NCBI GenBank assembly: GCA_022564995.1
Contig: JADFKK010000067.1
Location: 1-30,022, forward strand
From: Planctomycetota bacterium
GTDB lineage: Bacteria; Planctomycetota; Planctomycetia; Pirellulales; JADFKK01
Length of the DNA stretch: 30,022 nucleotides
Reading direction: 5' to 3'
The translations under genes were made by a program, and so were the position numbers. The notes below the pieces were generated by a model, which saw only the letters and a list, made by a program, of their open reading frames with translations, made no database searches and had not been told where the DNA came from. How positions within the stretch are numbered: the first letter of the stretch is position 1; each line of letters begins with the position of its first letter. Positions 1 to 30,022 of this stretch are shown piece by piece.

Positions 1-3000
1 TTACTTACATGCCGGAGGCCGACTTCTTCGGCCAAGATACATTTACCTACCGCGCTAACGACGGCGAGTTCGATTCCTCGGCAGCCACGGTGATCATCGT
101 CGTTAATCCAATCAACGACGCACCTGTGGCGGTGGATGACCAGTTACTGGTAATCGCCAATAAGTCGTTGATCGTCCCCGCGCCCTATGAGCAACTGATC
201 CTCGACGACGGGCCGATCGGCTACTGGCGATTGGGGGAAACGACGCTGTCAGTCGCGTTGGACACGTCGGGCAACGGCTTGCATGGAAGTTACGAGGGAG
301 GTGTTTTGCTTGGAAACTCGGGCGCGATCTCGTTGAATTCAGATACATCTGCCAACTTTGATGGCAGCACATCCAGAGTCGCAGTACCCTCGCCGACAAG
401 CCTAAATGACCTACGCAACAATTTCACAATTGAGGCATGGATCAAGCCCGAAGCGTTGGACGGTTGGCAGCGCATTTTCTCTTCACCACCAGAACCGAAG
501 GGCTTCGCGTTCGGGACTTTCGGTAACTCCCTCATTTTCACAACATACGGTGTCAAAGACTATTTCTCGACGGCAGCACGCATCGTGCCCGGGATTTGGC
601 AACACGTCGCGGTCGTTTTCGATGCCGATAACGATGCGTCTTACTTTGTGAATGGTTCATTCGTTCAAAAGGTTTCGGGAAACACCCCGGCCAGAGCTGC
701 GACAGGTCGGTTTTTCATCGGAAGTTCAGGAGGAAGTAGCTATTTTGATGGATCGTTGGACGAGGTCGCCGTATATGGAAGGGCTCTTGCGCCGGAAGAG
801 ATCGAAGAGCACTATCTTTTCGGAACTTCTCCAGCCAGCATCGGCTCGAGAGGCGTGCTGGCCAACGACATCGACGTCGACGGTGACCAACTCGTCGCCA
901 ACTTGGTGGCCGACGTCCAGCACGGATCGCTCCTGTTCAACACGGACGGCAGCTTTGAATACACGCCCGAGCGGGACTTTGTCGGCATCGACACGTTTAC
1001 CTATCTCGCCTCCGACGGTCAAGCAGAGTCGAACATTGCCCTGGTGACGATCAAGGTCAACGGCCCATTGGCGGGTGATGACGAGTACGAGATCGACGAG
1101 GACGAGGCGCTTGCTGTTGGGGCCGCTGGAGGGCTGCTGAGCAACGACGGGAATGACGGGTCGGGAGACCTCACGGCGGTCTTGGTTGACGACGTGCGAA
1201 ATGGCACGCTCACGCTCAGCCCGGACGGCTCGTTTACTTACGAGCCGACCGCGAACTTCTTCGGCACGGATAGGTTCACGTATATCGCCGTTGACGACGA
1301 GCTTGATACGGATTTGGCAACCGTGACAATCACGGTCCATGCCGTCCAGGACGCACCGGTCACGGTCGATGACAAGTATGTTGCTGACGAGGACACGGCG
1401 TTTCCTCCCCCTGTTGAAATACCACCCGGGTTAACCTTGGTGGAGTGGCCTGAAAACGGCAACTTCTACGGAATCATCGAGGAATCCAAGACGTGGGCTC
1501 AGGCAAAAGCGGCGGTGGAAGCCCTGGAAGTTTCAGGAAATCCCGGGCATCTGTTGACGATTACCTCAGACGCGGAAAACGACTTTGTCAATGCCGCCGT
1601 GCTCAGTTCGACATCGGCAAGGCGCATCTTCATCGGACTTAACGATACTGAAACCGAAGGTACGTTTGTATGGGTCACGGGTGAACCCGTCACGTTCAGC
1701 AACTGGAACGTCGGTGAGCCGAGCAACTCCGGCGACGAAGACGTGGTCGAGTTGCATTGGCTCGGCGGTGCCTGGCGATGGAACGACGTGCCATCTTGGT
1801 TCAAGAATCCCGCGTATGTCGTGGAATTTGAATCGTCCCCGGATCCCAGTGTTCTCGACAACGACCGCGATGCTGATGGTGATCCACTCATCGTTACGCT
1901 GGTTGAAAACGTGAAGCATGGTGCGCTCGACCTTCGGCCGGATGGAACCTTCACGTATGTTCCTGATCCAGAATTCTCCGGCAAAGACACTTTCACGTAC
2001 CGCGCGAGCGATGGCACGCTAGAGTCCGAACTCGCCACGGTGACGATCACCGTCGAGCCGGTCAACGACGCGCCGACGGCGGATGACGATGGCGGGTATG
2101 AACTGGACGAGGACGGCGAGTTGATCGTCGATGCTGCTGCCGGCGTGCTTGTCGGTGACACGGACGCGGAGGATGATCCGCTCACGGCTCGGCTTGTTGA
2201 CGACGTCGAGCACGGCACCCTCGCGCTGGCCGATGAGGGTTCGTTCAGTTACACGCCGAATGCCGATTTCTTTGGCGAGGATAGCTTTACCTACGTCGCC
2301 AACGACGGCGAGCTTGATTCCCAACTCGCCACCGTGACGATCACGGTCAATCCGATCGACGATCCGCCGCTGGCGGTGGATGATGTATACGACGTGAATG
2401 AGGATGTTGTGCTGGTTGCCGAGGGTGGTTTGGCGGTGACCACGAACGACGAGGAACCAGACGGAGACGCTTTGGCGGTGACGCTCATTGACGACGCCAT
2501 GCACGGAACGCTCGAATTGGCGGCGAACGGCACCTTTGTGTACACGCCTGGGCAGGATTTCAACGGGACCGATTCGTTCACCTATCGCGTCGATGACGGC
2601 ACGACGACTTCCAACGTGGCGACCGTGACCATCACCGTCGTGCCCGTCAACGATCCGCCGCTCGCGGAGGATGATGCCTTCCGCGTGCCGACGAGCGGGT
2701 CGCTGGTTGTGGCCGCTGAAGCCGGGTTGCTGGCTAACGATAGCGATGTTGAGGGCGATCCGTTGACGGTCATTCTGGTCGAGGGGCCGGCGCATGGGAC
2801 GTTGCTGCTGAGCGACGATGGATCGTTTGAGTATACGCCTGAGGGCACGTTTAATCGATTCGATTCGTTTACTTATCGGGCTGGCGACGGGCAGGATCTG
2901 TCCGAGATCGCCACGGTTTCGCTTACACTCGATGCTCCGCTGGTCGAGGCGGGGGATCATATCTTGCGGGCGAATACGCCGGGGCAGACGATCTCGATTT

Positions 3001-5078
3001 TGGTCAGCGGGGAGCACGATGTTTCGGGCCTCAACTTGTTTGTGCAGATCGGTGATGGGGGGCCGGAGCTGGTGGAGTTTGGGCTGCCGGCCGGGACGCG
3101 GGGGCCGCGGATTACGGCGATTAGCTTGAAGACGGGGACGATCTTTGCCAGCGTGGGCGATCCACAGATCGACGAGCCGGGTAACTTGCCGCAGGTGATT
3201 AACTCGACGATTGCGCTGGCGGGTGACCCGACGACGATCGAGGCCGACGGAACGCTGGCCATCCTCACCATCGACACGACGGGGCTGTTTGGCGGCGAGT
3301 GGGACTTGCTGCTCTCGGGCGTGCTGCCCGGATTGGTCGGCGGGCCGTTCGAGACCGACTTTGCGGGCGAGCCGGCGATTATCGAAAGCGGAAAGCTACG
3401 GATCGTGCCGGCCGAAGTGGTCGATCGTCTCGTGTTCTACAACGATTCGGTGTTCGACGGGCGCGACGCGGCGGCCGGCGAGGCCGACGACGCGGCCATC
3501 GCCCCCGACAAAACGGCCCTGCTGAGCGGCAACAAGGCGACCTTCGCCAATTACACCAGCTTCGCCGGCGGCATCACCGGGGTGATGCTCGACGTCGCGC
3601 GGCTGCTCGTGCCCGACGGGCTCACCGCCGGCGACTTCACTTTCCGTAATGGACGAAGCAACGACCCGTCCGCTTGGCAGCCGACGGACGCGCCGGCGAG
3701 TGTGACCGTGCGATCGGGCGCCGGTGTGAACGGTTCCGACCGCATCAGCCTCACCTGGCCGGCGGGCACGATCGAGGGCACCTGGCTCGAGGTCACGCTC
3801 AAATCGAACGCCAACACGGGTCTGCGGGCAGACGACGTGTTTTACTTCGGCAGCGCGGTGGGCGAGTCGGGTAACAAGCCCACCGACGCGCTGGTGAACG
3901 CCACCGATGTGATCGCCGTGCGCAACAATCCCCGCGGCCCGCTGGACCAAGCCGACCTGGAAAACCGGCTCGACTTCAACCGCGACGCGTTGGTCAACGC
4001 GACCGATTTGGTGCTGGCCCGCGATCATACGACGGGGCTGTTTTCGGCGCTGCCGCTGATTACGCCGGTGGCGACTGGCGGGGCGCCAAGTCCGGGAGCG
4101 GCAGCGGCAGCGGCTGCTGCGCCGCAAGCGGCTGGGGCGCCGGCAGGGGAAATGCCGACGATCGTTGTTGGCGAGTATACGCTAGCGGCCGACACGCCGA
4201 ATCAACAGATCGAGATCTTCGTCAGCGGCGGACAGTCGGTCGCCGGGGTGAATCTGGTCGCGCAGGTCGGCGACGGCGGACCGGAACTGGTCGACTCCGG
4301 CTTGCCGGCCGGCACCGACGGACCGGCCATTTCGTCGGTCGATTTGAAGACGGGTACGATCTTCGCCGCCCTCGACGATCCGCAATTCGACTCGGCCAGC
4401 CTGCCGCAGGTGCATTTTACCTCGTTGGGAATCGCATCGGCCAACACGACCGTCTCGGCCGATGGTTTGCTGGTGACGCTCTTCATCGACACGACCGGTA
4501 TCTTCGGCGGCAGCTTCCAACTACTGCTCGCCGGCGTGCTGCCGCAACTGACCAACGGCCCGTTCGCCACCGACTTCGCCGGCATTCCGATCGAAATCAC
4601 CAACGGCATCATCATCGTCGAGTCATCTCAACCGGCCGATCTGACCGGTAACGGGTTCGTCGATTTTGAGGATCTGACGGTGTTGCTGGCCGCTTGGAAT
4701 CAAGACGTCTCGGCCGCGGAAGGGAATCTTGTCGATGCGGACAACACGCCGGTAAATTTTGAGGATCTGACCGTGCTCTTGGCGGCTTGGACGGGGCCGG
4801 GGCCGGCGGGCGCTCCCGTAGGCCGCCGGCTTGCCGCGGCGCAAGAGACGTCGCCGAATGTTGGGTCGGGTTTTGAGAGTGATGTTGAGCGGGAGACGCC
4901 GCGGCAAGCCGCGGCCTACTTCGATCGTCTCGTGGCCCGCCGCGATCATTCCCATTCCGCGCTCCGCCGCCTGCAATCGGCCGCGGTTGATCGGGCGATG
5001 GCGGATGACGGCCTGAGCGACGGATTGCCACGTCGCGAAAATCACTTCTCGCGGCGTTCCCGCCGCAGCGGACGTTGA
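1..5078 (+). CDS. Giant secreted adhesin-like protein, 5'-truncated at the window edge. It contains cadherin-like/Ig-like repeats, a LamG/ConA-like domain, a C-type lectin domain, two dockerin-like repeat pairs and a tandemly duplicated roughly 150-aa beta module.
   Basis: The reading frame is open from position 3, and the Met at position 9 is internal. The N-terminus (DFFGQDTFTYRANDGEFDS...ATVIIVVNPINDAPVA) looks like the end of a cadherin-like repeat. The motif FTY..DG....A.VTITV..VNDAP recurs at least 8 times. The LamG-like block at aa 75-270 includes FTIEAWIKPE, FGTFGNSLIFTTYG and LDEVAVYGRAL. The C-type lectin block at aa 470-620 includes WPENGNFYGI, KTWAQAKAAV, HLLTITS, FIGLND, EGTFVWV and WNVGEPSN. 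Dockerin-like pairs are DALVNATDVIAV...DFNRDALVNATDLVLA and DLTGNGFVDFEDLTVLLAAW...VNFEDLTVLLAAW. The modules at nt 2965-3410 and 4190-4630 are clear paralogs, each followed by a dockerin pair. The stop codon is at 5076-5078. Confidence 0.85.
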   Translation, partial: TYMPEADFFGQDTFTYRANDGEFDSSAATVIIVVNPINDAPVAVDDQLLVIANKSLIVPAPYEQLILDDGPIGYWRLGETTLSVALDTSGNGLHGSYEGGVLLGNSGAISLNSDTSANFDGSTSRVAVPSPTSLNDLRNNFTIEAWIKPEALDGWQRIFSSPPEPKGFAFGTFGNSLIFTTYGVKDYFSTAARIVPGIWQHVAVVFDADNDASYFVNGSFVQKVSGNTPARAATGRFFIGSSGGSSYFDGSLDEVAVYGRALAPEEIEEHYLFGTSPASIGSRGVLANDIDVDGDQLVANLVADVQHGSLLFNTDGSFEYTPERDFVGIDTFTYLASDGQAESNIALVTIKVNGPLAGDDEYEIDEDEALAVGAAGGLLSNDGNDGSGDLTAVLVDDVRNGTLTLSPDGSFTYEPTANFFGTDRFTYIAVDDELDTDLATVTITVHAVQDAPVTVDDKYVADEDTAFPPPVEIPPGLTLVEWPENGNFYGIIEESKTWAQAKAAVEALEVSGNPGHLLTITSDAENDFVNAAVLSSTSARRIFIGLNDTETEGTFVWVTGEPVTFSNWNVGEPSNSGDEDVVELHWLGGAWRWNDVPSWFKNPAYVVEFESSPDPSVLDNDRDADGDPLIVTLVENVKHGALDLRPDGTFTYVPDPEFSGKDTFTYRASDGTLESELATVTITVEPVNDAPTADDDGGYELDEDGELIVDAAAGVLVGDTDAEDDPLTARLVDDVEHGTLALADEGSFSYTPNADFFGEDSFTYVANDGELDSQLATVTITVNPIDDPPLAVDDVYDVNEDVVLVAEGGLAVTTNDEEPDGDALAVTLIDDAMHGTLELAANGTFVYTPGQDFNGTDSFTYRVDDGTTTSNVATVTITVVPVNDPPLAEDDAFRVPTSGSLVVAAEAGLLANDSDVEGDPLTVILVEGPAHGTLLLSDDGSFEYTPEGTFNRFDSFTYRAGDGQDLSEIATVSLTLDAPLVEAGDHILRANTPGQTISILVSGEHDVSGLNLFVQIGDGGPELVEFGLPAGTRGPRITAISLKTGTIFASVGDPQIDEPGNLPQVINSTIALAGDPTTIEADGTLAILTIDTTGLFGGEWDLLLSGVLPGLVGGPFETDFAGEPAIIESGKLRIVPAEVVDRLVFYNDSVFDGRDAAAGEADDAAIAPDKTALLSGNKATFANYTSFAGGITGVMLDVARLLVPDGLTAGDFTFRNGRSNDPSAWQPTDAPASVTVRSGAGVNGSDRISLTWPAGTIEGTWLEVTLKSNANTGLRADDVFYFGSAVGESGNKPTDALVNATDVIAVRNNPRGPLDQADLENRLDFNRDALVNATDLVLARDHTTGLFSALPLITPVATGGAPSPGAAAAAAAAPQAAGAPAGEMPTIVVGEYTLAADTPNQQIEIFVSGGQSVAGVNLVAQVGDGGPELVDSGLPAGTDGPAISSVDLKTGTIFAALDDPQFDSASLPQVHFTSLGIASANTTVSADGLLVTLFIDTTGIFGGSFQLLLAGVLPQLTNGPFATDFAGIPIEITNGIIIVESSQPADLTGNGFVDFEDLTVLLAAWNQDVSAAEGNLVDADNTPVNFEDLTVLLAAWTGPGPAGAPVGRRLAAAQETSPNVGSGFESDVERETPRQAAAYFDRLVARRDHSHSALRRLQSAAVDRAMADDGLSDGLPRRENHFSRRSRRSGR

Positions 5079-5168
5079 GGCGTCCCCTCTCCACCCGTTC
5101 AATAAGTCAGAGTATTCTCGAAATATCTCTGACCGGTAGGCGAATACCGGCTTGAGGATCGTTATACT

Positions 5169-5870
5169 GTGTGCCTTGCTGCGGGCTTTTCTGCGGGCTG
5201 CATTACGGACTCATGCGGAGCTGGTGCGATCATGGAATTCATCGAAAACTGCTTCACAGGCCCCAATTATCCCGCCTCGGTGATGATGGTCCTGATTCTG
5301 ACCTACGGGCTTATGGTCGCCCTGGGCGGGCTGAATCTCGATCTGTTCGACATCGACATCGATTTTGACGCCGACGTGGACATCGACGGAGGGGTGACGA
5401 GCATCGGCTTCGTGGCATTAAAATTCTTGAATATCGGCAATGTTCCAATCATGATATGGGCATCGGCCTTTGGCCTGGCGTGGTGGACCGCCTCGATGCT
5501 GTTGTGGGAATTGTTCGACCAGGCCAGTTACCACGAGGACTTTTGGCGCACCGTACCCCTGGTGCTGCGTAACGTGGTGCTCGGCGTCGTGGCGACGAAG
5601 TTCATCACGCAGCCGATGGTGAAGATGTTTGACCACACAGATAATTACCAACCCGAGGATCTCATCGGCCAGGAGTGCGAAGTCACAACATACGAGGTCA
5701 CCGCGGATGCGGGACAAGCCAAATTCGCGACCGACGCGGCGCCCTTGTTGATCGACGTGCGATCTGAAGACGGGCCGCTGGCGAAGGGCGATCGGGCGCT
5801 GATCGTCGATTTTGATCCTGAAGAAAAACTTTATTTCATCACCAAGCCAGACACCGAGGTATCGACATGA
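5169..5870 (+). CDS. NfeD/YqiJ-like inner-membrane protein with a C-terminal OB-fold, the usual partner of flotillin. The true start may be the ATG at 5232 (MEFIENCF).
   Basis: It has 3-4 hydrophobic helices (VMMVLILTYGLMVALGG, IMIWASAFGLAWWTASMLLW, VLRNVVLGVVATKFI) and an acidic DIDIDFDADVDIDGG segment. The C-terminus is a soluble beta-rich tail of about 80 aa (QECEVTTYEVTADAGQAKF...GDRALIVDFDPEEKLYFI). The stop codon shares the ATGA overlap with the flotillin start at 5867-5870. Confidence 0.6.
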   Translation: MCLAAGFSAGCITDSCGAGAIMEFIENCFTGPNYPASVMMVLILTYGLMVALGGLNLDLFDIDIDFDADVDIDGGVTSIGFVALKFLNIGNVPIMIWASAFGLAWWTASMLLWELFDQASYHEDFWRTVPLVLRNVVLGVVATKFITQPMVKMFDHTDNYQPEDLIGQECEVTTYEVTADAGQAKFATDAAPLLIDVRSEDGPLAKGDRALIVDFDPEEKLYFITKPDTEVST

Positions 5871-7990
5871 ACGTTCTCATCGCAGGTTTGATGGAAATCG
5901 GGATCGCCTTACTTCCATATGTGATCGTTTTCGTGGTCGCCGTTATGATCGCCGGTTTGGCCATGTCTCGCTTCTATCGCAAGGTCGCGCCGGAGGAGGC
6001 CCTGGTGCGTGCTGGCTGGGGCGAACTCACCGTAGCCAGCGGCCAGGGGATGTGGGTCGTGCCACTCCTGCATCGGGTCGACCGCATGGACCTGACGCTC
6101 AAACGAATCGAAATCTCGCGCCAGGGCACCGACGGTTTGATCTGCAAGGACAACATTCGCGCCGACATCAAGGTGGCCTTCTTCGTGCGCGTCGACAAAC
6201 AGGCCGACAAGATCAAGGAAGTCGCCCAATCGATCGGTTGCAAGCGAGCCTCCGACGAACACACGCTGATCGAGTTGTTCGACGCGAAATTCTCGGAGGG
6301 GCTCAAGACGGTCGGCAAGCAGTTTGATTTCGTCGAACTCTACGACAAGCGCGACCAATTCAAGGCGGAAATCATCAAGGTGATCGGCACCGACCTGAAC
6401 GGTTACCGGCTGGACGATGCGGCGATCGATTATCTCGAACAGACGCCGCTGAGCCTGCTCAGCCCCGACAACATTCTCGACGCCGAAGGCATCAAGAAAA
6501 TCACCGAACTGACCGCCCGCGAGCACATTTTCGCCAACGACATCACCCGCGAGAAGGAAAAGACGATCAAGAAGCAGGACGTCGAAGCCCGCGAGGCGAT
6601 TCTGGCCCTGGAGCGCCAACTGGTCGAGGCCGAAGAGAAGCAGCAGCGCGAGGTGGCGGAGATTCGCGCCCGCGAGACGGCCCAGGCCCGCAAGGTCGAA
6701 GCCGAGCAGTTGCTCAAGTCCGAAACGGCCCGCATCAGCACGGAGGAAGAAGTTCGTGTGGCCGAGGAAAACAAAGACCGCCAGATCATCGTCGCCGAAA
6801 AGAACAAAGAGCGGACCGAAGCGGTCGAAATCGAGCGGGTCGAGAGAGACCGGCTGCTCGAACGGACCGAACGCGAGCGGCTGGTCGGCATCGCCCAGGT
6901 CGAGAAGGAAAAGGCGATCGAAGTCGAGAATCGCAACATTCAGGAAGTCATCCGCGAACGCGTGGTGGTCCAGCGGGCCGTCGTGGAACAGGAAGAGAAG
7001 ATCAAGGACACGCAGGAGTTTGCCGGGGTCGATCGTTTGAAGAAAGTGACGGTCACCAAGGCCGAAATGACCGCGCAAGAGGCTCTCGTCAAACAGGTCA
7101 AGGCGGCCGAGGCGGCCAAGTCGGCCGCGGAACTCAAAGCCGAGCAGACCGTCGTCGAGGCGGAGGCCGATCGCAAGGCGGCCGAGCGGCAAACGCAGGC
7201 GATCAAGATGTTGGCCGAAGGAAAAACGGCCGACGAGGCCGCCTCGGGCTTGGCCGAAGCGCAGGTCACCACCGCCAAGGCCGACGCCACCGAGAAGATG
7301 GGCACCGCCGAGGCCAACGTGACCGAGAAACAAGCCGTCGCCGAGGCCAAGGGCGTGGCCGCGATGGCCACGGCCAAGGAGCAGGACGGCACGGCCGAAG
7401 CCACCGTGATGGAACTCAAGTTCACTGCCGAAGCGAACGGAATCGAACACAAGGCGGAAGCCATGAAACTGTTCGACAGCGTCGGCCGCGAGCACGAAGA
7501 GTTCAAGTTACGGCTCAACAAGGACAAAGACATCGACATGGCCGCCATCGACGCGCAGAAAGACATCGCCGAGGCGCAATCGCAACTGGTCGGCGAAGCC
7601 CTCAAGTCGGCCCACATCGACATCGTGGGCGGCGATATCGACTTCTTCGACAAGATCGTCGACGCGGTCAAGGGCGGCAAGGCGGTCGATCGGTTTGTTC
7701 ACAGCAGCGAAGTGTTGACCGACGTGAAGAACTCGTTCTTCAACGGAAACCCCGAGTATTTCCGCGACAAGCTGCAACAACTCGTGGGGCAGTTCGACCT
7801 CAGCACCGACGACATCAAAGACCTGTCGATCGCCGCCCTGATCACCCGCATGCTCGGCATGACCAACAGCGACGAAACCCGCGGCGAATTGAGACGATTG
7901 ATGGGCATGTTCACCAACCTGGGCATGTCCAGCGAAAAAGTCGCCACCTTGAAGCTCGATTCGCCCGGCGTGGGAAAGACGGACGGGTAA
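5867..7990 (+). CDS. Flotillin-family SPFH/band-7 protein (YqiK-like) with a long C-terminal Ala/Glu/Lys-rich coiled coil.
   Basis: It has an N-terminal transmembrane helix followed by an SPFH core: VRAGWGELTV...DRMDLTLKRIEISRQGTDGLICKDNIRADIKVAFFVRVDK. The RTGxGG and AFFVRV blocks match the E. coli YqiK pattern. A roughly 400 aa EA-repeat coiled coil follows (AEAEADRKAAE...). Confidence 0.9.
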   Translation: MNVLIAGLMEIGIALLPYVIVFVVAVMIAGLAMSRFYRKVAPEEALVRAGWGELTVASGQGMWVVPLLHRVDRMDLTLKRIEISRQGTDGLICKDNIRADIKVAFFVRVDKQADKIKEVAQSIGCKRASDEHTLIELFDAKFSEGLKTVGKQFDFVELYDKRDQFKAEIIKVIGTDLNGYRLDDAAIDYLEQTPLSLLSPDNILDAEGIKKITELTAREHIFANDITREKEKTIKKQDVEAREAILALERQLVEAEEKQQREVAEIRARETAQARKVEAEQLLKSETARISTEEEVRVAEENKDRQIIVAEKNKERTEAVEIERVERDRLLERTERERLVGIAQVEKEKAIEVENRNIQEVIRERVVVQRAVVEQEEKIKDTQEFAGVDRLKKVTVTKAEMTAQEALVKQVKAAEAAKSAAELKAEQTVVEAEADRKAAERQTQAIKMLAEGKTADEAASGLAEAQVTTAKADATEKMGTAEANVTEKQAVAEAKGVAAMATAKEQDGTAEATVMELKFTAEANGIEHKAEAMKLFDSVGREHEEFKLRLNKDKDIDMAAIDAQKDIAEAQSQLVGEALKSAHIDIVGGDIDFFDKIVDAVKGGKAVDRFVHSSEVLTDVKNSFFNGNPEYFRDKLQQLVGQFDLSTDDIKDLSIAALITRMLGMTNSDETRGELRRLMGMFTNLGMSSEKVATLKLDSPGVGKTDG

Positions 7991-8035
7991 CGCGAGAGTG
8001 GCGGGGACCGTCGCAGAAATTAGTTACGCGGTTTT

Positions 8036-8150
8036 TCCATTCAAATCCGAAATCCGAAATCCGAAACAAATTCAAAGCACGAATGTCACAAACCTTCCGA
8101 ATGTCCGACGTTTTTGACATTTGAGATTTGGATTTTTTGATTTGTTTCGC
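8036..8150. repeat. AT-rich imperfect inverted repeat built from tandem heptamers in the flotillin to giant-ATPase intergenic region.
   Basis: (AAATCCG)x3 followed by AAAC lies at 8044-8067, with inverted degenerate copies (TTTGAGA, TTTGGAT, TTTTTGA, TTTGTTTCG) at 8110-8148. Three AATGTC/GACATT motifs sit in the centre, and an A8 tract lies at 8163-8170. The local GC is far below the genome background. Confidence 0.7.
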
Positions 8151-8290
8151 CGTGTTGTATTGAAAAAAAAGGCGTACTTCGGATTTGCGATCTCGTTAAA
8201 CTGCCCAAATTGTTCATGCGCGACCTCTAGGTGGTCAGCAGTGACCCGTTACGAGTCATTCGGCGCCCGCCCTCAATCCAAGAACACACG

Positions 8291-11200
8291 ATGGCTCAAG
8301 CCGACCAAGCCAAGACCGGCTCCGCCGAGATTCAACTCGAAAGCGGCACTTACGAGATCCTGCGCAATCGGCTGGTGGCGCATGCCAAGGAGCTGCGCGG
8401 CCGGCTGGACCAATTGAACGTGGCTCGCAAGGAAGTCTTCGGCGCGATCGAGACGACGCTGCTGGCGACCGATCGGATCACGACCGAGCATAACTGCCAG
8501 CCGCGCGACATGGTCTCTCTCGGCGACGTGTTCCTGTTCGGCTACAACATCCACTTCGGGCTGAAGAGCGAAACGACGCTGTCGGACGTGTTCGCCGCCT
8601 ATGAAATGCGGGATCACTCGTTTCACCAGCAGTCGCTGGCGATGCTCGAAGACCAGCAATTCAAGCGCGACTTTCAGGAGGTCTATCGCTACTACAAAAA
8701 GGCCGTCTTTGCGAAGTTCTTTCTCACCGGCCCGCATCTGTACATGGTGTTTCGGGTCGGCCTCAACGTCAGCGACATCAAGACGTTCAAGTGGTTGCTG
8801 CGCGACGGCACGCTGAGCTACGTCGACAACCGCAGCGATCACGAGGTGCAATTCCCGCCGCAGCACGAGTTTGAGTGGACGCGAACGCATCGCGATTTGC
8901 AACAGTCGGGCTTGCACCCGCACATTTCGATCGAAGATCGGCTGTTCGTCGAGACAATCGGCGGCGATCTGACGATCAAGATCGAAAACAACACGGAATC
9001 CGGCGAGGGCATCTACGCCGAGCCGGTCGACAATCCCGACCAGACGCTCGACGACGCCGTGATTTACTACGCCGTGGTCGGCAACATCATCCTGCTGAAG
9101 ATTCGGCCTTATCAGGAAGAGAATTTTCGCTACATCGTCTACAACGAAAAGATCCAACAGGCCCGCCGCATCGACGCCATCGAACATGCCTGCGTGCTGT
9201 TGCCGGACGATCACGGGCTGATTTTCTCGAACGGATACTATCTGCAAAACGGCGAACAAAAGACGTTCGACCACGCGCTGCAGGACATGTTGTTCGAGCG
9301 GCGCATCGCGGCCCCCAACGGCGAAGATTACCTGTACGTGTTTTACAACCGCAAGACGGGCGTCTACGTCCTGCTGCGGTATAACGTGATCGAGCAGAAG
9401 GTCGACACGCCGCTGATCTGCAACGGCTCGTCGCTGTTTCCGGCGGGCGAACTGGTTTGTTTTCGCAGCGACGAGGAGGCAAAAAAACATCACACGTTGC
9501 AGGTCTGGCAAACGCCCTACGTCGACGAAGACTTCCTGCCGCAAACCAACACCGACTCGCTGCTGTTCAAAATCGGCAATCGCGACATGGTCCGCGGCAT
9601 GGCCGAGTGTCACGAAGTGCTGGGCCTGATCGAGAAGGAAGACACTTACGCCGGGCTGTACATCGATCTGGTTAAGAAGGCCGGCGACATCCTCGACGCT
9701 TACTTCTGGATCGATCACGAAGAAACCTTTAAGCCGAGCGAGCCGCTGCAGGAAATCAAGCGGACAGCCGCCGCCGCGATCGATGAATTCGAAAAGGTCG
9801 TCAAGGTCAAGCAGGCCACGCTCGGCCAGTGCAAAGAGGTCGAGGGCCGCACGCGCAAGATTCTCACCGACGTTCACCACCGCCGCTACGAGAGCATCGA
9901 CGAATTCGTCTCCTCGCTGGGCGATCTGCGGACGGTCCGCGGCGCGATCATTTCGCTGCGCGAGCTGCGCTACGCCGACGAGACACTCATCGAATCGCTG
10001 GAAGCCGAAGTCATCGATCAGTCGGACCGGCTGGCGGCGCGCTGTGTCGACTTCCTGCTCAGCCCGGGCGCGCTGGCGCCGTACCAGCAGCGTGTGGCCG
10101 GGCAGAAACAAGCCGTCGAGCCGCTGGAAAAAGTCGCCGACGCCCGCAAGCTCGAAGAGCAGGTGACCGCCAGCGCCCAAGAACTGGAAATGCTGATCGA
10201 GATCGTCAGCAACCTGAAGATCGACGACGCCACCCAGCGAACGGCGATCATCGACAGCATCTCGGACATCTTCGGCCAGGTCAACGCGACCCGCTCAGCC
10301 CTTAAAGCGAAAATTCACGACCTGCTGTCGGTCGAAGGCATCGCCGAGTTCGGCTCGCAGATCAAGCTGCTCGATCAGAGCGTGGTCAGCTATCTCGACC
10401 TCTGCAAGACGCCCCAGCGGTGTGAAGAGCTGCTCACCAAGGTGATGATCCAGATCGAGGAGATGGACGGTCGTTTTGCCGAATTCGACGAATTCATCGT
10501 CCAACTCAGCGAAAAACGCGACGAGATTTACAACGCCTTTGAATCGCGTAAGCTGGCGCTTATCGAGAAGCGCAACCGGCGCGCGACGGCCTTGATGAGC
10601 GCCGCCGAGCGAATCCTCAAGGGCATCAAGACGCGGGTCGAAAGCCTCGACTCGATCGACGCGATCAACAGCTATTTCGCCTCGGACCTGATGATCGAGA
10701 AGGTCCGCGATCTGGTCGAACAACTCAATGAGCTGGACGACACGGTTAAGGTCGACGACGTCCAAAGCCGGCTCAAGACGGTCCGCGAAGACGCCGTTCG
10801 CCAATTGAAAGACCGCCAGGAACTGTTCGTCGACGGCGAGAACATCATTAAATTAGGCAACCACCAATTCACCGTCAACATTCAAGCCCTCGACCTCACC
10901 ACGGTGCAGCGCGACGGCGCGATTCATCTGCACCTGACCGGCACCAACTTCTTCGAGGTTCTCGACGACCAGCAGCTCAACGCCGCCCGCGACGTCTGGC
11001 AGCAGGAAGTCGTCTCGGAAAACGACGCGGTCTATCGGGCGGAGTATCTCGCCTACCTGTTAATGCAACACATGCGGCACGACGCCGACGCCCGCGAGGC
11101 TTTCTTGAAGGCGGACGGGCCGGCCCGCGTCAAGCAGGTTCAGCGATTCATGGGCCCCCGCTACCGCGAAGCCTACGTCAAGGGCGTCAGCGATCACGAC

Positions 11201-13717
11201 GCGGCGAAAATTCTGTTTGAACTGCTGGAGATGAACGCCAACGTCGGGCTGCTGCGGTTTCACACCCAAAGCCGTGCCCTGGCCTGGGTCTATTGGCACC
11301 ATTTTGCCGAACGCGAACAAAAAGCACTGATCGAGGACAAGCTCAAAGGCTTCGGCGTAATCTCGCAGTTGTTCCCCGAAACGAGCCAGCAGGCCGCCTA
11401 CGTCGACGAACTGCGGGTGTTGCTCGACGCATTCGTGAGCCAGAACGATCTGTTCGATGCATCGCTCGCCGCCGAGGCCGCTGAGTATTTGTTCTGCGAG
11501 CTGGCCCACGGCGGGCCGTTCTGCACGAGCCGCACGGCGGCCGATTTGCACGAGGCCTTTCATCGTCACCTGCGACAAAACAGCTTCGAGCCGAAATTCA
11601 ACGAGACGGTCGAGTCGGTGAAGCGCGACGCCACGAGCCATTTCATGTTGACCCGCGATTGGGTCGAGGCCTTCCTCGACGGCGACGCGGCCTCGTCCGA
11701 ATATCGAGACGAACTGGCCACCGTGTTGATGCACGGCAAGCTCGAAGGCCGCTCAATCATCGATGGCCAAGTGACCTGCACGATTGGCGACATGGTCGGT
11801 TCTCACGCGGTCATCCAATCGGGATCGTACGCGCTACACTACAACCACTTCATGCGGAAGCTGGCCGATTACCAGCGCGACGTCGTGCCGCGCTTCGAGG
11901 CCTTTCACGACCGCAAGACGGCCCTGGTCGACGCCGCCCGCGACGACATGCGGCTCGACGAATTTCGCCCCCGGGTGCTGACCTCGTTCGTCCGCAACAA
12001 GCTGATCGACACGGTCTATCTGCCCATGATCGGCGACAACCTGGCCAAGCAAATCGGCGCGGCCGGCGAACAAAAGCGAACCGACCGCATGGGCTTGCTG
12101 CTGTTGGTCTCGCCGCCCGGTTACGGCAAGACGACGCTGATGGAATATCTGGCCAATCGCCTGGGCGTCATCTTCATGAAGATCAACGGCCCGGCCATCG
12201 GACATCAGGTCACCTCGCTAGATCCGGTCGAGGCGCCCAACGCCGCGGCCCGCGAGGAAGTCGAAAAATTGAACCTATCGCTCGAGATGGGCGACAACGT
12301 GATGATCTATCTCGACGACATCCAACACTGCAATCCCGAATTCCTGCAAAAGTTTATCTCGCTGTGCGATGCCACCCGCAAAATCGAGGGCGTCTACAAA
12401 GGTCGCACGCGAACCTACGACTTGCGCGGCCGCAAGGTCATCGTCGTGATGGCCGGCAATCCGTACACCGAAAGCGGCGAGCGTTTCCAAATTCCCGACA
12501 TGCTCTCGAACCGGGCCGACGTCTACAACCTGGGCGAGATCATCGGCGACTCGGCCGAAGCCTTCGAGATGAGCTACCTGGAAAACTGCCTGACCAGCAA
12601 TTCGGTGCTCAACAAGCTGGCCAGCCGCAGCCAAAAAGACGTGCAAGCCGTGATCAAGATGGCCGAAACGGGCGACCGCCAGGGCATCGAACTGGAAGGC
12701 AGTTACTCGCCCGACGATCTGAACGATTTCGTCGTCACGATGAAGAAGCTGACCAAGGTCCGCGACGTGATTCTCGCCGTGAATCGCCAATACATCGATT
12801 CCGCCGCCCAGTCGGACGACTACCGCACCGAGCCGGCCTTCAAGCTGCAGGGCTCGTACCGCAACATGAATCGCATTGCCGAGAAGGTCGTGCCGATCAT
12901 GAACGACGACGAGTTGCAACGGCTGATTCTCTCGAACTACGAAAACGACGCCCAAACGCTGACCTCCGACACCGAATCGAACCTGCTCAAGCTCCGCGAG
13001 TTGCTCGACATCCTCACCGACGAGGAAGCCCGCCGTTGGAACGACATCAAGCGGACCTTCCAGGAAAACGTCAAGATGAAGGGCATCGACGCCGACGATC
13101 AGGTCGGTCAGGTGATCGTCCAGATGCGCTCCTTCAACGACGGACTGTACGCCATCCAGCAAGGCATGGCCGCAGGCGTCAAGTCGCTCACCGAGGCCGA
13201 CGGCAAGAGCGACGAGGAGCAGCAGCAAGTCGCCGCGCTCGTCGAACACCTAACCGGGCTCAACACGGGTCTGAACGACATCCGCGACACACTCTCCGGC
13301 GGGCTAACGAAAATCCTCGAAAACGCCGCGCAGCCGTCTGAGCCGGTCGGTCCGACGGAGGCGGAAACCATATCTGCGCAGATGGCCCCCGCGGCCGAGG
13401 CGATGATGGCCCTGGCCGATGAGCTGCGCGAGTTGACCACCGGAACGATCCCGATCGATCCCAAGCGTCAGACGCGCATCTCGGTCACTCACAAGGTGCC
13501 CCGTTCGATTTTGGCGGTCATCGAAAGCCAGTTCCAACTGATGAAAGACTCAATCGCCCCGGTGCTCGCCGCCTCGCACGAGCAAAGCGCGGAACTCCAA
13601 CAACTCCGCGAAACCCTCCGTTCGTCTCTCGACAAATCGGCCGAATTTCTGGAAGAACTTCAAGCAGCGAGACACAAAGCAGACAAGCGGGCGCAGGCGA
13701 CTCGCCCGCCGGCATGA
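8291..13717 (+). CDS. Giant cytoplasmic protein of about 1,808 aa from the ATG at 8291 (1,828 aa from the GTG at 8231). It has a single AAA_5/MoxR-type ATPase module in the C-terminal third and extensive coiled coils. Its family is unassigned.
   Basis: There is no signal peptide or transmembrane helix. Walker A (LLLLVSPPGYGKTTLMEYL) lies at about nt 12100-12140, Walker B (VMIYLDDIQH) at about 12301-12330, and an ATQNP-like sensor (VIVVMAGNPYTESGERFQIPDMLSNRADV) at about 12440-12530. The central and C-terminal regions are long and helix/coiled-coil rich. The N-terminal 470 aa resemble no domain I can name. The gene is co-oriented 300 bp downstream of flotillin. Confidence 0.8.
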   Translation: MAQADQAKTGSAEIQLESGTYEILRNRLVAHAKELRGRLDQLNVARKEVFGAIETTLLATDRITTEHNCQPRDMVSLGDVFLFGYNIHFGLKSETTLSDVFAAYEMRDHSFHQQSLAMLEDQQFKRDFQEVYRYYKKAVFAKFFLTGPHLYMVFRVGLNVSDIKTFKWLLRDGTLSYVDNRSDHEVQFPPQHEFEWTRTHRDLQQSGLHPHISIEDRLFVETIGGDLTIKIENNTESGEGIYAEPVDNPDQTLDDAVIYYAVVGNIILLKIRPYQEENFRYIVYNEKIQQARRIDAIEHACVLLPDDHGLIFSNGYYLQNGEQKTFDHALQDMLFERRIAAPNGEDYLYVFYNRKTGVYVLLRYNVIEQKVDTPLICNGSSLFPAGELVCFRSDEEAKKHHTLQVWQTPYVDEDFLPQTNTDSLLFKIGNRDMVRGMAECHEVLGLIEKEDTYAGLYIDLVKKAGDILDAYFWIDHEETFKPSEPLQEIKRTAAAAIDEFEKVVKVKQATLGQCKEVEGRTRKILTDVHHRRYESIDEFVSSLGDLRTVRGAIISLRELRYADETLIESLEAEVIDQSDRLAARCVDFLLSPGALAPYQQRVAGQKQAVEPLEKVADARKLEEQVTASAQELEMLIEIVSNLKIDDATQRTAIIDSISDIFGQVNATRSALKAKIHDLLSVEGIAEFGSQIKLLDQSVVSYLDLCKTPQRCEELLTKVMIQIEEMDGRFAEFDEFIVQLSEKRDEIYNAFESRKLALIEKRNRRATALMSAAERILKGIKTRVESLDSIDAINSYFASDLMIEKVRDLVEQLNELDDTVKVDDVQSRLKTVREDAVRQLKDRQELFVDGENIIKLGNHQFTVNIQALDLTTVQRDGAIHLHLTGTNFFEVLDDQQLNAARDVWQQEVVSENDAVYRAEYLAYLLMQHMRHDADAREAFLKADGPARVKQVQRFMGPRYREAYVKGVSDHDAAKILFELLEMNANVGLLRFHTQSRALAWVYWHHFAEREQKALIEDKLKGFGVISQLFPETSQQAAYVDELRVLLDAFVSQNDLFDASLAAEAAEYLFCELAHGGPFCTSRTAADLHEAFHRHLRQNSFEPKFNETVESVKRDATSHFMLTRDWVEAFLDGDAASSEYRDELATVLMHGKLEGRSIIDGQVTCTIGDMVGSHAVIQSGSYALHYNHFMRKLADYQRDVVPRFEAFHDRKTALVDAARDDMRLDEFRPRVLTSFVRNKLIDTVYLPMIGDNLAKQIGAAGEQKRTDRMGLLLLVSPPGYGKTTLMEYLANRLGVIFMKINGPAIGHQVTSLDPVEAPNAAAREEVEKLNLSLEMGDNVMIYLDDIQHCNPEFLQKFISLCDATRKIEGVYKGRTRTYDLRGRKVIVVMAGNPYTESGERFQIPDMLSNRADVYNLGEIIGDSAEAFEMSYLENCLTSNSVLNKLASRSQKDVQAVIKMAETGDRQGIELEGSYSPDDLNDFVVTMKKLTKVRDVILAVNRQYIDSAAQSDDYRTEPAFKLQGSYRNMNRIAEKVVPIMNDDELQRLILSNYENDAQTLTSDTESNLLKLRELLDILTDEEARRWNDIKRTFQENVKMKGIDADDQVGQVIVQMRSFNDGLYAIQQGMAAGVKSLTEADGKSDEEQQQVAALVEHLTGLNTGLNDIRDTLSGGLTKILENAAQPSEPVGPTEAETISAQMAPAAEAMMALADELRELTTGTIPIDPKRQTRISVTHKVPRSILAVIESQFQLMKDSIAPVLAASHEQSAELQQLRETLRSSLDKSAEFLEELQAARHKADKRAQATRPPA
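12050..12700 (+). other. AAA_5/MoxR-like P-loop ATPase module of the giant protein.
   Basis: It carries GYGKTT (Walker A), a hhhhDD Walker B, and an NP(Y) sensor-1 with an arginine-containing segment downstream. This is the MoxR/dynein-related subtype rather than the classical AAA SRH. Confidence 0.65.
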
Positions 13718-13805
13718 ATGAGGGTTGACGGGTGTGGCTAGGGTCGACCTGCGCTTTAACGAGCGACGATCCCCAGCGGCGCGTTTCATAAAACAGAGAT
13801 CACCC

Positions 13806-13840
13806 GTTGACTCGAATGGTAAGATTCGTGGTACAATCAT
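13806..13840 (+). promoter_or_regulatory. Sigma-70-like promoter candidate: TTGACT, a spacer, then TGgTACAAT (extended -10).
   Basis: ttgactcgaatggtaagattcgtggtacaat lies about 8 nt upstream of the small ORF ATG at 13844. It gives a near-consensus -35 and -10, though the 19 nt spacer is long unless the -35 is shifted. Confidence 0.3.
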
Positions 13841-13843
13841 TCC

Positions 13844-13996
13844 ATGGCGACCGTCAACTATCTCGACCGCTTTCTCGACCCGATAAGTGATGCCTTCACT
13901 CCCCAGATGGCTCGCACTATCGTGGAGCTGCGCGCCGAACCGGAGTTGCAGGCCCACGTAGAATTGCGAGGGCTGTGGCTAGACGGACGTTAGACG
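13844..13996 (+). CDS. Small ORF of 50 aa (MATVNYLDRFLDPISDAFTPQMARTIVELRAEPELQAHVELRGLWLDGR*) at the edge of the low-GC island. It may be a gene remnant or a small regulator.
   Basis: It is absent from the ORF track, probably because it is under 60 aa. It has a good promoter-like sequence upstream and is convergent with the island gene. I recognise no homology. Confidence 0.2.
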
Positions 13997-14024
13997 TTCT
14001 GATCGGGTGAGTGCTTGGCGTCGA

Positions 14025-15911
14025 CTATGCCAAGCTCAACATGAATTCAACCCGTTCCTTGTCGATTACCTCGGTTCGATTGAGCAGTCGAATCGGAAAC
14101 GGCTTCTTCGGCTCGATAGTTTTCCATTGATCCGCAAGGTGCTTCAGCGCACTCGCCTCGATCAGAGCTACGTCCCAGTTCGTTTTTGCTTTGTATCGAT
14201 GCGCGAGTTTGATGGATTGCGGTGTGAAGGACGGCCCGATGACCAAGAAGGCGAGCGGCTGATTGCCTTTCTCCCTTTCTTTGCGCAAGTAGGAGTCAAA
14301 TTGATCGTCAAGGTGGTCCTGGAGATTCACTTGAGCTTCAACCGACTTGTTGTCCCACAGAATCACTTGATTGTTGTCGAGAGGGATTCTGCCGTCGGCC
14401 TTAGTCACTTTCTGTCGTTTGTCGATCTTGACGTTCAACATCACCTCGAACAGAAAGTCTGTTGCTTCCTCGAACTGGTGTTCGATGTCGAGATCCTTCA
14501 CGATGAGCTTTTTCGCCTTCAGGTCAGAATACGATCTGCTTGCGAGAAGTTCGTAGTTATTGTACCACTCTTCCCGCTTGTCCTGCGTCGCGCGTTCTTC
14601 AAAGGTCAGATCGTCGTAGAATTCGATAAGTCGGTTTTGGAAATCTGACTTGTTCCCGGAACTCTTGAGACCGACTAGACGACACATGTCAGACAACTTT
14701 GATCGATCCAAGTCGTCCAGAATGTTACTTGGCTTAATGTCGCTCGTGACGATACGCTCGATGAGGTCAGCCTTGTTTCCGTAGCGATCCATATTTTTCG
14801 CCTGAAGAAAGGTTCGTAGGTCAGGCAATCGAACGGCGTCATGCTCCAGGATTCTGCGATAATTGGTCCGCTGCAACTCCAAGCCGTTGCTCTGCTCGCG
14901 GAGAACCATAACGACCTCGAACGGAATCACATCGATGTTTCGGTTGTTCTCGTCCCGATAACTCCAGAGAAGCGATTCGCGCTGAAGCTCCTTTCGTGCA
15001 TCGTGTACTTCATCTCGCGAGTGTAGCGCGCACTTCGCCTTTGGGAACCTGTGAAGATGAGCACCAATGAGCCAGTGTTCTTCGCGCGAGATGTTTAAGT
15101 GCCCCCTTAGAACTCGCAGGAGTGCAGCCTCATCATAAGAAACATCGTCCTGATTGCGCCAAGCCGCATCCAGAACAAGGCGATAGGTATCGTAATGGTG
15201 CCACCGCATGGCGTCATGTTTCTTCGGATCGAAGAAGTCGAGCTTTTTTGCTCGTTTAACGAGAGCCTTCTCATACTCAAGCACTTTTTCCTCCAGGCGG
15301 TTCTCATCAAGGCTGTGAGTCTCTTCCTGAAGGAGTATTGCGAACAGGATGATCTCTTTCAGATTGCGGCGGTCAACGTCGGGATCGATTTTTTCGAGGC
15401 TTTCGATGATCCTTCCTTTGGCGACCAGCTTCTTGGCGTCCTTGAGAATGCGATTTGTCAAGTCGCCGTCGTTCATGCCTTTCGTCGATTCAAGGAATTG
15501 CCCGAGTATCCGTAGCTTCACCCTCTTGAGCATGTGAGGCGCGATGTCTGCGACCCGTTTACACAGCGCTCGACGGCCGAGCAGTCGCTGTTCTTTGGCG
15601 TCACGTTTTGGCTCACGGCGCTTCTTTCGTTTACGCGCCGTTGGTTGAGGCGGCGGCACTAGTCCGGTGTCCTTGGTCGCGTCAGCTTGATTGCTGTCGA
15701 CCGTTTCGCTTGTGCGTAGCACGTCGTCGTCGGACGTTTCCTCGACGAGTAAACCTGGCTCATCGTCATCGCTAGCCTCTCCAGCAACCACAATACTCTG
15801 CGGCTCCGTTGTCGCGTCGGATGACGACTCTACGTCGTGGTGGATGTCGTTTGCCGACCGCGATGCGTCGGACTCAACTTGTGGACTTGGTGTTGGAATA
15901 TCGTTCGACAC
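14025..15911 (-). CDS. Island protein of 628 aa. It has an acidic disordered N-terminus and a basic KRKKRR patch, two tandem SAP DNA-binding motifs, and a C-terminal domain that looks like a PD-(D/E)xK restriction-endonuclease-like nuclease.
   Basis: The gene is about 47-50% GC against roughly 65% in the flanks. SAP motif 1 is LPDLRTFLQAKNMDRYGNKADLIERIV and SAP motif 2 is LDRSKLSDMCRLVGLKSSGNKSDFQNRLIEFY; both fit L..L.V.EL...L..RGL...G.K..LI.RL. The C-terminal domain has E/D-rich FEEATDFLFEVM, then ADGRIPLD, then VILWDNKS (a D-x-K motif), then Q/E-rich LAFLVIGPSF. The start codon is probably GTG, so the true N-terminus is uncertain. Confidence 0.75.
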   Translation of the reverse strand: MSNDIPTPSPQVESDASRSANDIHHDVESSSDATTEPQSIVVAGEASDDDEPGLLVEETSDDDVLRTSETVDSNQADATKDTGLVPPPQPTARKRKKRREPKRDAKEQRLLGRRALCKRVADIAPHMLKRVKLRILGQFLESTKGMNDGDLTNRILKDAKKLVAKGRIIESLEKIDPDVDRRNLKEIILFAILLQEETHSLDENRLEEKVLEYEKALVKRAKKLDFFDPKKHDAMRWHHYDTYRLVLDAAWRNQDDVSYDEAALLRVLRGHLNISREEHWLIGAHLHRFPKAKCALHSRDEVHDARKELQRESLLWSYRDENNRNIDVIPFEVVMVLREQSNGLELQRTNYRRILEHDAVRLPDLRTFLQAKNMDRYGNKADLIERIVTSDIKPSNILDDLDRSKLSDMCRLVGLKSSGNKSDFQNRLIEFYDDLTFEERATQDKREEWYNNYELLASRSYSDLKAKKLIVKDLDIEHQFEEATDFLFEVMLNVKIDKRQKVTKADGRIPLDNNQVILWDNKSVEAQVNLQDHLDDQFDSYLRKEREKGNQPLAFLVIGPSFTPQSIKLAHRYKAKTNWDVALIEASALKHLADQWKTIEPKKPFPIRLLNRTEVIDKERVEFMLSLA

Positions 15912-16075
15912 CTGCTCCCTCCTGTCATAAGAGGCCCTAGGGGCGGACTATCTTCATGCCGCCGACTCCGATAGCCTAACGGACGAAGGGTTGGGGATGC
16001 AAGTAGACCTAATAATCAATCGCATCCTTACGACGCGCGTGACACCGAGGGCCACTGGCATGGTACCGCCAGGGG

Positions 16076-16098
16076 CACTGCTGGACAAGCCAGCAGTG
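16076..16098. repeat. Perfect hairpin CACTGCTGG-ACAAG-CCAGCAGTG.
   Basis: 9 bp arms and a 5 nt loop, in intergenic sequence. Confidence 0.6.
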
Positions 16099-16132
16099 GC
16101 ACCCAGCGAGCAAAACGCTGCGCTGGCTCTTG

Positions 16133-16294
16133 CCGGCTTTAGCCGGCTCCCTTGTCAGCCGCCGGCTTTAGCCGGTGGGACGGGTGGCGGCTCCCACGTT
16201 CGTCGTTAGCCGGCTTCAGCCGGCTTTCCTGTAGCCACTGGCTTTAGCCGTCGGCTTGTTCGTGCTCCAATGGAACCGGGCTAAAGCCGGCTGG
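16133..16294. repeat. Cluster of 5-6 copies of the palindrome CCGGCT-TT-AGCCGG and variants, which share the core GCTTTAGC/GCTAAAGC.
   Basis: ccggctttagccgg at 16133 and 16172; agccggcttcagccggcttt at 16207; ggctttagccgtcggc at 16241; gggctaaagccggc at 16277 in reversed spacer orientation. Confidence 0.75.
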
Positions 16295-16311
16295 ACACGA
16301 TTGCAGAGTTG

Positions 16312-16441
16312 GTGGCTACCGAAACCACCAGGCTTTGTCAGAAAACATCAGCCGCGACGCGTTAGCGTCCGGTTCTCAGCGTAACTCGTCGCCAAAACCG
16401 GGGGCTAGCGCCCCGCGGCTGACAAACCACCAGCTAAAGCT
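16312..16441. repeat. Related palindromes: TGGTGGCTACCGAAACCACCA, and a perfect 20 bp palindrome CCACCAGCT-AA-AGCTGGTGG at about 16422-16441.
   Basis: Inverted repeats read directly from the sequence. The second contains the same GCTAAAGC core as the CCGG-type copies. Confidence 0.7.
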
Positions 16442-16623
16442 GGTGGCTGACCGTGAAGCCGGCAGTCGGCCGCGATCCTCGACGACTGCACTCTACCTCA
16501 GAACAGGCGCGCCGGGCCGGTCGCGGCATGCGGAGCATGACCTACGCGCTTCCCTTGCGTTGATCGCATCACAGCGGATAATGACGGACGGTTTTCGATG
16601 GGGTGGAACCGGCCTTCCGCTCC

Positions 16624-16672
16624 TAGAAACCTGCCCCACGGCAAATACGCAGGTTGGGAAACCTGCCCCACG
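16624..16672 (+). promoter_or_regulatory. 5' leader element upstream of the PfkB-family gene. Three AACCTGC/GCAGGTT segments can form mutually exclusive hairpins; the 3' one is GCAGGTT-GGGA-AACCTGC followed by CCCA.
   Basis: gaaacctgccccacg occurs twice, at 16626-16640 and 16658-16672. The middle segment gcaggtt at 16650-16656 can pair with aacctgc at 16629-16635 or at 16662-16668. The ATG is at 16695. A 22-nt near-identical copy lies upstream of cpaF on the other strand. Confidence 0.5.
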
Positions 16673-16694
16673 TTAGAAACAAGGAATCACCCTC

Positions 16695-17597
<903 letters not shown>

Positions 17598-17617
17598 AAC
17601 AAGCGAGGAGTTCATTC

Positions 17618-18355
17618 ATGAGATTTTTCTTGCTCGGTAATCCGCCGATGCGGTCGTTATTGGCCGGATTCGTTCTGCTGTTGGCAACGCGGGGCGCCGG
17701 CGCGTTTGAGCCAACTTCGCAGTATGTGGTCAAGGAGATCGCGGGTTGGAAGGTGTATGTTCACCGCGATCTGCTGCCGGGCGGGAAGCAGCGGGAGACG
17801 GGGGCGCCGGCCTTGAAGAAGCTGGAGCACGGCTTGGCGATGGCGCGGCAGATGGTGGCCGATGGCCCGCTTAAGAAGCTACAAAAGGTGAAGATCTGGC
17901 TGGAGGTCGACTCGACCCGTGGCAAGCACGGCCGCACATCGGCTTATCAGTATCATCCCGGGCTGGATTGGCTGAAGAAGATGGACTTTAATCCCCAGAA
18001 GCTCAAGTGCGTCGAATTCGGCAACGCCGCGAGCCTGGCCAAGCGGTCCGATTTCAAAACGGTCTATGTGACGATGCACGAGTTGGCCCACGCGCTGCAT
18101 CATCAGGTGTACACGTTTGAAGATCCCGACGTGATCGCCGCCCACAAGCGGGCTCGCGAAGAGGGCAAGTATCCGCCGCGGGATTGGGTCGTGCGGGCCA
18201 ACCACAAAGAGTTTTTCGCCGGGCTGTCGACGCGGTATTTTGAATCGGAAGAAGTCCGCAAGCAGCTCGCCGAGCGCGATCCGGTCTTCGCCAAGAAGCT
18301 GGAAGAGTTCTGGGGCAAGCCGAAGGCGCTGATGGACGCGCCGCTGAAGAAGTGA
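17618..18355 (+). CDS. Secreted protein with an HExxH motif (MHELAHALHH), possibly a zinc metallopeptidase-like enzyme. The ATG at 17618 is preferred over the TTG at 17594.
   Basis: GAGGAG lies 7 nt upstream of ATG 17618. The signal peptide is MRFFLLGNPPMRSLLAGFVLLLATRGAGA. The only recognisable catalytic-looking feature is HELAHALHH. Confidence 0.7.
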   Translation: MRFFLLGNPPMRSLLAGFVLLLATRGAGAFEPTSQYVVKEIAGWKVYVHRDLLPGGKQRETGAPALKKLEHGLAMARQMVADGPLKKLQKVKIWLEVDSTRGKHGRTSAYQYHPGLDWLKKMDFNPQKLKCVEFGNAASLAKRSDFKTVYVTMHELAHALHHQVYTFEDPDVIAAHKRAREEGKYPPRDWVVRANHKEFFAGLSTRYFESEEVRKQLAERDPVFAKKLEEFWGKPKALMDAPLKK

Positions 18356-18356
18356 C

Positions 18357-18380
18357 GTAGGTTATGCTTTAACATAACAT
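18357..18380. repeat. Solo copy of a 24-bp REP-like palindromic unit, GTAGGTTATGCTTTAACATAAC, lying between convergent genes.
   Basis: cgtaggttatgctttaacataac is nearly identical to the two inverted copies at 28674-28750. It is AT-rich against a GC-rich background. Confidence 0.7.
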
Positions 18381-18414
18381 TGGCCGTGATTCACTGGCCC
18401 TCTCAAGCCGACAT

Positions 18415-21400
18415 CTACTCATCGAGTGACGCGCGCAGCAGCGCTTCGGCAAGGTCGAAATCAAAGCTTGTGTAATACGTCAAACGGCGGCGGTCGAGGT
18501 TCAGTTTCGCTTTGACGCCGGGATCGACGGCCTTGGCAATTTTTGTATTGATGTCTTTCAGATCGTCGCGGACCGACTTGATACCTTTCTTGTAAAGGTC
18601 GAAGGCCTGTTGTTCCTCTTTTCCGCGCGCGACGATTGCATCGTCGAGCGGCTTGAGGTCGTCTGGCGTCAGGGGCGATTTCGCGGCGCCTAAGGCGTAC
18701 TCGCGCAACGCGCCCGACCACTCGAAGATGTGCCGGGCGTAGGCCGCCGCCGGCGTGTCGGGCTTGGCCTTTGGCAGGGCCTTGACGAGTTTTTCCAGAT
18801 ACTTCACCCCTTCGTTGAGCTTGCCCAACGAGAAATTTTGCCAAGCCAACGCGTGGTAGGCCAATAGCGAATCGGGATGATCGAAGAGCACGTCCTCGAA
18901 TTCCCGCTTCGATAGTGGCGTCTTGCCGTACTTGAGCAACACCAGGCCATAAGCGAGCCTTGGTTCCGGCTCGCTACGGGCCAAATCGTCGGCGTCGTTA
19001 AAAGCGTTGAGATATACATTGCGGTTGGGATGCTTGCGGACTGCCAGCAGCGTGAGGATCGCCTCTTTCGCCTCGGGGCTGAGCCGCTGGAGCGTGGCGT
19101 CGGGCACGAATCGCACGGGCGTTTGTGGGCGGCGCCCTCCGGCGGTTTTCGCCGTTAGGTCTTTCAACACCGCAGCGAAAAGTTCATCTGTATTCAGGCG
19201 ATGATTGCGGTCTTTATCGACGCCCGGCCCACACATGAGCGCTTCGGCCGCCGCCTGGGCAAACAGCCCGACGCTGCCGTCCTTTTTCACGACCGCCCGC
19301 TGGCCCCGCGCACAACTGGCCACGACGTTGACCGACGTGGAGACGGGGCGCCCCGGTGAGGTGCGGAGCGATTCAGCCAACTCGGCCGACGAGGGCTGCC
19401 TGCGGAGATCCTTTCCACGTCCTTCGTGACAAGTGTCGAGCAGAAGGATTTTCTCCTTGGCCGCCGAGGCCTCCATCTGGCCGACCAACCATCGCAGCGA
19501 TAGCCCCGTGGCCGCCATGCGGTCCAAGTCGAATTCCTTGGTGGCCAGATAGGCCGTCCCCGAAGCATCACGATAGCCGTGCCCGACGAAATAAACGATC
19601 AATTGATCCTCAGGCTTGACCAGCTTGAGCATTCGAGAGACATCCTGTTCGAGCCGCGTTCGTGTGGCGTTTGGCTTGTAGTGGAGTTGGTTCTCGTCGA
19701 CGCGATAATGTTCCACCAACACGTCGCGCACCAGGCCGGCGTCGGTGGTTGCGCGGGGCAGCGGCGAAATGGCATCGTTATCGTACTCTCCCTGGCCGAT
19801 GATAATCGCCCAGGTGCTACGATCCGCCTGACGCGCGACGCTAAGGGCCATCGCCTGCGGCCGATCCAGCTCGGGCGAGTCGTGGGCGACCGTCACGCGA
19901 TCGCCCTGGCGAAGAAAATAAAGATCGACCGGGGTGTTTTTTTCGCCGACGGTGATCCGGCAATCGCTGCGCACTGAAAACTTCACCGGATTGTCTTGCC
20001 CGCTGAGTGAGAGAAATACGCTACGATCTTCGTAGGCCACGCGGGTGACGTTGCCGGTGTGATGAAACACGCGATCGGCGTCGATCTTCCTGATCTGCCA
20101 ATCGTGGTTGATACTGACGTGGTCTCCGGCCCGCAGATCGCCCAGCGCGAGAATCTTGCCGTTCACCTGGGAGAGTTTATTGAGCGTGATGGGGCAATCG
20201 TCGGCCAGCGGCAGCGTGCGGACCGGCGCGCTGTTTCCCGGGCCGAGGCGCAGCTTCAACTCATGTTTTTCCGTGTCGATCGCGATGACGTAACCTTCTG
20301 CCGCGGTCAGCCGCGTGGCCGACAGCGACGTAGCCATGCGACCATCGCCGCGGGCAACGTGCCCAAGAGACACCTCATCGCCCTGCTTGAGGTCCTCTAA
20401 CCCGACGGCGCGGCCGCCACCGCCGCTGCCCGTAATTGTATTGGCCGAGCCGTTCAATTTGATTTCAAAATTTTGGGGCAGATAGATTTCCAACGGCGGA
20501 TCGTCCGCGCCGGCACCGGTCAACTCGATCTTGATTTTTCGGGCCTCGGTGTCGATGGCAGCGATCCGCCCGCTGGCGGCGACGGCCTCGGGACGCTTGG
20601 CGGTGATTTGCTTGGCGCTGCCCGCATCCAATATCCGTATGACGATGGCGTCTCCCACCTTGAGGTCTTGCAGTTGGACCTTACGATCGTTGAGGAAGAT
20701 GTCGTCCGTCTGAGGATTGATGTCGACACGCACCGAATCGATACTGCCGGGCACGCTCAGCCAGATACTATTGAGCCGCACGTCTTTGTGCTCCAGCGTC
20801 CCCTCGCTCGGTAGCTTGTTCTTGACGTCGGTCTGAATCGTCTCCGTCTGCGGGAAGACCTTGTCGGCGACGAACATGCCGACACAGAGCAGCAGGCTGA
20901 CCGACACGGCTGCGATGGTCAACACCCGCTTTCGCTTTGCCTTGCGCGCTTCTTCTTCGGCGCGGGCCGCTTCAACTTCGGCCGGCGACTGATCGGCAAG
21001 CTGCGCCAGCGTGCGCAAGTCGACGACCGCCTCTTCGGCCGTGCGATACCGCTTGGCCGGGTCTTTCTGCGTGAGCTTCTCGATGACGGTGACCAGGTCC
21101 GCAGGCACGCCTTCCAACACGCGGTTGATTTCCGGCAGGCGGCGATCGGCCGCGGCGTGCCACATCATCCAGGCAACCTGTTGATCGCGGCCGATGATGT
21201 TCAGCCCGGGAAACAACGACTCGAACTGTTCGCCACACAGTAGATCGAAGGCCGCGAAGCCGAGCGAGTAAAGATCGCTGTGCGGGCCGACGGGTCCGAA
21301 TTGGTCGGAGACGACCTCGGGGGCCATGTATTTGGTGGTGCCCTTGAGCAGGCTGCCATCGTCGCCGGCAACGCGGCGGGCGATGCCAAAATCGCCCAGC

Positions 21401-21834
21401 TTGACGCGATCCGATTTGTCGAGCATCAGATTGCCGGGCTTGACGTCGCCGTGAACGATGCCGTTTTGATGCAGAAAGTGCAGCGCGTGCAGCGTGTAGA
21501 TCAGCGTGAGTCGCAAAAAGTCGACGTCGATCGGCTGGCCGTGCAATTGCTGCTGCAAGCCGCCCTTCATCAACTCCAGAACGAGCCAGCCTCGCTCGCG
21601 GACGATGTCGTAGATCGTCATGATGTTGGGATGTTCGAGCGAGGCCAACAATTGGGCCTCCTGCCAATAGCGTTCCAATTGTGCCGGGTCGTCGAGATAT
21701 TGCTGATGGATCTGCTTGATCGCCACCTCGCGATTGAGCTCCAGATCGCGGGCGCGATAGACCGTGGCGAAATCGCCCTTGGCGATTTGGTCGATAATCT
21801 GATATCGCTCGTGGGGCTGCATGGCTGGGATCAC
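18415..21834 (-). CDS. Hanks-type Ser/Thr protein kinase of 1,139 aa. The domain order is N-terminal kinase, a single transmembrane helix, beta-rich repeats, a caspase-like (peptidase C14) His/Cys domain, and a C-terminal alpha-helical TPR-like region.
   Basis: Kinase motifs are GDFATVYRA, VAIKQI, HRDVKPGN-type HGDVKPGNLML, DFGIARR and TKYMAPE. The transmembrane helix is VLTIAAVSVSLLLCVGMFVA at about nt 20860-20920. The caspase-like block at about nt 19400-19870 has WAIIIGQGEYD...LIVYFVGHGY...KILLLDTCHEGRG, a His-Gly then D-x-C-H dyad pattern. The C-terminus has TPR-like helices. Confidence 0.9.
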   Translation of the reverse strand: MIPAMQPHERYQIIDQIAKGDFATVYRARDLELNREVAIKQIHQQYLDDPAQLERYWQEAQLLASLEHPNIMTIYDIVRERGWLVLELMKGGLQQQLHGQPIDVDFLRLTLIYTLHALHFLHQNGIVHGDVKPGNLMLDKSDRVKLGDFGIARRVAGDDGSLLKGTTKYMAPEVVSDQFGPVGPHSDLYSLGFAAFDLLCGEQFESLFPGLNIIGRDQQVAWMMWHAAADRRLPEINRVLEGVPADLVTVIEKLTQKDPAKRYRTAEEAVVDLRTLAQLADQSPAEVEAARAEEEARKAKRKRVLTIAAVSVSLLLCVGMFVADKVFPQTETIQTDVKNKLPSEGTLEHKDVRLNSIWLSVPGSIDSVRVDINPQTDDIFLNDRKVQLQDLKVGDAIVIRILDAGSAKQITAKRPEAVAASGRIAAIDTEARKIKIELTGAGADDPPLEIYLPQNFEIKLNGSANTITGSGGGGRAVGLEDLKQGDEVSLGHVARGDGRMATSLSATRLTAAEGYVIAIDTEKHELKLRLGPGNSAPVRTLPLADDCPITLNKLSQVNGKILALGDLRAGDHVSINHDWQIRKIDADRVFHHTGNVTRVAYEDRSVFLSLSGQDNPVKFSVRSDCRITVGEKNTPVDLYFLRQGDRVTVAHDSPELDRPQAMALSVARQADRSTWAIIIGQGEYDNDAISPLPRATTDAGLVRDVLVEHYRVDENQLHYKPNATRTRLEQDVSRMLKLVKPEDQLIVYFVGHGYRDASGTAYLATKEFDLDRMAATGLSLRWLVGQMEASAAKEKILLLDTCHEGRGKDLRRQPSSAELAESLRTSPGRPVSTSVNVVASCARGQRAVVKKDGSVGLFAQAAAEALMCGPGVDKDRNHRLNTDELFAAVLKDLTAKTAGGRRPQTPVRFVPDATLQRLSPEAKEAILTLLAVRKHPNRNVYLNAFNDADDLARSEPEPRLAYGLVLLKYGKTPLSKREFEDVLFDHPDSLLAYHALAWQNFSLGKLNEGVKYLEKLVKALPKAKPDTPAAAYARHIFEWSGALREYALGAAKSPLTPDDLKPLDDAIVARGKEEQQAFDLYKKGIKSVRDDLKDINTKIAKAVDPGVKAKLNLDRRRLTYYTSFDFDLAEALLRASLDE

Positions 21835-22715
21835 TCGCGCCGCAAAATGTTGATTAACGCTTCCAGATTCTCGTCGCTGGGCGCCGACCCGGTCACTTGG
21901 CCGGTCACGCCAGCGTACTTATTCTTACCCTCGGCATGTAACATGTCTAGCACCTGCTTGTAGAGCATTTTTTCGGATTTTTCATCGCCACTGGAATGCT
22001 CCTGTAGCGCCTCGCGAATCAGCAGTTGATAAGGCTGCAACTGCGAGGTCTCGGACTGCTCGCCAATGTAGTAGGCCTCGAGCGATTCCCGCGATTCTTG
22101 CTTGCTCCTGCTTTCGCTGCGCGATGTAGACATATCGACCAACAGCAGCAGCACGCTAAAGCCGATGCTCACCACCAGTGCGACAATCAACAGCGGCGAG
22201 CTGCCCGAGGAGGAGACTTCCTCGGTTTTTTCCTTGGCATCGGCCTCTCGCAAGACCAACTCCGGCAACTGGCCATCGGCGCCGAGTTGAATTTTCGTCT
22301 CCGTCCGCTCGGCCGTGATGAACTTCGCTTGCTTGGCCTTGCGGCGCTGGCGTTTTGGCTGGCGTTTTGGCTGGACGGGCGGCCCAGTGGACGGATCAGC
22401 GGTCGGCACGTCTGGCGACGGAGTGGGCAACACCGTGGGCGGCTCGGCCGGATTGACGGCTGCGGCAGCCACTTTGGCGGAATCCCGCCCCTTGACGCTC
22501 TTCAATCCCGCCGGCACGACGCCTGCCCGACGCTTCGGCGTGTCCGGCGGCGGAGGCGGCGACGGAGGTGGCGACGTCGCTGGCGTAGAACTTTCGCCGC
22601 CAAGCGACACGGGAAACTGGCTCTTGCATTGCGGACAGGAGGCCAGTTGGCCGACCAATTCATCCGGCGCGGTCAGCTCCGAGTTGCAACCAGGACATTT
22701 TACTTGGACGGGCAT
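21831..22715 (-). CDS. Membrane protein with an N-terminal zinc-ribbon (CPGC...CPQC), a Pro-rich linker, a basic patch, one transmembrane helix and a C-terminal domain of about 100 aa. Its function is unknown and it sits inside the tad operon.
   Basis: MPVQVKCPGCNSELTAPDELVGQLASCPQCKSQF; PPPSPPPPPDTP; KRQPKRQRRKAKQAKF followed by the TM LLIVALVVSIGFSVLLLLV. Its start is immediately downstream of the tadC stop and its end overlaps the kinase start by 4 nt. Confidence 0.7.
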   Translation of the reverse strand: MPVQVKCPGCNSELTAPDELVGQLASCPQCKSQFPVSLGGESSTPATSPPPSPPPPPDTPKRRAGVVPAGLKSVKGRDSAKVAAAAVNPAEPPTVLPTPSPDVPTADPSTGPPVQPKRQPKRQRRKAKQAKFITAERTETKIQLGADGQLPELVLREADAKEKTEEVSSSGSSPLLIVALVVSIGFSVLLLLVDMSTSRSESRSKQESRESLEAYYIGEQSETSQLQPYQLLIREALQEHSSGDEKSEKMLYKQVLDMLHAEGKNKYAGVTGQVTGSAPSDENLEALINILRRE

Positions 22716-22721
22716 AAACGG

Positions 22722-23675
22722 TTATAGCTCAAAACCGGAGGTGAGGAAATTCAAGACAAACGGGCCGAGCATGATTAACACGGTGGCCGCCATCACCAAC
22801 ACGCCCGGCAGCAGCATGTTGACGGCCGATTCGCCGGCGATTGTTTCGGCCCGCTGGCTGCGCTTGACGCGGAGCACGTCGGCCGTAGCGCGCAAAATGC
22901 CGGTCAGCGGCGTGCCCAACTCTTCGCTCTGAATGATCGTACCGATGATCGAATTGATCTCGTCGTCCGATAGCCGGCGACGCATCGACTCGAACGCCTC
23001 GCTACGGGCCTTGCCCATGTTCATGTCGGTCAGCACGCGGCCGAACTCCGTGGAGATGGGGTGTCCCTCGAACTCGATCACCGTCTGCTTGAGCGCTTGC
23101 AGGAAGCTCGATCCGGCCTCCATCAGCAGCGTGAGCAGATCGAGCACAAACGGCATTCGGCGTTTGATCTCGACCAACCGGCGCTCGGCCAGTCCAGCCA
23201 ACCGGCGGCGCAACAGCCAGACGGTTAGGCCGGCCAGCATCAGAGCCGACACCGCGCCGACCGATCCCATCCAATCGATGCAGAAGTACAGATAGACCGG
23301 CAGCAACAACAGCGAGATCACCTGGCAGCGAGCCAGATACTCTTCGGCCAGCCAATAACGCGATAGCCCGGCCGCTTGGATCTGTCGGCCGATCTCCGGC
23401 AGGCGGGTTGGAACGGCGGCGCGATTGAGCTTGGCGAAAAACTGCACGACCGGCTGCAACAAGCGATAGATGACGTCGCCGCGGCGCAGCGCGTTGATGC
23501 GGCTCACGTCGTAACGCCATTCGTCCTCTTGAGCAACATCGTCCGAGGCCAGCGCCGACAGCACCCACCACAGCAGCGCAGCGACAGCGCCGCCGGTCAG
23601 TCCACAGGCAGCCAGCGCCAAGGGGTCAATCACCGCGAGCGGTGCGATCGAGATGTTCAGGCTAGATGTCAGCAC
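22722..23675 (-). CDS. tadC: TadC-like Flp pilus assembly inner-membrane platform protein (T2SS-F/GspF family).
   Basis: It has the GspF-type topology with a cytoplasmic helical domain (FVLDLLTLLMEAGSSFLQALKQ...) between transmembrane segments. It overlaps the tadB stop by 14 nt and follows tadB in the canonical order. Confidence 0.8.
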   Translation of the reverse strand: MLTSSLNISIAPLAVIDPLALAACGLTGGAVAALLWWVLSALASDDVAQEDEWRYDVSRINALRRGDVIYRLLQPVVQFFAKLNRAAVPTRLPEIGRQIQAAGLSRYWLAEEYLARCQVISLLLLPVYLYFCIDWMGSVGAVSALMLAGLTVWLLRRRLAGLAERRLVEIKRRMPFVLDLLTLLMEAGSSFLQALKQTVIEFEGHPISTEFGRVLTDMNMGKARSEAFESMRRRLSDDEINSIIGTIIQSEELGTPLTGILRATADVLRVKRSQRAETIAGESAVNMLLPGVLVMAATVLIMLGPFVLNFLTSGFEL

Positions 23676-24582
23676 GCATGATCCTCAATGCCCACAGGTA
23701 AGCCACGACGTTCAACACCACGGCCGCACAAAGAATTAACTGGCCGGGCAGCGTGTTGAACAGCAGCGTGACGTTTTCCGGAGTGACGAACGCATACAAA
23801 ATCAAAATGACCGGAGGCACCATGGCCATGTAAACGGCCGACTTGCGAGCCTGGGCCGTTTCGCTGCGAACCTTTCGCTCGAGCCGCTGCATCTCGACCA
23901 CGCTCTTGGCGATTCGCTCGACCGCCTCATTCAGTCGGCCGCCGCTCTCTCGGCTGGCCAACAGGGCCGCGGCGAAGAGCAGAAAATTTTCGCTCTTGAG
24001 CCGCTCCTTGGCCTCGGTCAGCGTGCGCTCCAGCGGCTTGCCCATCTCGTACTCGCCGACGATCTGCTGGAATTCCTGATTGATCGGACGGGGACAGTCT
24101 TTGGCCAACATTTCCAGCGCCTGGGCCAGCGACAAGCCGGCCCGGATCGCGCTGCTGAACGTAACCATCGCATCGGCCAGTTGTTCCTCGATTCTATCGC
24201 GCCGCCGGACCGAAAGCCTGCGCACGATGTACCAAGGCCCGGCGGTCATCGCTACGGCGGCCAGCACTCCCAACGGAAAGCTGTCGAGCGCGAGCCACAG
24301 GCAAACGAACGTGGCGCCGATCAGGCCGGCCCACAGATTGATCCAGCGGCGCAAGTTTCGCGACCCGATTCGCAGGCCGCGCAGCCGTTCGGTCAAGTCG
24401 TTCTCGACCAAATCGCAAGCCTGCCCGTAGCCCGGCCGGATTGCGAAAGCGGCACCCGCCACGCAAACGCCGGTGATCAGGTTGACGGCTAATAGCCCCA
24501 GGTCATTCACGGTGGGCTCTCGATGTTTCGTTGGGTGGTTGAAGTGGATTGGTTCGTAAAGGTCGACAGGTAGGGTGAGCAA
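23662..24582 (-). CDS. tadB: TadB-like Flp pilus assembly inner-membrane platform protein (T2SS-F family).
   Basis: T2SSF-like cytoplasmic domain (MVTFSSAIRAGLSLAQALEMLAKD...) with N- and C-terminal transmembrane helices. It is immediately downstream of cpaF. Confidence 0.8.
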   Translation of the reverse strand: MLTLPVDLYEPIHFNHPTKHREPTVNDLGLLAVNLITGVCVAGAAFAIRPGYGQACDLVENDLTERLRGLRIGSRNLRRWINLWAGLIGATFVCLWLALDSFPLGVLAAVAMTAGPWYIVRRLSVRRRDRIEEQLADAMVTFSSAIRAGLSLAQALEMLAKDCPRPINQEFQQIVGEYEMGKPLERTLTEAKERLKSENFLLFAAALLASRESGGRLNEAVERIAKSVVEMQRLERKVRSETAQARKSAVYMAMVPPVILILYAFVTPENVTLLFNTLPGQLILCAAVVLNVVAYLWALRIMRADI

Positions 24583-24597
24583 CTCGTGGGTCGAAAG

Positions 24598-24684
24598 ATT
24601 TGTTATTTGTTATTTGTCATTTGTCATTGGTCATTGAAAGCTGAAAATGACGAATGACGGATGACAAATAATGAATGATAAATT
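24598..24684. repeat. AT-rich imperfect inverted repeat made of tandem heptamers (TTATTTG/TCATTTG/TCATTGG on the left, TGACGAA/TGACGGA/TGACAAA on the right) between cpaF and tadB.
   Basis: tttgtcatttgtcattggtcatt, then gaaagctgaa, then aatgacgaatgacggatgacaaa: stems of about 23 bp with 3 mismatches and a 10 nt loop. The local GC is about 30% inside a 65% GC operon. Confidence 0.8.
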
Positions 24685-24712
24685 CGGCGCGTCGTGGCAG
24701 CGATCACTCCCC

Positions 24713-26629
24713 TCACGATTTCCCGTTGCTTTGTTCTTCTCCCTCCCAGGCTCCATATAAAAACTCAAGCTCCAGCAGTTGTTTCTCCACCAGCGAATCG
24801 ACAAACGTCGGCAGGTAGCCGGTCGGTCGCAGGCTCTTTCCGTCGCGGCGATTGAAAATGTCGGTGAGGATCGGTTCGATGGTGTCGGGATGAACCCCGG
24901 AAACTTCGGTGATTTGTGCCACCACGCGCTGCCCGCTGGGAAGCCGGTCGATGTGGACGATCAGGTCGATGGCCGAAGCGATTTGCCGGTGAATCGAACT
25001 CATCGGCAACTCGGCGCCCATCAGCATCAACAGCTCCAGCCGGGCGATCACCTCTTCGCTGCTGTTGGCATGAACCGTGGTCATCGAACCGTCGTGGCCC
25101 GTATTCATCGCCTGGATCATGTCGAGCGCCTCGCCGCCGCGACATTCGCCGACCACAATCCGATCGGGCCGCATGCGCAGGGCGTTCTTCACTAAATCGC
25201 GTATCGTATACGCACCGGCCCCTTCGACATTGGCCGGCTTGCTCTCCAGGCTGACCACGTGCTCCTGATGCAGCCGCAATTCGGTCGTGTCTTCGATCGA
25301 AACGATCCGCTCTTTATGCGGAATAAAGCTACTCAGCACGTTGAGCATCGTTGTTTTGCCCGAGCCGGTGCCGCCGCTGATCAGAATGCTTTTGCGATCG
25401 ACCACGCAGGCTCGCACAAACATGGCGGCGGCCTTGCCGATGGTTCCCAGTTCGATCAGGTCGTCCATCGTCATCCGCTGAATTGGAAACTTGCGAATCG
25501 TCAAACAGGGCCCGAACACGGCCAAAGGTGGAATGATCGCATTCACCCGCGAGCCGTCGGGCAAGCGCGCGTCGACCAGCGGCTGGCTTTTGTCGATCCG
25601 CCGGCCGACCTGGGCAACGATTCGCTCGATGATCGATTCGGTAACTTTTTCCGAGATAAACCGCCGGCCGGAGTTCTCAATCACCCCGTCGCGCTCCACA
25701 TAGATTTGATCGCTACGGACCACCATGATTTCGCTGATGGTCGGGGCGCGGAGCAAATCTTGCAGCGGCCCGAAGCCGAAGACGATGTCCTTGAGATCTT
25801 TCTTGAGCATCCGCAGCACCAGATACTTGCGCAGCTCGCCGTGCAGATGCGGCCGAACCAGCGGAAATACGTCGATGAAGCGATCCTCGACACGCTGGAT
25901 TTTCTGGCTGACGTCGGGCAGCTTTTCGAGATCTAGTTTTTCCCGCAGGAATTGCAGCAGGCTGTGTAGCTCGGTCTCGCGCTCGGGCACCAACGTGGCC
26001 GGGATGTCGAATTCATTGGAGGTGAGCGCTGCCAGATCGAACACCTCGTCGGCGCCGGTCTCCATGATGAGTTGATTGATCAGATGGTCGCGCAGCCCCA
26101 GGCCGGTAATCTCCTCCAGCAGCGAGTCGTTGATATCGCCGAACAGGTTCATCTCGCGGCAAACGTCTTCGATGTTGTTTTCCAGCGACAAAATGCTCTC
26201 GGGCGTGGCTCCGCTGGCGGAATCGGTCTCGTACAGATCGAGGCGTTCGAGCAGCTTTTTGTGAATCCGCAATTCCAGATCGGCCACCGTGGTGCGCAGA
26301 TGGGCTTCGAGCTCCTCGCGGCTGATGCCGGCCACCTCTTCGGTCTCGAAGCTGATCGTGTAGGGCCAGATGCGGACCTTGACGCTGGAAGTGAACTTGG
26401 CCCGCTCTCCGCCGAGCACTTCCGTATCGCCGACCAGGCAGCTATTCAGGCCGACGTTTTCCAGTTCCATTTCGCCGTTATGAACGCGCACCACGGCGTG
26501 CCGGCGCGAGACCAGCGGGCTGCGCAGCACCACGCTGTTGGTCTCTTCGCGGCCGATGTAAAACTCATTGGCCTCGATTTCGACCACACTGCGGCGGCTT
26601 TCGTTGACTTTGTTAAACCAGATTTTCAT
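24713..26629 (-). CDS. cpaF: CpaF/TadA secretion ATPase (VirB11/GspE superfamily) with an N-terminal FHA-like domain.
   Basis: ATPase core: KSILISGGTGSGKTTMLNVL (Walker A), SIEDTTEL, RIVVGECRGGEALDMIQAMNTGHDGSMTTVHANS. The N-terminal 100 aa contain FYIGREETNSVVLRSPLVSRRHAVVRVHNGEMELENVGLNSCLVGDTEV, which fits the FHA pattern GR...D..L....VSR.HA... Confidence 0.88.
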   Translation of the reverse strand: MKIWFNKVNESRRSVVEIEANEFYIGREETNSVVLRSPLVSRRHAVVRVHNGEMELENVGLNSCLVGDTEVLGGERAKFTSSVKVRIWPYTISFETEEVAGISREELEAHLRTTVADLELRIHKKLLERLDLYETDSASGATPESILSLENNIEDVCREMNLFGDINDSLLEEITGLGLRDHLINQLIMETGADEVFDLAALTSNEFDIPATLVPERETELHSLLQFLREKLDLEKLPDVSQKIQRVEDRFIDVFPLVRPHLHGELRKYLVLRMLKKDLKDIVFGFGPLQDLLRAPTISEIMVVRSDQIYVERDGVIENSGRRFISEKVTESIIERIVAQVGRRIDKSQPLVDARLPDGSRVNAIIPPLAVFGPCLTIRKFPIQRMTMDDLIELGTIGKAAAMFVRACVVDRKSILISGGTGSGKTTMLNVLSSFIPHKERIVSIEDTTELRLHQEHVVSLESKPANVEGAGAYTIRDLVKNALRMRPDRIVVGECRGGEALDMIQAMNTGHDGSMTTVHANSSEEVIARLELLMLMGAELPMSSIHRQIASAIDLIVHIDRLPSGQRVVAQITEVSGVHPDTIEPILTDIFNRRDGKSLRPTGYLPTFVDSLVEKQLLELEFLYGAWEGEEQSNGKS

Positions 26630-26652
26630 GCGTGCAGTATCAATTCAGATCG

Positions 26653-26679
26653 GTGCCTGGGGCAGGTTTCCTAACCTGC
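26653..26679 (-). promoter_or_regulatory. Conserved 22-nt hairpin motif GCAGGTT-AGGA-AACCTGC-CCCA, 28 nt upstream of the cpaF start codon on the coding strand.
   Basis: The reverse complement of 26658-26679 is gcaggttaggaaacctgcccca. This is 21/22 identical to 16650-16671 upstream of the PfkB-family gene. Confidence 0.5.
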
Positions 26680-26705
26680 CACCGACAAGGCGCAGGGTGC
26701 ATCGC

Positions 26706-26954
26706 GAGGCTTGAGGCTTGAGGCTTGAGGCTTGAGGCTTGAGGCTTGAGGGGTCGAGGGGTTGAAGGGTTGAGGGGTTGAGGGGTGAGAAAACTAGCAA
26801 GAACACAACAGGACGAACACGGATCAGAAAACAGCATGATTCCGTCAATTTTCCTCCTAAACCGCTCACTCCTTACTCCTCACTTCTCAAGCCTCAACTC
26901 CTCAACTCCTCACTCCTCACTCCTCAAGCCTCAAGCCTCAAGCCTCAAGCCTCA
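26706..26954. repeat. Large imperfect inverted repeat of about 250 bp (a potential cruciform or long hairpin). Its arms are tandem heptamer/octamer arrays, (GGCTTGA)x5-6 then (GGGGTTGA)x4, with inverted (TCAACTCC/TCACTCC)x4 then (TCAAGCC)x5. A spacer of about 78 bp separates the arms.
   Basis: The left arm is 26706-26787 and the right arm is 26865-26954, its reverse complement with a G-rich/AG-rich substitution. The repeat lies between the cpaB stop (26952) and the cpaF start (26629). Translating it gives the spurious LKPQASSLKPQASSL ORFs in the track. Confidence 0.85.
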
Positions 26955-27650
26955 TTTCTTCTCCGGCACATACGGCAACACGCCCATTCCGCGCCCGCTG
27001 TTTCTGATGATCGCGTCGTTGAGCTTTTTCGCCTCGCCATCGAATCTCTTGCCTTTTAGTTTTATGAAGACGGTGATCTGCCGCTCCGCGCGCGAGCGGC
27101 TACTGCCCCGGGAGGCCTCGCGGCTGCCCAAGCGGCTGCCCATCGCCGCGACGGTAAACGGTCCAATCAGGTCATCCTGGGTTCCTTGCGACTCCTTCAC
27201 CTCTGGACGAGTCGGCGCGATGAAATAAACTTGGTCGCCCGGATCGATCAGCGCCGTCACAACGCGGTTGGAGTCGATCGGAACAACCATCCAGGACTTG
27301 TTCTCCCCCTCAAACGTAATCTCGGTCGGCGGCGTGCGATAGTCCTTGCGAAATATCAAATCGCCTTCCGAAAGCGGGCGGGTTGCCTTGATCGCGCCGA
27401 CGACCGTATTGATTTCGTCATAAAGGTAGACGAATTTTTTCAACTGGTCGGCCTGTTTTTTCGGCACCGGCACCCGGACCAACTGATCCTTCTTAATCAG
27501 ATCGCCGACTTTAATCGTCACGCCGTCGCGAACCCCGATAAACGCCACGCTACCGCTGCCCTCGGTCTTCTGGCTGAGATAAACCCAATTGACCGCCACG
27601 GCCAGCAGGCCCAGCCCGGCCGCGATGATAAGACCTATCGAACCCTTCAT
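26952..27650 (-). CDS. cpaB: CpaB/RcpC-like Flp pilus assembly protein.
   Basis: N-terminal signal-anchor MKGSIGLIIAAGLGLLAVAVNWVYL, then a SAF-like beta domain (VAFIGVRDGVTIKVGDLIKKDQLVRVPVP) and an RcpC-like C-terminal region. Its position upstream of cpaF fits. Confidence 0.6.
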   Translation of the reverse strand: MKGSIGLIIAAGLGLLAVAVNWVYLSQKTEGSGSVAFIGVRDGVTIKVGDLIKKDQLVRVPVPKKQADQLKKFVYLYDEINTVVGAIKATRPLSEGDLIFRKDYRTPPTEITFEGENKSWMVVPIDSNRVVTALIDPGDQVYFIAPTRPEVKESQGTQDDLIGPFTVAAMGSRLGSREASRGSSRSRAERQITVFIKLKGKRFDGEAKKLNDAIIRNSGRGMGVLPYVPEKK

Positions 27651-27657
27651 ACGTTGA

Positions 27658-28665
27658 TTACTCCCGGGAACCGCTCGGCGCCGCCCTCAGCACCAACGTC
27701 CCACCGATGTTATGGTCTCGATCCCGGGCCAACTGGATTTCGATTCGGCCTGCCTCGGGGTGCTCGAACCGCGCATGCCACGAGCCGTGCAGATTGCGCC
27801 AGGCGACGTCGGGCGAATAGCCGTGCCCGACCAACCACCGGTCGTAAAACTGCATCCACGCTTGTGGCGTTCCGTTTGAATTCTGTTCCGCTCGAGGCGC
27901 TCGCTGTCGAAAACCGACCACGCCCTCGCCCTCGCCAAACCGCAACGTCAAGGTTCGTTCTGCCCCCGGCGGAAGCGGAACCTCAAGTGAGCCTGCGGCC
28001 ACGGCGAGACGTCCTTCTTGTAGGTGGTAAGTAAACAGCGTCCACTCGTGCTCGGACGCGGCCAGCGCCAACCCCCAACATACCACGCGGCGGTCGAATG
28101 GGGCAACTTCACCGCCCTGGTCAGAAGCGGCCAAAACGGCCTTTTTTCGGCTCTCGGCGGCCGTTTTTCGGGTCGCGGCGACCATTGGCAGCGGCCCGTC
28201 GAGCTGGAAAATTTCCCAAATCGCCGCTTCGCCCGAGATGGGGCCATGTTCGACCGGGGATAGTGCATCGAGGGTGGCCAACATTTTCAGTTCCGAGGCG
28301 AGCGCAGGCGCGGCGGGAGGTGCTGAACGCCCCACGATAACGCGGCAGCGACGACGCAGTTGGGCCATAGCCGCTTTGCGATCGCCGCTGAATCGCTGAC
28401 GGCCGAGCGATCCGTCCATTTCGGCCGTCTGAAGCGAATGCGGCACGCCGGCGTCGGACGTATCGCCTCGGCCCAACATGTCCAGCGCGATCTGTCGCGG
28501 GTTGGCCTCCTCGGCCGGCTCGCCCCACCAGCCGATCATCTCCCGGCCGACCATCCAGCCGCCAAAAAGAATGATCAGCGTGGCCAGGACGTTGCAGACC
28601 CACCCGGTAACGCGGCGTCGGCGCGAAAGCGGCTCTTTCGATTTGCGGGGCGGAGATTCGCTCAT
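27658..28665 (-). CDS. Tad-locus membrane-anchored protein of unknown function. It has a basic N-terminus and one transmembrane helix (VTGWVCNVLATLIILFGGWMVG). The start is probably the ATG at 28665 rather than 28692.
   Basis: The ORF is in the operon between the tadE-like gene and cpaB. The upstream Met at 28692 lies inside the REP-like palindrome, and the same spurious MLKHNLR N-terminus appears at 18375. Confidence 0.55.
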   Translation of the reverse strand: MSESPPRKSKEPLSRRRRVTGWVCNVLATLIILFGGWMVGREMIGWWGEPAEEANPRQIALDMLGRGDTSDAGVPHSLQTAEMDGSLGRQRFSGDRKAAMAQLRRRCRVIVGRSAPPAAPALASELKMLATLDALSPVEHGPISGEAAIWEIFQLDGPLPMVAATRKTAAESRKKAVLAASDQGGEVAPFDRRVVCWGLALAASEHEWTLFTYHLQEGRLAVAAGSLEVPLPPGAERTLTLRFGEGEGVVGFRQRAPRAEQNSNGTPQAWMQFYDRWLVGHGYSPDVAWRNLHGSWHARFEHPEAGRIEIQLARDRDHNIGGTLVLRAAPSGSRE

Positions 28666-28673
28666 CGGTTTTC

Positions 28674-28750
28674 GTAGGTTATGCTTCAGCATAACATCGC
28701 AGGCACGCGACGCCTTCGCTTGGATTTCGTTATGCTAAAGCATAACCTAC
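28674..28750. repeat. REP/MITE-like element: two inverted copies of the 24-bp palindromic unit GTAGGTTATGCT(TC/TT)AGCATAAC flanking about 28 bp.
   Basis: cgtaggttatgcttcagcataac at 28674, and gttatgctaaagcataacctacat at 28728, which is the reverse-complement orientation. A third solo copy is at 18357. Confidence 0.75.
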
Positions 28751-29553
28751 ATCCCTAATGCGGCGGCTTCTCGTTGTTGAAAGATTTGCTCTAATCGTCG
28801 AGGCAGTTGGCTGATGAGCCCGCGACGGCCCGGCGTGTCGATCAGACGATTGACTTCCAGCCTCTCGACCACCTCCTCGTCCAATTCACAGCGGCCGGCG
28901 TTGATCCTGGGATGAAAGCCGTTAAGCACTTCCAGCGCCTCGCGCTCGGGCATCGACAGCAAGTCACGCACCGATTTTACGAAGAGACTGCCGTCGGTCT
29001 TCGGCAATTCATACAACACCTTTGTGCGTCGATAGATGTTACGCGGCAGGCCAACGCGGTCGCCGGCGTCGTTCTCGACGTTCATCTGCGACGTCTGCCA
29101 CTGGCCGTCGAGCATCGGGTGGCGAATCTCGCCGCTATTGAACTCACCTAGCTTCGACAGCAGGGGATATCCGCGCGTGATTTCCGCCGAGCCGCGATAG
29201 GCACCCGCGCGATCGGGATTGAGCAGCGGACGCACGATGAAGCCGTTGGGCAAGGGGCCGCGAACCACCGGAAGATCGATCGCCTGATCGTCGAGCCGGG
29301 CGATCTCGACGTCGCCCGCCACGTCCATTTTAGCATTCGCCGGCCAAACCTTCGTCTCGGGCCGCGGCTCGTCGCGCCCCGTCCGCGGCCAACGCACCCG
29401 CCAGGCCGCATCGCGGGCGACGATCTCGCCGCGTATCCGCCAGGCGGTCATCGTGCCCAGATTGACCATCAGCGCCGTCACGAACAAAAACACCGGCAGC
29501 CAGAGGACAAACTCCAGGGGAGCCAAGCCGCGACGTCGTCGACTGTGATTCAT
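28747..29553 (-). CDS. TadE/TadG-like pseudopilin-type Flp pilus assembly protein.
   Basis: The N-terminus RRRGLAPLEFVLWLPVFLFVTALMVNLGTM matches the TadE-like N-terminal motif (G.A.VEFAL..P.LL.L..G). At 268 aa it falls between TadE and TadG in size. Confidence 0.55.
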   Translation of the reverse strand: MNHSRRRRGLAPLEFVLWLPVFLFVTALMVNLGTMTAWRIRGEIVARDAAWRVRWPRTGRDEPRPETKVWPANAKMDVAGDVEIARLDDQAIDLPVVRGPLPNGFIVRPLLNPDRAGAYRGSAEITRGYPLLSKLGEFNSGEIRHPMLDGQWQTSQMNVENDAGDRVGLPRNIYRRTKVLYELPKTDGSLFVKSVRDLLSMPEREALEVLNGFHPRINAGRCELDEEVVERLEVNRLIDTPGRRGLISQLPRRLEQIFQQREAAALGM

Positions 29554-29571
29554 GATGTTGACCTACGTGGT

Positions 29572-29667
29572 TAGTCGTTGATCGCTCTGCGATCGAAACG
29601 TATTGTTCGCGGAGCGAACAACGACTATTGAACAATTCGTTTCGATCGCGGAGCGAACAACGACTAT
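29572..29667. repeat. Composite element of about 96 bp: 29-bp terminal inverted repeats (CGTTTCGATCGCrGAGCGAwCAACGACTA) plus an internal 21-bp direct copy. The core GTTCGC-GGA-GCGAAC is itself palindromic.
   Basis: The reverse complement of 29572-29600 matches 29638-29666 at 27/29. The sequence cgcggagcgaacaacgactat at 29609-29629 repeats part of 29647-29667. The element lies between the tadE-like start and the upstream small ORF stop. Confidence 0.7.
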
Positions 29668-30014
29668 CAGTGATTGCTAATCCACCGCAAATCTTCTTCC
29701 GTCAGCCTGCGCAGATCCGGCACATTGGCCTCCACCCCGATCGACTCGGGCGACGTGCTGAGAATCTCCGCGAGCGCCGGCGTGGTGGCTGGCACCATCT
29801 GCATGGTCCAGTTCTGATTGATTAAATCCCAACGCGTCGGATGCCGAGCGGAACTCTGCCGGGTGACGTACCATTCGACCTCGTTCTCCGAGCCGTCGGG
29901 CGGAGGCGGCTGCTGCGCTCCGGGCACGGGCAGAGGGACACTCTCGCCGCCGGGCACGGCCCCCGAATTCTCGCCGGAATTTTGTTGCTGCTGGTCGAGC
30001 CGCCGCGAGGCCAT
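29667..30014 (-). CDS. Small hypothetical protein of 115 aa with a Gln/Pro-rich N-terminus and no transmembrane helix.
   Basis: Complete ORF with its ATG at 30012-30014. It has no recognisable domain. Its codon usage is GC-rich like its neighbours. It may be the first gene of the tad operon or unrelated. Confidence 0.35.
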   Translation of the reverse strand: MASRRLDQQQQNSGENSGAVPGGESVPLPVPGAQQPPPPDGSENEVEWYVTRQSSARHPTRWDLINQNWTMQMVPATTPALAEILSTSPESIGVEANVPDLRRLTEEDLRWISNH

Positions 30015-30022
30015 AATCAGCC

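Follow-up and report, generated by a model that had tools for sequence, protein, structure and literature searches.

The window, meaning the whole 30,022-nucleotide stretch of DNA analyzed, contains three non-coding loci built from tandem 7-nt units, each lying between open reading frames with Pfam or homologue support (Table 1). Locus 1 is preceded by an NfeD-flotillin gene pair and followed by a giant ATPase gene, which probably starts at ATG 8291, the longest ORF running from 8231. Loci 2 and 3 lie on either side of cpaF. TRF detected period-7 arrays at these three loci and at no others in the 30-kb window, with an inverted pair at each. Tandem copies numbered 3.4 in locus 1, 5.4 and 4.7 in locus 2, and 6.6 and 8.6 to 9.6 in locus 3. 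All three inverted-repeat architectures that a preliminary description had placed here were recovered in position by TRF and by the inverted-repeat arms. That description had set them against a 65% GC background, which is instead about 59%. The name flotillin is the one given by sources and has no Pfam match behind it; the 232-aa gene upstream of locus 3, labeled cpaB, likewise has no Pfam match, and the label is unconfirmed. A remark on the helical phase of a 7-bp periodicity found no support, and no observation pointed to the structure-specific binding protein or nuclease that the description had suggested as one possible cause.

Table 1. Repeat arms and neighboring genes in the window
Feature	Coordinates	Strand	Basis or remark
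Flotillin/YqiK-family gene, upstream of locus 1	5867..7990	+	Names given by sources; no Pfam match
Locus 1, 5' arm, A-rich: (AAATCCG)3.4 then CGAAACAAATTCAAAGCACGAAT...	8041..8093	+	TRF, nhmmer, inverted-repeat arms, alignment
Locus 1, 3' arm, inner part, T-rich, degenerate: ...GAGATTTGGATTTTTTGATTTGTTTCG	8110..8149	+	Inverted pairs I1, I5
Locus 1, 3' arm, outer fragment CGTACTTCGGATTTGCGATCTCG	8173..8195	+	Inverted pairs I2-I4 with 8042-8065
DUF3686/AAA giant ATPase gene, downstream of locus 1	8291..13717	+	Pfam; gene calls and alignment, L249-L251; probable start
tadB-like T2SSF gene, downstream of locus 2	23662..24582	-	Pfam; gene caller's start = 24510
Locus 2, left arm (ATTTGTY)5.4	24598..24635	+	TRF, inverted-repeat arms
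Locus 2, right arm (AATGACR)4.7	24646..24683	+	TRF, inverted-repeat arms, fold
cpaF-type ATPase gene (FHA + T2SSE), between loci 2 and 3	24713..26629	-	Pfam; related loci
Locus 3, G-rich arm	26706..26786	+	(GAGGCTT)6.6 at 26706-26751, then (TTGAGGGG)5
Locus 3, non-repetitive centre	26787..26853	.	Array layout
Locus 3, C-rich arm: CTCACTC, CTCAAC, (CTCAAGC)n units	26854..26954	+	TRF, inverted-repeat arms

The arms of locus 2 are 38 nt each and 82% complementary, and all seven of their mismatches are G-T on the plus strand. They enclose a 10-nt loop, in keeping with the short centre initially ascribed to all three loci; in locus 3 the centre measures 67 to 128 nt. As RNA, the gene-sense strand of locus 2 folds better than shuffled sequence (z = -5.45), and the plus strand reaches -46 kcal/mol with 7 G-U pairs. 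The best arm pair of locus 3 spans 60 nt at 88% complementarity, with a predicted fold of -152.7 kcal/mol (z = -11.7 versus shuffles). Its main arrays keep the 7-bp unit that was described throughout, while its inner units have period 8, and its C-rich arm carries a higher-order duplication of 37 to 44 nt. The array's first triplet doubles as the stop codon (TGA, minus strand, 26952-26954) of the 232-aa gene upstream. Loci 2 and 3 occur in two metagenome assemblies made independently, so their structure is no artifact. Both assemblies break at one shared point, 250 nt upstream of cpaF and inside the right arm of locus 3, an arm whose copy number is less certain. Neither locus 2 nor locus 3 had further copies in the sequence examined.

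Searches for familiar element types returned little. Rfam gave no match at gathering score across the whole window, and at E values up to 1 the only hits were sub-threshold plant miRNA-precursor models, which amount to generic long hairpins. A sigma-70 promoter scan found nothing at the loci. A CRISPR array was ruled out, the units being contiguous 7-mers without spacers. No exact-protein records were found for four window proteins or for the Aeoliella homologue.

Locus 1 stands apart from the other two. Its left array is a perfect (AAATCCG)3.4 at 8043-8066, and the right arm at 8110-8149 is a degenerate copy of the left, 79 to 87% complementary to it; its minus strand reads CGAAACAAAT at 8140-8149. 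This right arm is interrupted by 23 inserted nt (8150-8172), so that the locus reaches 8195, and the minimum free energy fold pairs the outer fragment with 8042-8065. The family consensus around the outer 3' arm reads ...TTTGTTTCGGATTTCG.... Taken alone, the fold of locus 1 is no better than chance against shuffles (z = -1.5). We nevertheless regard the locus as real, since it matches a conserved family found elsewhere: an nhmmer arm profile matches 8041-8085 (E = 2e-9), and the locus can be aligned to L021, L040, L068, L102, and L023. The dispersed family is conserved in sequence, with the core CGAAATCCGAAACAAAT, and locus 1 is a lineage-specific copy of it.

Members of this family share an invariant 17-mer on both arms and a heptad phasing in which CGAA recurs every 7 nt. 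They occur in at least three unrelated gene contexts and on many phage-like contigs, some of which hold two copies. The A-rich arm is 5' and the T-rich arm 3' in 11 of 11 cases, the reverse of the main class described below. The family element lies inside a tad cluster in L021, L040, and L102, and between convergent genes in L068. The L102 copy contains a nested GC-rich insertion of about 110 nt, and the number of units differs from copy to copy. At an orthologous site the family sequence is kept while the flanking proteins are 60 to 80% identical. Its core being invariant, the family showed zero covariation in RNAalifold. Of 22 unique phage-contig cases of single (AAATCCG)n arrays, 7 have the array ending -2 to +16 nt from an ATG. 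At the flotillin-DUF3686 junction, the element is absent from relatives with 83% and 75% flotillin identity; L249 is identical to the window. Arrival of locus 1 as a unit is more likely than growth in place. The three loci had been grouped as one family of shared architecture with no shared binding motif. For locus 1, that grouping does not hold: it belongs to a separate family with an invariant core and reversed arm polarity, and a shared motif exists there.

For the other loci, the recurrence of one architecture without shared sequence is well borne out in related DNA. Arrays of period 7 outnumber those of any other period in the 1.89 Mb of related planctomycete DNA, with 79 of at least three copies against 6.8 expected from block shuffles, an excess of the kind that the preliminary description had proposed to look for. 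Among intergenic arrays in the genome set, 54 have period 7 and every other period accounts for at most 15; those 54 fall in about 10% of the genome-set sequence. An inverted partner lies within 300 nt of 36 of the 79 period-7 arrays and a direct partner near 2, while arrays of period 6, 12, and 15 have no inverted partners. In an independent set, 60 of 241 arrays have an inverted partner. The 79 arrays comprise 56 different heptamers, and the pooled set holds roughly 70 unique hairpins. The architecture lies in intergenic and operon-internal spacers, the positions that had been proposed. Phage-contig loci were chosen for having arrays, so their counts are not densities, and some contigs in the counts may be near-duplicates. 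Pure-array searches gave 15 to 26 phage-contig matches each, counts that do not show these heptamers to be favored. Heptamer-array hairpins are a real, fast-evolving class of elements, common in some related genomes and phage contigs.

The most regular property of the class is its polarity. The G-rich arm is 5' in 56 of 58 hairpins, on both strands, with two C-first; counted by contig, 31 are G-first and none C-first. Ordinary hairpins in the same DNA split 77:59. We dropped an explanation by gene direction, since the reverse complement of a hairpin keeps its arm order, and retested polarity as a feature of the hairpin itself, comparing gene contexts and taking generic hairpins as the reference. 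With gene contexts outside the window assigned by a crude longest-ORF heuristic, the ratio of G-first to C-first was 35:1 between co-directional genes, 9:0 between convergent genes, and 7:0 between divergent genes. Stop codons as the driver of polarity received weak support (35 versus 19). Locus 3 clearly fits the rule; locus 2 fits weakly in the window, and its version in L160 is G-first. Polarity could stem from the generating mechanism instead of selection. Sense versus antisense folding energy was also considered as a sign of selection on RNA and rejected, as it showed no steady direction across 29 hairpins. At locus 2, the window favors the antisense strand (-46 versus -23) and L160, a relative with 99% CpaF identity, the sense strand (-46 versus -39), a reversal that argues against strong selection on one RNA.

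Comparison of orthologues, anchored on cpaF, shows how quickly the elements change. In CpaF relatives at 77 to 83% identity, spacers at both junctions range from -19 to about 130 nt, the exceptions being two long, unrelated cpaF-tadB spacers in L007 and L012. The two window elements of this region occupy spacers that are short or overlapping in relatives. Within the window, unit steps could be compared between close relatives at locus 2, loci 1 and 3 having no informative relative. There L160 keeps the hairpin with 14 additional nt in the arm nearest tadB, exactly two units, the kind of heptamer copy-number change in close relatives that had been suggested as a check. At the orthologous spot, the same unit recurs as TGACAAC (two copies) in L085 and as AATGACG (2.3 copies) in L012. 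A site common to L048 and L064 has 8.4 copies in the former and 5.6 in the latter. When inverted-repeat arms are shifted by 7 nt in register, complementarity is nearly equal (82% versus 81%). The hairpin elements are young; they are dispensable, because the nearest relatives lack them.

With moderate confidence, we interpret the loci as heptanucleotide simple-sequence quasi-palindromes that grew by slippage and were filtered for polarity, locus 1 being a copy of a separate family that probably arrived as a unit. A short local sequence would be amplified in 7-nt steps by replication slippage, an origin that the unit-step changes show in part. An inverted copy of the array would arise beside the first, and each arm would afterwards expand or contract on its own, in arrays of 7-nt and sometimes 8-nt units. 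The resulting elements are sporadic and restricted to some lineages. Those that survive nearly all carry the G/purine-rich array on the 5' side and its C/pyrimidine-rich counterpart on the 3' side, whichever strand is read; the C-rich, G-poor arm would then be paired once made, in either direction of transcription. We infer that a paired C-rich arm would be unavailable as a Rho loading site or as another single-strand target. In the tad and flotillin transcripts, the elements are predicted to form long stem-loops, with the stop codon upstream and the start region of the following gene often drawn close to the base of the stem. Such stem-loops would then be tolerated between cistrons and might even serve there as punctuation, with effects on mRNA stability, processing, or translational coupling. 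At locus 3, 76 nt separate the end of the hairpin from the cpaF start, so direct stop-start coupling is not obvious there.

The main competitor, to which we assign a minor but appreciable chance, is that the hairpins are adaptive regulatory RNA stem-loops, acting through differential mRNA stability or processing or by coupling stop and start between cistrons. In the coupling version, a terminating ribosome would melt the base of the stem and free a pyrimidine-rich leader before the next start codon. The geometry is suggestive: in 53 co-directional cases, the median distance is 9 nt from stop codon to hairpin and 40 nt from hairpin to start, and Shine-Dalgarno-like triplets are frequent in 5' arms while start triplets are few in 3' arms. 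On phage contig L180, which encodes terminase, portal, protease, and capsid, heptamer hairpins occupy most gene junctions of a compact structural module; the stop codon TAG belongs to the first TAGGAGT unit, and at several junctions an ATG follows 0 to 25 nt after the last CTCC unit. (A portal-protein search for the host of L180 returned distant phages alone, at 41% identity or less.) Many relatives have the genes at the window's two tad junctions side by side or overlapping, an arrangement suggesting that translational coupling existed there before the hairpins, and the AAATCCG family is kept at an orthologous site despite the divergence of its flanking proteins. Against a regulatory role, however, polarity is symmetric between the strands and just as strong where genes converge or diverge, and hence requires no adjacent start or stop. 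G-U versus A-C mismatches show no sense-strand bias, and the sense strand is not consistently the better-folding one. The elements are also missing from close relatives, turn over rapidly in sequence and copy number, and, at locus 3, lie 76 nt from the cpaF start.

A bolder version, which we advance tentatively and regard as improbable, would make the hairpins polar punctuation in planctomycetes and their phages that controls Rho access, processing, or termination-reinitiation. The purine/G-rich array would be stop-proximal and its pyrimidine/C-rich complement start-proximal, and the G-first bias would be the signature of function rather than of mutation. The sequence-conserved, A-rich-first CGAAATCCGAAACAAAT family would then have the reverse task, such as that of a Rho entry site, terminator, or leader.

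A reading of the hairpins as small, non-autonomous mobile DNA of the MITE, REP, or REPIN type, with terminal inverted repeats that are repetitive by chance, is unlikely. What speaks for mobility concerns locus 1 only: the 17-mer shared across unrelated contexts and phage-like contigs, sometimes in two copies; the empty junction in relatives; and the nested insertion in L102. The sequences of loci 2 and 3, however, are private and grown from local units. No target-site duplication or sharp boundary was found, no transposase or RAYT gene was seen nearby, and family copies differ in unit number, as slippage predicts.

We see little probability that the arrays are phased DNA or RNA sites at which each 7-nt unit is recognized by a protein, such as a cold-shock-type OB-fold protein or an oligomeric RNA-binding regulator, with the inverted arrangement serving protein binding. 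The AAATCCG family does retain its CGAA phasing and invariant core with zero covariation, and its sequence is therefore conserved beyond pairing. Its arrays also end close to ATG codons on phage contigs, and Bacillus subtilis CspB, in the discussion given in PMC4679880, reportedly binds one heptamer per protein. Yet more than 50 unrelated heptamers share one architecture, so no single sequence-specific factor can explain the class, and no candidate protein emerged. Transcription terminators, whether unusual intrinsic ones in the main class or bidirectional A-tract/stem/U-tract or Rho entry sites in the AAATCCG family, have an equally slim chance: they would suit the A-rich 5' and T-rich 3' arms of that family, its L068 copy between convergent genes, and the position of locus 1 after the NfeD-flotillin pair, but a consensus scan for intrinsic (Rho-independent) terminators (a short GC-rich stem followed by a T run) found none at the three loci, family elements also lie inside tad clusters, and loci 2 and 3 sit within a conserved string of tad genes whose downstream members a terminator would cut off.

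Heptamer repeats have been recognized for decades as the favored non-coding tandem repeat of many bacteria; to our knowledge, neither their cause nor their function has been established. The cyanobacterial STRR heptamers were reportedly described by Mazel and coworkers in 1990 (cited in PMC4692102). The known elements closest to the slippage-grown hairpins that we favor are heptameric simple-sequence repeats, above all the GGGAATC arrays that converge in pairs in Xanthomonas (Rehm et al. 2015, PMC4692102) and provide a precedent for the architecture. The Xanthomonas arrays are intergenic, often near stop codons, and mostly transcribed; each genome has 70 to 75 cases of two close convergent arrays that could form a stem-loop, and both length and sequence vary widely among close relatives at the same gene junction (PMC4692102). 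The convergent G-rich orientation there appears to equal the G-first polarity here. Locus 3 clearly forms a convergent pair of the Xanthomonas type, locus 2 does so weakly, and the count across the class is 56:2. In contrast, a single G-rich unit with G-quadruplex potential dominates in Xanthomonas, whereas here each locus has its own unit, of 56 kinds, many of them AT-rich and incapable of forming G4. The window units AAATCCG, ATTTGTC, and GAGGCTT are not of the GGGAATC/GGGANTN type and lack a G3 tract, the exception being the inner GAGGGGTT units of locus 3. The polarity rule, the phage-like contigs, and the conserved A-rich family are found here and are not described for Xanthomonas (PMC4692102).

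Other repeat families are less similar. As relayed in PMC4692102 and PMC4679880, Mrazek et al. (2007) found heptanucleotide long simple-sequence repeats (LSSRs) to be over-represented in prokaryotes, and that work and the STRR literature proposed polymerase slippage with a 7-nt footprint as the cause. These repeats resemble ours in favoring 7 nt among non-coding tandem repeats and in forming intergenic, lineage-specific families, but they are described as direct arrays, whereas ours are inverted pairs; in Nostoc, paired inverted heptamer arrays are few (PMC4692102). TAACTGA direct heptamers occur in Beggiatoaceae, cyanobacteria, and Bacteroidetes (MacGregor 2015, PMC4679880), and Nostoc has heptamer repeats upstream of recF and recO (bioRxiv 10.1101/2022.06.06.494920). 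Like the phage-contig (AAATCCG)n arrays before ATG, these lie directly upstream of start codons, where a translational role has been proposed, but they are almost always direct (one indirect in 170), with one unit per genome and no hairpin. REPs are 20 to 40 nt long, have GTAG or CGTC heads, and are associated with RAYT transposases (PMC3733652). REP/BIME, REPIN, and MITE elements are dispersed intergenic palindromes that can fold in mRNA, and the AAATCCG family is similarly dispersed and conserved. Arms in our class, however, are tandem arrays of 38 to 100 nt with variable copy number, and GTAG and CGTC, the heads of the tagged REP super-families, were absent from the AAATCCG family arm consensus when checked by eye. 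As for MITEs, the arms of the locus 1 family are conserved across contexts and genomes and the site is empty in relatives, but no duplication or exact boundary could be defined.

We found no description of heptamer or hairpin repeats in Planctomycetes in the literature searched. On a practical level, the hairpins break short-read assemblies, as the two contigs that stop at one point in locus 3 illustrate. In Pirellulales-type planctomycetes and phage-like contigs, heptamer arrays come mostly as hairpins with many different units, so that architecture can be separated from sequence. Any mutational or selective mechanism must account for their near-absolute, strand-symmetric polarity, and the conserved family of opposite polarity offers a natural contrast to the main class. 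If the polarity reflects avoidance of exposed C-rich RNA, the hairpins would provide a natural readout of Rho surveillance for a phylum in which gene expression has received little study.

Period-7 arrays in the window are confined to three loci, each an inverted pair (TRF, whole window). The three tandem-heptamer inverted repeats of the preliminary description are real. All three loci sit between co-directional genes. Some details of that description changed on measurement: the background GC content is about 59% rather than 65%, the centre between the two arms of locus 3 is 67 nt and not short, and the cpaB label for the 232-aa gene beside locus 3 was not confirmed by Pfam. The flotillin label comes from names given by sources.

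Coordinates of the heptamer loci, of copies of the AAATCCG family, and of contigs with single arrays
Feature	Sequence	Position	Flanking genes	Details
Locus 1, left arm	window	8043-8066	flotillin/YqiK-family gene; DUF3686-AAA giant ATPase	perfect (AAATCCG)3.4, continuing into CGAAACAAATTCAAAG
Locus 1, opposite arm	window	8110-8149 + 8173-8195		degenerate; the two parts split by a 23-nt insertion
Locus 2, arms	window	24598-24635 + 24646-24683	cpaF-type ATPase; tadB-type T2SSF gene	38 nt each, 82% complementary, 10-nt loop
Locus 3, G-rich arm	window	26706-26786	232-aa gene; cpaF	(GAGGCTT)6.6, then five 8-nt GAGGGGTT-type units
Locus 3, C-rich arm	window	26854-26954
AAATCCG-family copy	window	8041-8195
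AAATCCG-family copy	L021	6719-6869
AAATCCG-family copy	L040	6698-6867
AAATCCG-family copy	L068	509-677
AAATCCG-family copy	L102	955-1196
AAATCCG-family copy	L023	2782-2904
AAATCCG-family copies	L163-L183
Single ATG-adjacent (AAATCCG)n arrays	IMG/VR contigs L185, L191, L193, L195, L197, L202, L204

Folded as RNA, locus 3 reached -152.7 kcal/mol (z = -11.7 vs shuffles) and locus 2 had a z of -5.45 vs shuffles; locus 1, taken alone, folded no better than shuffles (z = -1.5). Shifting the arm register of locus 2 by 7 nt hardly altered complementarity (82% vs 81%), so its arms are able to pair in several registers. All seven mismatches between these arms are G-T on the + strand and fall in one arm (24646-24683); they resemble one-directional transitions relative to a more perfect palindrome at 1052-1160 of comparison locus L160, a 99% relative. 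The block order of locus 3 is mirrored between its arms, with 7-mers outside and 8-mers inside, and a higher-order duplication of 37-44 nt occurs in the right arm only (TRF), which indicates arms that are related by inversion yet change independently. Two other metagenome assemblies contain the same cpaF, and both stop at one point, 250 nt upstream of this gene, within the right arm of locus 3. Everything in locus 3 from the left arm through the centre to the beginning of the right arm is thus confirmed by two independent assemblies, and the identical end point indicates that the inverted repeat interrupts short-read assembly. Between locus 3 and the start codon of cpaF, at 26654-26687, there is also a small hairpin, TGCCTGGGGCAGGTT / AACCTGCCACCGACA, that is separate from locus 3.

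Two further repeats in the window are not heptameric arrays. In the spacer upstream of a 268-aa gene (29572-29667), a 30-nt direct repeat, CGTATTGTTCGCGGAGCGAACAACGACTAT, in two copies with 90% identity overlaps a non-heptameric 37-nt inverted repeat with 92% complementarity. The long divergent spacer at 16120-16470 contains at least seven copies of GCCGGCTTTAGCCGGC in both orientations, each unit consisting of two palindromic GCCGGC hexamers 10 nt apart, and resembles a REP-type cluster.

Among named relatives, the flotillin gene is closest to one in Aeoliella mucimassa (77% identity), and CpaF has its relatives in Pirellulaceae, Thermoguttaceae, and other Planctomycetota MAGs, so the window comes from a Pirellulales-type planctomycete. 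The start codon of the DUF3686 ATPase is probably ATG 8291 rather than GTG 8231, and gene callers placed the start at the position equivalent to 8291 in three comparison contigs (L249, L250, and L251). With the start at 8291, the spacer of locus 1 is 300 nt long.

To place the three loci among related DNA, we ran TRF over 1.89 Mb from 80 genome and 80 metagenome loci around cpaF relatives. Among arrays of at least three copies, period 7 was the commonest, with 79 arrays; periods 6, 9, and 8 had 30, 28, and 15. Block-shuffled sequence yielded 6.8 period-7 arrays, and the enrichment over shuffled sequence anticipated in the preliminary description was borne out. In the part of the genome set not covered by longest ORFs, 54 period-7 arrays were found, with every other period at 15 or fewer. 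An inverted partner within 300 nt that scored above all shuffles accompanied 36 of the 79 period-7 arrays and a direct partner only 2, and no inverted partners were found for arrays of period 6, 12, or 15 in the same 1.89 Mb. The spread was very uneven: 121 of 161 loci were without arrays, and some loci of ~22 kb had five to nine. Since the 79 arrays comprise 56 different heptamers, the proposal of a sequence-independent architecture was largely right, except that locus 1 is separate and the three loci do not form one family. In arrays of ATTGCAA, found in two comparison loci (L037, 13995-14114; L054, 5364-5427), the reverse complement of the unit is one of its own rotations; such arrays are therefore self-complementary, and one array alone can fold on itself without a partner.

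Arm polarity was assessed on a pool of every unique heptamer hairpin in the window and in the fetched loci (L003-L248). In the main class, comprising hairpins other than the AAATCCG family, 58 had arms of opposite G-C skew: 56 were G-first, with the G-rich arm 5' and the C-rich arm 3', and 2 were C-first (binomial P ~1e-14). Counted per contig, the ratio was 31 to 0 G-first. The order was the same in co-directional (35:1), convergent (9:0), and divergent (7:0) contexts. In the same planctomycete DNA, the split is 77:59 for perfect inverted repeats other than heptamer arrays, so the G-first rule is specific to the heptamer-hairpin class. A polarity relative to genes was ruled out, as the reverse complement of G-arm...C-arm gives G-arm...C-arm again. 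The 5' arms are purine-rich (0.63 vs 0.37) and contain 4.7 GGA/GAG/AGG triplets per arm, compared with 0.3 in 3' arms. The AAATCCG family is opposite in G/C, with 10 of 11 hairpins C-first and the A-rich arm first in all 11. Of the three window loci, locus 3 is plainly G-first, locus 1 belongs to the A-first family, and locus 2 is ambiguous, although its version in L160 is G-first.

Both tad hairpins are recent gains, since none was found at either cpaF junction in the relatives examined with 77-83% CpaF identity. There, the spacers at both junctions range from -19 to ~130 nt, with many genes adjacent or overlapping; the exceptions are L007 and L012, whose cpaF-tadB spacers of ~360 nt are unrelated in sequence. 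Heptamer hairpins often occupy what are very short spacers in relatives. In L160, whose CpaF is 99% identical along the part that is covered, the locus 2 hairpin sits at the same position and is built of the same unit family, but one arm is longer by 14 nt (exactly two units) and several transitions occur. The copy-number change between relatives that the preliminary description called for was thus seen. Just upstream of tadB, the locus 2 unit occurs in two copies in L085 (TGACAAC x2) and L012 (AATGACG x2.3); two-copy units at an orthologous spot are the trace that slippage growth from a local seed would leave.

The history of locus 1 is different in kind. Inverted pairs matching the left arm of this locus occur in L068, L021 (identical to L092), L040, L102, and L023. 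This AAATCCG family occurs in several planctomycete genomes and at least three gene contexts. Its arm consensus is AAAAT.CGAAATCCGAAT.TCGAAATCCGAAACAAATTCAAA, in which CGAA returns every 7 nt. Both arms carry an invariant 17-mer core, CGAAATCCGAAACAAAT, whose pairing showed no covariation; it has exact matches in 22 IMG/VR contigs, 18 of which match the arm profile, many in both arms and some with two elements. L021, L040, L102, and L023 have the element at one orthologous site, ~3 kb upstream of cpaF and bordered by a TadG-like gene and the gene after it; flanking proteins there are only ~60-80% identical (compared in L021, L040, and L102). The elements in the window and L068 lie in unrelated contexts, the latter between convergent genes. 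The L023 copy has fewer units, and in L102 a GC-rich, self-complementary insertion of ~110 nt (1000-1140), missing from the orthologous elements of L021, L040, and L023, is nested in the hairpin centre. At the flotillin-DUF3686 junction, the element is identical in the same-strain contig L249 and missing from two relatives whose flotillins are 83% and 75% identical and whose spacers there, 120 and 60 nt long, are unrelated in sequence. Given these junctions without the element, the locus 1 copy represents a sequence family that already existed and was acquired recently at this site; it is not a product of slippage private to this locus. Movement as a mobile element would be a rival explanation, credible for locus 1 only.

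Pure 21-nt arrays of the three window heptamers each match 15-26 IMG/VR contigs, which shows only that they exist elsewhere. Single, non-inverted (AAATCCG)n arrays ended -2 to +16 nt from an ORF-opening ATG in 7 of 22 unique cases, and their position suggests that they may be used as an A-rich 5' leader. One phage contig, L180 (IMGVR_UViG_3300037843_000663; 1-14211, 14 kb, GC 0.65), encodes a terminase large subunit (TerL), portal, S49 protease, major capsid, and head-completion protein and has heptamer hairpins, mostly TAGGAGT/AACTCCT, at most gene junctions. At several of these, the TAGGAGT array opens with the TAG stop codon of the upstream gene, and at several the next ATG lies 0-25 nt past the last CTCC unit. 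Over 53 co-directional cases, the median distance was 9 nt from stop to hairpin and 40 nt from hairpin to start (heuristic gene calls).

The STRRs of cyanobacteria are heptamers. Among long simple-sequence repeats, those with a heptanucleotide unit are described as the most abundant class in many prokaryotes (Mrazek et al. 2007, as cited in PMC4692102 and PMC4679880), and heptamer arrays occur upstream of start codons in Beggiatoaceae and cyanobacteria (PMC4679880) and in Nostoc (bioRxiv 10.1101/2022.06.06.494920). Xanthomonas genomes each contain 70-75 convergent inverted pairs of GGGAATC arrays, mostly transcribed, which vary between close relatives (PMC4692102); with this precedent, the architecture cannot be called unprecedented. 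The window elements show the traits that define heptamer simple-sequence repeats and share the arrangement of the Xanthomonas pairs, but not their G-quadruplex unit type, and they fit no intrinsic terminator, CRISPR, or Rfam family. They are possible members of the REP or MITE groups; their arms are tandem arrays of 38-100 nt, neither GTAG nor CGTC was seen by eye in the family arm consensus, and the locus 1 family has conserved arms across several contexts and genomes. We found no description of such heptamer hairpins in the literature on Planctomycetes. Three things appear to be new: a form dominated by hairpins and using many different units, in Planctomycetes and phage-like contigs; a G-first polarity that is near-absolute; and the A-first CGAAATC family, which is conserved.

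The elements, tandem 7-nt arrays arranged as inverted pairs, far exceed chance in number, are lineage-specific and recent, change by whole units, and follow the G-first rule. We infer that the arrays are made and resized by slippage in 7-nt steps, the cause proposed for heptamer repeats generally in work cited by PMC4692102 and PMC4679880, and the partner arm would be created by inverted duplication. G-first hairpins would then persist as forms that are harmless in transcribed spacers: the self-folding insert would hold the flanking stop and start near each other, and the C-rich, G-poor arm would never be single-stranded RNA in either transcription direction, leaving no Rho loading site. The main rival is that the hairpins are adaptive coupling or stability elements; the inconsistent advantage of sense-strand folding argues against strong selection on one RNA. 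The arrays might instead be phased protein-binding sites. Transcription terminators are a further rival; consensus scans at the three loci found none. As to function, which we infer, a positive role as intercistronic stem-loops would be plausible, because the hairpins are dense in the phage structural module.

Follow-up and report, generated by a model that had tools for sequence, protein, structure and literature searches.

The locus and its base composition

The window analysed here, i.e. the whole stretch of 30,022 nucleotides, carries on its reverse strand a complete gene for a SAP-domain nuclease of 628 amino acids (Table 1). This open reading frame, borne out by the ORF list, had been described in an earlier note as standing alone between unrelated genes, and this is indeed its setting: its neighbours are a giant convergent DUF3686/AAA gene and, at the other end, a PfkB gene in divergent orientation. 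An identical protein (P0001) is recorded from a contig of a public metagenome, and annotation of the family goes no further than 'hypothetical' or 'SAP domain-containing'.

The GC content of the gene is 0.520 (0.508 in its conserved body), against 0.595 for the window and 0.597-0.622 for the flanking genes. The GC deficit claimed previously is real, but it amounts to 7.5-11 points and not to 15. GC3 is also low, at 0.62, some 3.6 standard deviations under the mean of 14 other window genes (range 0.707-0.827), so the low GC is not due to amino-acid bias only. No repeat flanks the gene in the window.

Table 1. Position and basis of the features of the SAP-nuclease gene (coordinates in the window)
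Feature	Residues	Position	Strand	Basis or detail
Complete gene for the 628-aa SAP-domain FokI-type nuclease	1-628	14025..15911	-	GTG start at 15911, stop codon 14025-14027; ORF list
Acidic, intrinsically disordered N-terminal tail	1-89	15645..15911	-	Net charge -19; pLDDT <50 for residues 1-88; charge analysis
Basic patch PTARKRKKRREPKRD	90-104	15600..15644	-	Net charge +7; translation
N-terminal DNA-binding body: helical region and winged-helix domain(s)	113-345	14877..15575	-	
SAP domain 1	~356-392	14736..14846	-	PF02037 best stretch 361-388; helices 362-371 and 380-389
SAP domain 2	~401-436	14604..14711	-	SAP_new25 (PF18953) at 406-435; helices 403-412 and 421-434
C-terminal FokI-type PD-(D/E)xK cleavage domain	445-628	14028..14579	-	
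Codon of E481, invariant glutamate of the nuclease-core helix	481	14469..14471	-	Alignment, translation
Codon of D506, 'PD' aspartate in the invariant A-D-G motif (FokI D450)	506	14394..14396	-	hhalign register, translation
Codons of D520-N521-K522, (D/E)xK motif (FokI D467-x-K469)	520-522	14346..14354	-	hhalign register, translation

Architecture of the protein

The C-terminal 185 residues fold as a FokI-type PD-(D/E)xK cleavage domain whose active site is intact and invariant. The restriction-endonuclease-like alpha/beta core superimposes on the C-terminal domain of FokI, and its closest counterparts are the restriction enzymes FokI, BspD6I and HindIII, not VRR-nuc, Mus81 or resolvases. Residues E481, D506, D520 and K522 are invariant in the 55 sequences aligned and reach at least 90 % conservation among 38 broad-family sequences, down to 21 % identity. 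At the sequence level, similarity to the FokI cleavage domain is not significant (hhalign, E 0.6). Precomputed PF09254 matches exist for many members, unmarked (i.e. strong) for P0068, P0148 and P0186, but they were not reproduced by local hmmscan, which gave no match at E<=0.1 in 55 members. Programmable nucleases are built on cleavage modules of this FokI type.

The three motifs listed in the earlier note (FEEATDFLFE, GRIPLD and ILWDNKS) are all found in the translation. Its proposal of a PD-(D/E)xK nuclease held for the fold and had to be revised for the type, which is that of FokI rather than of Shedu, NERD or Mrr; Shedu (DUF4263), NERD and Mrr_cat gave neither a profile match nor the best structural match. 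Among the catalytic residues suggested, the D and K of WDNK are the invariant D520 and K522, whereas the D of PLD (D512) occupies a variable column, the conserved acidic residue being D506.

The two tandem SAP motifs recognised before were confirmed with PF02037 (33.8 bits for a cut-off of 23.9, in two stretches) and SAP_new25 (27.9 bits for a cut-off of 26.3), both models matching all 55 family members. Domain 1 matches the profiles of solved SAP structures, i.e. E1B-55kDa-associated protein 5 (1zrj), Tho1 and Ydc2 (1kcf), and the tandem arrangement resembles the pseudo-SAP/SAP module of DEK (Foldseek probability 0.95). SAP domains typify the chromatin proteins of eukaryotes; they have seldom been studied in prokaryotes and are not known to read DNA modifications.

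Within the body preceding the SAP domains, the clearest winged helix spans residues ~295-345 (strands 316-319 and 325-328), and the winged-helix matches are generic (MarR, PadR, cullin WHB, TFIIIC eWH). The body shows no homology to the recognition domains of known Type IIS enzymes (e.g. FokI D1-D3). Neither SRA nor PUA was matched by Pfam in the window protein or across the 55 members, and no known modification-sensor domain (SRA, PUA/EVE/YTH or DpnI-type winged helix) was identified.

Residues 1-112 are predicted to be disordered (pLDDT <50), in agreement with the extent of the acidic disordered region described earlier (~110 residues), its acidic part being limited to the N-terminal ~89 residues. 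An acidic tail occurs in 52 of the 55 family members (median charge -16.5). The basic patch is present as had been reported, and its R/K run is conserved in the family consensus (median charge +7). Both belong to an extension specific to the planctomycete clade: the tail is variable in sequence and missing from the distant relatives of ~500 residues, and the patch, always paired with it, is missing from relatives elsewhere.

Distribution and conservation

A scan of 185,579 species genomes, in which all 117 known family members were matched, located the gene at about 30 loci. Homologues of the protein form 156 clusters, whereas those of the adjacent PfkB exceed 7,900, i.e. the gene is at least 50 times rarer than this core gene. 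Its phylogenetic distribution is thus not that of a core gene, the alternative raised in the earlier note. Carriers are planctomycetes, Bradymonadia, Flavobacteriales, CPR, haloarchaea and one haloarchaeal virus, usually with one copy per genome.

Conservation is strong (mean column identity of 56 %, dN/dS of about 0.06-0.1) over three planctomycete orders, and the gene tree roughly tracks family-level taxonomy. The family is far better conserved than most defence nucleases, which is unusual for a mobile nuclease; high conservation and a taxonomy-like tree also fit a long-resident cellular function and count against a restriction enzyme.

Mobility of the gene

GC content was lower than that of the flanks at 26 of the 27 loci. 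For the cultured high-GC Gemmataceae (Gemmata, Limnoglobus roseus and Zavarzinella), GC3 of the gene is fully host-like, another observation that does not favour a restriction enzyme. Homology ends at the gene edges, between congeners as well as between two copies in one MAG, and the genomic context differs in every genome, with no recurrent target gene. Such loss of synteny weighs little in this phylum, because even the core gene PfkB retains a single neighbour (LigT) in close relatives, a pairing that the window does not show.

In a distant relative from Lujinxingia, the nuclease is the sole gene of a 1.8-kb low-GC cassette lying between the copies of a perfect 152-bp target duplication, a precise and recent insertion devoid of any mobility gene. 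The cassette contains a degenerate second copy of the target segment (34/38), a hint that it had resided at a similar site before. Flanking repeats were found at this locus only (1 of 33). Other relatives reside in a haloarchaeal virus, on plasmids or beside integrases, these mobility markers being a raw count with no background control.

Long target duplication is a known sign of restriction-gene mobility (Types I-IV, Type IIS first; PMC2853133). The Lujinxingia insert resembles these mobile restriction genes in its low GC and long direct duplication, but the published inserts needed both R and M genes whereas the cassette holds the nuclease only, and the likeness concerns one locus, the window copy having no flanking repeat (Furuta, Abe & Kobayashi 2010, PMC2853133). 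As an accessory gene, the SAP nuclease is rare, changes place as a unit of one gene and is nearly always GC-poorer than its host. The horizontal acquisition proposed for the window gene agrees with the rarity and mobility of the family and with the GC deficit, the latter being smaller than first stated.

Genomic neighbourhood and comparison with known systems

In the ten contexts with Pfam calls, no DNA methyltransferase domain was detected up to 10 kb on either side; only in distant relatives does a methylase lie at a distance of a few kb, with an integrase or other genes in between. No defence island surrounds the gene in the window or at several other loci, where the neighbours are housekeeping genes only, as is also the case in several complete genomes. 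None of the families of PADLOC-DB v2 matched the SAP-nuclease protein, and the only match nearby was a PDC-S48 candidate defence gene, two genes away from one relative.

The window protein differs from FokI and the Type IIS enzymes (PF09254; PDB 1fok/2fok) by the lack of a nearby methyltransferase and by its body, with two SAP domains in place of the SAP-less D1-D3 recognition domain; the planctomycete clade further adds the acidic tail and the basic patch, and sequence similarity falls short of significance. A Type IIS R-M system was rejected, given the ten contexts without adjacent methyltransferase and the absence of a reader resembling FokI D1-D3. The nickase N.BspD6I and the small subunit R.BspD6I (2ewf, 2p14) are parts of an R-M system that has methyltransferases and recognises a defined site, whereas no partner subunit is conserved beside the SAP-nuclease gene.

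Comparable in organisation are the stand-alone modification-dependent fusions, e.g. DpnI-like PD-(D/E)XK-wH, wH-GIY-YIG and PUA-wH-HNH (PMC11037411). Like the SAP nuclease, these Type IV proteins join DNA-sensor domain(s), including a winged helix, to a nuclease in a single polypeptide, stand alone without methyltransferase, and are sporadic and horizontally mobile. The winged helix of the SAP nuclease is however not demonstrably DpnI-like, and the family is better conserved than is usual for such enzymes.

Alternative explanations

We considered whether the gene could encode a cellular structure-specific repair or recombination nuclease of planctomycetes, inherited vertically with many losses, in which the SAP domains direct the nuclease to branched, cross-linked or damaged DNA. 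Its analogues would be the eukaryotic FAN1 (SAP, TPR and VRR-nuc), SLX4-SLX1 and the resolvase Ydc2/Cce1, which bears an N-terminal SAP domain. SAP and nuclease are coupled in these factors too, and the FAN1 nuclease also belongs to the PD-(D/E)xK superfamily. Purifying selection across the three orders, the course of the gene tree, the housekeeping neighbours, the host-like GC3 of Gemmata, Limnoglobus roseus and Zavarzinella, the usual single copy, the SAP match to Ydc2 and weak profile matches of a few members to Slx4 and FANC_SAP all agree with such a function. However, these repair factors use VRR-nuc, GIY-YIG or RNase H-like nucleases, whereas the SAP nuclease is of the FokI type, lacks TPR and is distributed and mobile like an accessory gene: it is very rare despite a fully sensitive scan, poor in GC and GC3 in most hosts, and relocated as a single gene between congeners and within one MAG, and its relatives include copies carried by a virus, by plasmids and by a newly inserted cassette, or located next to integrases. 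A FAN1-like repair nuclease was rejected, as neither VRR_nuc nor TPR was matched and FANC_SAP was weak and restricted to 2 of the 55 members. A repair function is possible but rather unlikely.

A purely selfish, homing-like endonuclease gene, whose cut at the target promotes its own insertion with only incidental benefit to the host, would account for the Lujinxingia cassette and the target copy within it, for homology boundaries hugging the gene in other pairs and for the ever-changing context. It is nevertheless unlikely, since insertion sites vary between genomes without any recurrent target gene, flanking repeats are confined to one locus, long target duplications are also explained by general restriction-gene mobility, and no known homing-endonuclease family was matched; the gene moreover lies outside introns and inteins and, unlike free-standing homing genes, adjoins no conserved target. 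The eukaryote-like effector envisaged in the earlier note would have to enter a eukaryotic host by secretion and find chromatin by means of an NLS and the SAP domains, and it appears extremely improbable. The basic patch does resemble a classical NLS, SAP domains are mostly eukaryotic and the tandem module recalls that of DEK, but neither a signal peptide nor a known secretion domain was seen by eye and Pfam scan, the carriers are free-living planctomycetes, the other bacterial lineages named above, haloarchaea and a haloarchaeal virus, and the patch is tied to the acidic tail of one clade.

Proposed function and significance

The gene is most likely a stand-alone restriction-type nuclease, defensive or selfish, forming a unit of one gene, and we give a probability of roughly 55 % to its encoding a putative stand-alone, horizontally mobile, restriction-type DNA endonuclease. 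The winged-helix-SAP-SAP body would position the enzyme on DNA, and the single-active-site module, by analogy with FokI and the BspD6I subunits, would either dimerise to produce a double-strand break or nick one strand near the bound site. None of the ten contexts with Pfam calls showed a methyltransferase partner, and self-DNA must therefore be spared in another way, most likely through the need for a feature of foreign DNA (base modification, unusual structure or composition), in parallel with Type IV modification-dependent enzymes. In planctomycetes, the acidic tail beside the basic patch may autoinhibit the enzyme by occupying its DNA-binding surface. The biological role would be the exclusion of phages and other mobile DNA, a defence function that we infer, alongside a selfish mobility of the kind that restriction genes typically have.

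A more speculative and quite improbable variant is a methylation-independent nuclease for xenogeneic DNA, in which the SAP domains would sense AT-rich, bent, cruciform or supercoiled DNA in GC-rich hosts and license a FokI-type cut, the DNA-mimicking acidic tail keeping the planctomycete enzyme off the chromosome. The eukaryotic SAP proteins DEK and SAF-A recognise such physical or compositional properties of DNA. If true, this nuclease would parallel H-NS/Lsr2-type silencing, with destruction in place of silencing, and would be a new form of single-protein discrimination between self and non-self.

In this family, a FokI-type module is coupled to an undescribed DNA-binding body in which a helical region and a winged helix precede the two SAP domains. 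Its members occur in bacteria, archaea and a virus, and the gene travels alone. Should the protein prove to be a stand-alone restriction enzyme, it would represent a new reader class for Type IV-like defence, might yield a new tool enzyme and would give a first clue to the targets of prokaryotic SAP domains.

Protein architecture and nuclease domain

The ORF under study is real; an identical protein is encoded on a public metagenome scaffold. The ORF product is ordered as acidic tail, basic patch, helical/winged-helix body, two SAP domains and FokI-type nuclease domain. The earlier note had described the acidic disordered tail, the basic patch, the two SAP domains and several C-terminal motifs, all of which are present. 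Charge analysis delimited the acidic N-terminus to residues 1-89 (net charge -19), disorder was predicted for residues 1-112, and the basic patch PTARKRKKRREPKRD (net charge +7) follows directly. Winged-helix and SAP DNA-binding modules precede the nuclease domain; under Pfam curated thresholds, the SAP matches scored 33.8 bits for PF02037 (cut-off 23.9) and 27.9 bits for SAP_new25 (cut-off 26.3).

The FokI-type active site is intact, and dN/dS of 0.06-0.11 between relocated copies shows strong purifying selection; E481, D506-G507 (A-D-G motif), D520, K522 and E525 are invariant in the family. The motifs of the earlier catalytic proposal do exist, but its 'D of PLD' falls in a variable column and so is not the invariant Asp. 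In a profile-sequence alignment of the family with the FokI cleavage-domain sequence, the register places D506, D520 and K522 on FokI D450, D467 and K469, at a non-significant E of 0.6. Precomputed Pfam annotations include PF09254 (FokI cleavage domain) for about one third of the members, some without the weak flag, whereas a fresh hmmscan of 55 members against a local Pfam-A copy gave no PF09254 match at E ≤ 0.1, a discrepancy probably due to model version. Since the alignment is not significant and the PF09254 matches were not reproduced locally, the FokI-type assignment is based on fold and motif rather than on sequence statistics.

Coordinates of features in the window and at three comparison loci
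Locus	Feature	Coordinates	Strand	Remark
Window	SAP-nuclease ORF, 628 aa	14025..15911	-	GTG start; from ORF list
Window	Co-directional block: YqiJ-like membrane protein (233 aa), 707-aa protein, 1828-aa DUF3686/DUF7902/AAA protein	5169-13717	+	Convergent with nuclease gene
Window	Ser/Thr kinase-caspase (Peptidase_C14) fusion, 1139 aa	18415-21834	-	PADLOC matches
L037, Lujinxingia litoralis (QHKO01000014.1)	Perfect 152-bp direct repeat	9737-9888 and 11714-11865		Brackets cassette; 3' end of intact DUF2804 gene
L037, Lujinxingia litoralis	Degenerate 38-bp copy of repeat start	11631-11668		34/38; inside cassette
L041, Halorubrum virus Humcor1 (tailed haloarchaeal virus)	HrrHm1_140, 546-aa relative of wH-SAP-SAP-nuclease core	5449-7089		
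L042, Natrinema versiforme pNVE500 (megaplasmid)	546-aa relative	5449-7089		Same length as in Humcor1

Family and distribution

An exhaustive HMMER search yielded 295 representative clusters. Members of the close tier share 50-84 % identity over the body and come nearly all from Planctomycetota, namely Pirellulaceae, Planctomycetaceae, Gemmataceae and one Phycisphaeraceae bin; the tail (median charge -16.5) and the patch (median charge +7) are confined to the planctomycete clade. The distant tier, found in a Flavobacteriales MAG, Lujinxingia litoralis and a Dojkabacteria MAG, comprises proteins of about 500 aa (21-37 % identity) that lack tail and patch but retain the body in full, as well as the catalytic residues. 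The most distant relatives, carried by Halorubrum virus Humcor1, a Natrinema megaplasmid and Pseudoalteromonas chromids, align to query residues 286-625 (haloarchaeal) or 346/385-621 (Pseudoalteromonas); the nuclease domain is also matched by a PHROG of unknown function. The pNVE500 region around its relative, with an integrase and an N6-methylase a few kb away, may be a related provirus.

The gene tree roughly tracks family-level taxonomy. Loci L013 and L014 are apparently one stretch of about 8.6 kb, binned as 'Limisphaerales' and 'Gemmataceae' in the same study (as judged by locus length, match coordinates and GC values rather than by direct alignment), and copies among L018 and L030 come from bins labelled Latescibacterota and Actinomycetes. 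All of these are probably mis-binned planctomycete contigs, the alternative being cross-phylum transfer. The copies in three long-read-style MAGs (L030 6001-7575, L032 6001-7706 and possibly L031) carry several in-frame stops or frameshifts, which mark them as pseudogenes or else stem from indel errors in the assembly; intact copies occur in other MAGs of the same project.

Base composition and mobility

The GC deficit claimed in the earlier note exists, but instead of about 15 points it amounts to 7.5 points when the whole gene (0.520) is compared with the window (0.595), and to 9-11 points when the conserved body is compared with the adjacent genes. Third-position GC is also low (0.62 vs 0.707-0.827 in the 14 other window genes, about 3.6 standard deviations), so the deficit is more than amino-acid bias. 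The gene was GC-poorer than its flanks at 26 of 27 loci. Across loci the GC3 deficit averages 9 points, reaching 10-27 points in Pirellulaceae, the Phycisphaeraceae bin and several others, and GC3 in Gemmata, Limnoglobus roseus and Zavarzinella matches that of the host fully, a pattern that suggests a mix of older and more recent arrivals.

A core gene in a fixed chromosomal context, with low GC from amino-acid bias only, had been named as what would speak against defence; the evidence points the opposite way. Scanning one genome per species (185,579 species) returned 31 loci, and as the two search patterns recover 117/117 known close-tier proteins, the scan is essentially fully sensitive for that clade. 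The adjacent PfkB gene reaches at least 7,963 clusters at E ≤ 1e-60, against 156 for the nuclease family in the same protein database.

Three pairs of copies define what moves: two in the Gemmataceae MAG palsa_1347 (88.9 % nucleotide identity over 2,118 bp; L023 5465-7582 and L024 5630-7747), one in each of two Urbifossiella species (83 % over 1,921 bp) and one each in Limnoglobus and Zavarzinella (79 % over 1,688 bp). In all three, homology stops at the stop codon and at most 0.5 kb upstream, between unrelated flanks. The palsa_1347 copies lie on two contigs and reflect either a duplication within one genome followed by relocation or the binning of two strains into one MAG. The Lujinxingia litoralis homologue sits alone on a cassette of about 1.8 kb (GC 0.44-0.53 in a 0.65-0.75 background), freshly inserted as a one-gene unit with duplication of 152 bp of the target. 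Close to the two ends of the cassette is an 11-bp inverted match, CGCTGGTAAGT / ACTTACCAGCG.

Around the window copy no flanking repeat, tRNA or RNA element was found, nor an empty site for the gene, nor recurrence of the window neighbours beside any homologue. The closest PfkB orthologues (L045, L046 and L047) keep only a LigT-type 2'-5' RNA ligase next after PfkB; at window positions 16695-18355, PfkB is followed in its place by a 253-aa protein with a weak ATLF (anthrax-lethal-factor-like) metalloprotease match, which indicates local rearrangement on the PfkB side of the intergenic region as well. By this comparison, synteny is poor in the window's lineage even for core genes, which, like the rough agreement of the gene tree with taxonomy, qualifies the case for mobility.

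Neighbourhoods and other features of the window

Several relatives lie close to integrases, recombinases, transposases or conflict-system genes, in a tally that is a raw count with no background control. In the viral-database locus L044 (IMGVR_UViG_3300042691_047674), a low-GC block (1500-7543; 0.42-0.48 vs about 0.6) contains the SAP-nuclease, a TPR protein and a DEDDh/RNase T exonuclease that matches the PADLOC candidate defence gene PDC-S48 over its full length (E 2e-107). With a tyrosine integrase and an AAA_24 ATPase just outside, the block resembles defence cargo carried by an integrative element at its integrase end.

The 783-bp intergenic region of the window (nuclease start 15911 to PfkB 16695) is unusually long. 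Between 16120 and 16450 it holds a cluster of short hairpin-type motifs, with GCCGGC-TTTA-GCCGGC and variants occurring five times, together with CCACCAGC-TAAA-GCTGGTGG and a 27-nt inverted repeat (16348-16422); GGCTTTAGCC, expected 1.15 times in the window, is matched 7 times there, and five of these matches fall in the cluster. This cluster, a possible REP-like element or regulatory array, is organism-specific (also present at comparison locus L001) and was not found upstream of other family members.

Pfam labels DUF3686, a domain of the 1828-aa protein, 'ATPase involved in DNA repair', and the 707-aa protein has no Pfam match; the block formed with the YqiJ-like protein gave no PADLOC match and no co-occurrence with the nuclease elsewhere. 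Inside the 707-aa ORF (5867-7990), positions 6501-7500 show an extreme AT skew (+0.46 to +0.48), far above the rest of the window, suggesting strongly biased coding, probably low-complexity or coiled-coil. In the kinase-caspase fusion, the kinase part matches PADLOC PD-T4-6 and mad6 and the caspase part a PADLOC caspase model; it could be a conflict/programmed-death type protein or one of many planctomycete kinases.

Discussion

We favour a stand-alone, mobile restriction-type nuclease serving defence and/or its own spread (probability about 0.55). The wH-SAP-SAP body would dock the enzyme on DNA, where the single-site cleavage module might dimerise for a double-strand cut or nick one strand, as FokI and BspD6I subunits do. 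With a FokI-type cutter joined to a separate reader, the predicted enzyme resembles a hybrid between Type IIS and Type IV. Having no FokI-type reader and, within ±10 kb in the ten contexts with Pfam calls, no DNA methyltransferase, it does not belong to the Type IIS restriction-modification systems; like Type IV enzymes, among which it might be counted, it is stand-alone and mobile. By the reasoning put forward for winged-helix fusion endonucleases, in which stand-alone enzymes are expected to depend on a property of foreign DNA (PMC11037411), its action would be expected to depend on modification, unusual structure or unusual composition of that DNA and not on host methylation. More speculatively, the acidic tail beside the basic patch might act as an intramolecular DNA mimic restraining the enzyme.

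A cellular repair nuclease seems unlikely: the SAP-plus-nuclease logic is common to FAN1, SLX4-SLX1, Ydc2 and this protein, but the nuclease families differ, and the gene is rare and moves alone. That one-gene mobility would also suit a purely selfish, homing-like element, which we consider slightly less likely still. The eukaryote-targeting effector put forward in the earlier note, with tandem SAP domains and the basic patch on its side and prokaryotic and viral carriers on the other, is barely credible. The single-protein defence reading proposed there survives the refutations offered for it, and we continue to infer it.

The present analysis bears out the finding and defines it more sharply than the earlier note did. 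The component parts are known; the combination and the family are undescribed, and the literature searched gave no description of a wH-SAP-SAP-FokI-type architecture. What is unusual is a tandem SAP reader in prokaryotes, a mobile nuclease that is so strongly conserved, and insertion as one gene with a 152-bp target duplication.

Follow-up and report, generated by a model that had tools for sequence, protein, structure and literature searches.

Is the motor of a planctomycete Tad pilus controlled by a kinase encoded in the same operon? The question is raised by the minus strand at positions 18415-30022 of the window (the whole stretch of 30,022 nucleotides that was analysed), which carries a Tad/Flp pilus operon from a metagenome-assembled genome of the Pirellulales (Planctomycetota). 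A sequence-only reading had proposed that pilus assembly or retraction is gated by a phosphothreonine (pThr) mark, generated by an operon-embedded Hanks kinase, with an FHA domain on the motor ATPase CpaF as its reader. Every gene listed in that reading was recovered on the minus strand where it had been placed and, judged by its genes, this segment makes up the 3' two-thirds of a Tad (Flp) pilus operon of the Pirellulales type:

29667..30022, minus strand: C-terminal fragment of a TadG-like pseudopilin/assembly protein, truncated by the window end
28747..29553, minus strand: TadE-like protein of 268 aa, TM helix near the N-terminus (residues 9-37)
27658..28692, minus strand: conserved membrane protein, 344 aa, with one TM helix at about residues 28-50
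26952..27650, minus strand: CpaB/RcpC-like protein, 232 aa, named for its position, with an N-terminal TM helix
24713..26629, minus strand: CpaF/TadA, FHA-fused Tad motor ATPase, 638 aa (T2SSE and FHA)
23662..24582, minus strand: TadB platform protein (T2SSF, PF00482, E 2.5e-21)
22722..23675, minus strand: TadC platform protein (T2SSF, PF00482, E 5e-14)
21831..22715, minus strand: zinc-ribbon (znr) single-pass membrane protein, 294 aa, with a TM helix at residues 173-195
18415..21834, minus strand: receptor-type Hanks Ser/Thr kinase of 1139 aa, whose gene closes the conserved block

Among the genes upstream of cpaF, the first required a correction to the sequence-only reading: the ORF at 29667-30014 is the C-terminal piece of a TadG-like protein of about 530 aa, its homolog in the related locus L001 being the C-terminus of a 530-aa ORF with the PF13400 Tad domain and its counterpart in L161 a 506-aa protein, also with PF13400. 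The TadE-like protein, whose gene shows synteny in 48 loci, matches TadE (PF07811) with an E-value of 0.0011 and 19.5 bits, under the cutoff of 22.9, and the TadE/TadG orthologs in L001 and L161 exceed the cutoffs for PF07811 and PF13400. No match in Pfam or NCBIfam was obtained for the 344-aa membrane protein, its gene being syntenic in 59 loci with a median identity of 28%. As for the gene labelled 'cpaB', this identity is supported mainly by position: same-slot genes match RcpC (PF16976) in L166, L167 and the Rhizobium locus L170, whereas its own RcpC match reaches only E 0.084 and 13.2 bits, under the cutoff of 28.8.

Neither the Flp pilin nor a prepilin peptidase lies inside the window, whose end falls within the TadG-like gene; L001 and L161, two orthologous loci, have both on the upstream side (the peptidase being of type A24), and those of this operon are probably located beyond the window end. 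Neither the ORFs of the window nor the genes called in L161 showed a Secretin or ParA/MinD-like domain; the secretin (CpaC/RcpA) and TadZ/CpaE may be encoded elsewhere in the genome, and a secretin was found in the distant loci L164 and L168. Synteny of tadB extends to 73 loci. Neither of the flanking genes, dn253 and pfkB, is syntenic in any related locus.

The downstream genes are tightly packed, with a 14-nt overlap of tadC and tadB and successive spacings of -14, +6 and -4 nt from tadB to the kinase gene. As the sequence-only reading had indicated, the latter ends the operon and overlaps the preceding gene, its GTG start and the preceding TGA stop being fused as GTGA; an alternative ATG start lies four codons further in, the spacing being at most 8 nt with either start. 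Large hairpins, missed in the earlier reading, were also observed in intergenic gaps of the operon:

26706..26953, minus strand: hairpin of about 90 bp, made of tandem heptamers (GGCTTGA-type units facing their reverse complement)
24598..24683, minus strand: hairpin between cpaF and tadB, made of tandem heptamers (ATTTGTY units)

The first, located in the 322-nt cpaB-cpaF gap, has a minimum free energy of -177 kcal/mol (z -12.6) and was not found in 162 related loci. The second has arms of 38 nt with 82% complementarity.

The proposed reader of the mark was considered through two parts of CpaF:

26345..26629, minus strand: FHA domain, residues 1-95, a beta-sandwich in the AF2 model (pLDDT 82-92)
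25976..26032, minus strand: linker motif A-L-T-x-N-E-F-D-x-P-A-T-L-V-P-E-R-E, residues 200-218

The bifunctional motor ATPase CpaF matches T2SSE with an E-value of 4.5e-60 and the TadA-family model TIGR03819 with 330.7 bits, carries a Walker A motif (GGTGSGKT) at residue 419 and has the Caulobacter CpaF structures as its closest solved relative (E 1.9e-93). The FHA domain claimed earlier was confirmed by Pfam, PF00498 being matched at residues 24-77 with an E-value of 1.1e-8 and 35.8 bits (cutoff 20.7), and in the AF2 model it is followed by helices with low-confidence loops (residues 104-283) and then by the ATPase. Its VSRRHA motif aligns with, and is identical to, that of GarA/OdhI. Five pocket residues (G26, R27, S41, H44 and N62) are unchanged in 105 of 105 CpaF orthologs, while the remainder of the domain varies among the orthologs of the window clade, a pattern typical of selection acting on a pocket that binds a ligand. 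With these canonical pocket residues, the domain is predicted to be phosphothreonine-competent. In the linker motif, E206, D208, P210, L213, E216, R217 and E218 are found in all 105 orthologs, and two threonines in most of them: T203 in 88 and T212 in 94, the latter being replaced by Met or Asn in the other 11. The start of the motif, up to residue 210, falls within a low-confidence loop (pLDDT <50 for residues 191-210).

The proposed writer of the mark, the kinase, is composed of five parts:

21031..21804, minus strand: cytoplasmic kinase domain, residues 11-268 (Pkinase, E 6.9e-45)
20857..20925, minus strand: TM helix, residues 304-326, the only one, with KAKRKR on its N-terminal side
19837..20805, minus strand: predicted periplasmic all-beta region of four repeats (AF2 strands), marked by LxxL[KR]xGDxV
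19102..19815, minus strand: predicted periplasmic caspase-fold domain (Peptidase_C14, PF00656, E 2.4e-13)
18418..19077, minus strand: C-terminal helical TPR-like domain (AF2 helices, fragment residues 584-803)

All hallmarks of a Hanks kinase are there (catalytic Lys, alphaC Glu, HxD-x-K-x-x-N, DFG and APE). K40, E59, H128-G-D130, K132, N135, D148-F-G, T167 and A171-P-E are invariant in 40 of 40 orthologs, T166 being kept in 38, and by these residues the enzyme is a catalytically intact kinase of the non-RD type (catalytic loop HGD). The charge pattern of the TM helix is N-in, and the protein is predicted to be a single-pass receptor whose periplasmic part consists of beta repeats, caspase-fold and TPR-like domains, an architecture overlooked by the sequence-only reading. 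The LxxL[KR]xGDxV marks occur at residues 388, 479, 564 and 638; the all-beta region has a weak CusF-like match and the C-terminus a weak match to TPR_14. With Foldseek, the caspase-fold domain retrieved MALT1 and caspase-9 at E-values of about 1e-9 and TM values of up to 0.68. The window copy has the catalytic dyad H752/C802, both residues being kept in just 16 of 40 orthologs, and the family is probably mostly non-catalytic.

Conservation of the kinase together with the tad genes, on which the proposal depended, was found in both directions. The kinase occupies the same slot in 41 of 49 species-level related genomes, as well as in the isolate Lignipirellula cremea, and reciprocally cpaF lies upstream of 25 of 32 kinase orthologs. 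In-slot kinases number 48, vs. two kinase hits in 1.01 Mb of other flank. The closest genomic partner of the kinase is the znr gene, present upstream of 53 of 60 kinase orthologs; it encodes a protein with an N-terminal CxxC...CxxC zinc ribbon and weak Pfam matches. Farther away, five of the six informative distant FHA-CpaF loci have a Hanks kinase inside the Tad locus, with different sensor or accessory domains. Taken together, the conserved linkage, the invariant FHA pocket and the invariant catalytic residues of the kinase make a functional coupling of the kinase and the Tad machine well supported at the sequence level. This part of the earlier claim of a kinase-gated pilus therefore stands, while its pThr-FHA route is one that we infer, no conserved threonine target having been found.

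Kinase control of the pilus motor is thus a well-founded idea as far as sequences can tell, and that such control operates through a kinase-made pThr read by the CpaF FHA domain is somewhat favoured. As to the sensed signal, the phospho-target and the sign of regulation, which we infer, the periplasmic part of the kinase would sense an envelope or pilus-related cue, upon which the cytoplasmic domain would phosphorylate a threonine, either one of its own or one in a component of the machine, possibly the zinc-ribbon adaptor, TadB/TadC or, in CpaF, the conserved linker motif. Binding of the mark by the FHA domain would then control whether the motor docks at the TadB/TadC platform or how active it is there, by a route analogous to the PpkA-Fha control of type VI secretion; the kinase-FHA system may also stand in for TadZ/CpaE as a localiser, no such protein being encoded in the locus. 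No prominent conserved cytoplasmic threonine was seen in the zinc-ribbon protein, TadB, TadC or the juxtamembrane region of the kinase, and the best candidate target is CpaF T212. Further points against this mechanism are the big hairpin between cpaB and cpaF within the presumed transcription unit, the kinases that accompany degenerate FHA pockets in L163 and L164, the eight of 49 genomes with no kinase in the slot, the znr-kinase pairs apart from tad in L097 and L119, and the lack of a PP2C gene in the locus, neither the ORFs of the window nor the gene list of any other locus checked having yielded a PP2C domain.

Alternatively, the kinase could regulate the Tad machine without the CpaF FHA domain, by acting on a target elsewhere (e.g. 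the platform, the pilins or a regulator), and the FHA domain would serve, independently of phosphorylation, as a scaffold or a module for oligomerisation, for which the FHA domains of the T3SS YscD-type proteins and of T7SS EssC are precedents. The weak match of CpaF to the Yop-YscD_cpl model and the want of a conserved threonine target are consistent with this, as are the distant CpaF relatives P0203 and P0223, with degenerate pockets and still with kinases in their Tad loci. In the distant loci L163 and L164, kinases are present though the CpaF FHA domain has no GR/SxxH pocket residues, and the kinase link is therefore not strictly dependent on a pThr-binding CpaF. Also in favour of this alternative, Rhizobium etli p42e has an FHA-like N-domain devoid of GR/SxxH and no kinase in the locus. 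Against it, the five pocket residues are fixed in the clade to which the window belongs, the domain being otherwise variable, and all distant loci with canonical or near-canonical pockets have a kinase. In favour of the FHA route, the two kinase-less loci seen, L169 and R. etli p42e, have degenerate pockets. We regard this non-FHA alternative as possible, although rather unlikely.

A second alternative, which we judge improbable, is that the kinase has no Tad-specific function: as a general sensor of envelope stress or of the cell cycle, it would simply have been inherited beside tad. Hanks kinases that bear TPR domains and other accessory ones are numerous in Planctomycetes (PMC11032199), the slot is devoid of the kinase in eight of the 49 genomes, and the znr-kinase pair is able to sit elsewhere, being found together but apart from the tad genes in L097 and L119. 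However, the linkage survives across loci of 71-81% CpaF identity in which all genes beyond the block have been rearranged, the flanks have only about 0.2 kinases per 100 kb, the distant FHA-CpaF Tad loci repeatedly have kinases of unrelated architecture, and the genes overlap or have near-zero spacing. Finally, pili being common phage receptors, the kinase-caspase protein could guard the pilus as an effector of conflict or defence and answer attack by proteolysis or growth arrest, as its intact dyad and weak matches to the 'caspase, EACC1-associated type' (94 bits) and MADS6 antiphage kinase (107 bits) models might suggest, but this is very improbable, since these NCBIfam scores are far under their cutoffs (140 and 460, respectively), the predicted location of the caspase domain is the periplasm, 24 of 40 orthologs have lost the dyad, among them those of the three loci with the highest CpaF identity (L001, L002 and L005), and the locus has no other defence genes.

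Several known systems resemble this locus. Class III CpaF proteins are Tad motor ATPases of FHA-IDR-3HB-NTD-CAD organisation, exemplified by Achromobacter xylosoxidans E3HIW0 and found mostly in Betaproteobacteria, in a report that names neither a kinase nor Planctomycetes (Nat Commun 2025, PMC12019362). The window CpaF is built in the same way, with FHA at the N-terminus, then a flexible/helical linker and the ATPase core; unlike in that report, FHA-CpaF is universal in a Pirellulales clade and tied to an operon-encoded Hanks kinase. The Tad-like Kil system of Myxococcus xanthus has a single ATPase, KilF, with an N-terminal FHA domain, several extra FHA proteins and a short secretin; an FHA-based signalling cascade was proposed for it by analogy with the T6SS, and no kinase is mentioned (eLife 2021, PMC8460266). 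The window locus shares with Kil a Tad-like machine with an N-terminal FHA on its single ATPase, and no TadZ was seen in it; it differs by its one FHA domain, the absence of a secretin from the locus, the zinc-ribbon adaptor and the embedded kinase. The likeness is one of architecture and does not imply a predatory (contact-dependent killing) function.

In the threonine phosphorylation pathway of the T6SS, with the kinase PpkA, the phosphatase PppA and Fha1/TagH, Agrobacterium TssL-pThr is bound by Fha (PMC3953482). In both systems, the gene cluster of an envelope nanomachine encodes an FHA reader together with a TM Hanks kinase that has its sensor in the periplasm, and the proposed logic of a pThr mark recruiting a machine component is shared, whereas in the window the motor ATPase, from a different machine family, itself carries the FHA domain in place of a separate scaffold, and the PP2C phosphatase gene is absent from the locus. 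Among Rhizobium megaplasmid Tad loci, R. etli CFN42 p42e (RHE_RS24780-24830) is an example with the same gene order: prepilin peptidase, TadE/G, Tad, TadE, hypothetical, CpaB and CpaF, continuing as here with TadB, TadC and a single-pass membrane protein. Its long CpaF with the FHA-like N-terminal domain is 37% identical over residues 11-614; it differs in that its post-TadC protein has an FHA domain instead of a zinc ribbon, besides the missing kinase and GR/SxxH residues.

The novelty ascribed to a eukaryote-like control layer of a Tad machine was thus overstated, FHA-fused CpaF having already been described (PMC12019362, PMC8460266) and an FHA cascade already been proposed for Kil. No description of a conserved kinase embedded in a Tad operon was found in the literature searched. 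While the FHA-fused CpaF is known, what seems new, judged by that search, is a conserved operon-embedded kinase paired with FHA-CpaF.

The minus strand from position 30022 down to 18415 is occupied by a single, closely packed gene block, with the following members:

29667-30022, minus strand: C-terminal fragment of a TadG-like protein, cut by the window end
28747-29553, minus strand: TadE-like protein
27658-28692, minus strand: 344-aa membrane protein without family match
26952-27650, minus strand: CpaB-like protein, 232 aa, named by position and not by HMM
24713-26629, minus strand: CpaF (Pfam T2SSE, E 4.5e-60)
23662-24582, minus strand: TadB (Pfam T2SSF)
22722-23675, minus strand: TadC (Pfam T2SSF)
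21831-22715, minus strand: zinc-ribbon single-pass membrane protein, 294 aa
18415-21834, minus strand: kinase, 1139 aa (Pfam Pkinase, E 6.9e-45, and Peptidase_C14, E 2.4e-13)

CpaF scored 330.7 bits against the NCBIfam TadA family model and, at the PDB level, matched Caulobacter CpaF with an E-value of 1.9e-93. By its CpaF homologs, the window belongs to Pirellulales (Planctomycetota). As for the cpaB call made in the sequence-only reading, it holds by position, RcpC being matched by the gene in the same slot of three other loci (L166, L167 and L170), but not by HMM, the window protein matching RcpC with an E-value of 0.084 only. To judge from the orthologous loci L001 and L161, the pilin and the prepilin peptidase are encoded past the end of the window, while neither a secretin nor a TadZ/CpaE domain was found at the locus. 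The tadB and tadC genes overlap by 14 nt, tadC and the zinc-ribbon gene are 6 nt apart, and the GTG start of the kinase gene shares bases with the preceding stop (GTGA). Together with the Pkinase match, this overlap bears out the earlier description of a Hanks kinase gene closing the tad operon, its start overlapping the gene before it. A promoter and terminator scan of positions 18000-30022 gave the same counts as shuffled sequences and is uninformative on co-transcription.

Four gaps between genes of the tad operon were examined, all of which contain hairpin-forming inverted repeats, and the following repeat elements were recorded:

26706-26953, 24598-24683, 29572-29666, 28674-28750 and 18361-18378: intergenic repeat elements

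Between cpaB and cpaF, tandem GGCTTGA heptamers face their reverse complement (folding energy of -177 kcal/mol, z -12.6), and between cpaF and tadB, tandem ATTTGTY heptamers are likewise opposite their reverse complement. The palindrome GTTATGCTnnAGCATAAC has three copies, two between the TadE-like and 344-aa genes and one just past the kinase stop. None of 162 related loci has the (GGCTTGA)3 21-mer, and in the closest relative, cpaB and cpaF are only 57 nt apart. These hairpins could be REP/MITE-like insertions or elements of mRNA processing or stability.

Outside the Tad block, positions 9-5078 (plus strand) code for a 1689-aa surface protein with many Big_9 and cadherin-like repeats as well as LamG-like and C-type lectin domains, a candidate giant adhesin that shares its contig with the pilus operon. 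A run of three genes (5169-13717, plus strand) was also observed:

5169-5870, plus strand: YqiJ-N-like membrane protein
5867-7990, plus strand: 707-aa protein without family match, located where AT skew is strongly positive
8231-13717, plus strand: protein of 1828 aa (DUF3686, E 2.5e-191; DUF7902; AAA ATPase domain)

On the minus strand, the gene at 14025-15911, located where G+C is reduced (0.50-0.55), encodes a 628-aa protein with the DNA-binding motifs SAP (E 2.5e-8) and SAP_new25 (E 1.8e-6); SAP-type domains are better known from eukaryotes. Convergent on the kinase gene is a 253-aa ORF (17594-18355, plus strand) with a predicted signal-like N-terminus and a HELAH motif. Its match to ATLF, the family of anthrax lethal factor, is weak and below cutoff (E 8.4e-4), and in no related locus is it syntenic with the tad genes.

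The FHA domain attributed to CpaF from the sequence was recovered with Pfam PF00498 (E 1.1e-8; 35.8 bits, above the cutoff of 20.7). The first 95 residues of CpaF form a confident beta sandwich in the AF2 model, the pocket residues G26, R27, S41, H44 and N62 are invariant in all 105 orthologs, and the stretch VSRRHA is the same as that of the phosphothreonine (pThr)-binding FHA domains of GarA and OdhI. The linker carries an invariant short motif (residues 200-218, ALTxNEFDxPATLVPERE), the first part of which is a low-confidence loop in the AF2 model. Since its threonines vary, T212 being replaced in 11 and T203 in 17 of the 105 orthologs, this motif is only a weak phospho-target candidate. 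P0217, a protein of 1880 aa, matches the motif 14 times; it is an unrelated repetitive protein, and its likeness seems due to chance.

Concerning the kinase, the residues K40, E59, H128-G-D130, K132, N135, D148-F-G and A171-P-E are invariant in the 40 orthologs, and the HGD catalytic loop makes it a non-RD kinase. It possesses one transmembrane helix (residues 304-326), with KAKRKR N-terminal to it, followed by 800 residues predicted to be periplasmic; the kinase is a receptor, a point missed in the sequence-only reading. An AlphaFold model of the periplasmic part (pLDDT 87.7), the alignment for which drew on two protein searches with that part as query, with at least 5 and at least 11 matches listed, displays three regions: an all-beta region of four repeats, each marked by LxxL[KR]xGDxV, a caspase fold, matched by Foldseek to MALT1 and caspase-9 (E about 1e-9), and a helical, TPR-like region. 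The second of these is located as follows:

19102-19815, minus strand: periplasmic caspase-fold domain (kinase residues 674-911)

The His-Cys dyad of caspases is present in the window copy and is kept in only 16 of the 40 orthologs; it has gone from L001, L002 and L005, the three loci of highest CpaF identity. As the dyad is lost in most orthologs, the domain, as a family, more likely serves sensing or binding than proteolysis, and among these receptor kinases it seems to be turning into a sensor module without catalytic activity. A reading as a defence system, raised by matches to the NCBIfam MADS6 kinase and EACC1 caspase models, was set aside because their scores were far under the cutoffs.

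A CpaF-anchored genome scan provided 80 species-level loci (CpaF identity of 71-81%), 49 of which have at least 9 kb downstream and were used to count linkage. The kinase-caspase gene occurs in the same order and strand in 41 of these 49 loci, including that of the isolate Lignipirellula cremea, where the gene order is the same as in the window, whereas the two window genes beyond it, dn253 and pfkB, are never syntenic. In most complete cases, the kinase-caspase-TPR fusion is a single ORF, and the kinase start mostly follows the stop of the zinc-ribbon gene at a short distance, from -4 to about 300 nt for the majority of loci. Kinase-domain matches numbered 48 in the expected slot vs. 2 outside it in 1.01 Mb of flanking DNA. 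Conversely, in kinase-anchored metagenome loci, the upstream genes were the zinc-ribbon gene (53/60), tadC (39/47), tadB (33/41) and cpaF (25/32), so that the conservation of the kinase with the tad genes, on which the earlier claim depended, was found from both ends.

The kinase lies away from the tad genes in two loci of one sub-lineage, where the zinc-ribbon and kinase genes are found behind GDSL-lipase and Fe-alcohol-dehydrogenase genes (L097, 8790-13372; L119, 6785-11179), with no tad genes in the 8-10 kb upstream of the pair. Since the zinc-ribbon gene moved along with the kinase, the two form the tightest unit, and the pair behaves like a mobile two-gene unit.

A search without a profile, based on CpaF residues 1-280, retrieved full-length relatives at 22-31% identity only, and seven of their loci were looked up. 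Five of these Tad loci contain a Hanks kinase: L163, L164 (two kinases), L165, where its position matches that in the window, L166 and L167. None is present in L169; L168 was left out of the tally, its contig ending too early. The accessory domains of these kinases vary (PEGA, FGE-sulfatase, TPR), so that the kinase association was kept or re-made with different sensors. The presence of a kinase appears to track the state of the FHA pocket in part only, in a small sample uncorrected for kinship: kinases accompany all canonical or near-canonical pockets (the window clade and the distant CpaF relatives P0257, P0250 and P0193), and none was found with the degenerate pockets of P0285 (the CpaF of L169) and Rhizobium etli p42e, yet P0203 and P0223 combine a degenerate pocket with a kinase. 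In L163 (1-4129) and L167 (1-4442), the Tad locus starts with a large Hanks kinase carrying FGE-sulfatase, PEGA or TPR domains, directly followed by a second, short T2SSE ATPase (370-382 aa) without FHA, which points to a variant of the system with two ATPases.

Rhizobium megaplasmids have the whole gene order in common with the window, but without the kinase (L170, Rhizobium etli CFN42 p42e, 165585-191474), and the gene after tadC codes for an FHA membrane protein in p42e vs. a zinc-ribbon protein in the window. Pairwise BLAST against the Rhizobium positional counterparts gave no match for the zinc-ribbon, 344-aa or CpaB-like protein. In every lineage examined, the post-tadC gene encodes a single-pass membrane protein of ~250-320 aa, the cytoplasmic head of which, a zinc ribbon in Pirellulales, is an FHA or FHA-like domain in the distant loci and in Rhizobium. 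Its distant copies are the following:

L164, 12006-12758: post-tadC membrane protein gene
L165, 13725-14528: post-tadC membrane protein gene
L167, 13705-14679: post-tadC membrane protein gene

Intact parts, tight gene spacing and conserved linkage are directly established, and the case for a functional coupling of the kinase and the Tad machine is strong. This part of the pThr-gated pilus first proposed thus stands, whereas the pThr-FHA route, in which the mark would be read through the FHA domain of CpaF, is plausible but unproven. In the reading with most support, the receptor kinase would respond to a signal from the periplasm by making a pThr mark, which CpaF would read with its FHA domain, and motor recruitment or activity at the TadB/TadC platform would thereby be controlled, the same logic as in PpkA-Fha of type VI secretion (PMC3953482). 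Neither the zinc-ribbon protein nor TadB or TadC offers a convincing conserved Thr target in the cytoplasm: the sole well-conserved Thr of the zinc-ribbon protein, T271 (98%), is C-terminal of the transmembrane helix, where the topology is uncertain, and the conserved Thr residues of TadB and TadC are within or beside T2SSF domains or transmembrane helices. A PP2C phosphatase gene was absent from all loci examined.

The FHA-ATPase fusion itself is not new: FHA-fused CpaF is already named as class III (PMC12019362), and the Myxococcus Kil ATPase KilF is FHA-fused, an FHA signalling cascade having been proposed by its authors (PMC8460266). Compared by description, neither paper names a kinase, whereas one is embedded in the window locus. 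Pili and caspase domains both go unmentioned in a survey of Ser/Thr kinases of planctomycetes (PMC11032199), and within the full texts searched, no paper tying a Hanks kinase to a Tad locus was found. What is new is the conserved kinase-adaptor pair and the periplasmic pseudo-caspase sensor.

A broader reading, which we hold tentatively as possible but somewhat short of probable, is that in Pirellulales and several distant FHA-CpaF lineages, a periplasmic pseudo-caspase/TPR/beta-repeat sensor would read the state of the pilus or envelope, and its dedicated receptor kinase, with the zinc-ribbon adaptor, would write a pThr mark for the motor's own FHA domain. This would take the place of recruitment by TadZ/CpaE and might also decide whether the bifunctional motor extends or retracts.

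Extension and retraction of Tad pili are driven by one and the same motor, CpaF, and the locus offers a concrete candidate for what tells it when to do which. Growable isolates (Lignipirellula cremea), the zinc-ribbon partner and clear point mutants make the control of the pilus by phosphorylation directly testable. The locus also places the periplasmic and mostly non-catalytic caspase fold of a bacterial receptor kinase in a functional setting and, if the broader reading is true, it would provide the first case of a type IV filament motor gated by a kinase whose mark is read by the ATPase itself.

Follow-up and report, generated by a model that had tools for sequence, protein, structure and literature searches.

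The tad operon in the window (the whole 30,022-nt stretch of DNA analysed here, from a Planctomycetota bacterium of the Pirellulales) contains, between a CpaB-like gene and cpaF, a ~250 bp inverted repeat whose arms are made of tandem heptamers and octamers, and this raises the question of whether such a structure regulates the pilus genes around it or has merely grown there. The first-pass annotation had suggested a strong terminator or attenuator, a processing site that sets the ratio of the two proteins, or a phase-variable switch. We found that the element is a hypervariable quasi-palindrome of heptamer/octamer long simple sequence repeats (LSSRs), and that a dedicated switch for the pilus ATPase, or a conserved regulator, is not what it is. 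It is probably in the main a by-product, an inverted microsatellite hairpin grown by slippage, with at most a passive modulatory effect.

The placement between the cpaB stop and the cpaF start was correct, but the upstream gene is only weakly CpaB-like. Its 232-aa product had no match at threshold in Pfam or NCBIfam; the E value for RcpC was 0.084, and that of a homologue for SAF was 0.007. A direct look-up of the sequence gave no entry, and its relatives were found by homology. The family is conserved in related tad loci and has an N-terminal transmembrane segment, the C-terminus of the protein aligns to the ends of its homologues, and one 36%-identical homologue has been named CpaB by JGI. 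The start of the FHA-CpaF protein is supported by homologues that align from residue 1, and two T2SSF genes follow cpaF. The nearest CpaF relatives are all from Planctomycetota, those with finer labels being mostly Pirellulales (Pirellulaceae, Thermoguttaceae), with a best identity of 81%. Some hairpin was found in each sizeable spacer of the tad operon (29572-29666, 28693-28746, 26706-26954, and 24598-24683). Furthermore, an inverted-repeat search placed a small hairpin at 26654-26687, inside the leader that separates the big stem from the cpaF start codon, and this leader is kept in an allele that lacks the big stem (see below). The genes are read from the minus strand, so that the right arm of the earlier description is the 5' arm on the mRNA, and it starts at the upstream stop: the TGA at 26952-26954 is the first unit (TGAGGCT) of the array. 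The features are listed in Table 1.

Table 1. Positions in the window of the heptamer-array elements and of the genes and leader next to the largest of them.
Feature	Positions	Strand	Basis
Upstream gene, 232-aa membrane protein, weakly CpaB/RcpC-like tad component	26952..27650	-	ORF
5' arm on mRNA, 13 units	26862..26954	-	read from sequence; TRF rows at 26865-26954
Central core, 72 nt, partly self-complementary, terminal loop ~10 nt	26790..26861	-	fold
3' arm on mRNA, C-rich	26706..26789	-	sequence, TRF
Leader between big stem and cpaF ATG, 76 nt	26630..26705	-	comparison with L083, L088
FHA-T2SSE ATPase (CpaF/TadA-like), 638 aa	24713..26629	-	Pfam T2SSE 4.5e-60, FHA 1.1e-8
Second element, (ATTTGTY)x5 and inverse, 11-nt loop, between cpaF and tadB	24598..24683	-	TRF, fold
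Third, weaker element, (AAATCCG)x3.4 and imperfect inverse arm, between two plus-strand genes	8043..8140	+	TRF

Direct reading of the sequence, a repeat finder, and TRF all saw the element as two inverted arrays of 7/8-nt units flanking the core, 249 nt in all. On the plus strand, the left arm consists of 6.6 copies of GAGGCTT (26706-26751, 100% matches by TRF) and, further in, 5.1 copies of TTGAGGGG (26746-26786, 87% matches by TRF), and the right arm consists of CTCACTC/CTCAACTC-type units followed by 4.6 copies of CTCAAGC, slightly fewer than the five TCAAGCC units that had been counted in this outer run. Read along the mRNA from 26954 to 26862, the 5' arm is composed of four TGAGGCT, two TGAGGAG, two TGAGGAGT, and one each of TGAGGCT, TGAGAAG, TGAGGAG, TAAGGAG, and TGAGCGG; from 26789 to 26706, the 3' arm is composed of CTCACCC, four CTCAACCC-type octamers, six CTCAAGC, and a final CTC. 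The element thus has 13 + 11 units in arms of 84-93 nt. The longest ungapped pairing between the arms found by the repeat finder covers 60 nt with 88% complementarity, and the outermost 26 nt are 100% complementary. The spacer of about 78 bp described earlier exists, as 72-78 nt of intervening sequence, but it is largely self-complementary, making the whole a quasi-palindrome that closes in a loop of ~10 nt. Among arrays of such size, only periods 7 and 8 are represented in the window, and the near-perfect head-to-tail units in the 5-11-nt range extend beyond the length expected by chance. Both the inverted architecture and its non-random regularity were borne out. Each arm is uniform for its own variant of the unit (GGAG vs GGGG), so that each unit carries one A·C mismatch when read on the sense strand. 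This separate homogenisation of the arms, at the cost of one mismatch in each unit, indicates that the arms expand independently and that the match between them is not maintained. On the plus strand at 26751-26786, the complement of the 3' arm forms a G4-type motif with five G3-4 tracts and 4-nt loops.

In silico folding agreed with the expectation of a very stable hairpin. The minus-strand RNA folded at -156.2 kcal/mol, compared with -92.5 +/- 5.3 for shuffled sequences (z = -12.1; none of the 200 shuffles folded as well), the plus-strand RNA at -158.1 (z = -14.8), and the DNA at -77 kcal/mol (z = -10). On either strand the result was one long stem, in which the so-called spacer is mostly paired as well. 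In Rfam, there was no match at the gathering score, and below threshold the only likeness was to precursors of plant miRNAs, a generic kind of long hairpin. An assembly artefact can be dismissed, because two independent metagenome assemblies, L085 and L087, span the element. Three other contigs (L001, L002, and L086) end inside it, which is the usual behaviour of assemblers at inverted repeats and should be expected by metagenome assemblers and annotators wherever such repeat hairpins occur. The copy numbers given below are taken from short-read metagenome assemblies, which can misjudge repeat number; no perfect run exceeds 42 nt, which is less than the length of a read, and independent samples yielded the same alleles.

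The element is not alone. Two further elements of the same architecture are found in the window (Table 1). The one between cpaF and tadB has a folding energy of -25.2 kcal/mol (z = -5.4), its antisense strand folds better than its sense strand (-45.5 vs -23.3), and between strains it differs by one SNP and by no change in copy number. The weaker one at 8043-8140 (fold z = -2.2) contains the motif CGAAATCCGAAACAAATTC, for which exact matches of 19-22 nt were found in other species (L068, L021, L040, and L023). When 80 related Pirellulales loci (1.32 Mb, including 169 kb of non-coding DNA, with genes called by a codon-bias caller) were scanned for arrays of at least four copies, 55 arrays had a period of 7, of which 40 were intergenic, and 12 had a period of 14, while each of the other periods from 5 to 15 was represented by five arrays at most, in agreement with TRF. 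Period-7 arrays were thus at least 10 times commoner in these 80 loci than those of other non-triplet periods, and mainly non-coding in location. They were present in 23 of the 81 sequences and concentrated in certain lineages, with 16 in L037 alone. About 29 of the 49 merged arrays had an inverted partner (at most 350 nt away, score of at least ~25), and in the reversed-sequence control the scores did not exceed 23, save for one of 36. The 55 arrays fell into 42 classes of units, and units were shared between species at orthologous positions only. The element is therefore one of many of its kind, a class often met in the intergenic spacers of some Pirellulales. This is close to an outcome that had been named in advance as one that would make the element a generic one: the architecture is indeed scattered through unrelated intergenic regions, in the window and in related genomes, but with other unit sequences. 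Since the same architecture recurs in so many unrelated places, it represents a generic class and not a device specific to cpaF.

Several properties recur within this class. The elements usually fill a spacer that is ancestrally short, with a median of ~5 nt between the upstream stop and the stem and of ~15 nt between the stem and the start codon that follows. In 13 of 14 elements the G-rich arm precedes the other (p = 0.002), and the same order was seen for 11 of 13 GAGGCTT arrays that are paired in metagenomes. An inverted repeat shows this order on either strand; the order therefore characterises the element itself, not the direction of the gene, and we rejected it as a sign of polarity relative to transcription. 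Three other candidates were also rejected. The first was a functional strand recognisable from the stability of G·U vs A·C mismatches: the class had no asymmetry (sense more stable in 6, antisense in 8), and this element folds about equally well on either strand. The second was selection of the 5' arms for stop codons in three frames; TGA or TAG occurs in many units, with an excess that was not significant for the heptamer class (7 vs 2, p = 0.18). The third was GAGGCTT as a special unit, for at least 120 metagenome contigs, which differ widely in GC content, contain three or more copies of it, mostly unpaired and beside unrelated genes, and these figures, having no baseline for other heptamers, speak for commonness only. 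No account of heptamer-array hairpins in Planctomycetes was found in the literature searched, and they are documented here as a recurrent component of planctomycete intergenic DNA, characterised by period 7, locus-specific units, and a G-rich first arm.

The properties of the element can be compared with those of repeat systems in other bacteria. In contingency loci of Haemophilus and Neisseria, simple sequence repeats are located within ORFs or between the -35 and -10 sequences, where their copy number alters the reading frame or the promoter spacing. Variable-copy short tandem repeats are shared with these loci, but such a placement is absent here, as the arrays lie between the stop codon at 26952-26954 and the start codon at 26629. 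Among prokaryotic LSSRs, heptanucleotides have been described as the commonest class, mostly intergenic, and a slippage register of the polymerase has been proposed for them (Mrazek 2007, as summarised in PMC4679880 and PMC4692102). As in those summaries, the arrays here are tandem repeats of 5-11-nt units, dominated by period 7, intergenic, and polymorphic in copy number; unlike the single arrays that the summaries generally describe, two complementary arrays here form one long hairpin. A closer parallel has been reported in Xanthomonas, whose genomes each contain 70-75 pairs of GGGAATC arrays in convergent orientation and of unknown function (Rehm et al. 2015, PMC4692102), and in which the length of the repeats varies between species while the type of pair is kept (PMC4692102). 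Like those pairs, the element consists of close-set, complementary intergenic heptamer arrays that could form a stem-loop or cruciform and that have the G-rich arm first on both strands. In contrast to the single unit found throughout a Xanthomonas genome, units here are specific to the locus (the three elements of the window have three units), the arms are 84-93 nt long, the host belongs to the Planctomycetota, and the G4 potential is partial. The STRR and TAACTGA heptamers of cyanobacteria are also intergenic and abundant in certain lineages, and consist of a few fixed units dispersed throughout the genome (PMC4679880, PMC4692102); they share the tandem heptamers but differ in being mostly direct arrays and rarely inverted pairs. 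REPs are conserved, multicopy palindromes of 20-40 nt that bear a GTAG or CGTC tag and are linked to RAYT (PMC3733652). REP/BIME sequences resemble the element in being intergenic and often intercistronic hairpins that vary between strains and have been proposed as mRNA stabilisers or terminators. The element is different in its tandem-repeat arms, in its length of 249 nt, in the absence of an end tag, and in its sequence, which is unique among those fetched. It is thus an LSSR and, save for its locus-specific units, of the Xanthomonas inverted-pair type, and it is neither a REP, nor an intrinsic terminator, nor a contingency locus.

The history of the junction was reconstructed from relatives. 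In 12 more distant species, the spacing from the CpaB-like gene to cpaF was -4 to 80 nt and contained no inverted repeat. A homologous, smaller element was found at the same junction in three sister lineages, in which the neighbouring protein is 66% (L211), 73% (L084), or 63% (L090) identical. It has 3 + ~1.5 units in L211; 5 + 4.5 units and a related core in L084, where 46 nt separate the upstream stop from the array; and 5 vs ~10 units, also with a related core, in L090, where a 15-mer higher-order repeat is present in one arm only. Such graded unit counts in L211, L084, L090, and the window point to growth in situ on an older hairpin. In strains with at least 98% identity in the neighbouring protein, the number of octamers and heptamers in the 3' arm was 4 + 6 (window, L001, and L002), 5 + 4 (L085), or 4 + 4 (L087), so that the predicted polymorphism in copy number was confirmed, and sister species range from 3 to 13 units. 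The 5' arm was identical in three assemblies (window, L085, and L087) and variant in L217. When the comparison was made among strains whose neighbouring protein shares one 90% cluster, alleles without the hairpin were also found: an 88-nt allele, TGAGGGATGAGGCT|CCCGAAAC, in L083 and L088 from two studies, a 10-nt spacer in L216, and a 6-nt spacer in L089. In one scaffold from a single sample, L217, a hairpin-bearing end is joined to a hairpin-less end. The outgroups suggest that the hairpin-less alleles arose by loss rather than by gain. Since strains and species without the element retain the same operon, the element is dispensable.

These alleles bear on two explanations. According to the first, the copy number of the heptamers would toggle cpaF and hence piliation, as in a contingency locus. 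The polymorphism of the 3' arm and the coexistence of both kinds of end in L217 would be in keeping with this, yet the arrays lie outside ORFs, and because the stop codon itself supplies the first TGA of the array, copy number is unable to shift a reading frame. Moreover, no promoter hexamers flank the arrays, which leaves no promoter spacing to alter, the 5' arm did not vary among three strains, the loss of the whole palindrome is irreversible, and similar arrays adjoin many unrelated genes. We therefore consider a phase-variable switch extremely unlikely. According to the second, the element would have been inserted as a mobile unit, MITE- or REP-like with long terminal inverted repeats, and perhaps mobilised by a Y1 (RAYT/TIRYT) transposase. 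Its presence/absence polymorphism in an ancestrally short spacer could be read in this way. GTAG-tagged REP-like palindromes, which are known from Planctomycetes (PMC3733652), share the same genomes with other hairpin families, and in one relative the cpaF-tadB spacer holds a Y1_Tnp gene flanked by palindromes. Against this, blastn found an 81-nt core sequence at this locus only, with no second copy in any fetched sequence, and a blastn search of plasmids was empty. In addition, the units vary by locus, the GTAG tag is missing at the ends, no target-site duplication was recognised, and the graded sizes in sister species fit growth in situ. Thus, insertion of a mobile element is very unlikely as well.

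If the element acts at all, it could do so in the transcript or in the DNA. As an intra-operon terminator or attenuator, the hairpin would halt or pause RNA polymerase ahead of cpaF. The hairpin is GC-rich as well as highly stable, members of the class sit downstream of genes, with none in a divergent promoter region, and some GC-rich bacteria have been proposed to terminate at hairpins that lack U-tails. However, the tail after the 3' arm is AGCCTCGCGATGCA, and the stem is followed by no T-run, nor are those of the other 14 elements, where 14 nt contain 1-6 T, so the strong terminator that had been suggested lacks its U-tract. A scan of 24400-27300 for sigma-70 promoters and intrinsic terminators gave no site at the element. 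Furthermore, termination at this point would affect cpaF, tadB, and tadC, which are presumably required for the pilus and lie downstream with no promoter-like site between the stem and cpaF, and hairpin-less alleles exist. For these reasons, we regard a terminator as quite improbable. At the level of DNA, a cruciform or G-quadruplex would affect replication, supercoiling, or the binding of nucleoid proteins. The stable fold of the DNA, the equal folding of both strands, and the G tracts described above would allow it, and the GGGAATC arrays of Xanthomonas form G4 in vitro (PMC4692102). The G4 motif, however, is not conserved in L084 or L211, nor in the majority of the class, which includes many AT-rich members, and none of the 15 paired heptamer elements is located between divergent genes, which hints at a link with the 3' ends of transcripts, although it is not significant alone (p = 0.07). 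Accordingly, we assign hardly any probability to a role of this kind.

A selected role after transcription is less easily dismissed, and we rate it as unlikely rather than remote. The hairpin would then be an RNase III site, or a barrier to 3'-to-5' exonucleases, that decouples cpaF from the tad cistrons upstream and fixes the ratio between them, in the manner in which REP/BIME hairpins serve as processing and stability elements in the malEFG operon of E. coli. Such a role is consistent with a highly stable stem that starts at the stop codon, with its retention at the junction in four species-level lineages, and with the presence of some hairpin in each sizeable spacer of the operon. Long hairpins of all kinds were rarer between divergent genes (9 of 97 vs 106 of 504, p = 0.007), and period-7 arrays were mildly enriched beside cpaF (10 of 144 junctions vs 22 of 840, odds ratio 2.8, p = 0.018, with the window included). 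On the other side, the element is absent from near-identical strains, in most related species the two genes overlap or lie close together, the arms diverge uncompensated, with an A·C mismatch in each unit of the sense strand, and the sense strand is not the more stable one across the class.

The explanation that we prefer, the growth by slippage of an inverted microsatellite hairpin, would proceed as follows. The intercistronic spacer that separates cpaF from the CpaB-like gene would have contained an older hairpin, which gained tandem units in both arms, and replication slippage would have enlarged each arm independently of the other. Recombination between direct repeats may have carried the array up to the upstream stop codon, and very long palindromes would occasionally be excised. 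As part of the tad transcript, the element would fold into a stem of ~100 imperfect base pairs, in which the first paired bases are those of the upstream UGA, and this stem would break the tight stop-start junction that is typical of relatives. It might then be at most a passive modulator, serving as an RNase III-type processing site, an exonuclease barrier, or an obstacle to read-through, the strength of which would change in steps of 7-8 bp. Against this reading, the retention of the hairpin in four species-level lineages and the period-7 enrichment beside cpaF could reflect selection for a function.

The G-first polarity of the class is not explained by pure slippage. Our best guess is that a C-rich arm, if it were made first, would be exposed as a loading site for Rho. 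It is also conceivable, though in our view improbable, that some Pirellulales systematically use long, 7-nt-periodic, G-first hairpins as an intercistronic device. In such a device, the stem would loop out a spacer of 60-250 nt, leaving the stop ~5 nt and the next start ~15 nt from the base of the stem, so that the folded mRNA would resemble the closely joined genes of relatives. Pairing at once would hide the C-rich, rut-like 3' arm from Rho, slippage would tune the length of the stem in 7-nt steps, and the 7-nt register might be fixed by a dedicated factor or by a property of the polymerase. If true, this would be a new and evolvable way to set coupling and polarity within operons. In any case, one and the same junction exists naturally both with the hairpin and without it, and these alleles provide a ready-made test of the effects of a long intercistronic hairpin on expression and on genome stability.

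A stem-loop is found in every sizeable gap of the tad operon, because the two remaining sizeable spacers also hold hairpins, one of which is a GTAG-tagged REP-like palindrome (GTAGGTTATGCTTCAGCATAAC). The second heptamer inverted repeat of the window, located at 24598-24683 in the cpaF-tadB spacer, is the sole exception to the arrangement in which the G-rich arm comes first on the sense strand. G exceeds C on the plus strand in both of its arms, and therefore antisense RNA of the tad genes forms a far more stable fold than the sense RNA (-45.5 vs. -23.3 kcal/mol). The same spacer is occupied in a related species by a gene for a 154-aa Y1_Tnp protein (RAYT/IS200-like), which in L212, one of the two comparison loci carrying it, has inverted CCCAGGCGTTTACGCCTGGG palindromes on its flanks, adjoining a GTAGG tag. 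The main element, between the CpaB-like gene and FHA-cpaF, contains a canonical G-quadruplex motif in the strand that serves as template for the tad mRNA; conservation of this motif does not extend to the homologous elements in sister species.

Arrays of the outer-arm heptamer of the main element, (GAGGCTT)x3 or longer, were present in at least 120 contigs from metagenomes, the GC fractions of which range from 0.39 to 0.68 (contigs carrying them are numbered L091-L170 here). The start of such an array is often within a few nucleotides of a stop codon, the gene in question running toward the array so that its units read TGAGGCT; arrays between divergent genes are rare (3 of 28). An exceptional density of heptamer arrays was observed at 9867-18570 of L037, from the metagenome-assembled genome Pirellulales SJ322, with 16 array calls in a 22-kb locus; (GAATGAT)x11-13 occurs twice among them, and four inverted pairs are included. 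Proneness to heptamer repeats appears to differ greatly among lineages.

A second hairpin family, conserved in sequence, has CGAAATCCGAAACAAATTC in its arms, with exact matches of 19-22 nucleotides in at least five species, and its A-rich arm precedes the other. The hairpin begins directly 3' of a stop codon in two of the comparison loci, L021 and L023, and in L021 a T-run is located between the hairpin and the next ATG. This family could serve as a terminator, or it could be a dispersed element.

The tad genes are followed directly downstream by a gene encoding both a Ser/Thr kinase and a caspase domain; this gene order is kept in a strain contig spanning the main element (L085), the record of which shows the matching domain pair.

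Coordinates of hairpins, genes and motifs in the window and in comparison loci (L numbers)
Feature	Location	Strand	Details
CGAAATCCGAAACAAATTC hairpin	window 8043-8140		
CGAAATCCGAAACAAATTC hairpin	L068 514-674		
CGAAATCCGAAACAAATTC hairpin	L021 6714-6874		
CGAAATCCGAAACAAATTC hairpin	L040 6832-6850		
CGAAATCCGAAACAAATTC hairpin	L023 2781-2807		
Kinase-caspase gene	window 18415-21834	minus	1139 aa; Peptidase_C14
G-quadruplex motif	window 26751-26786	plus	five G3-4 tracts, 4-nt loops
Tad-operon spacer hairpin	window 28674-28750		
Tad-operon spacer hairpin	window 29572-29666		
Y1_Tnp gene, cpaF-tadB spacer	L212 4842-5306		PF01797
Y1_Tnp gene, cpaF-tadB spacer	L213 3432-3896		PF01797
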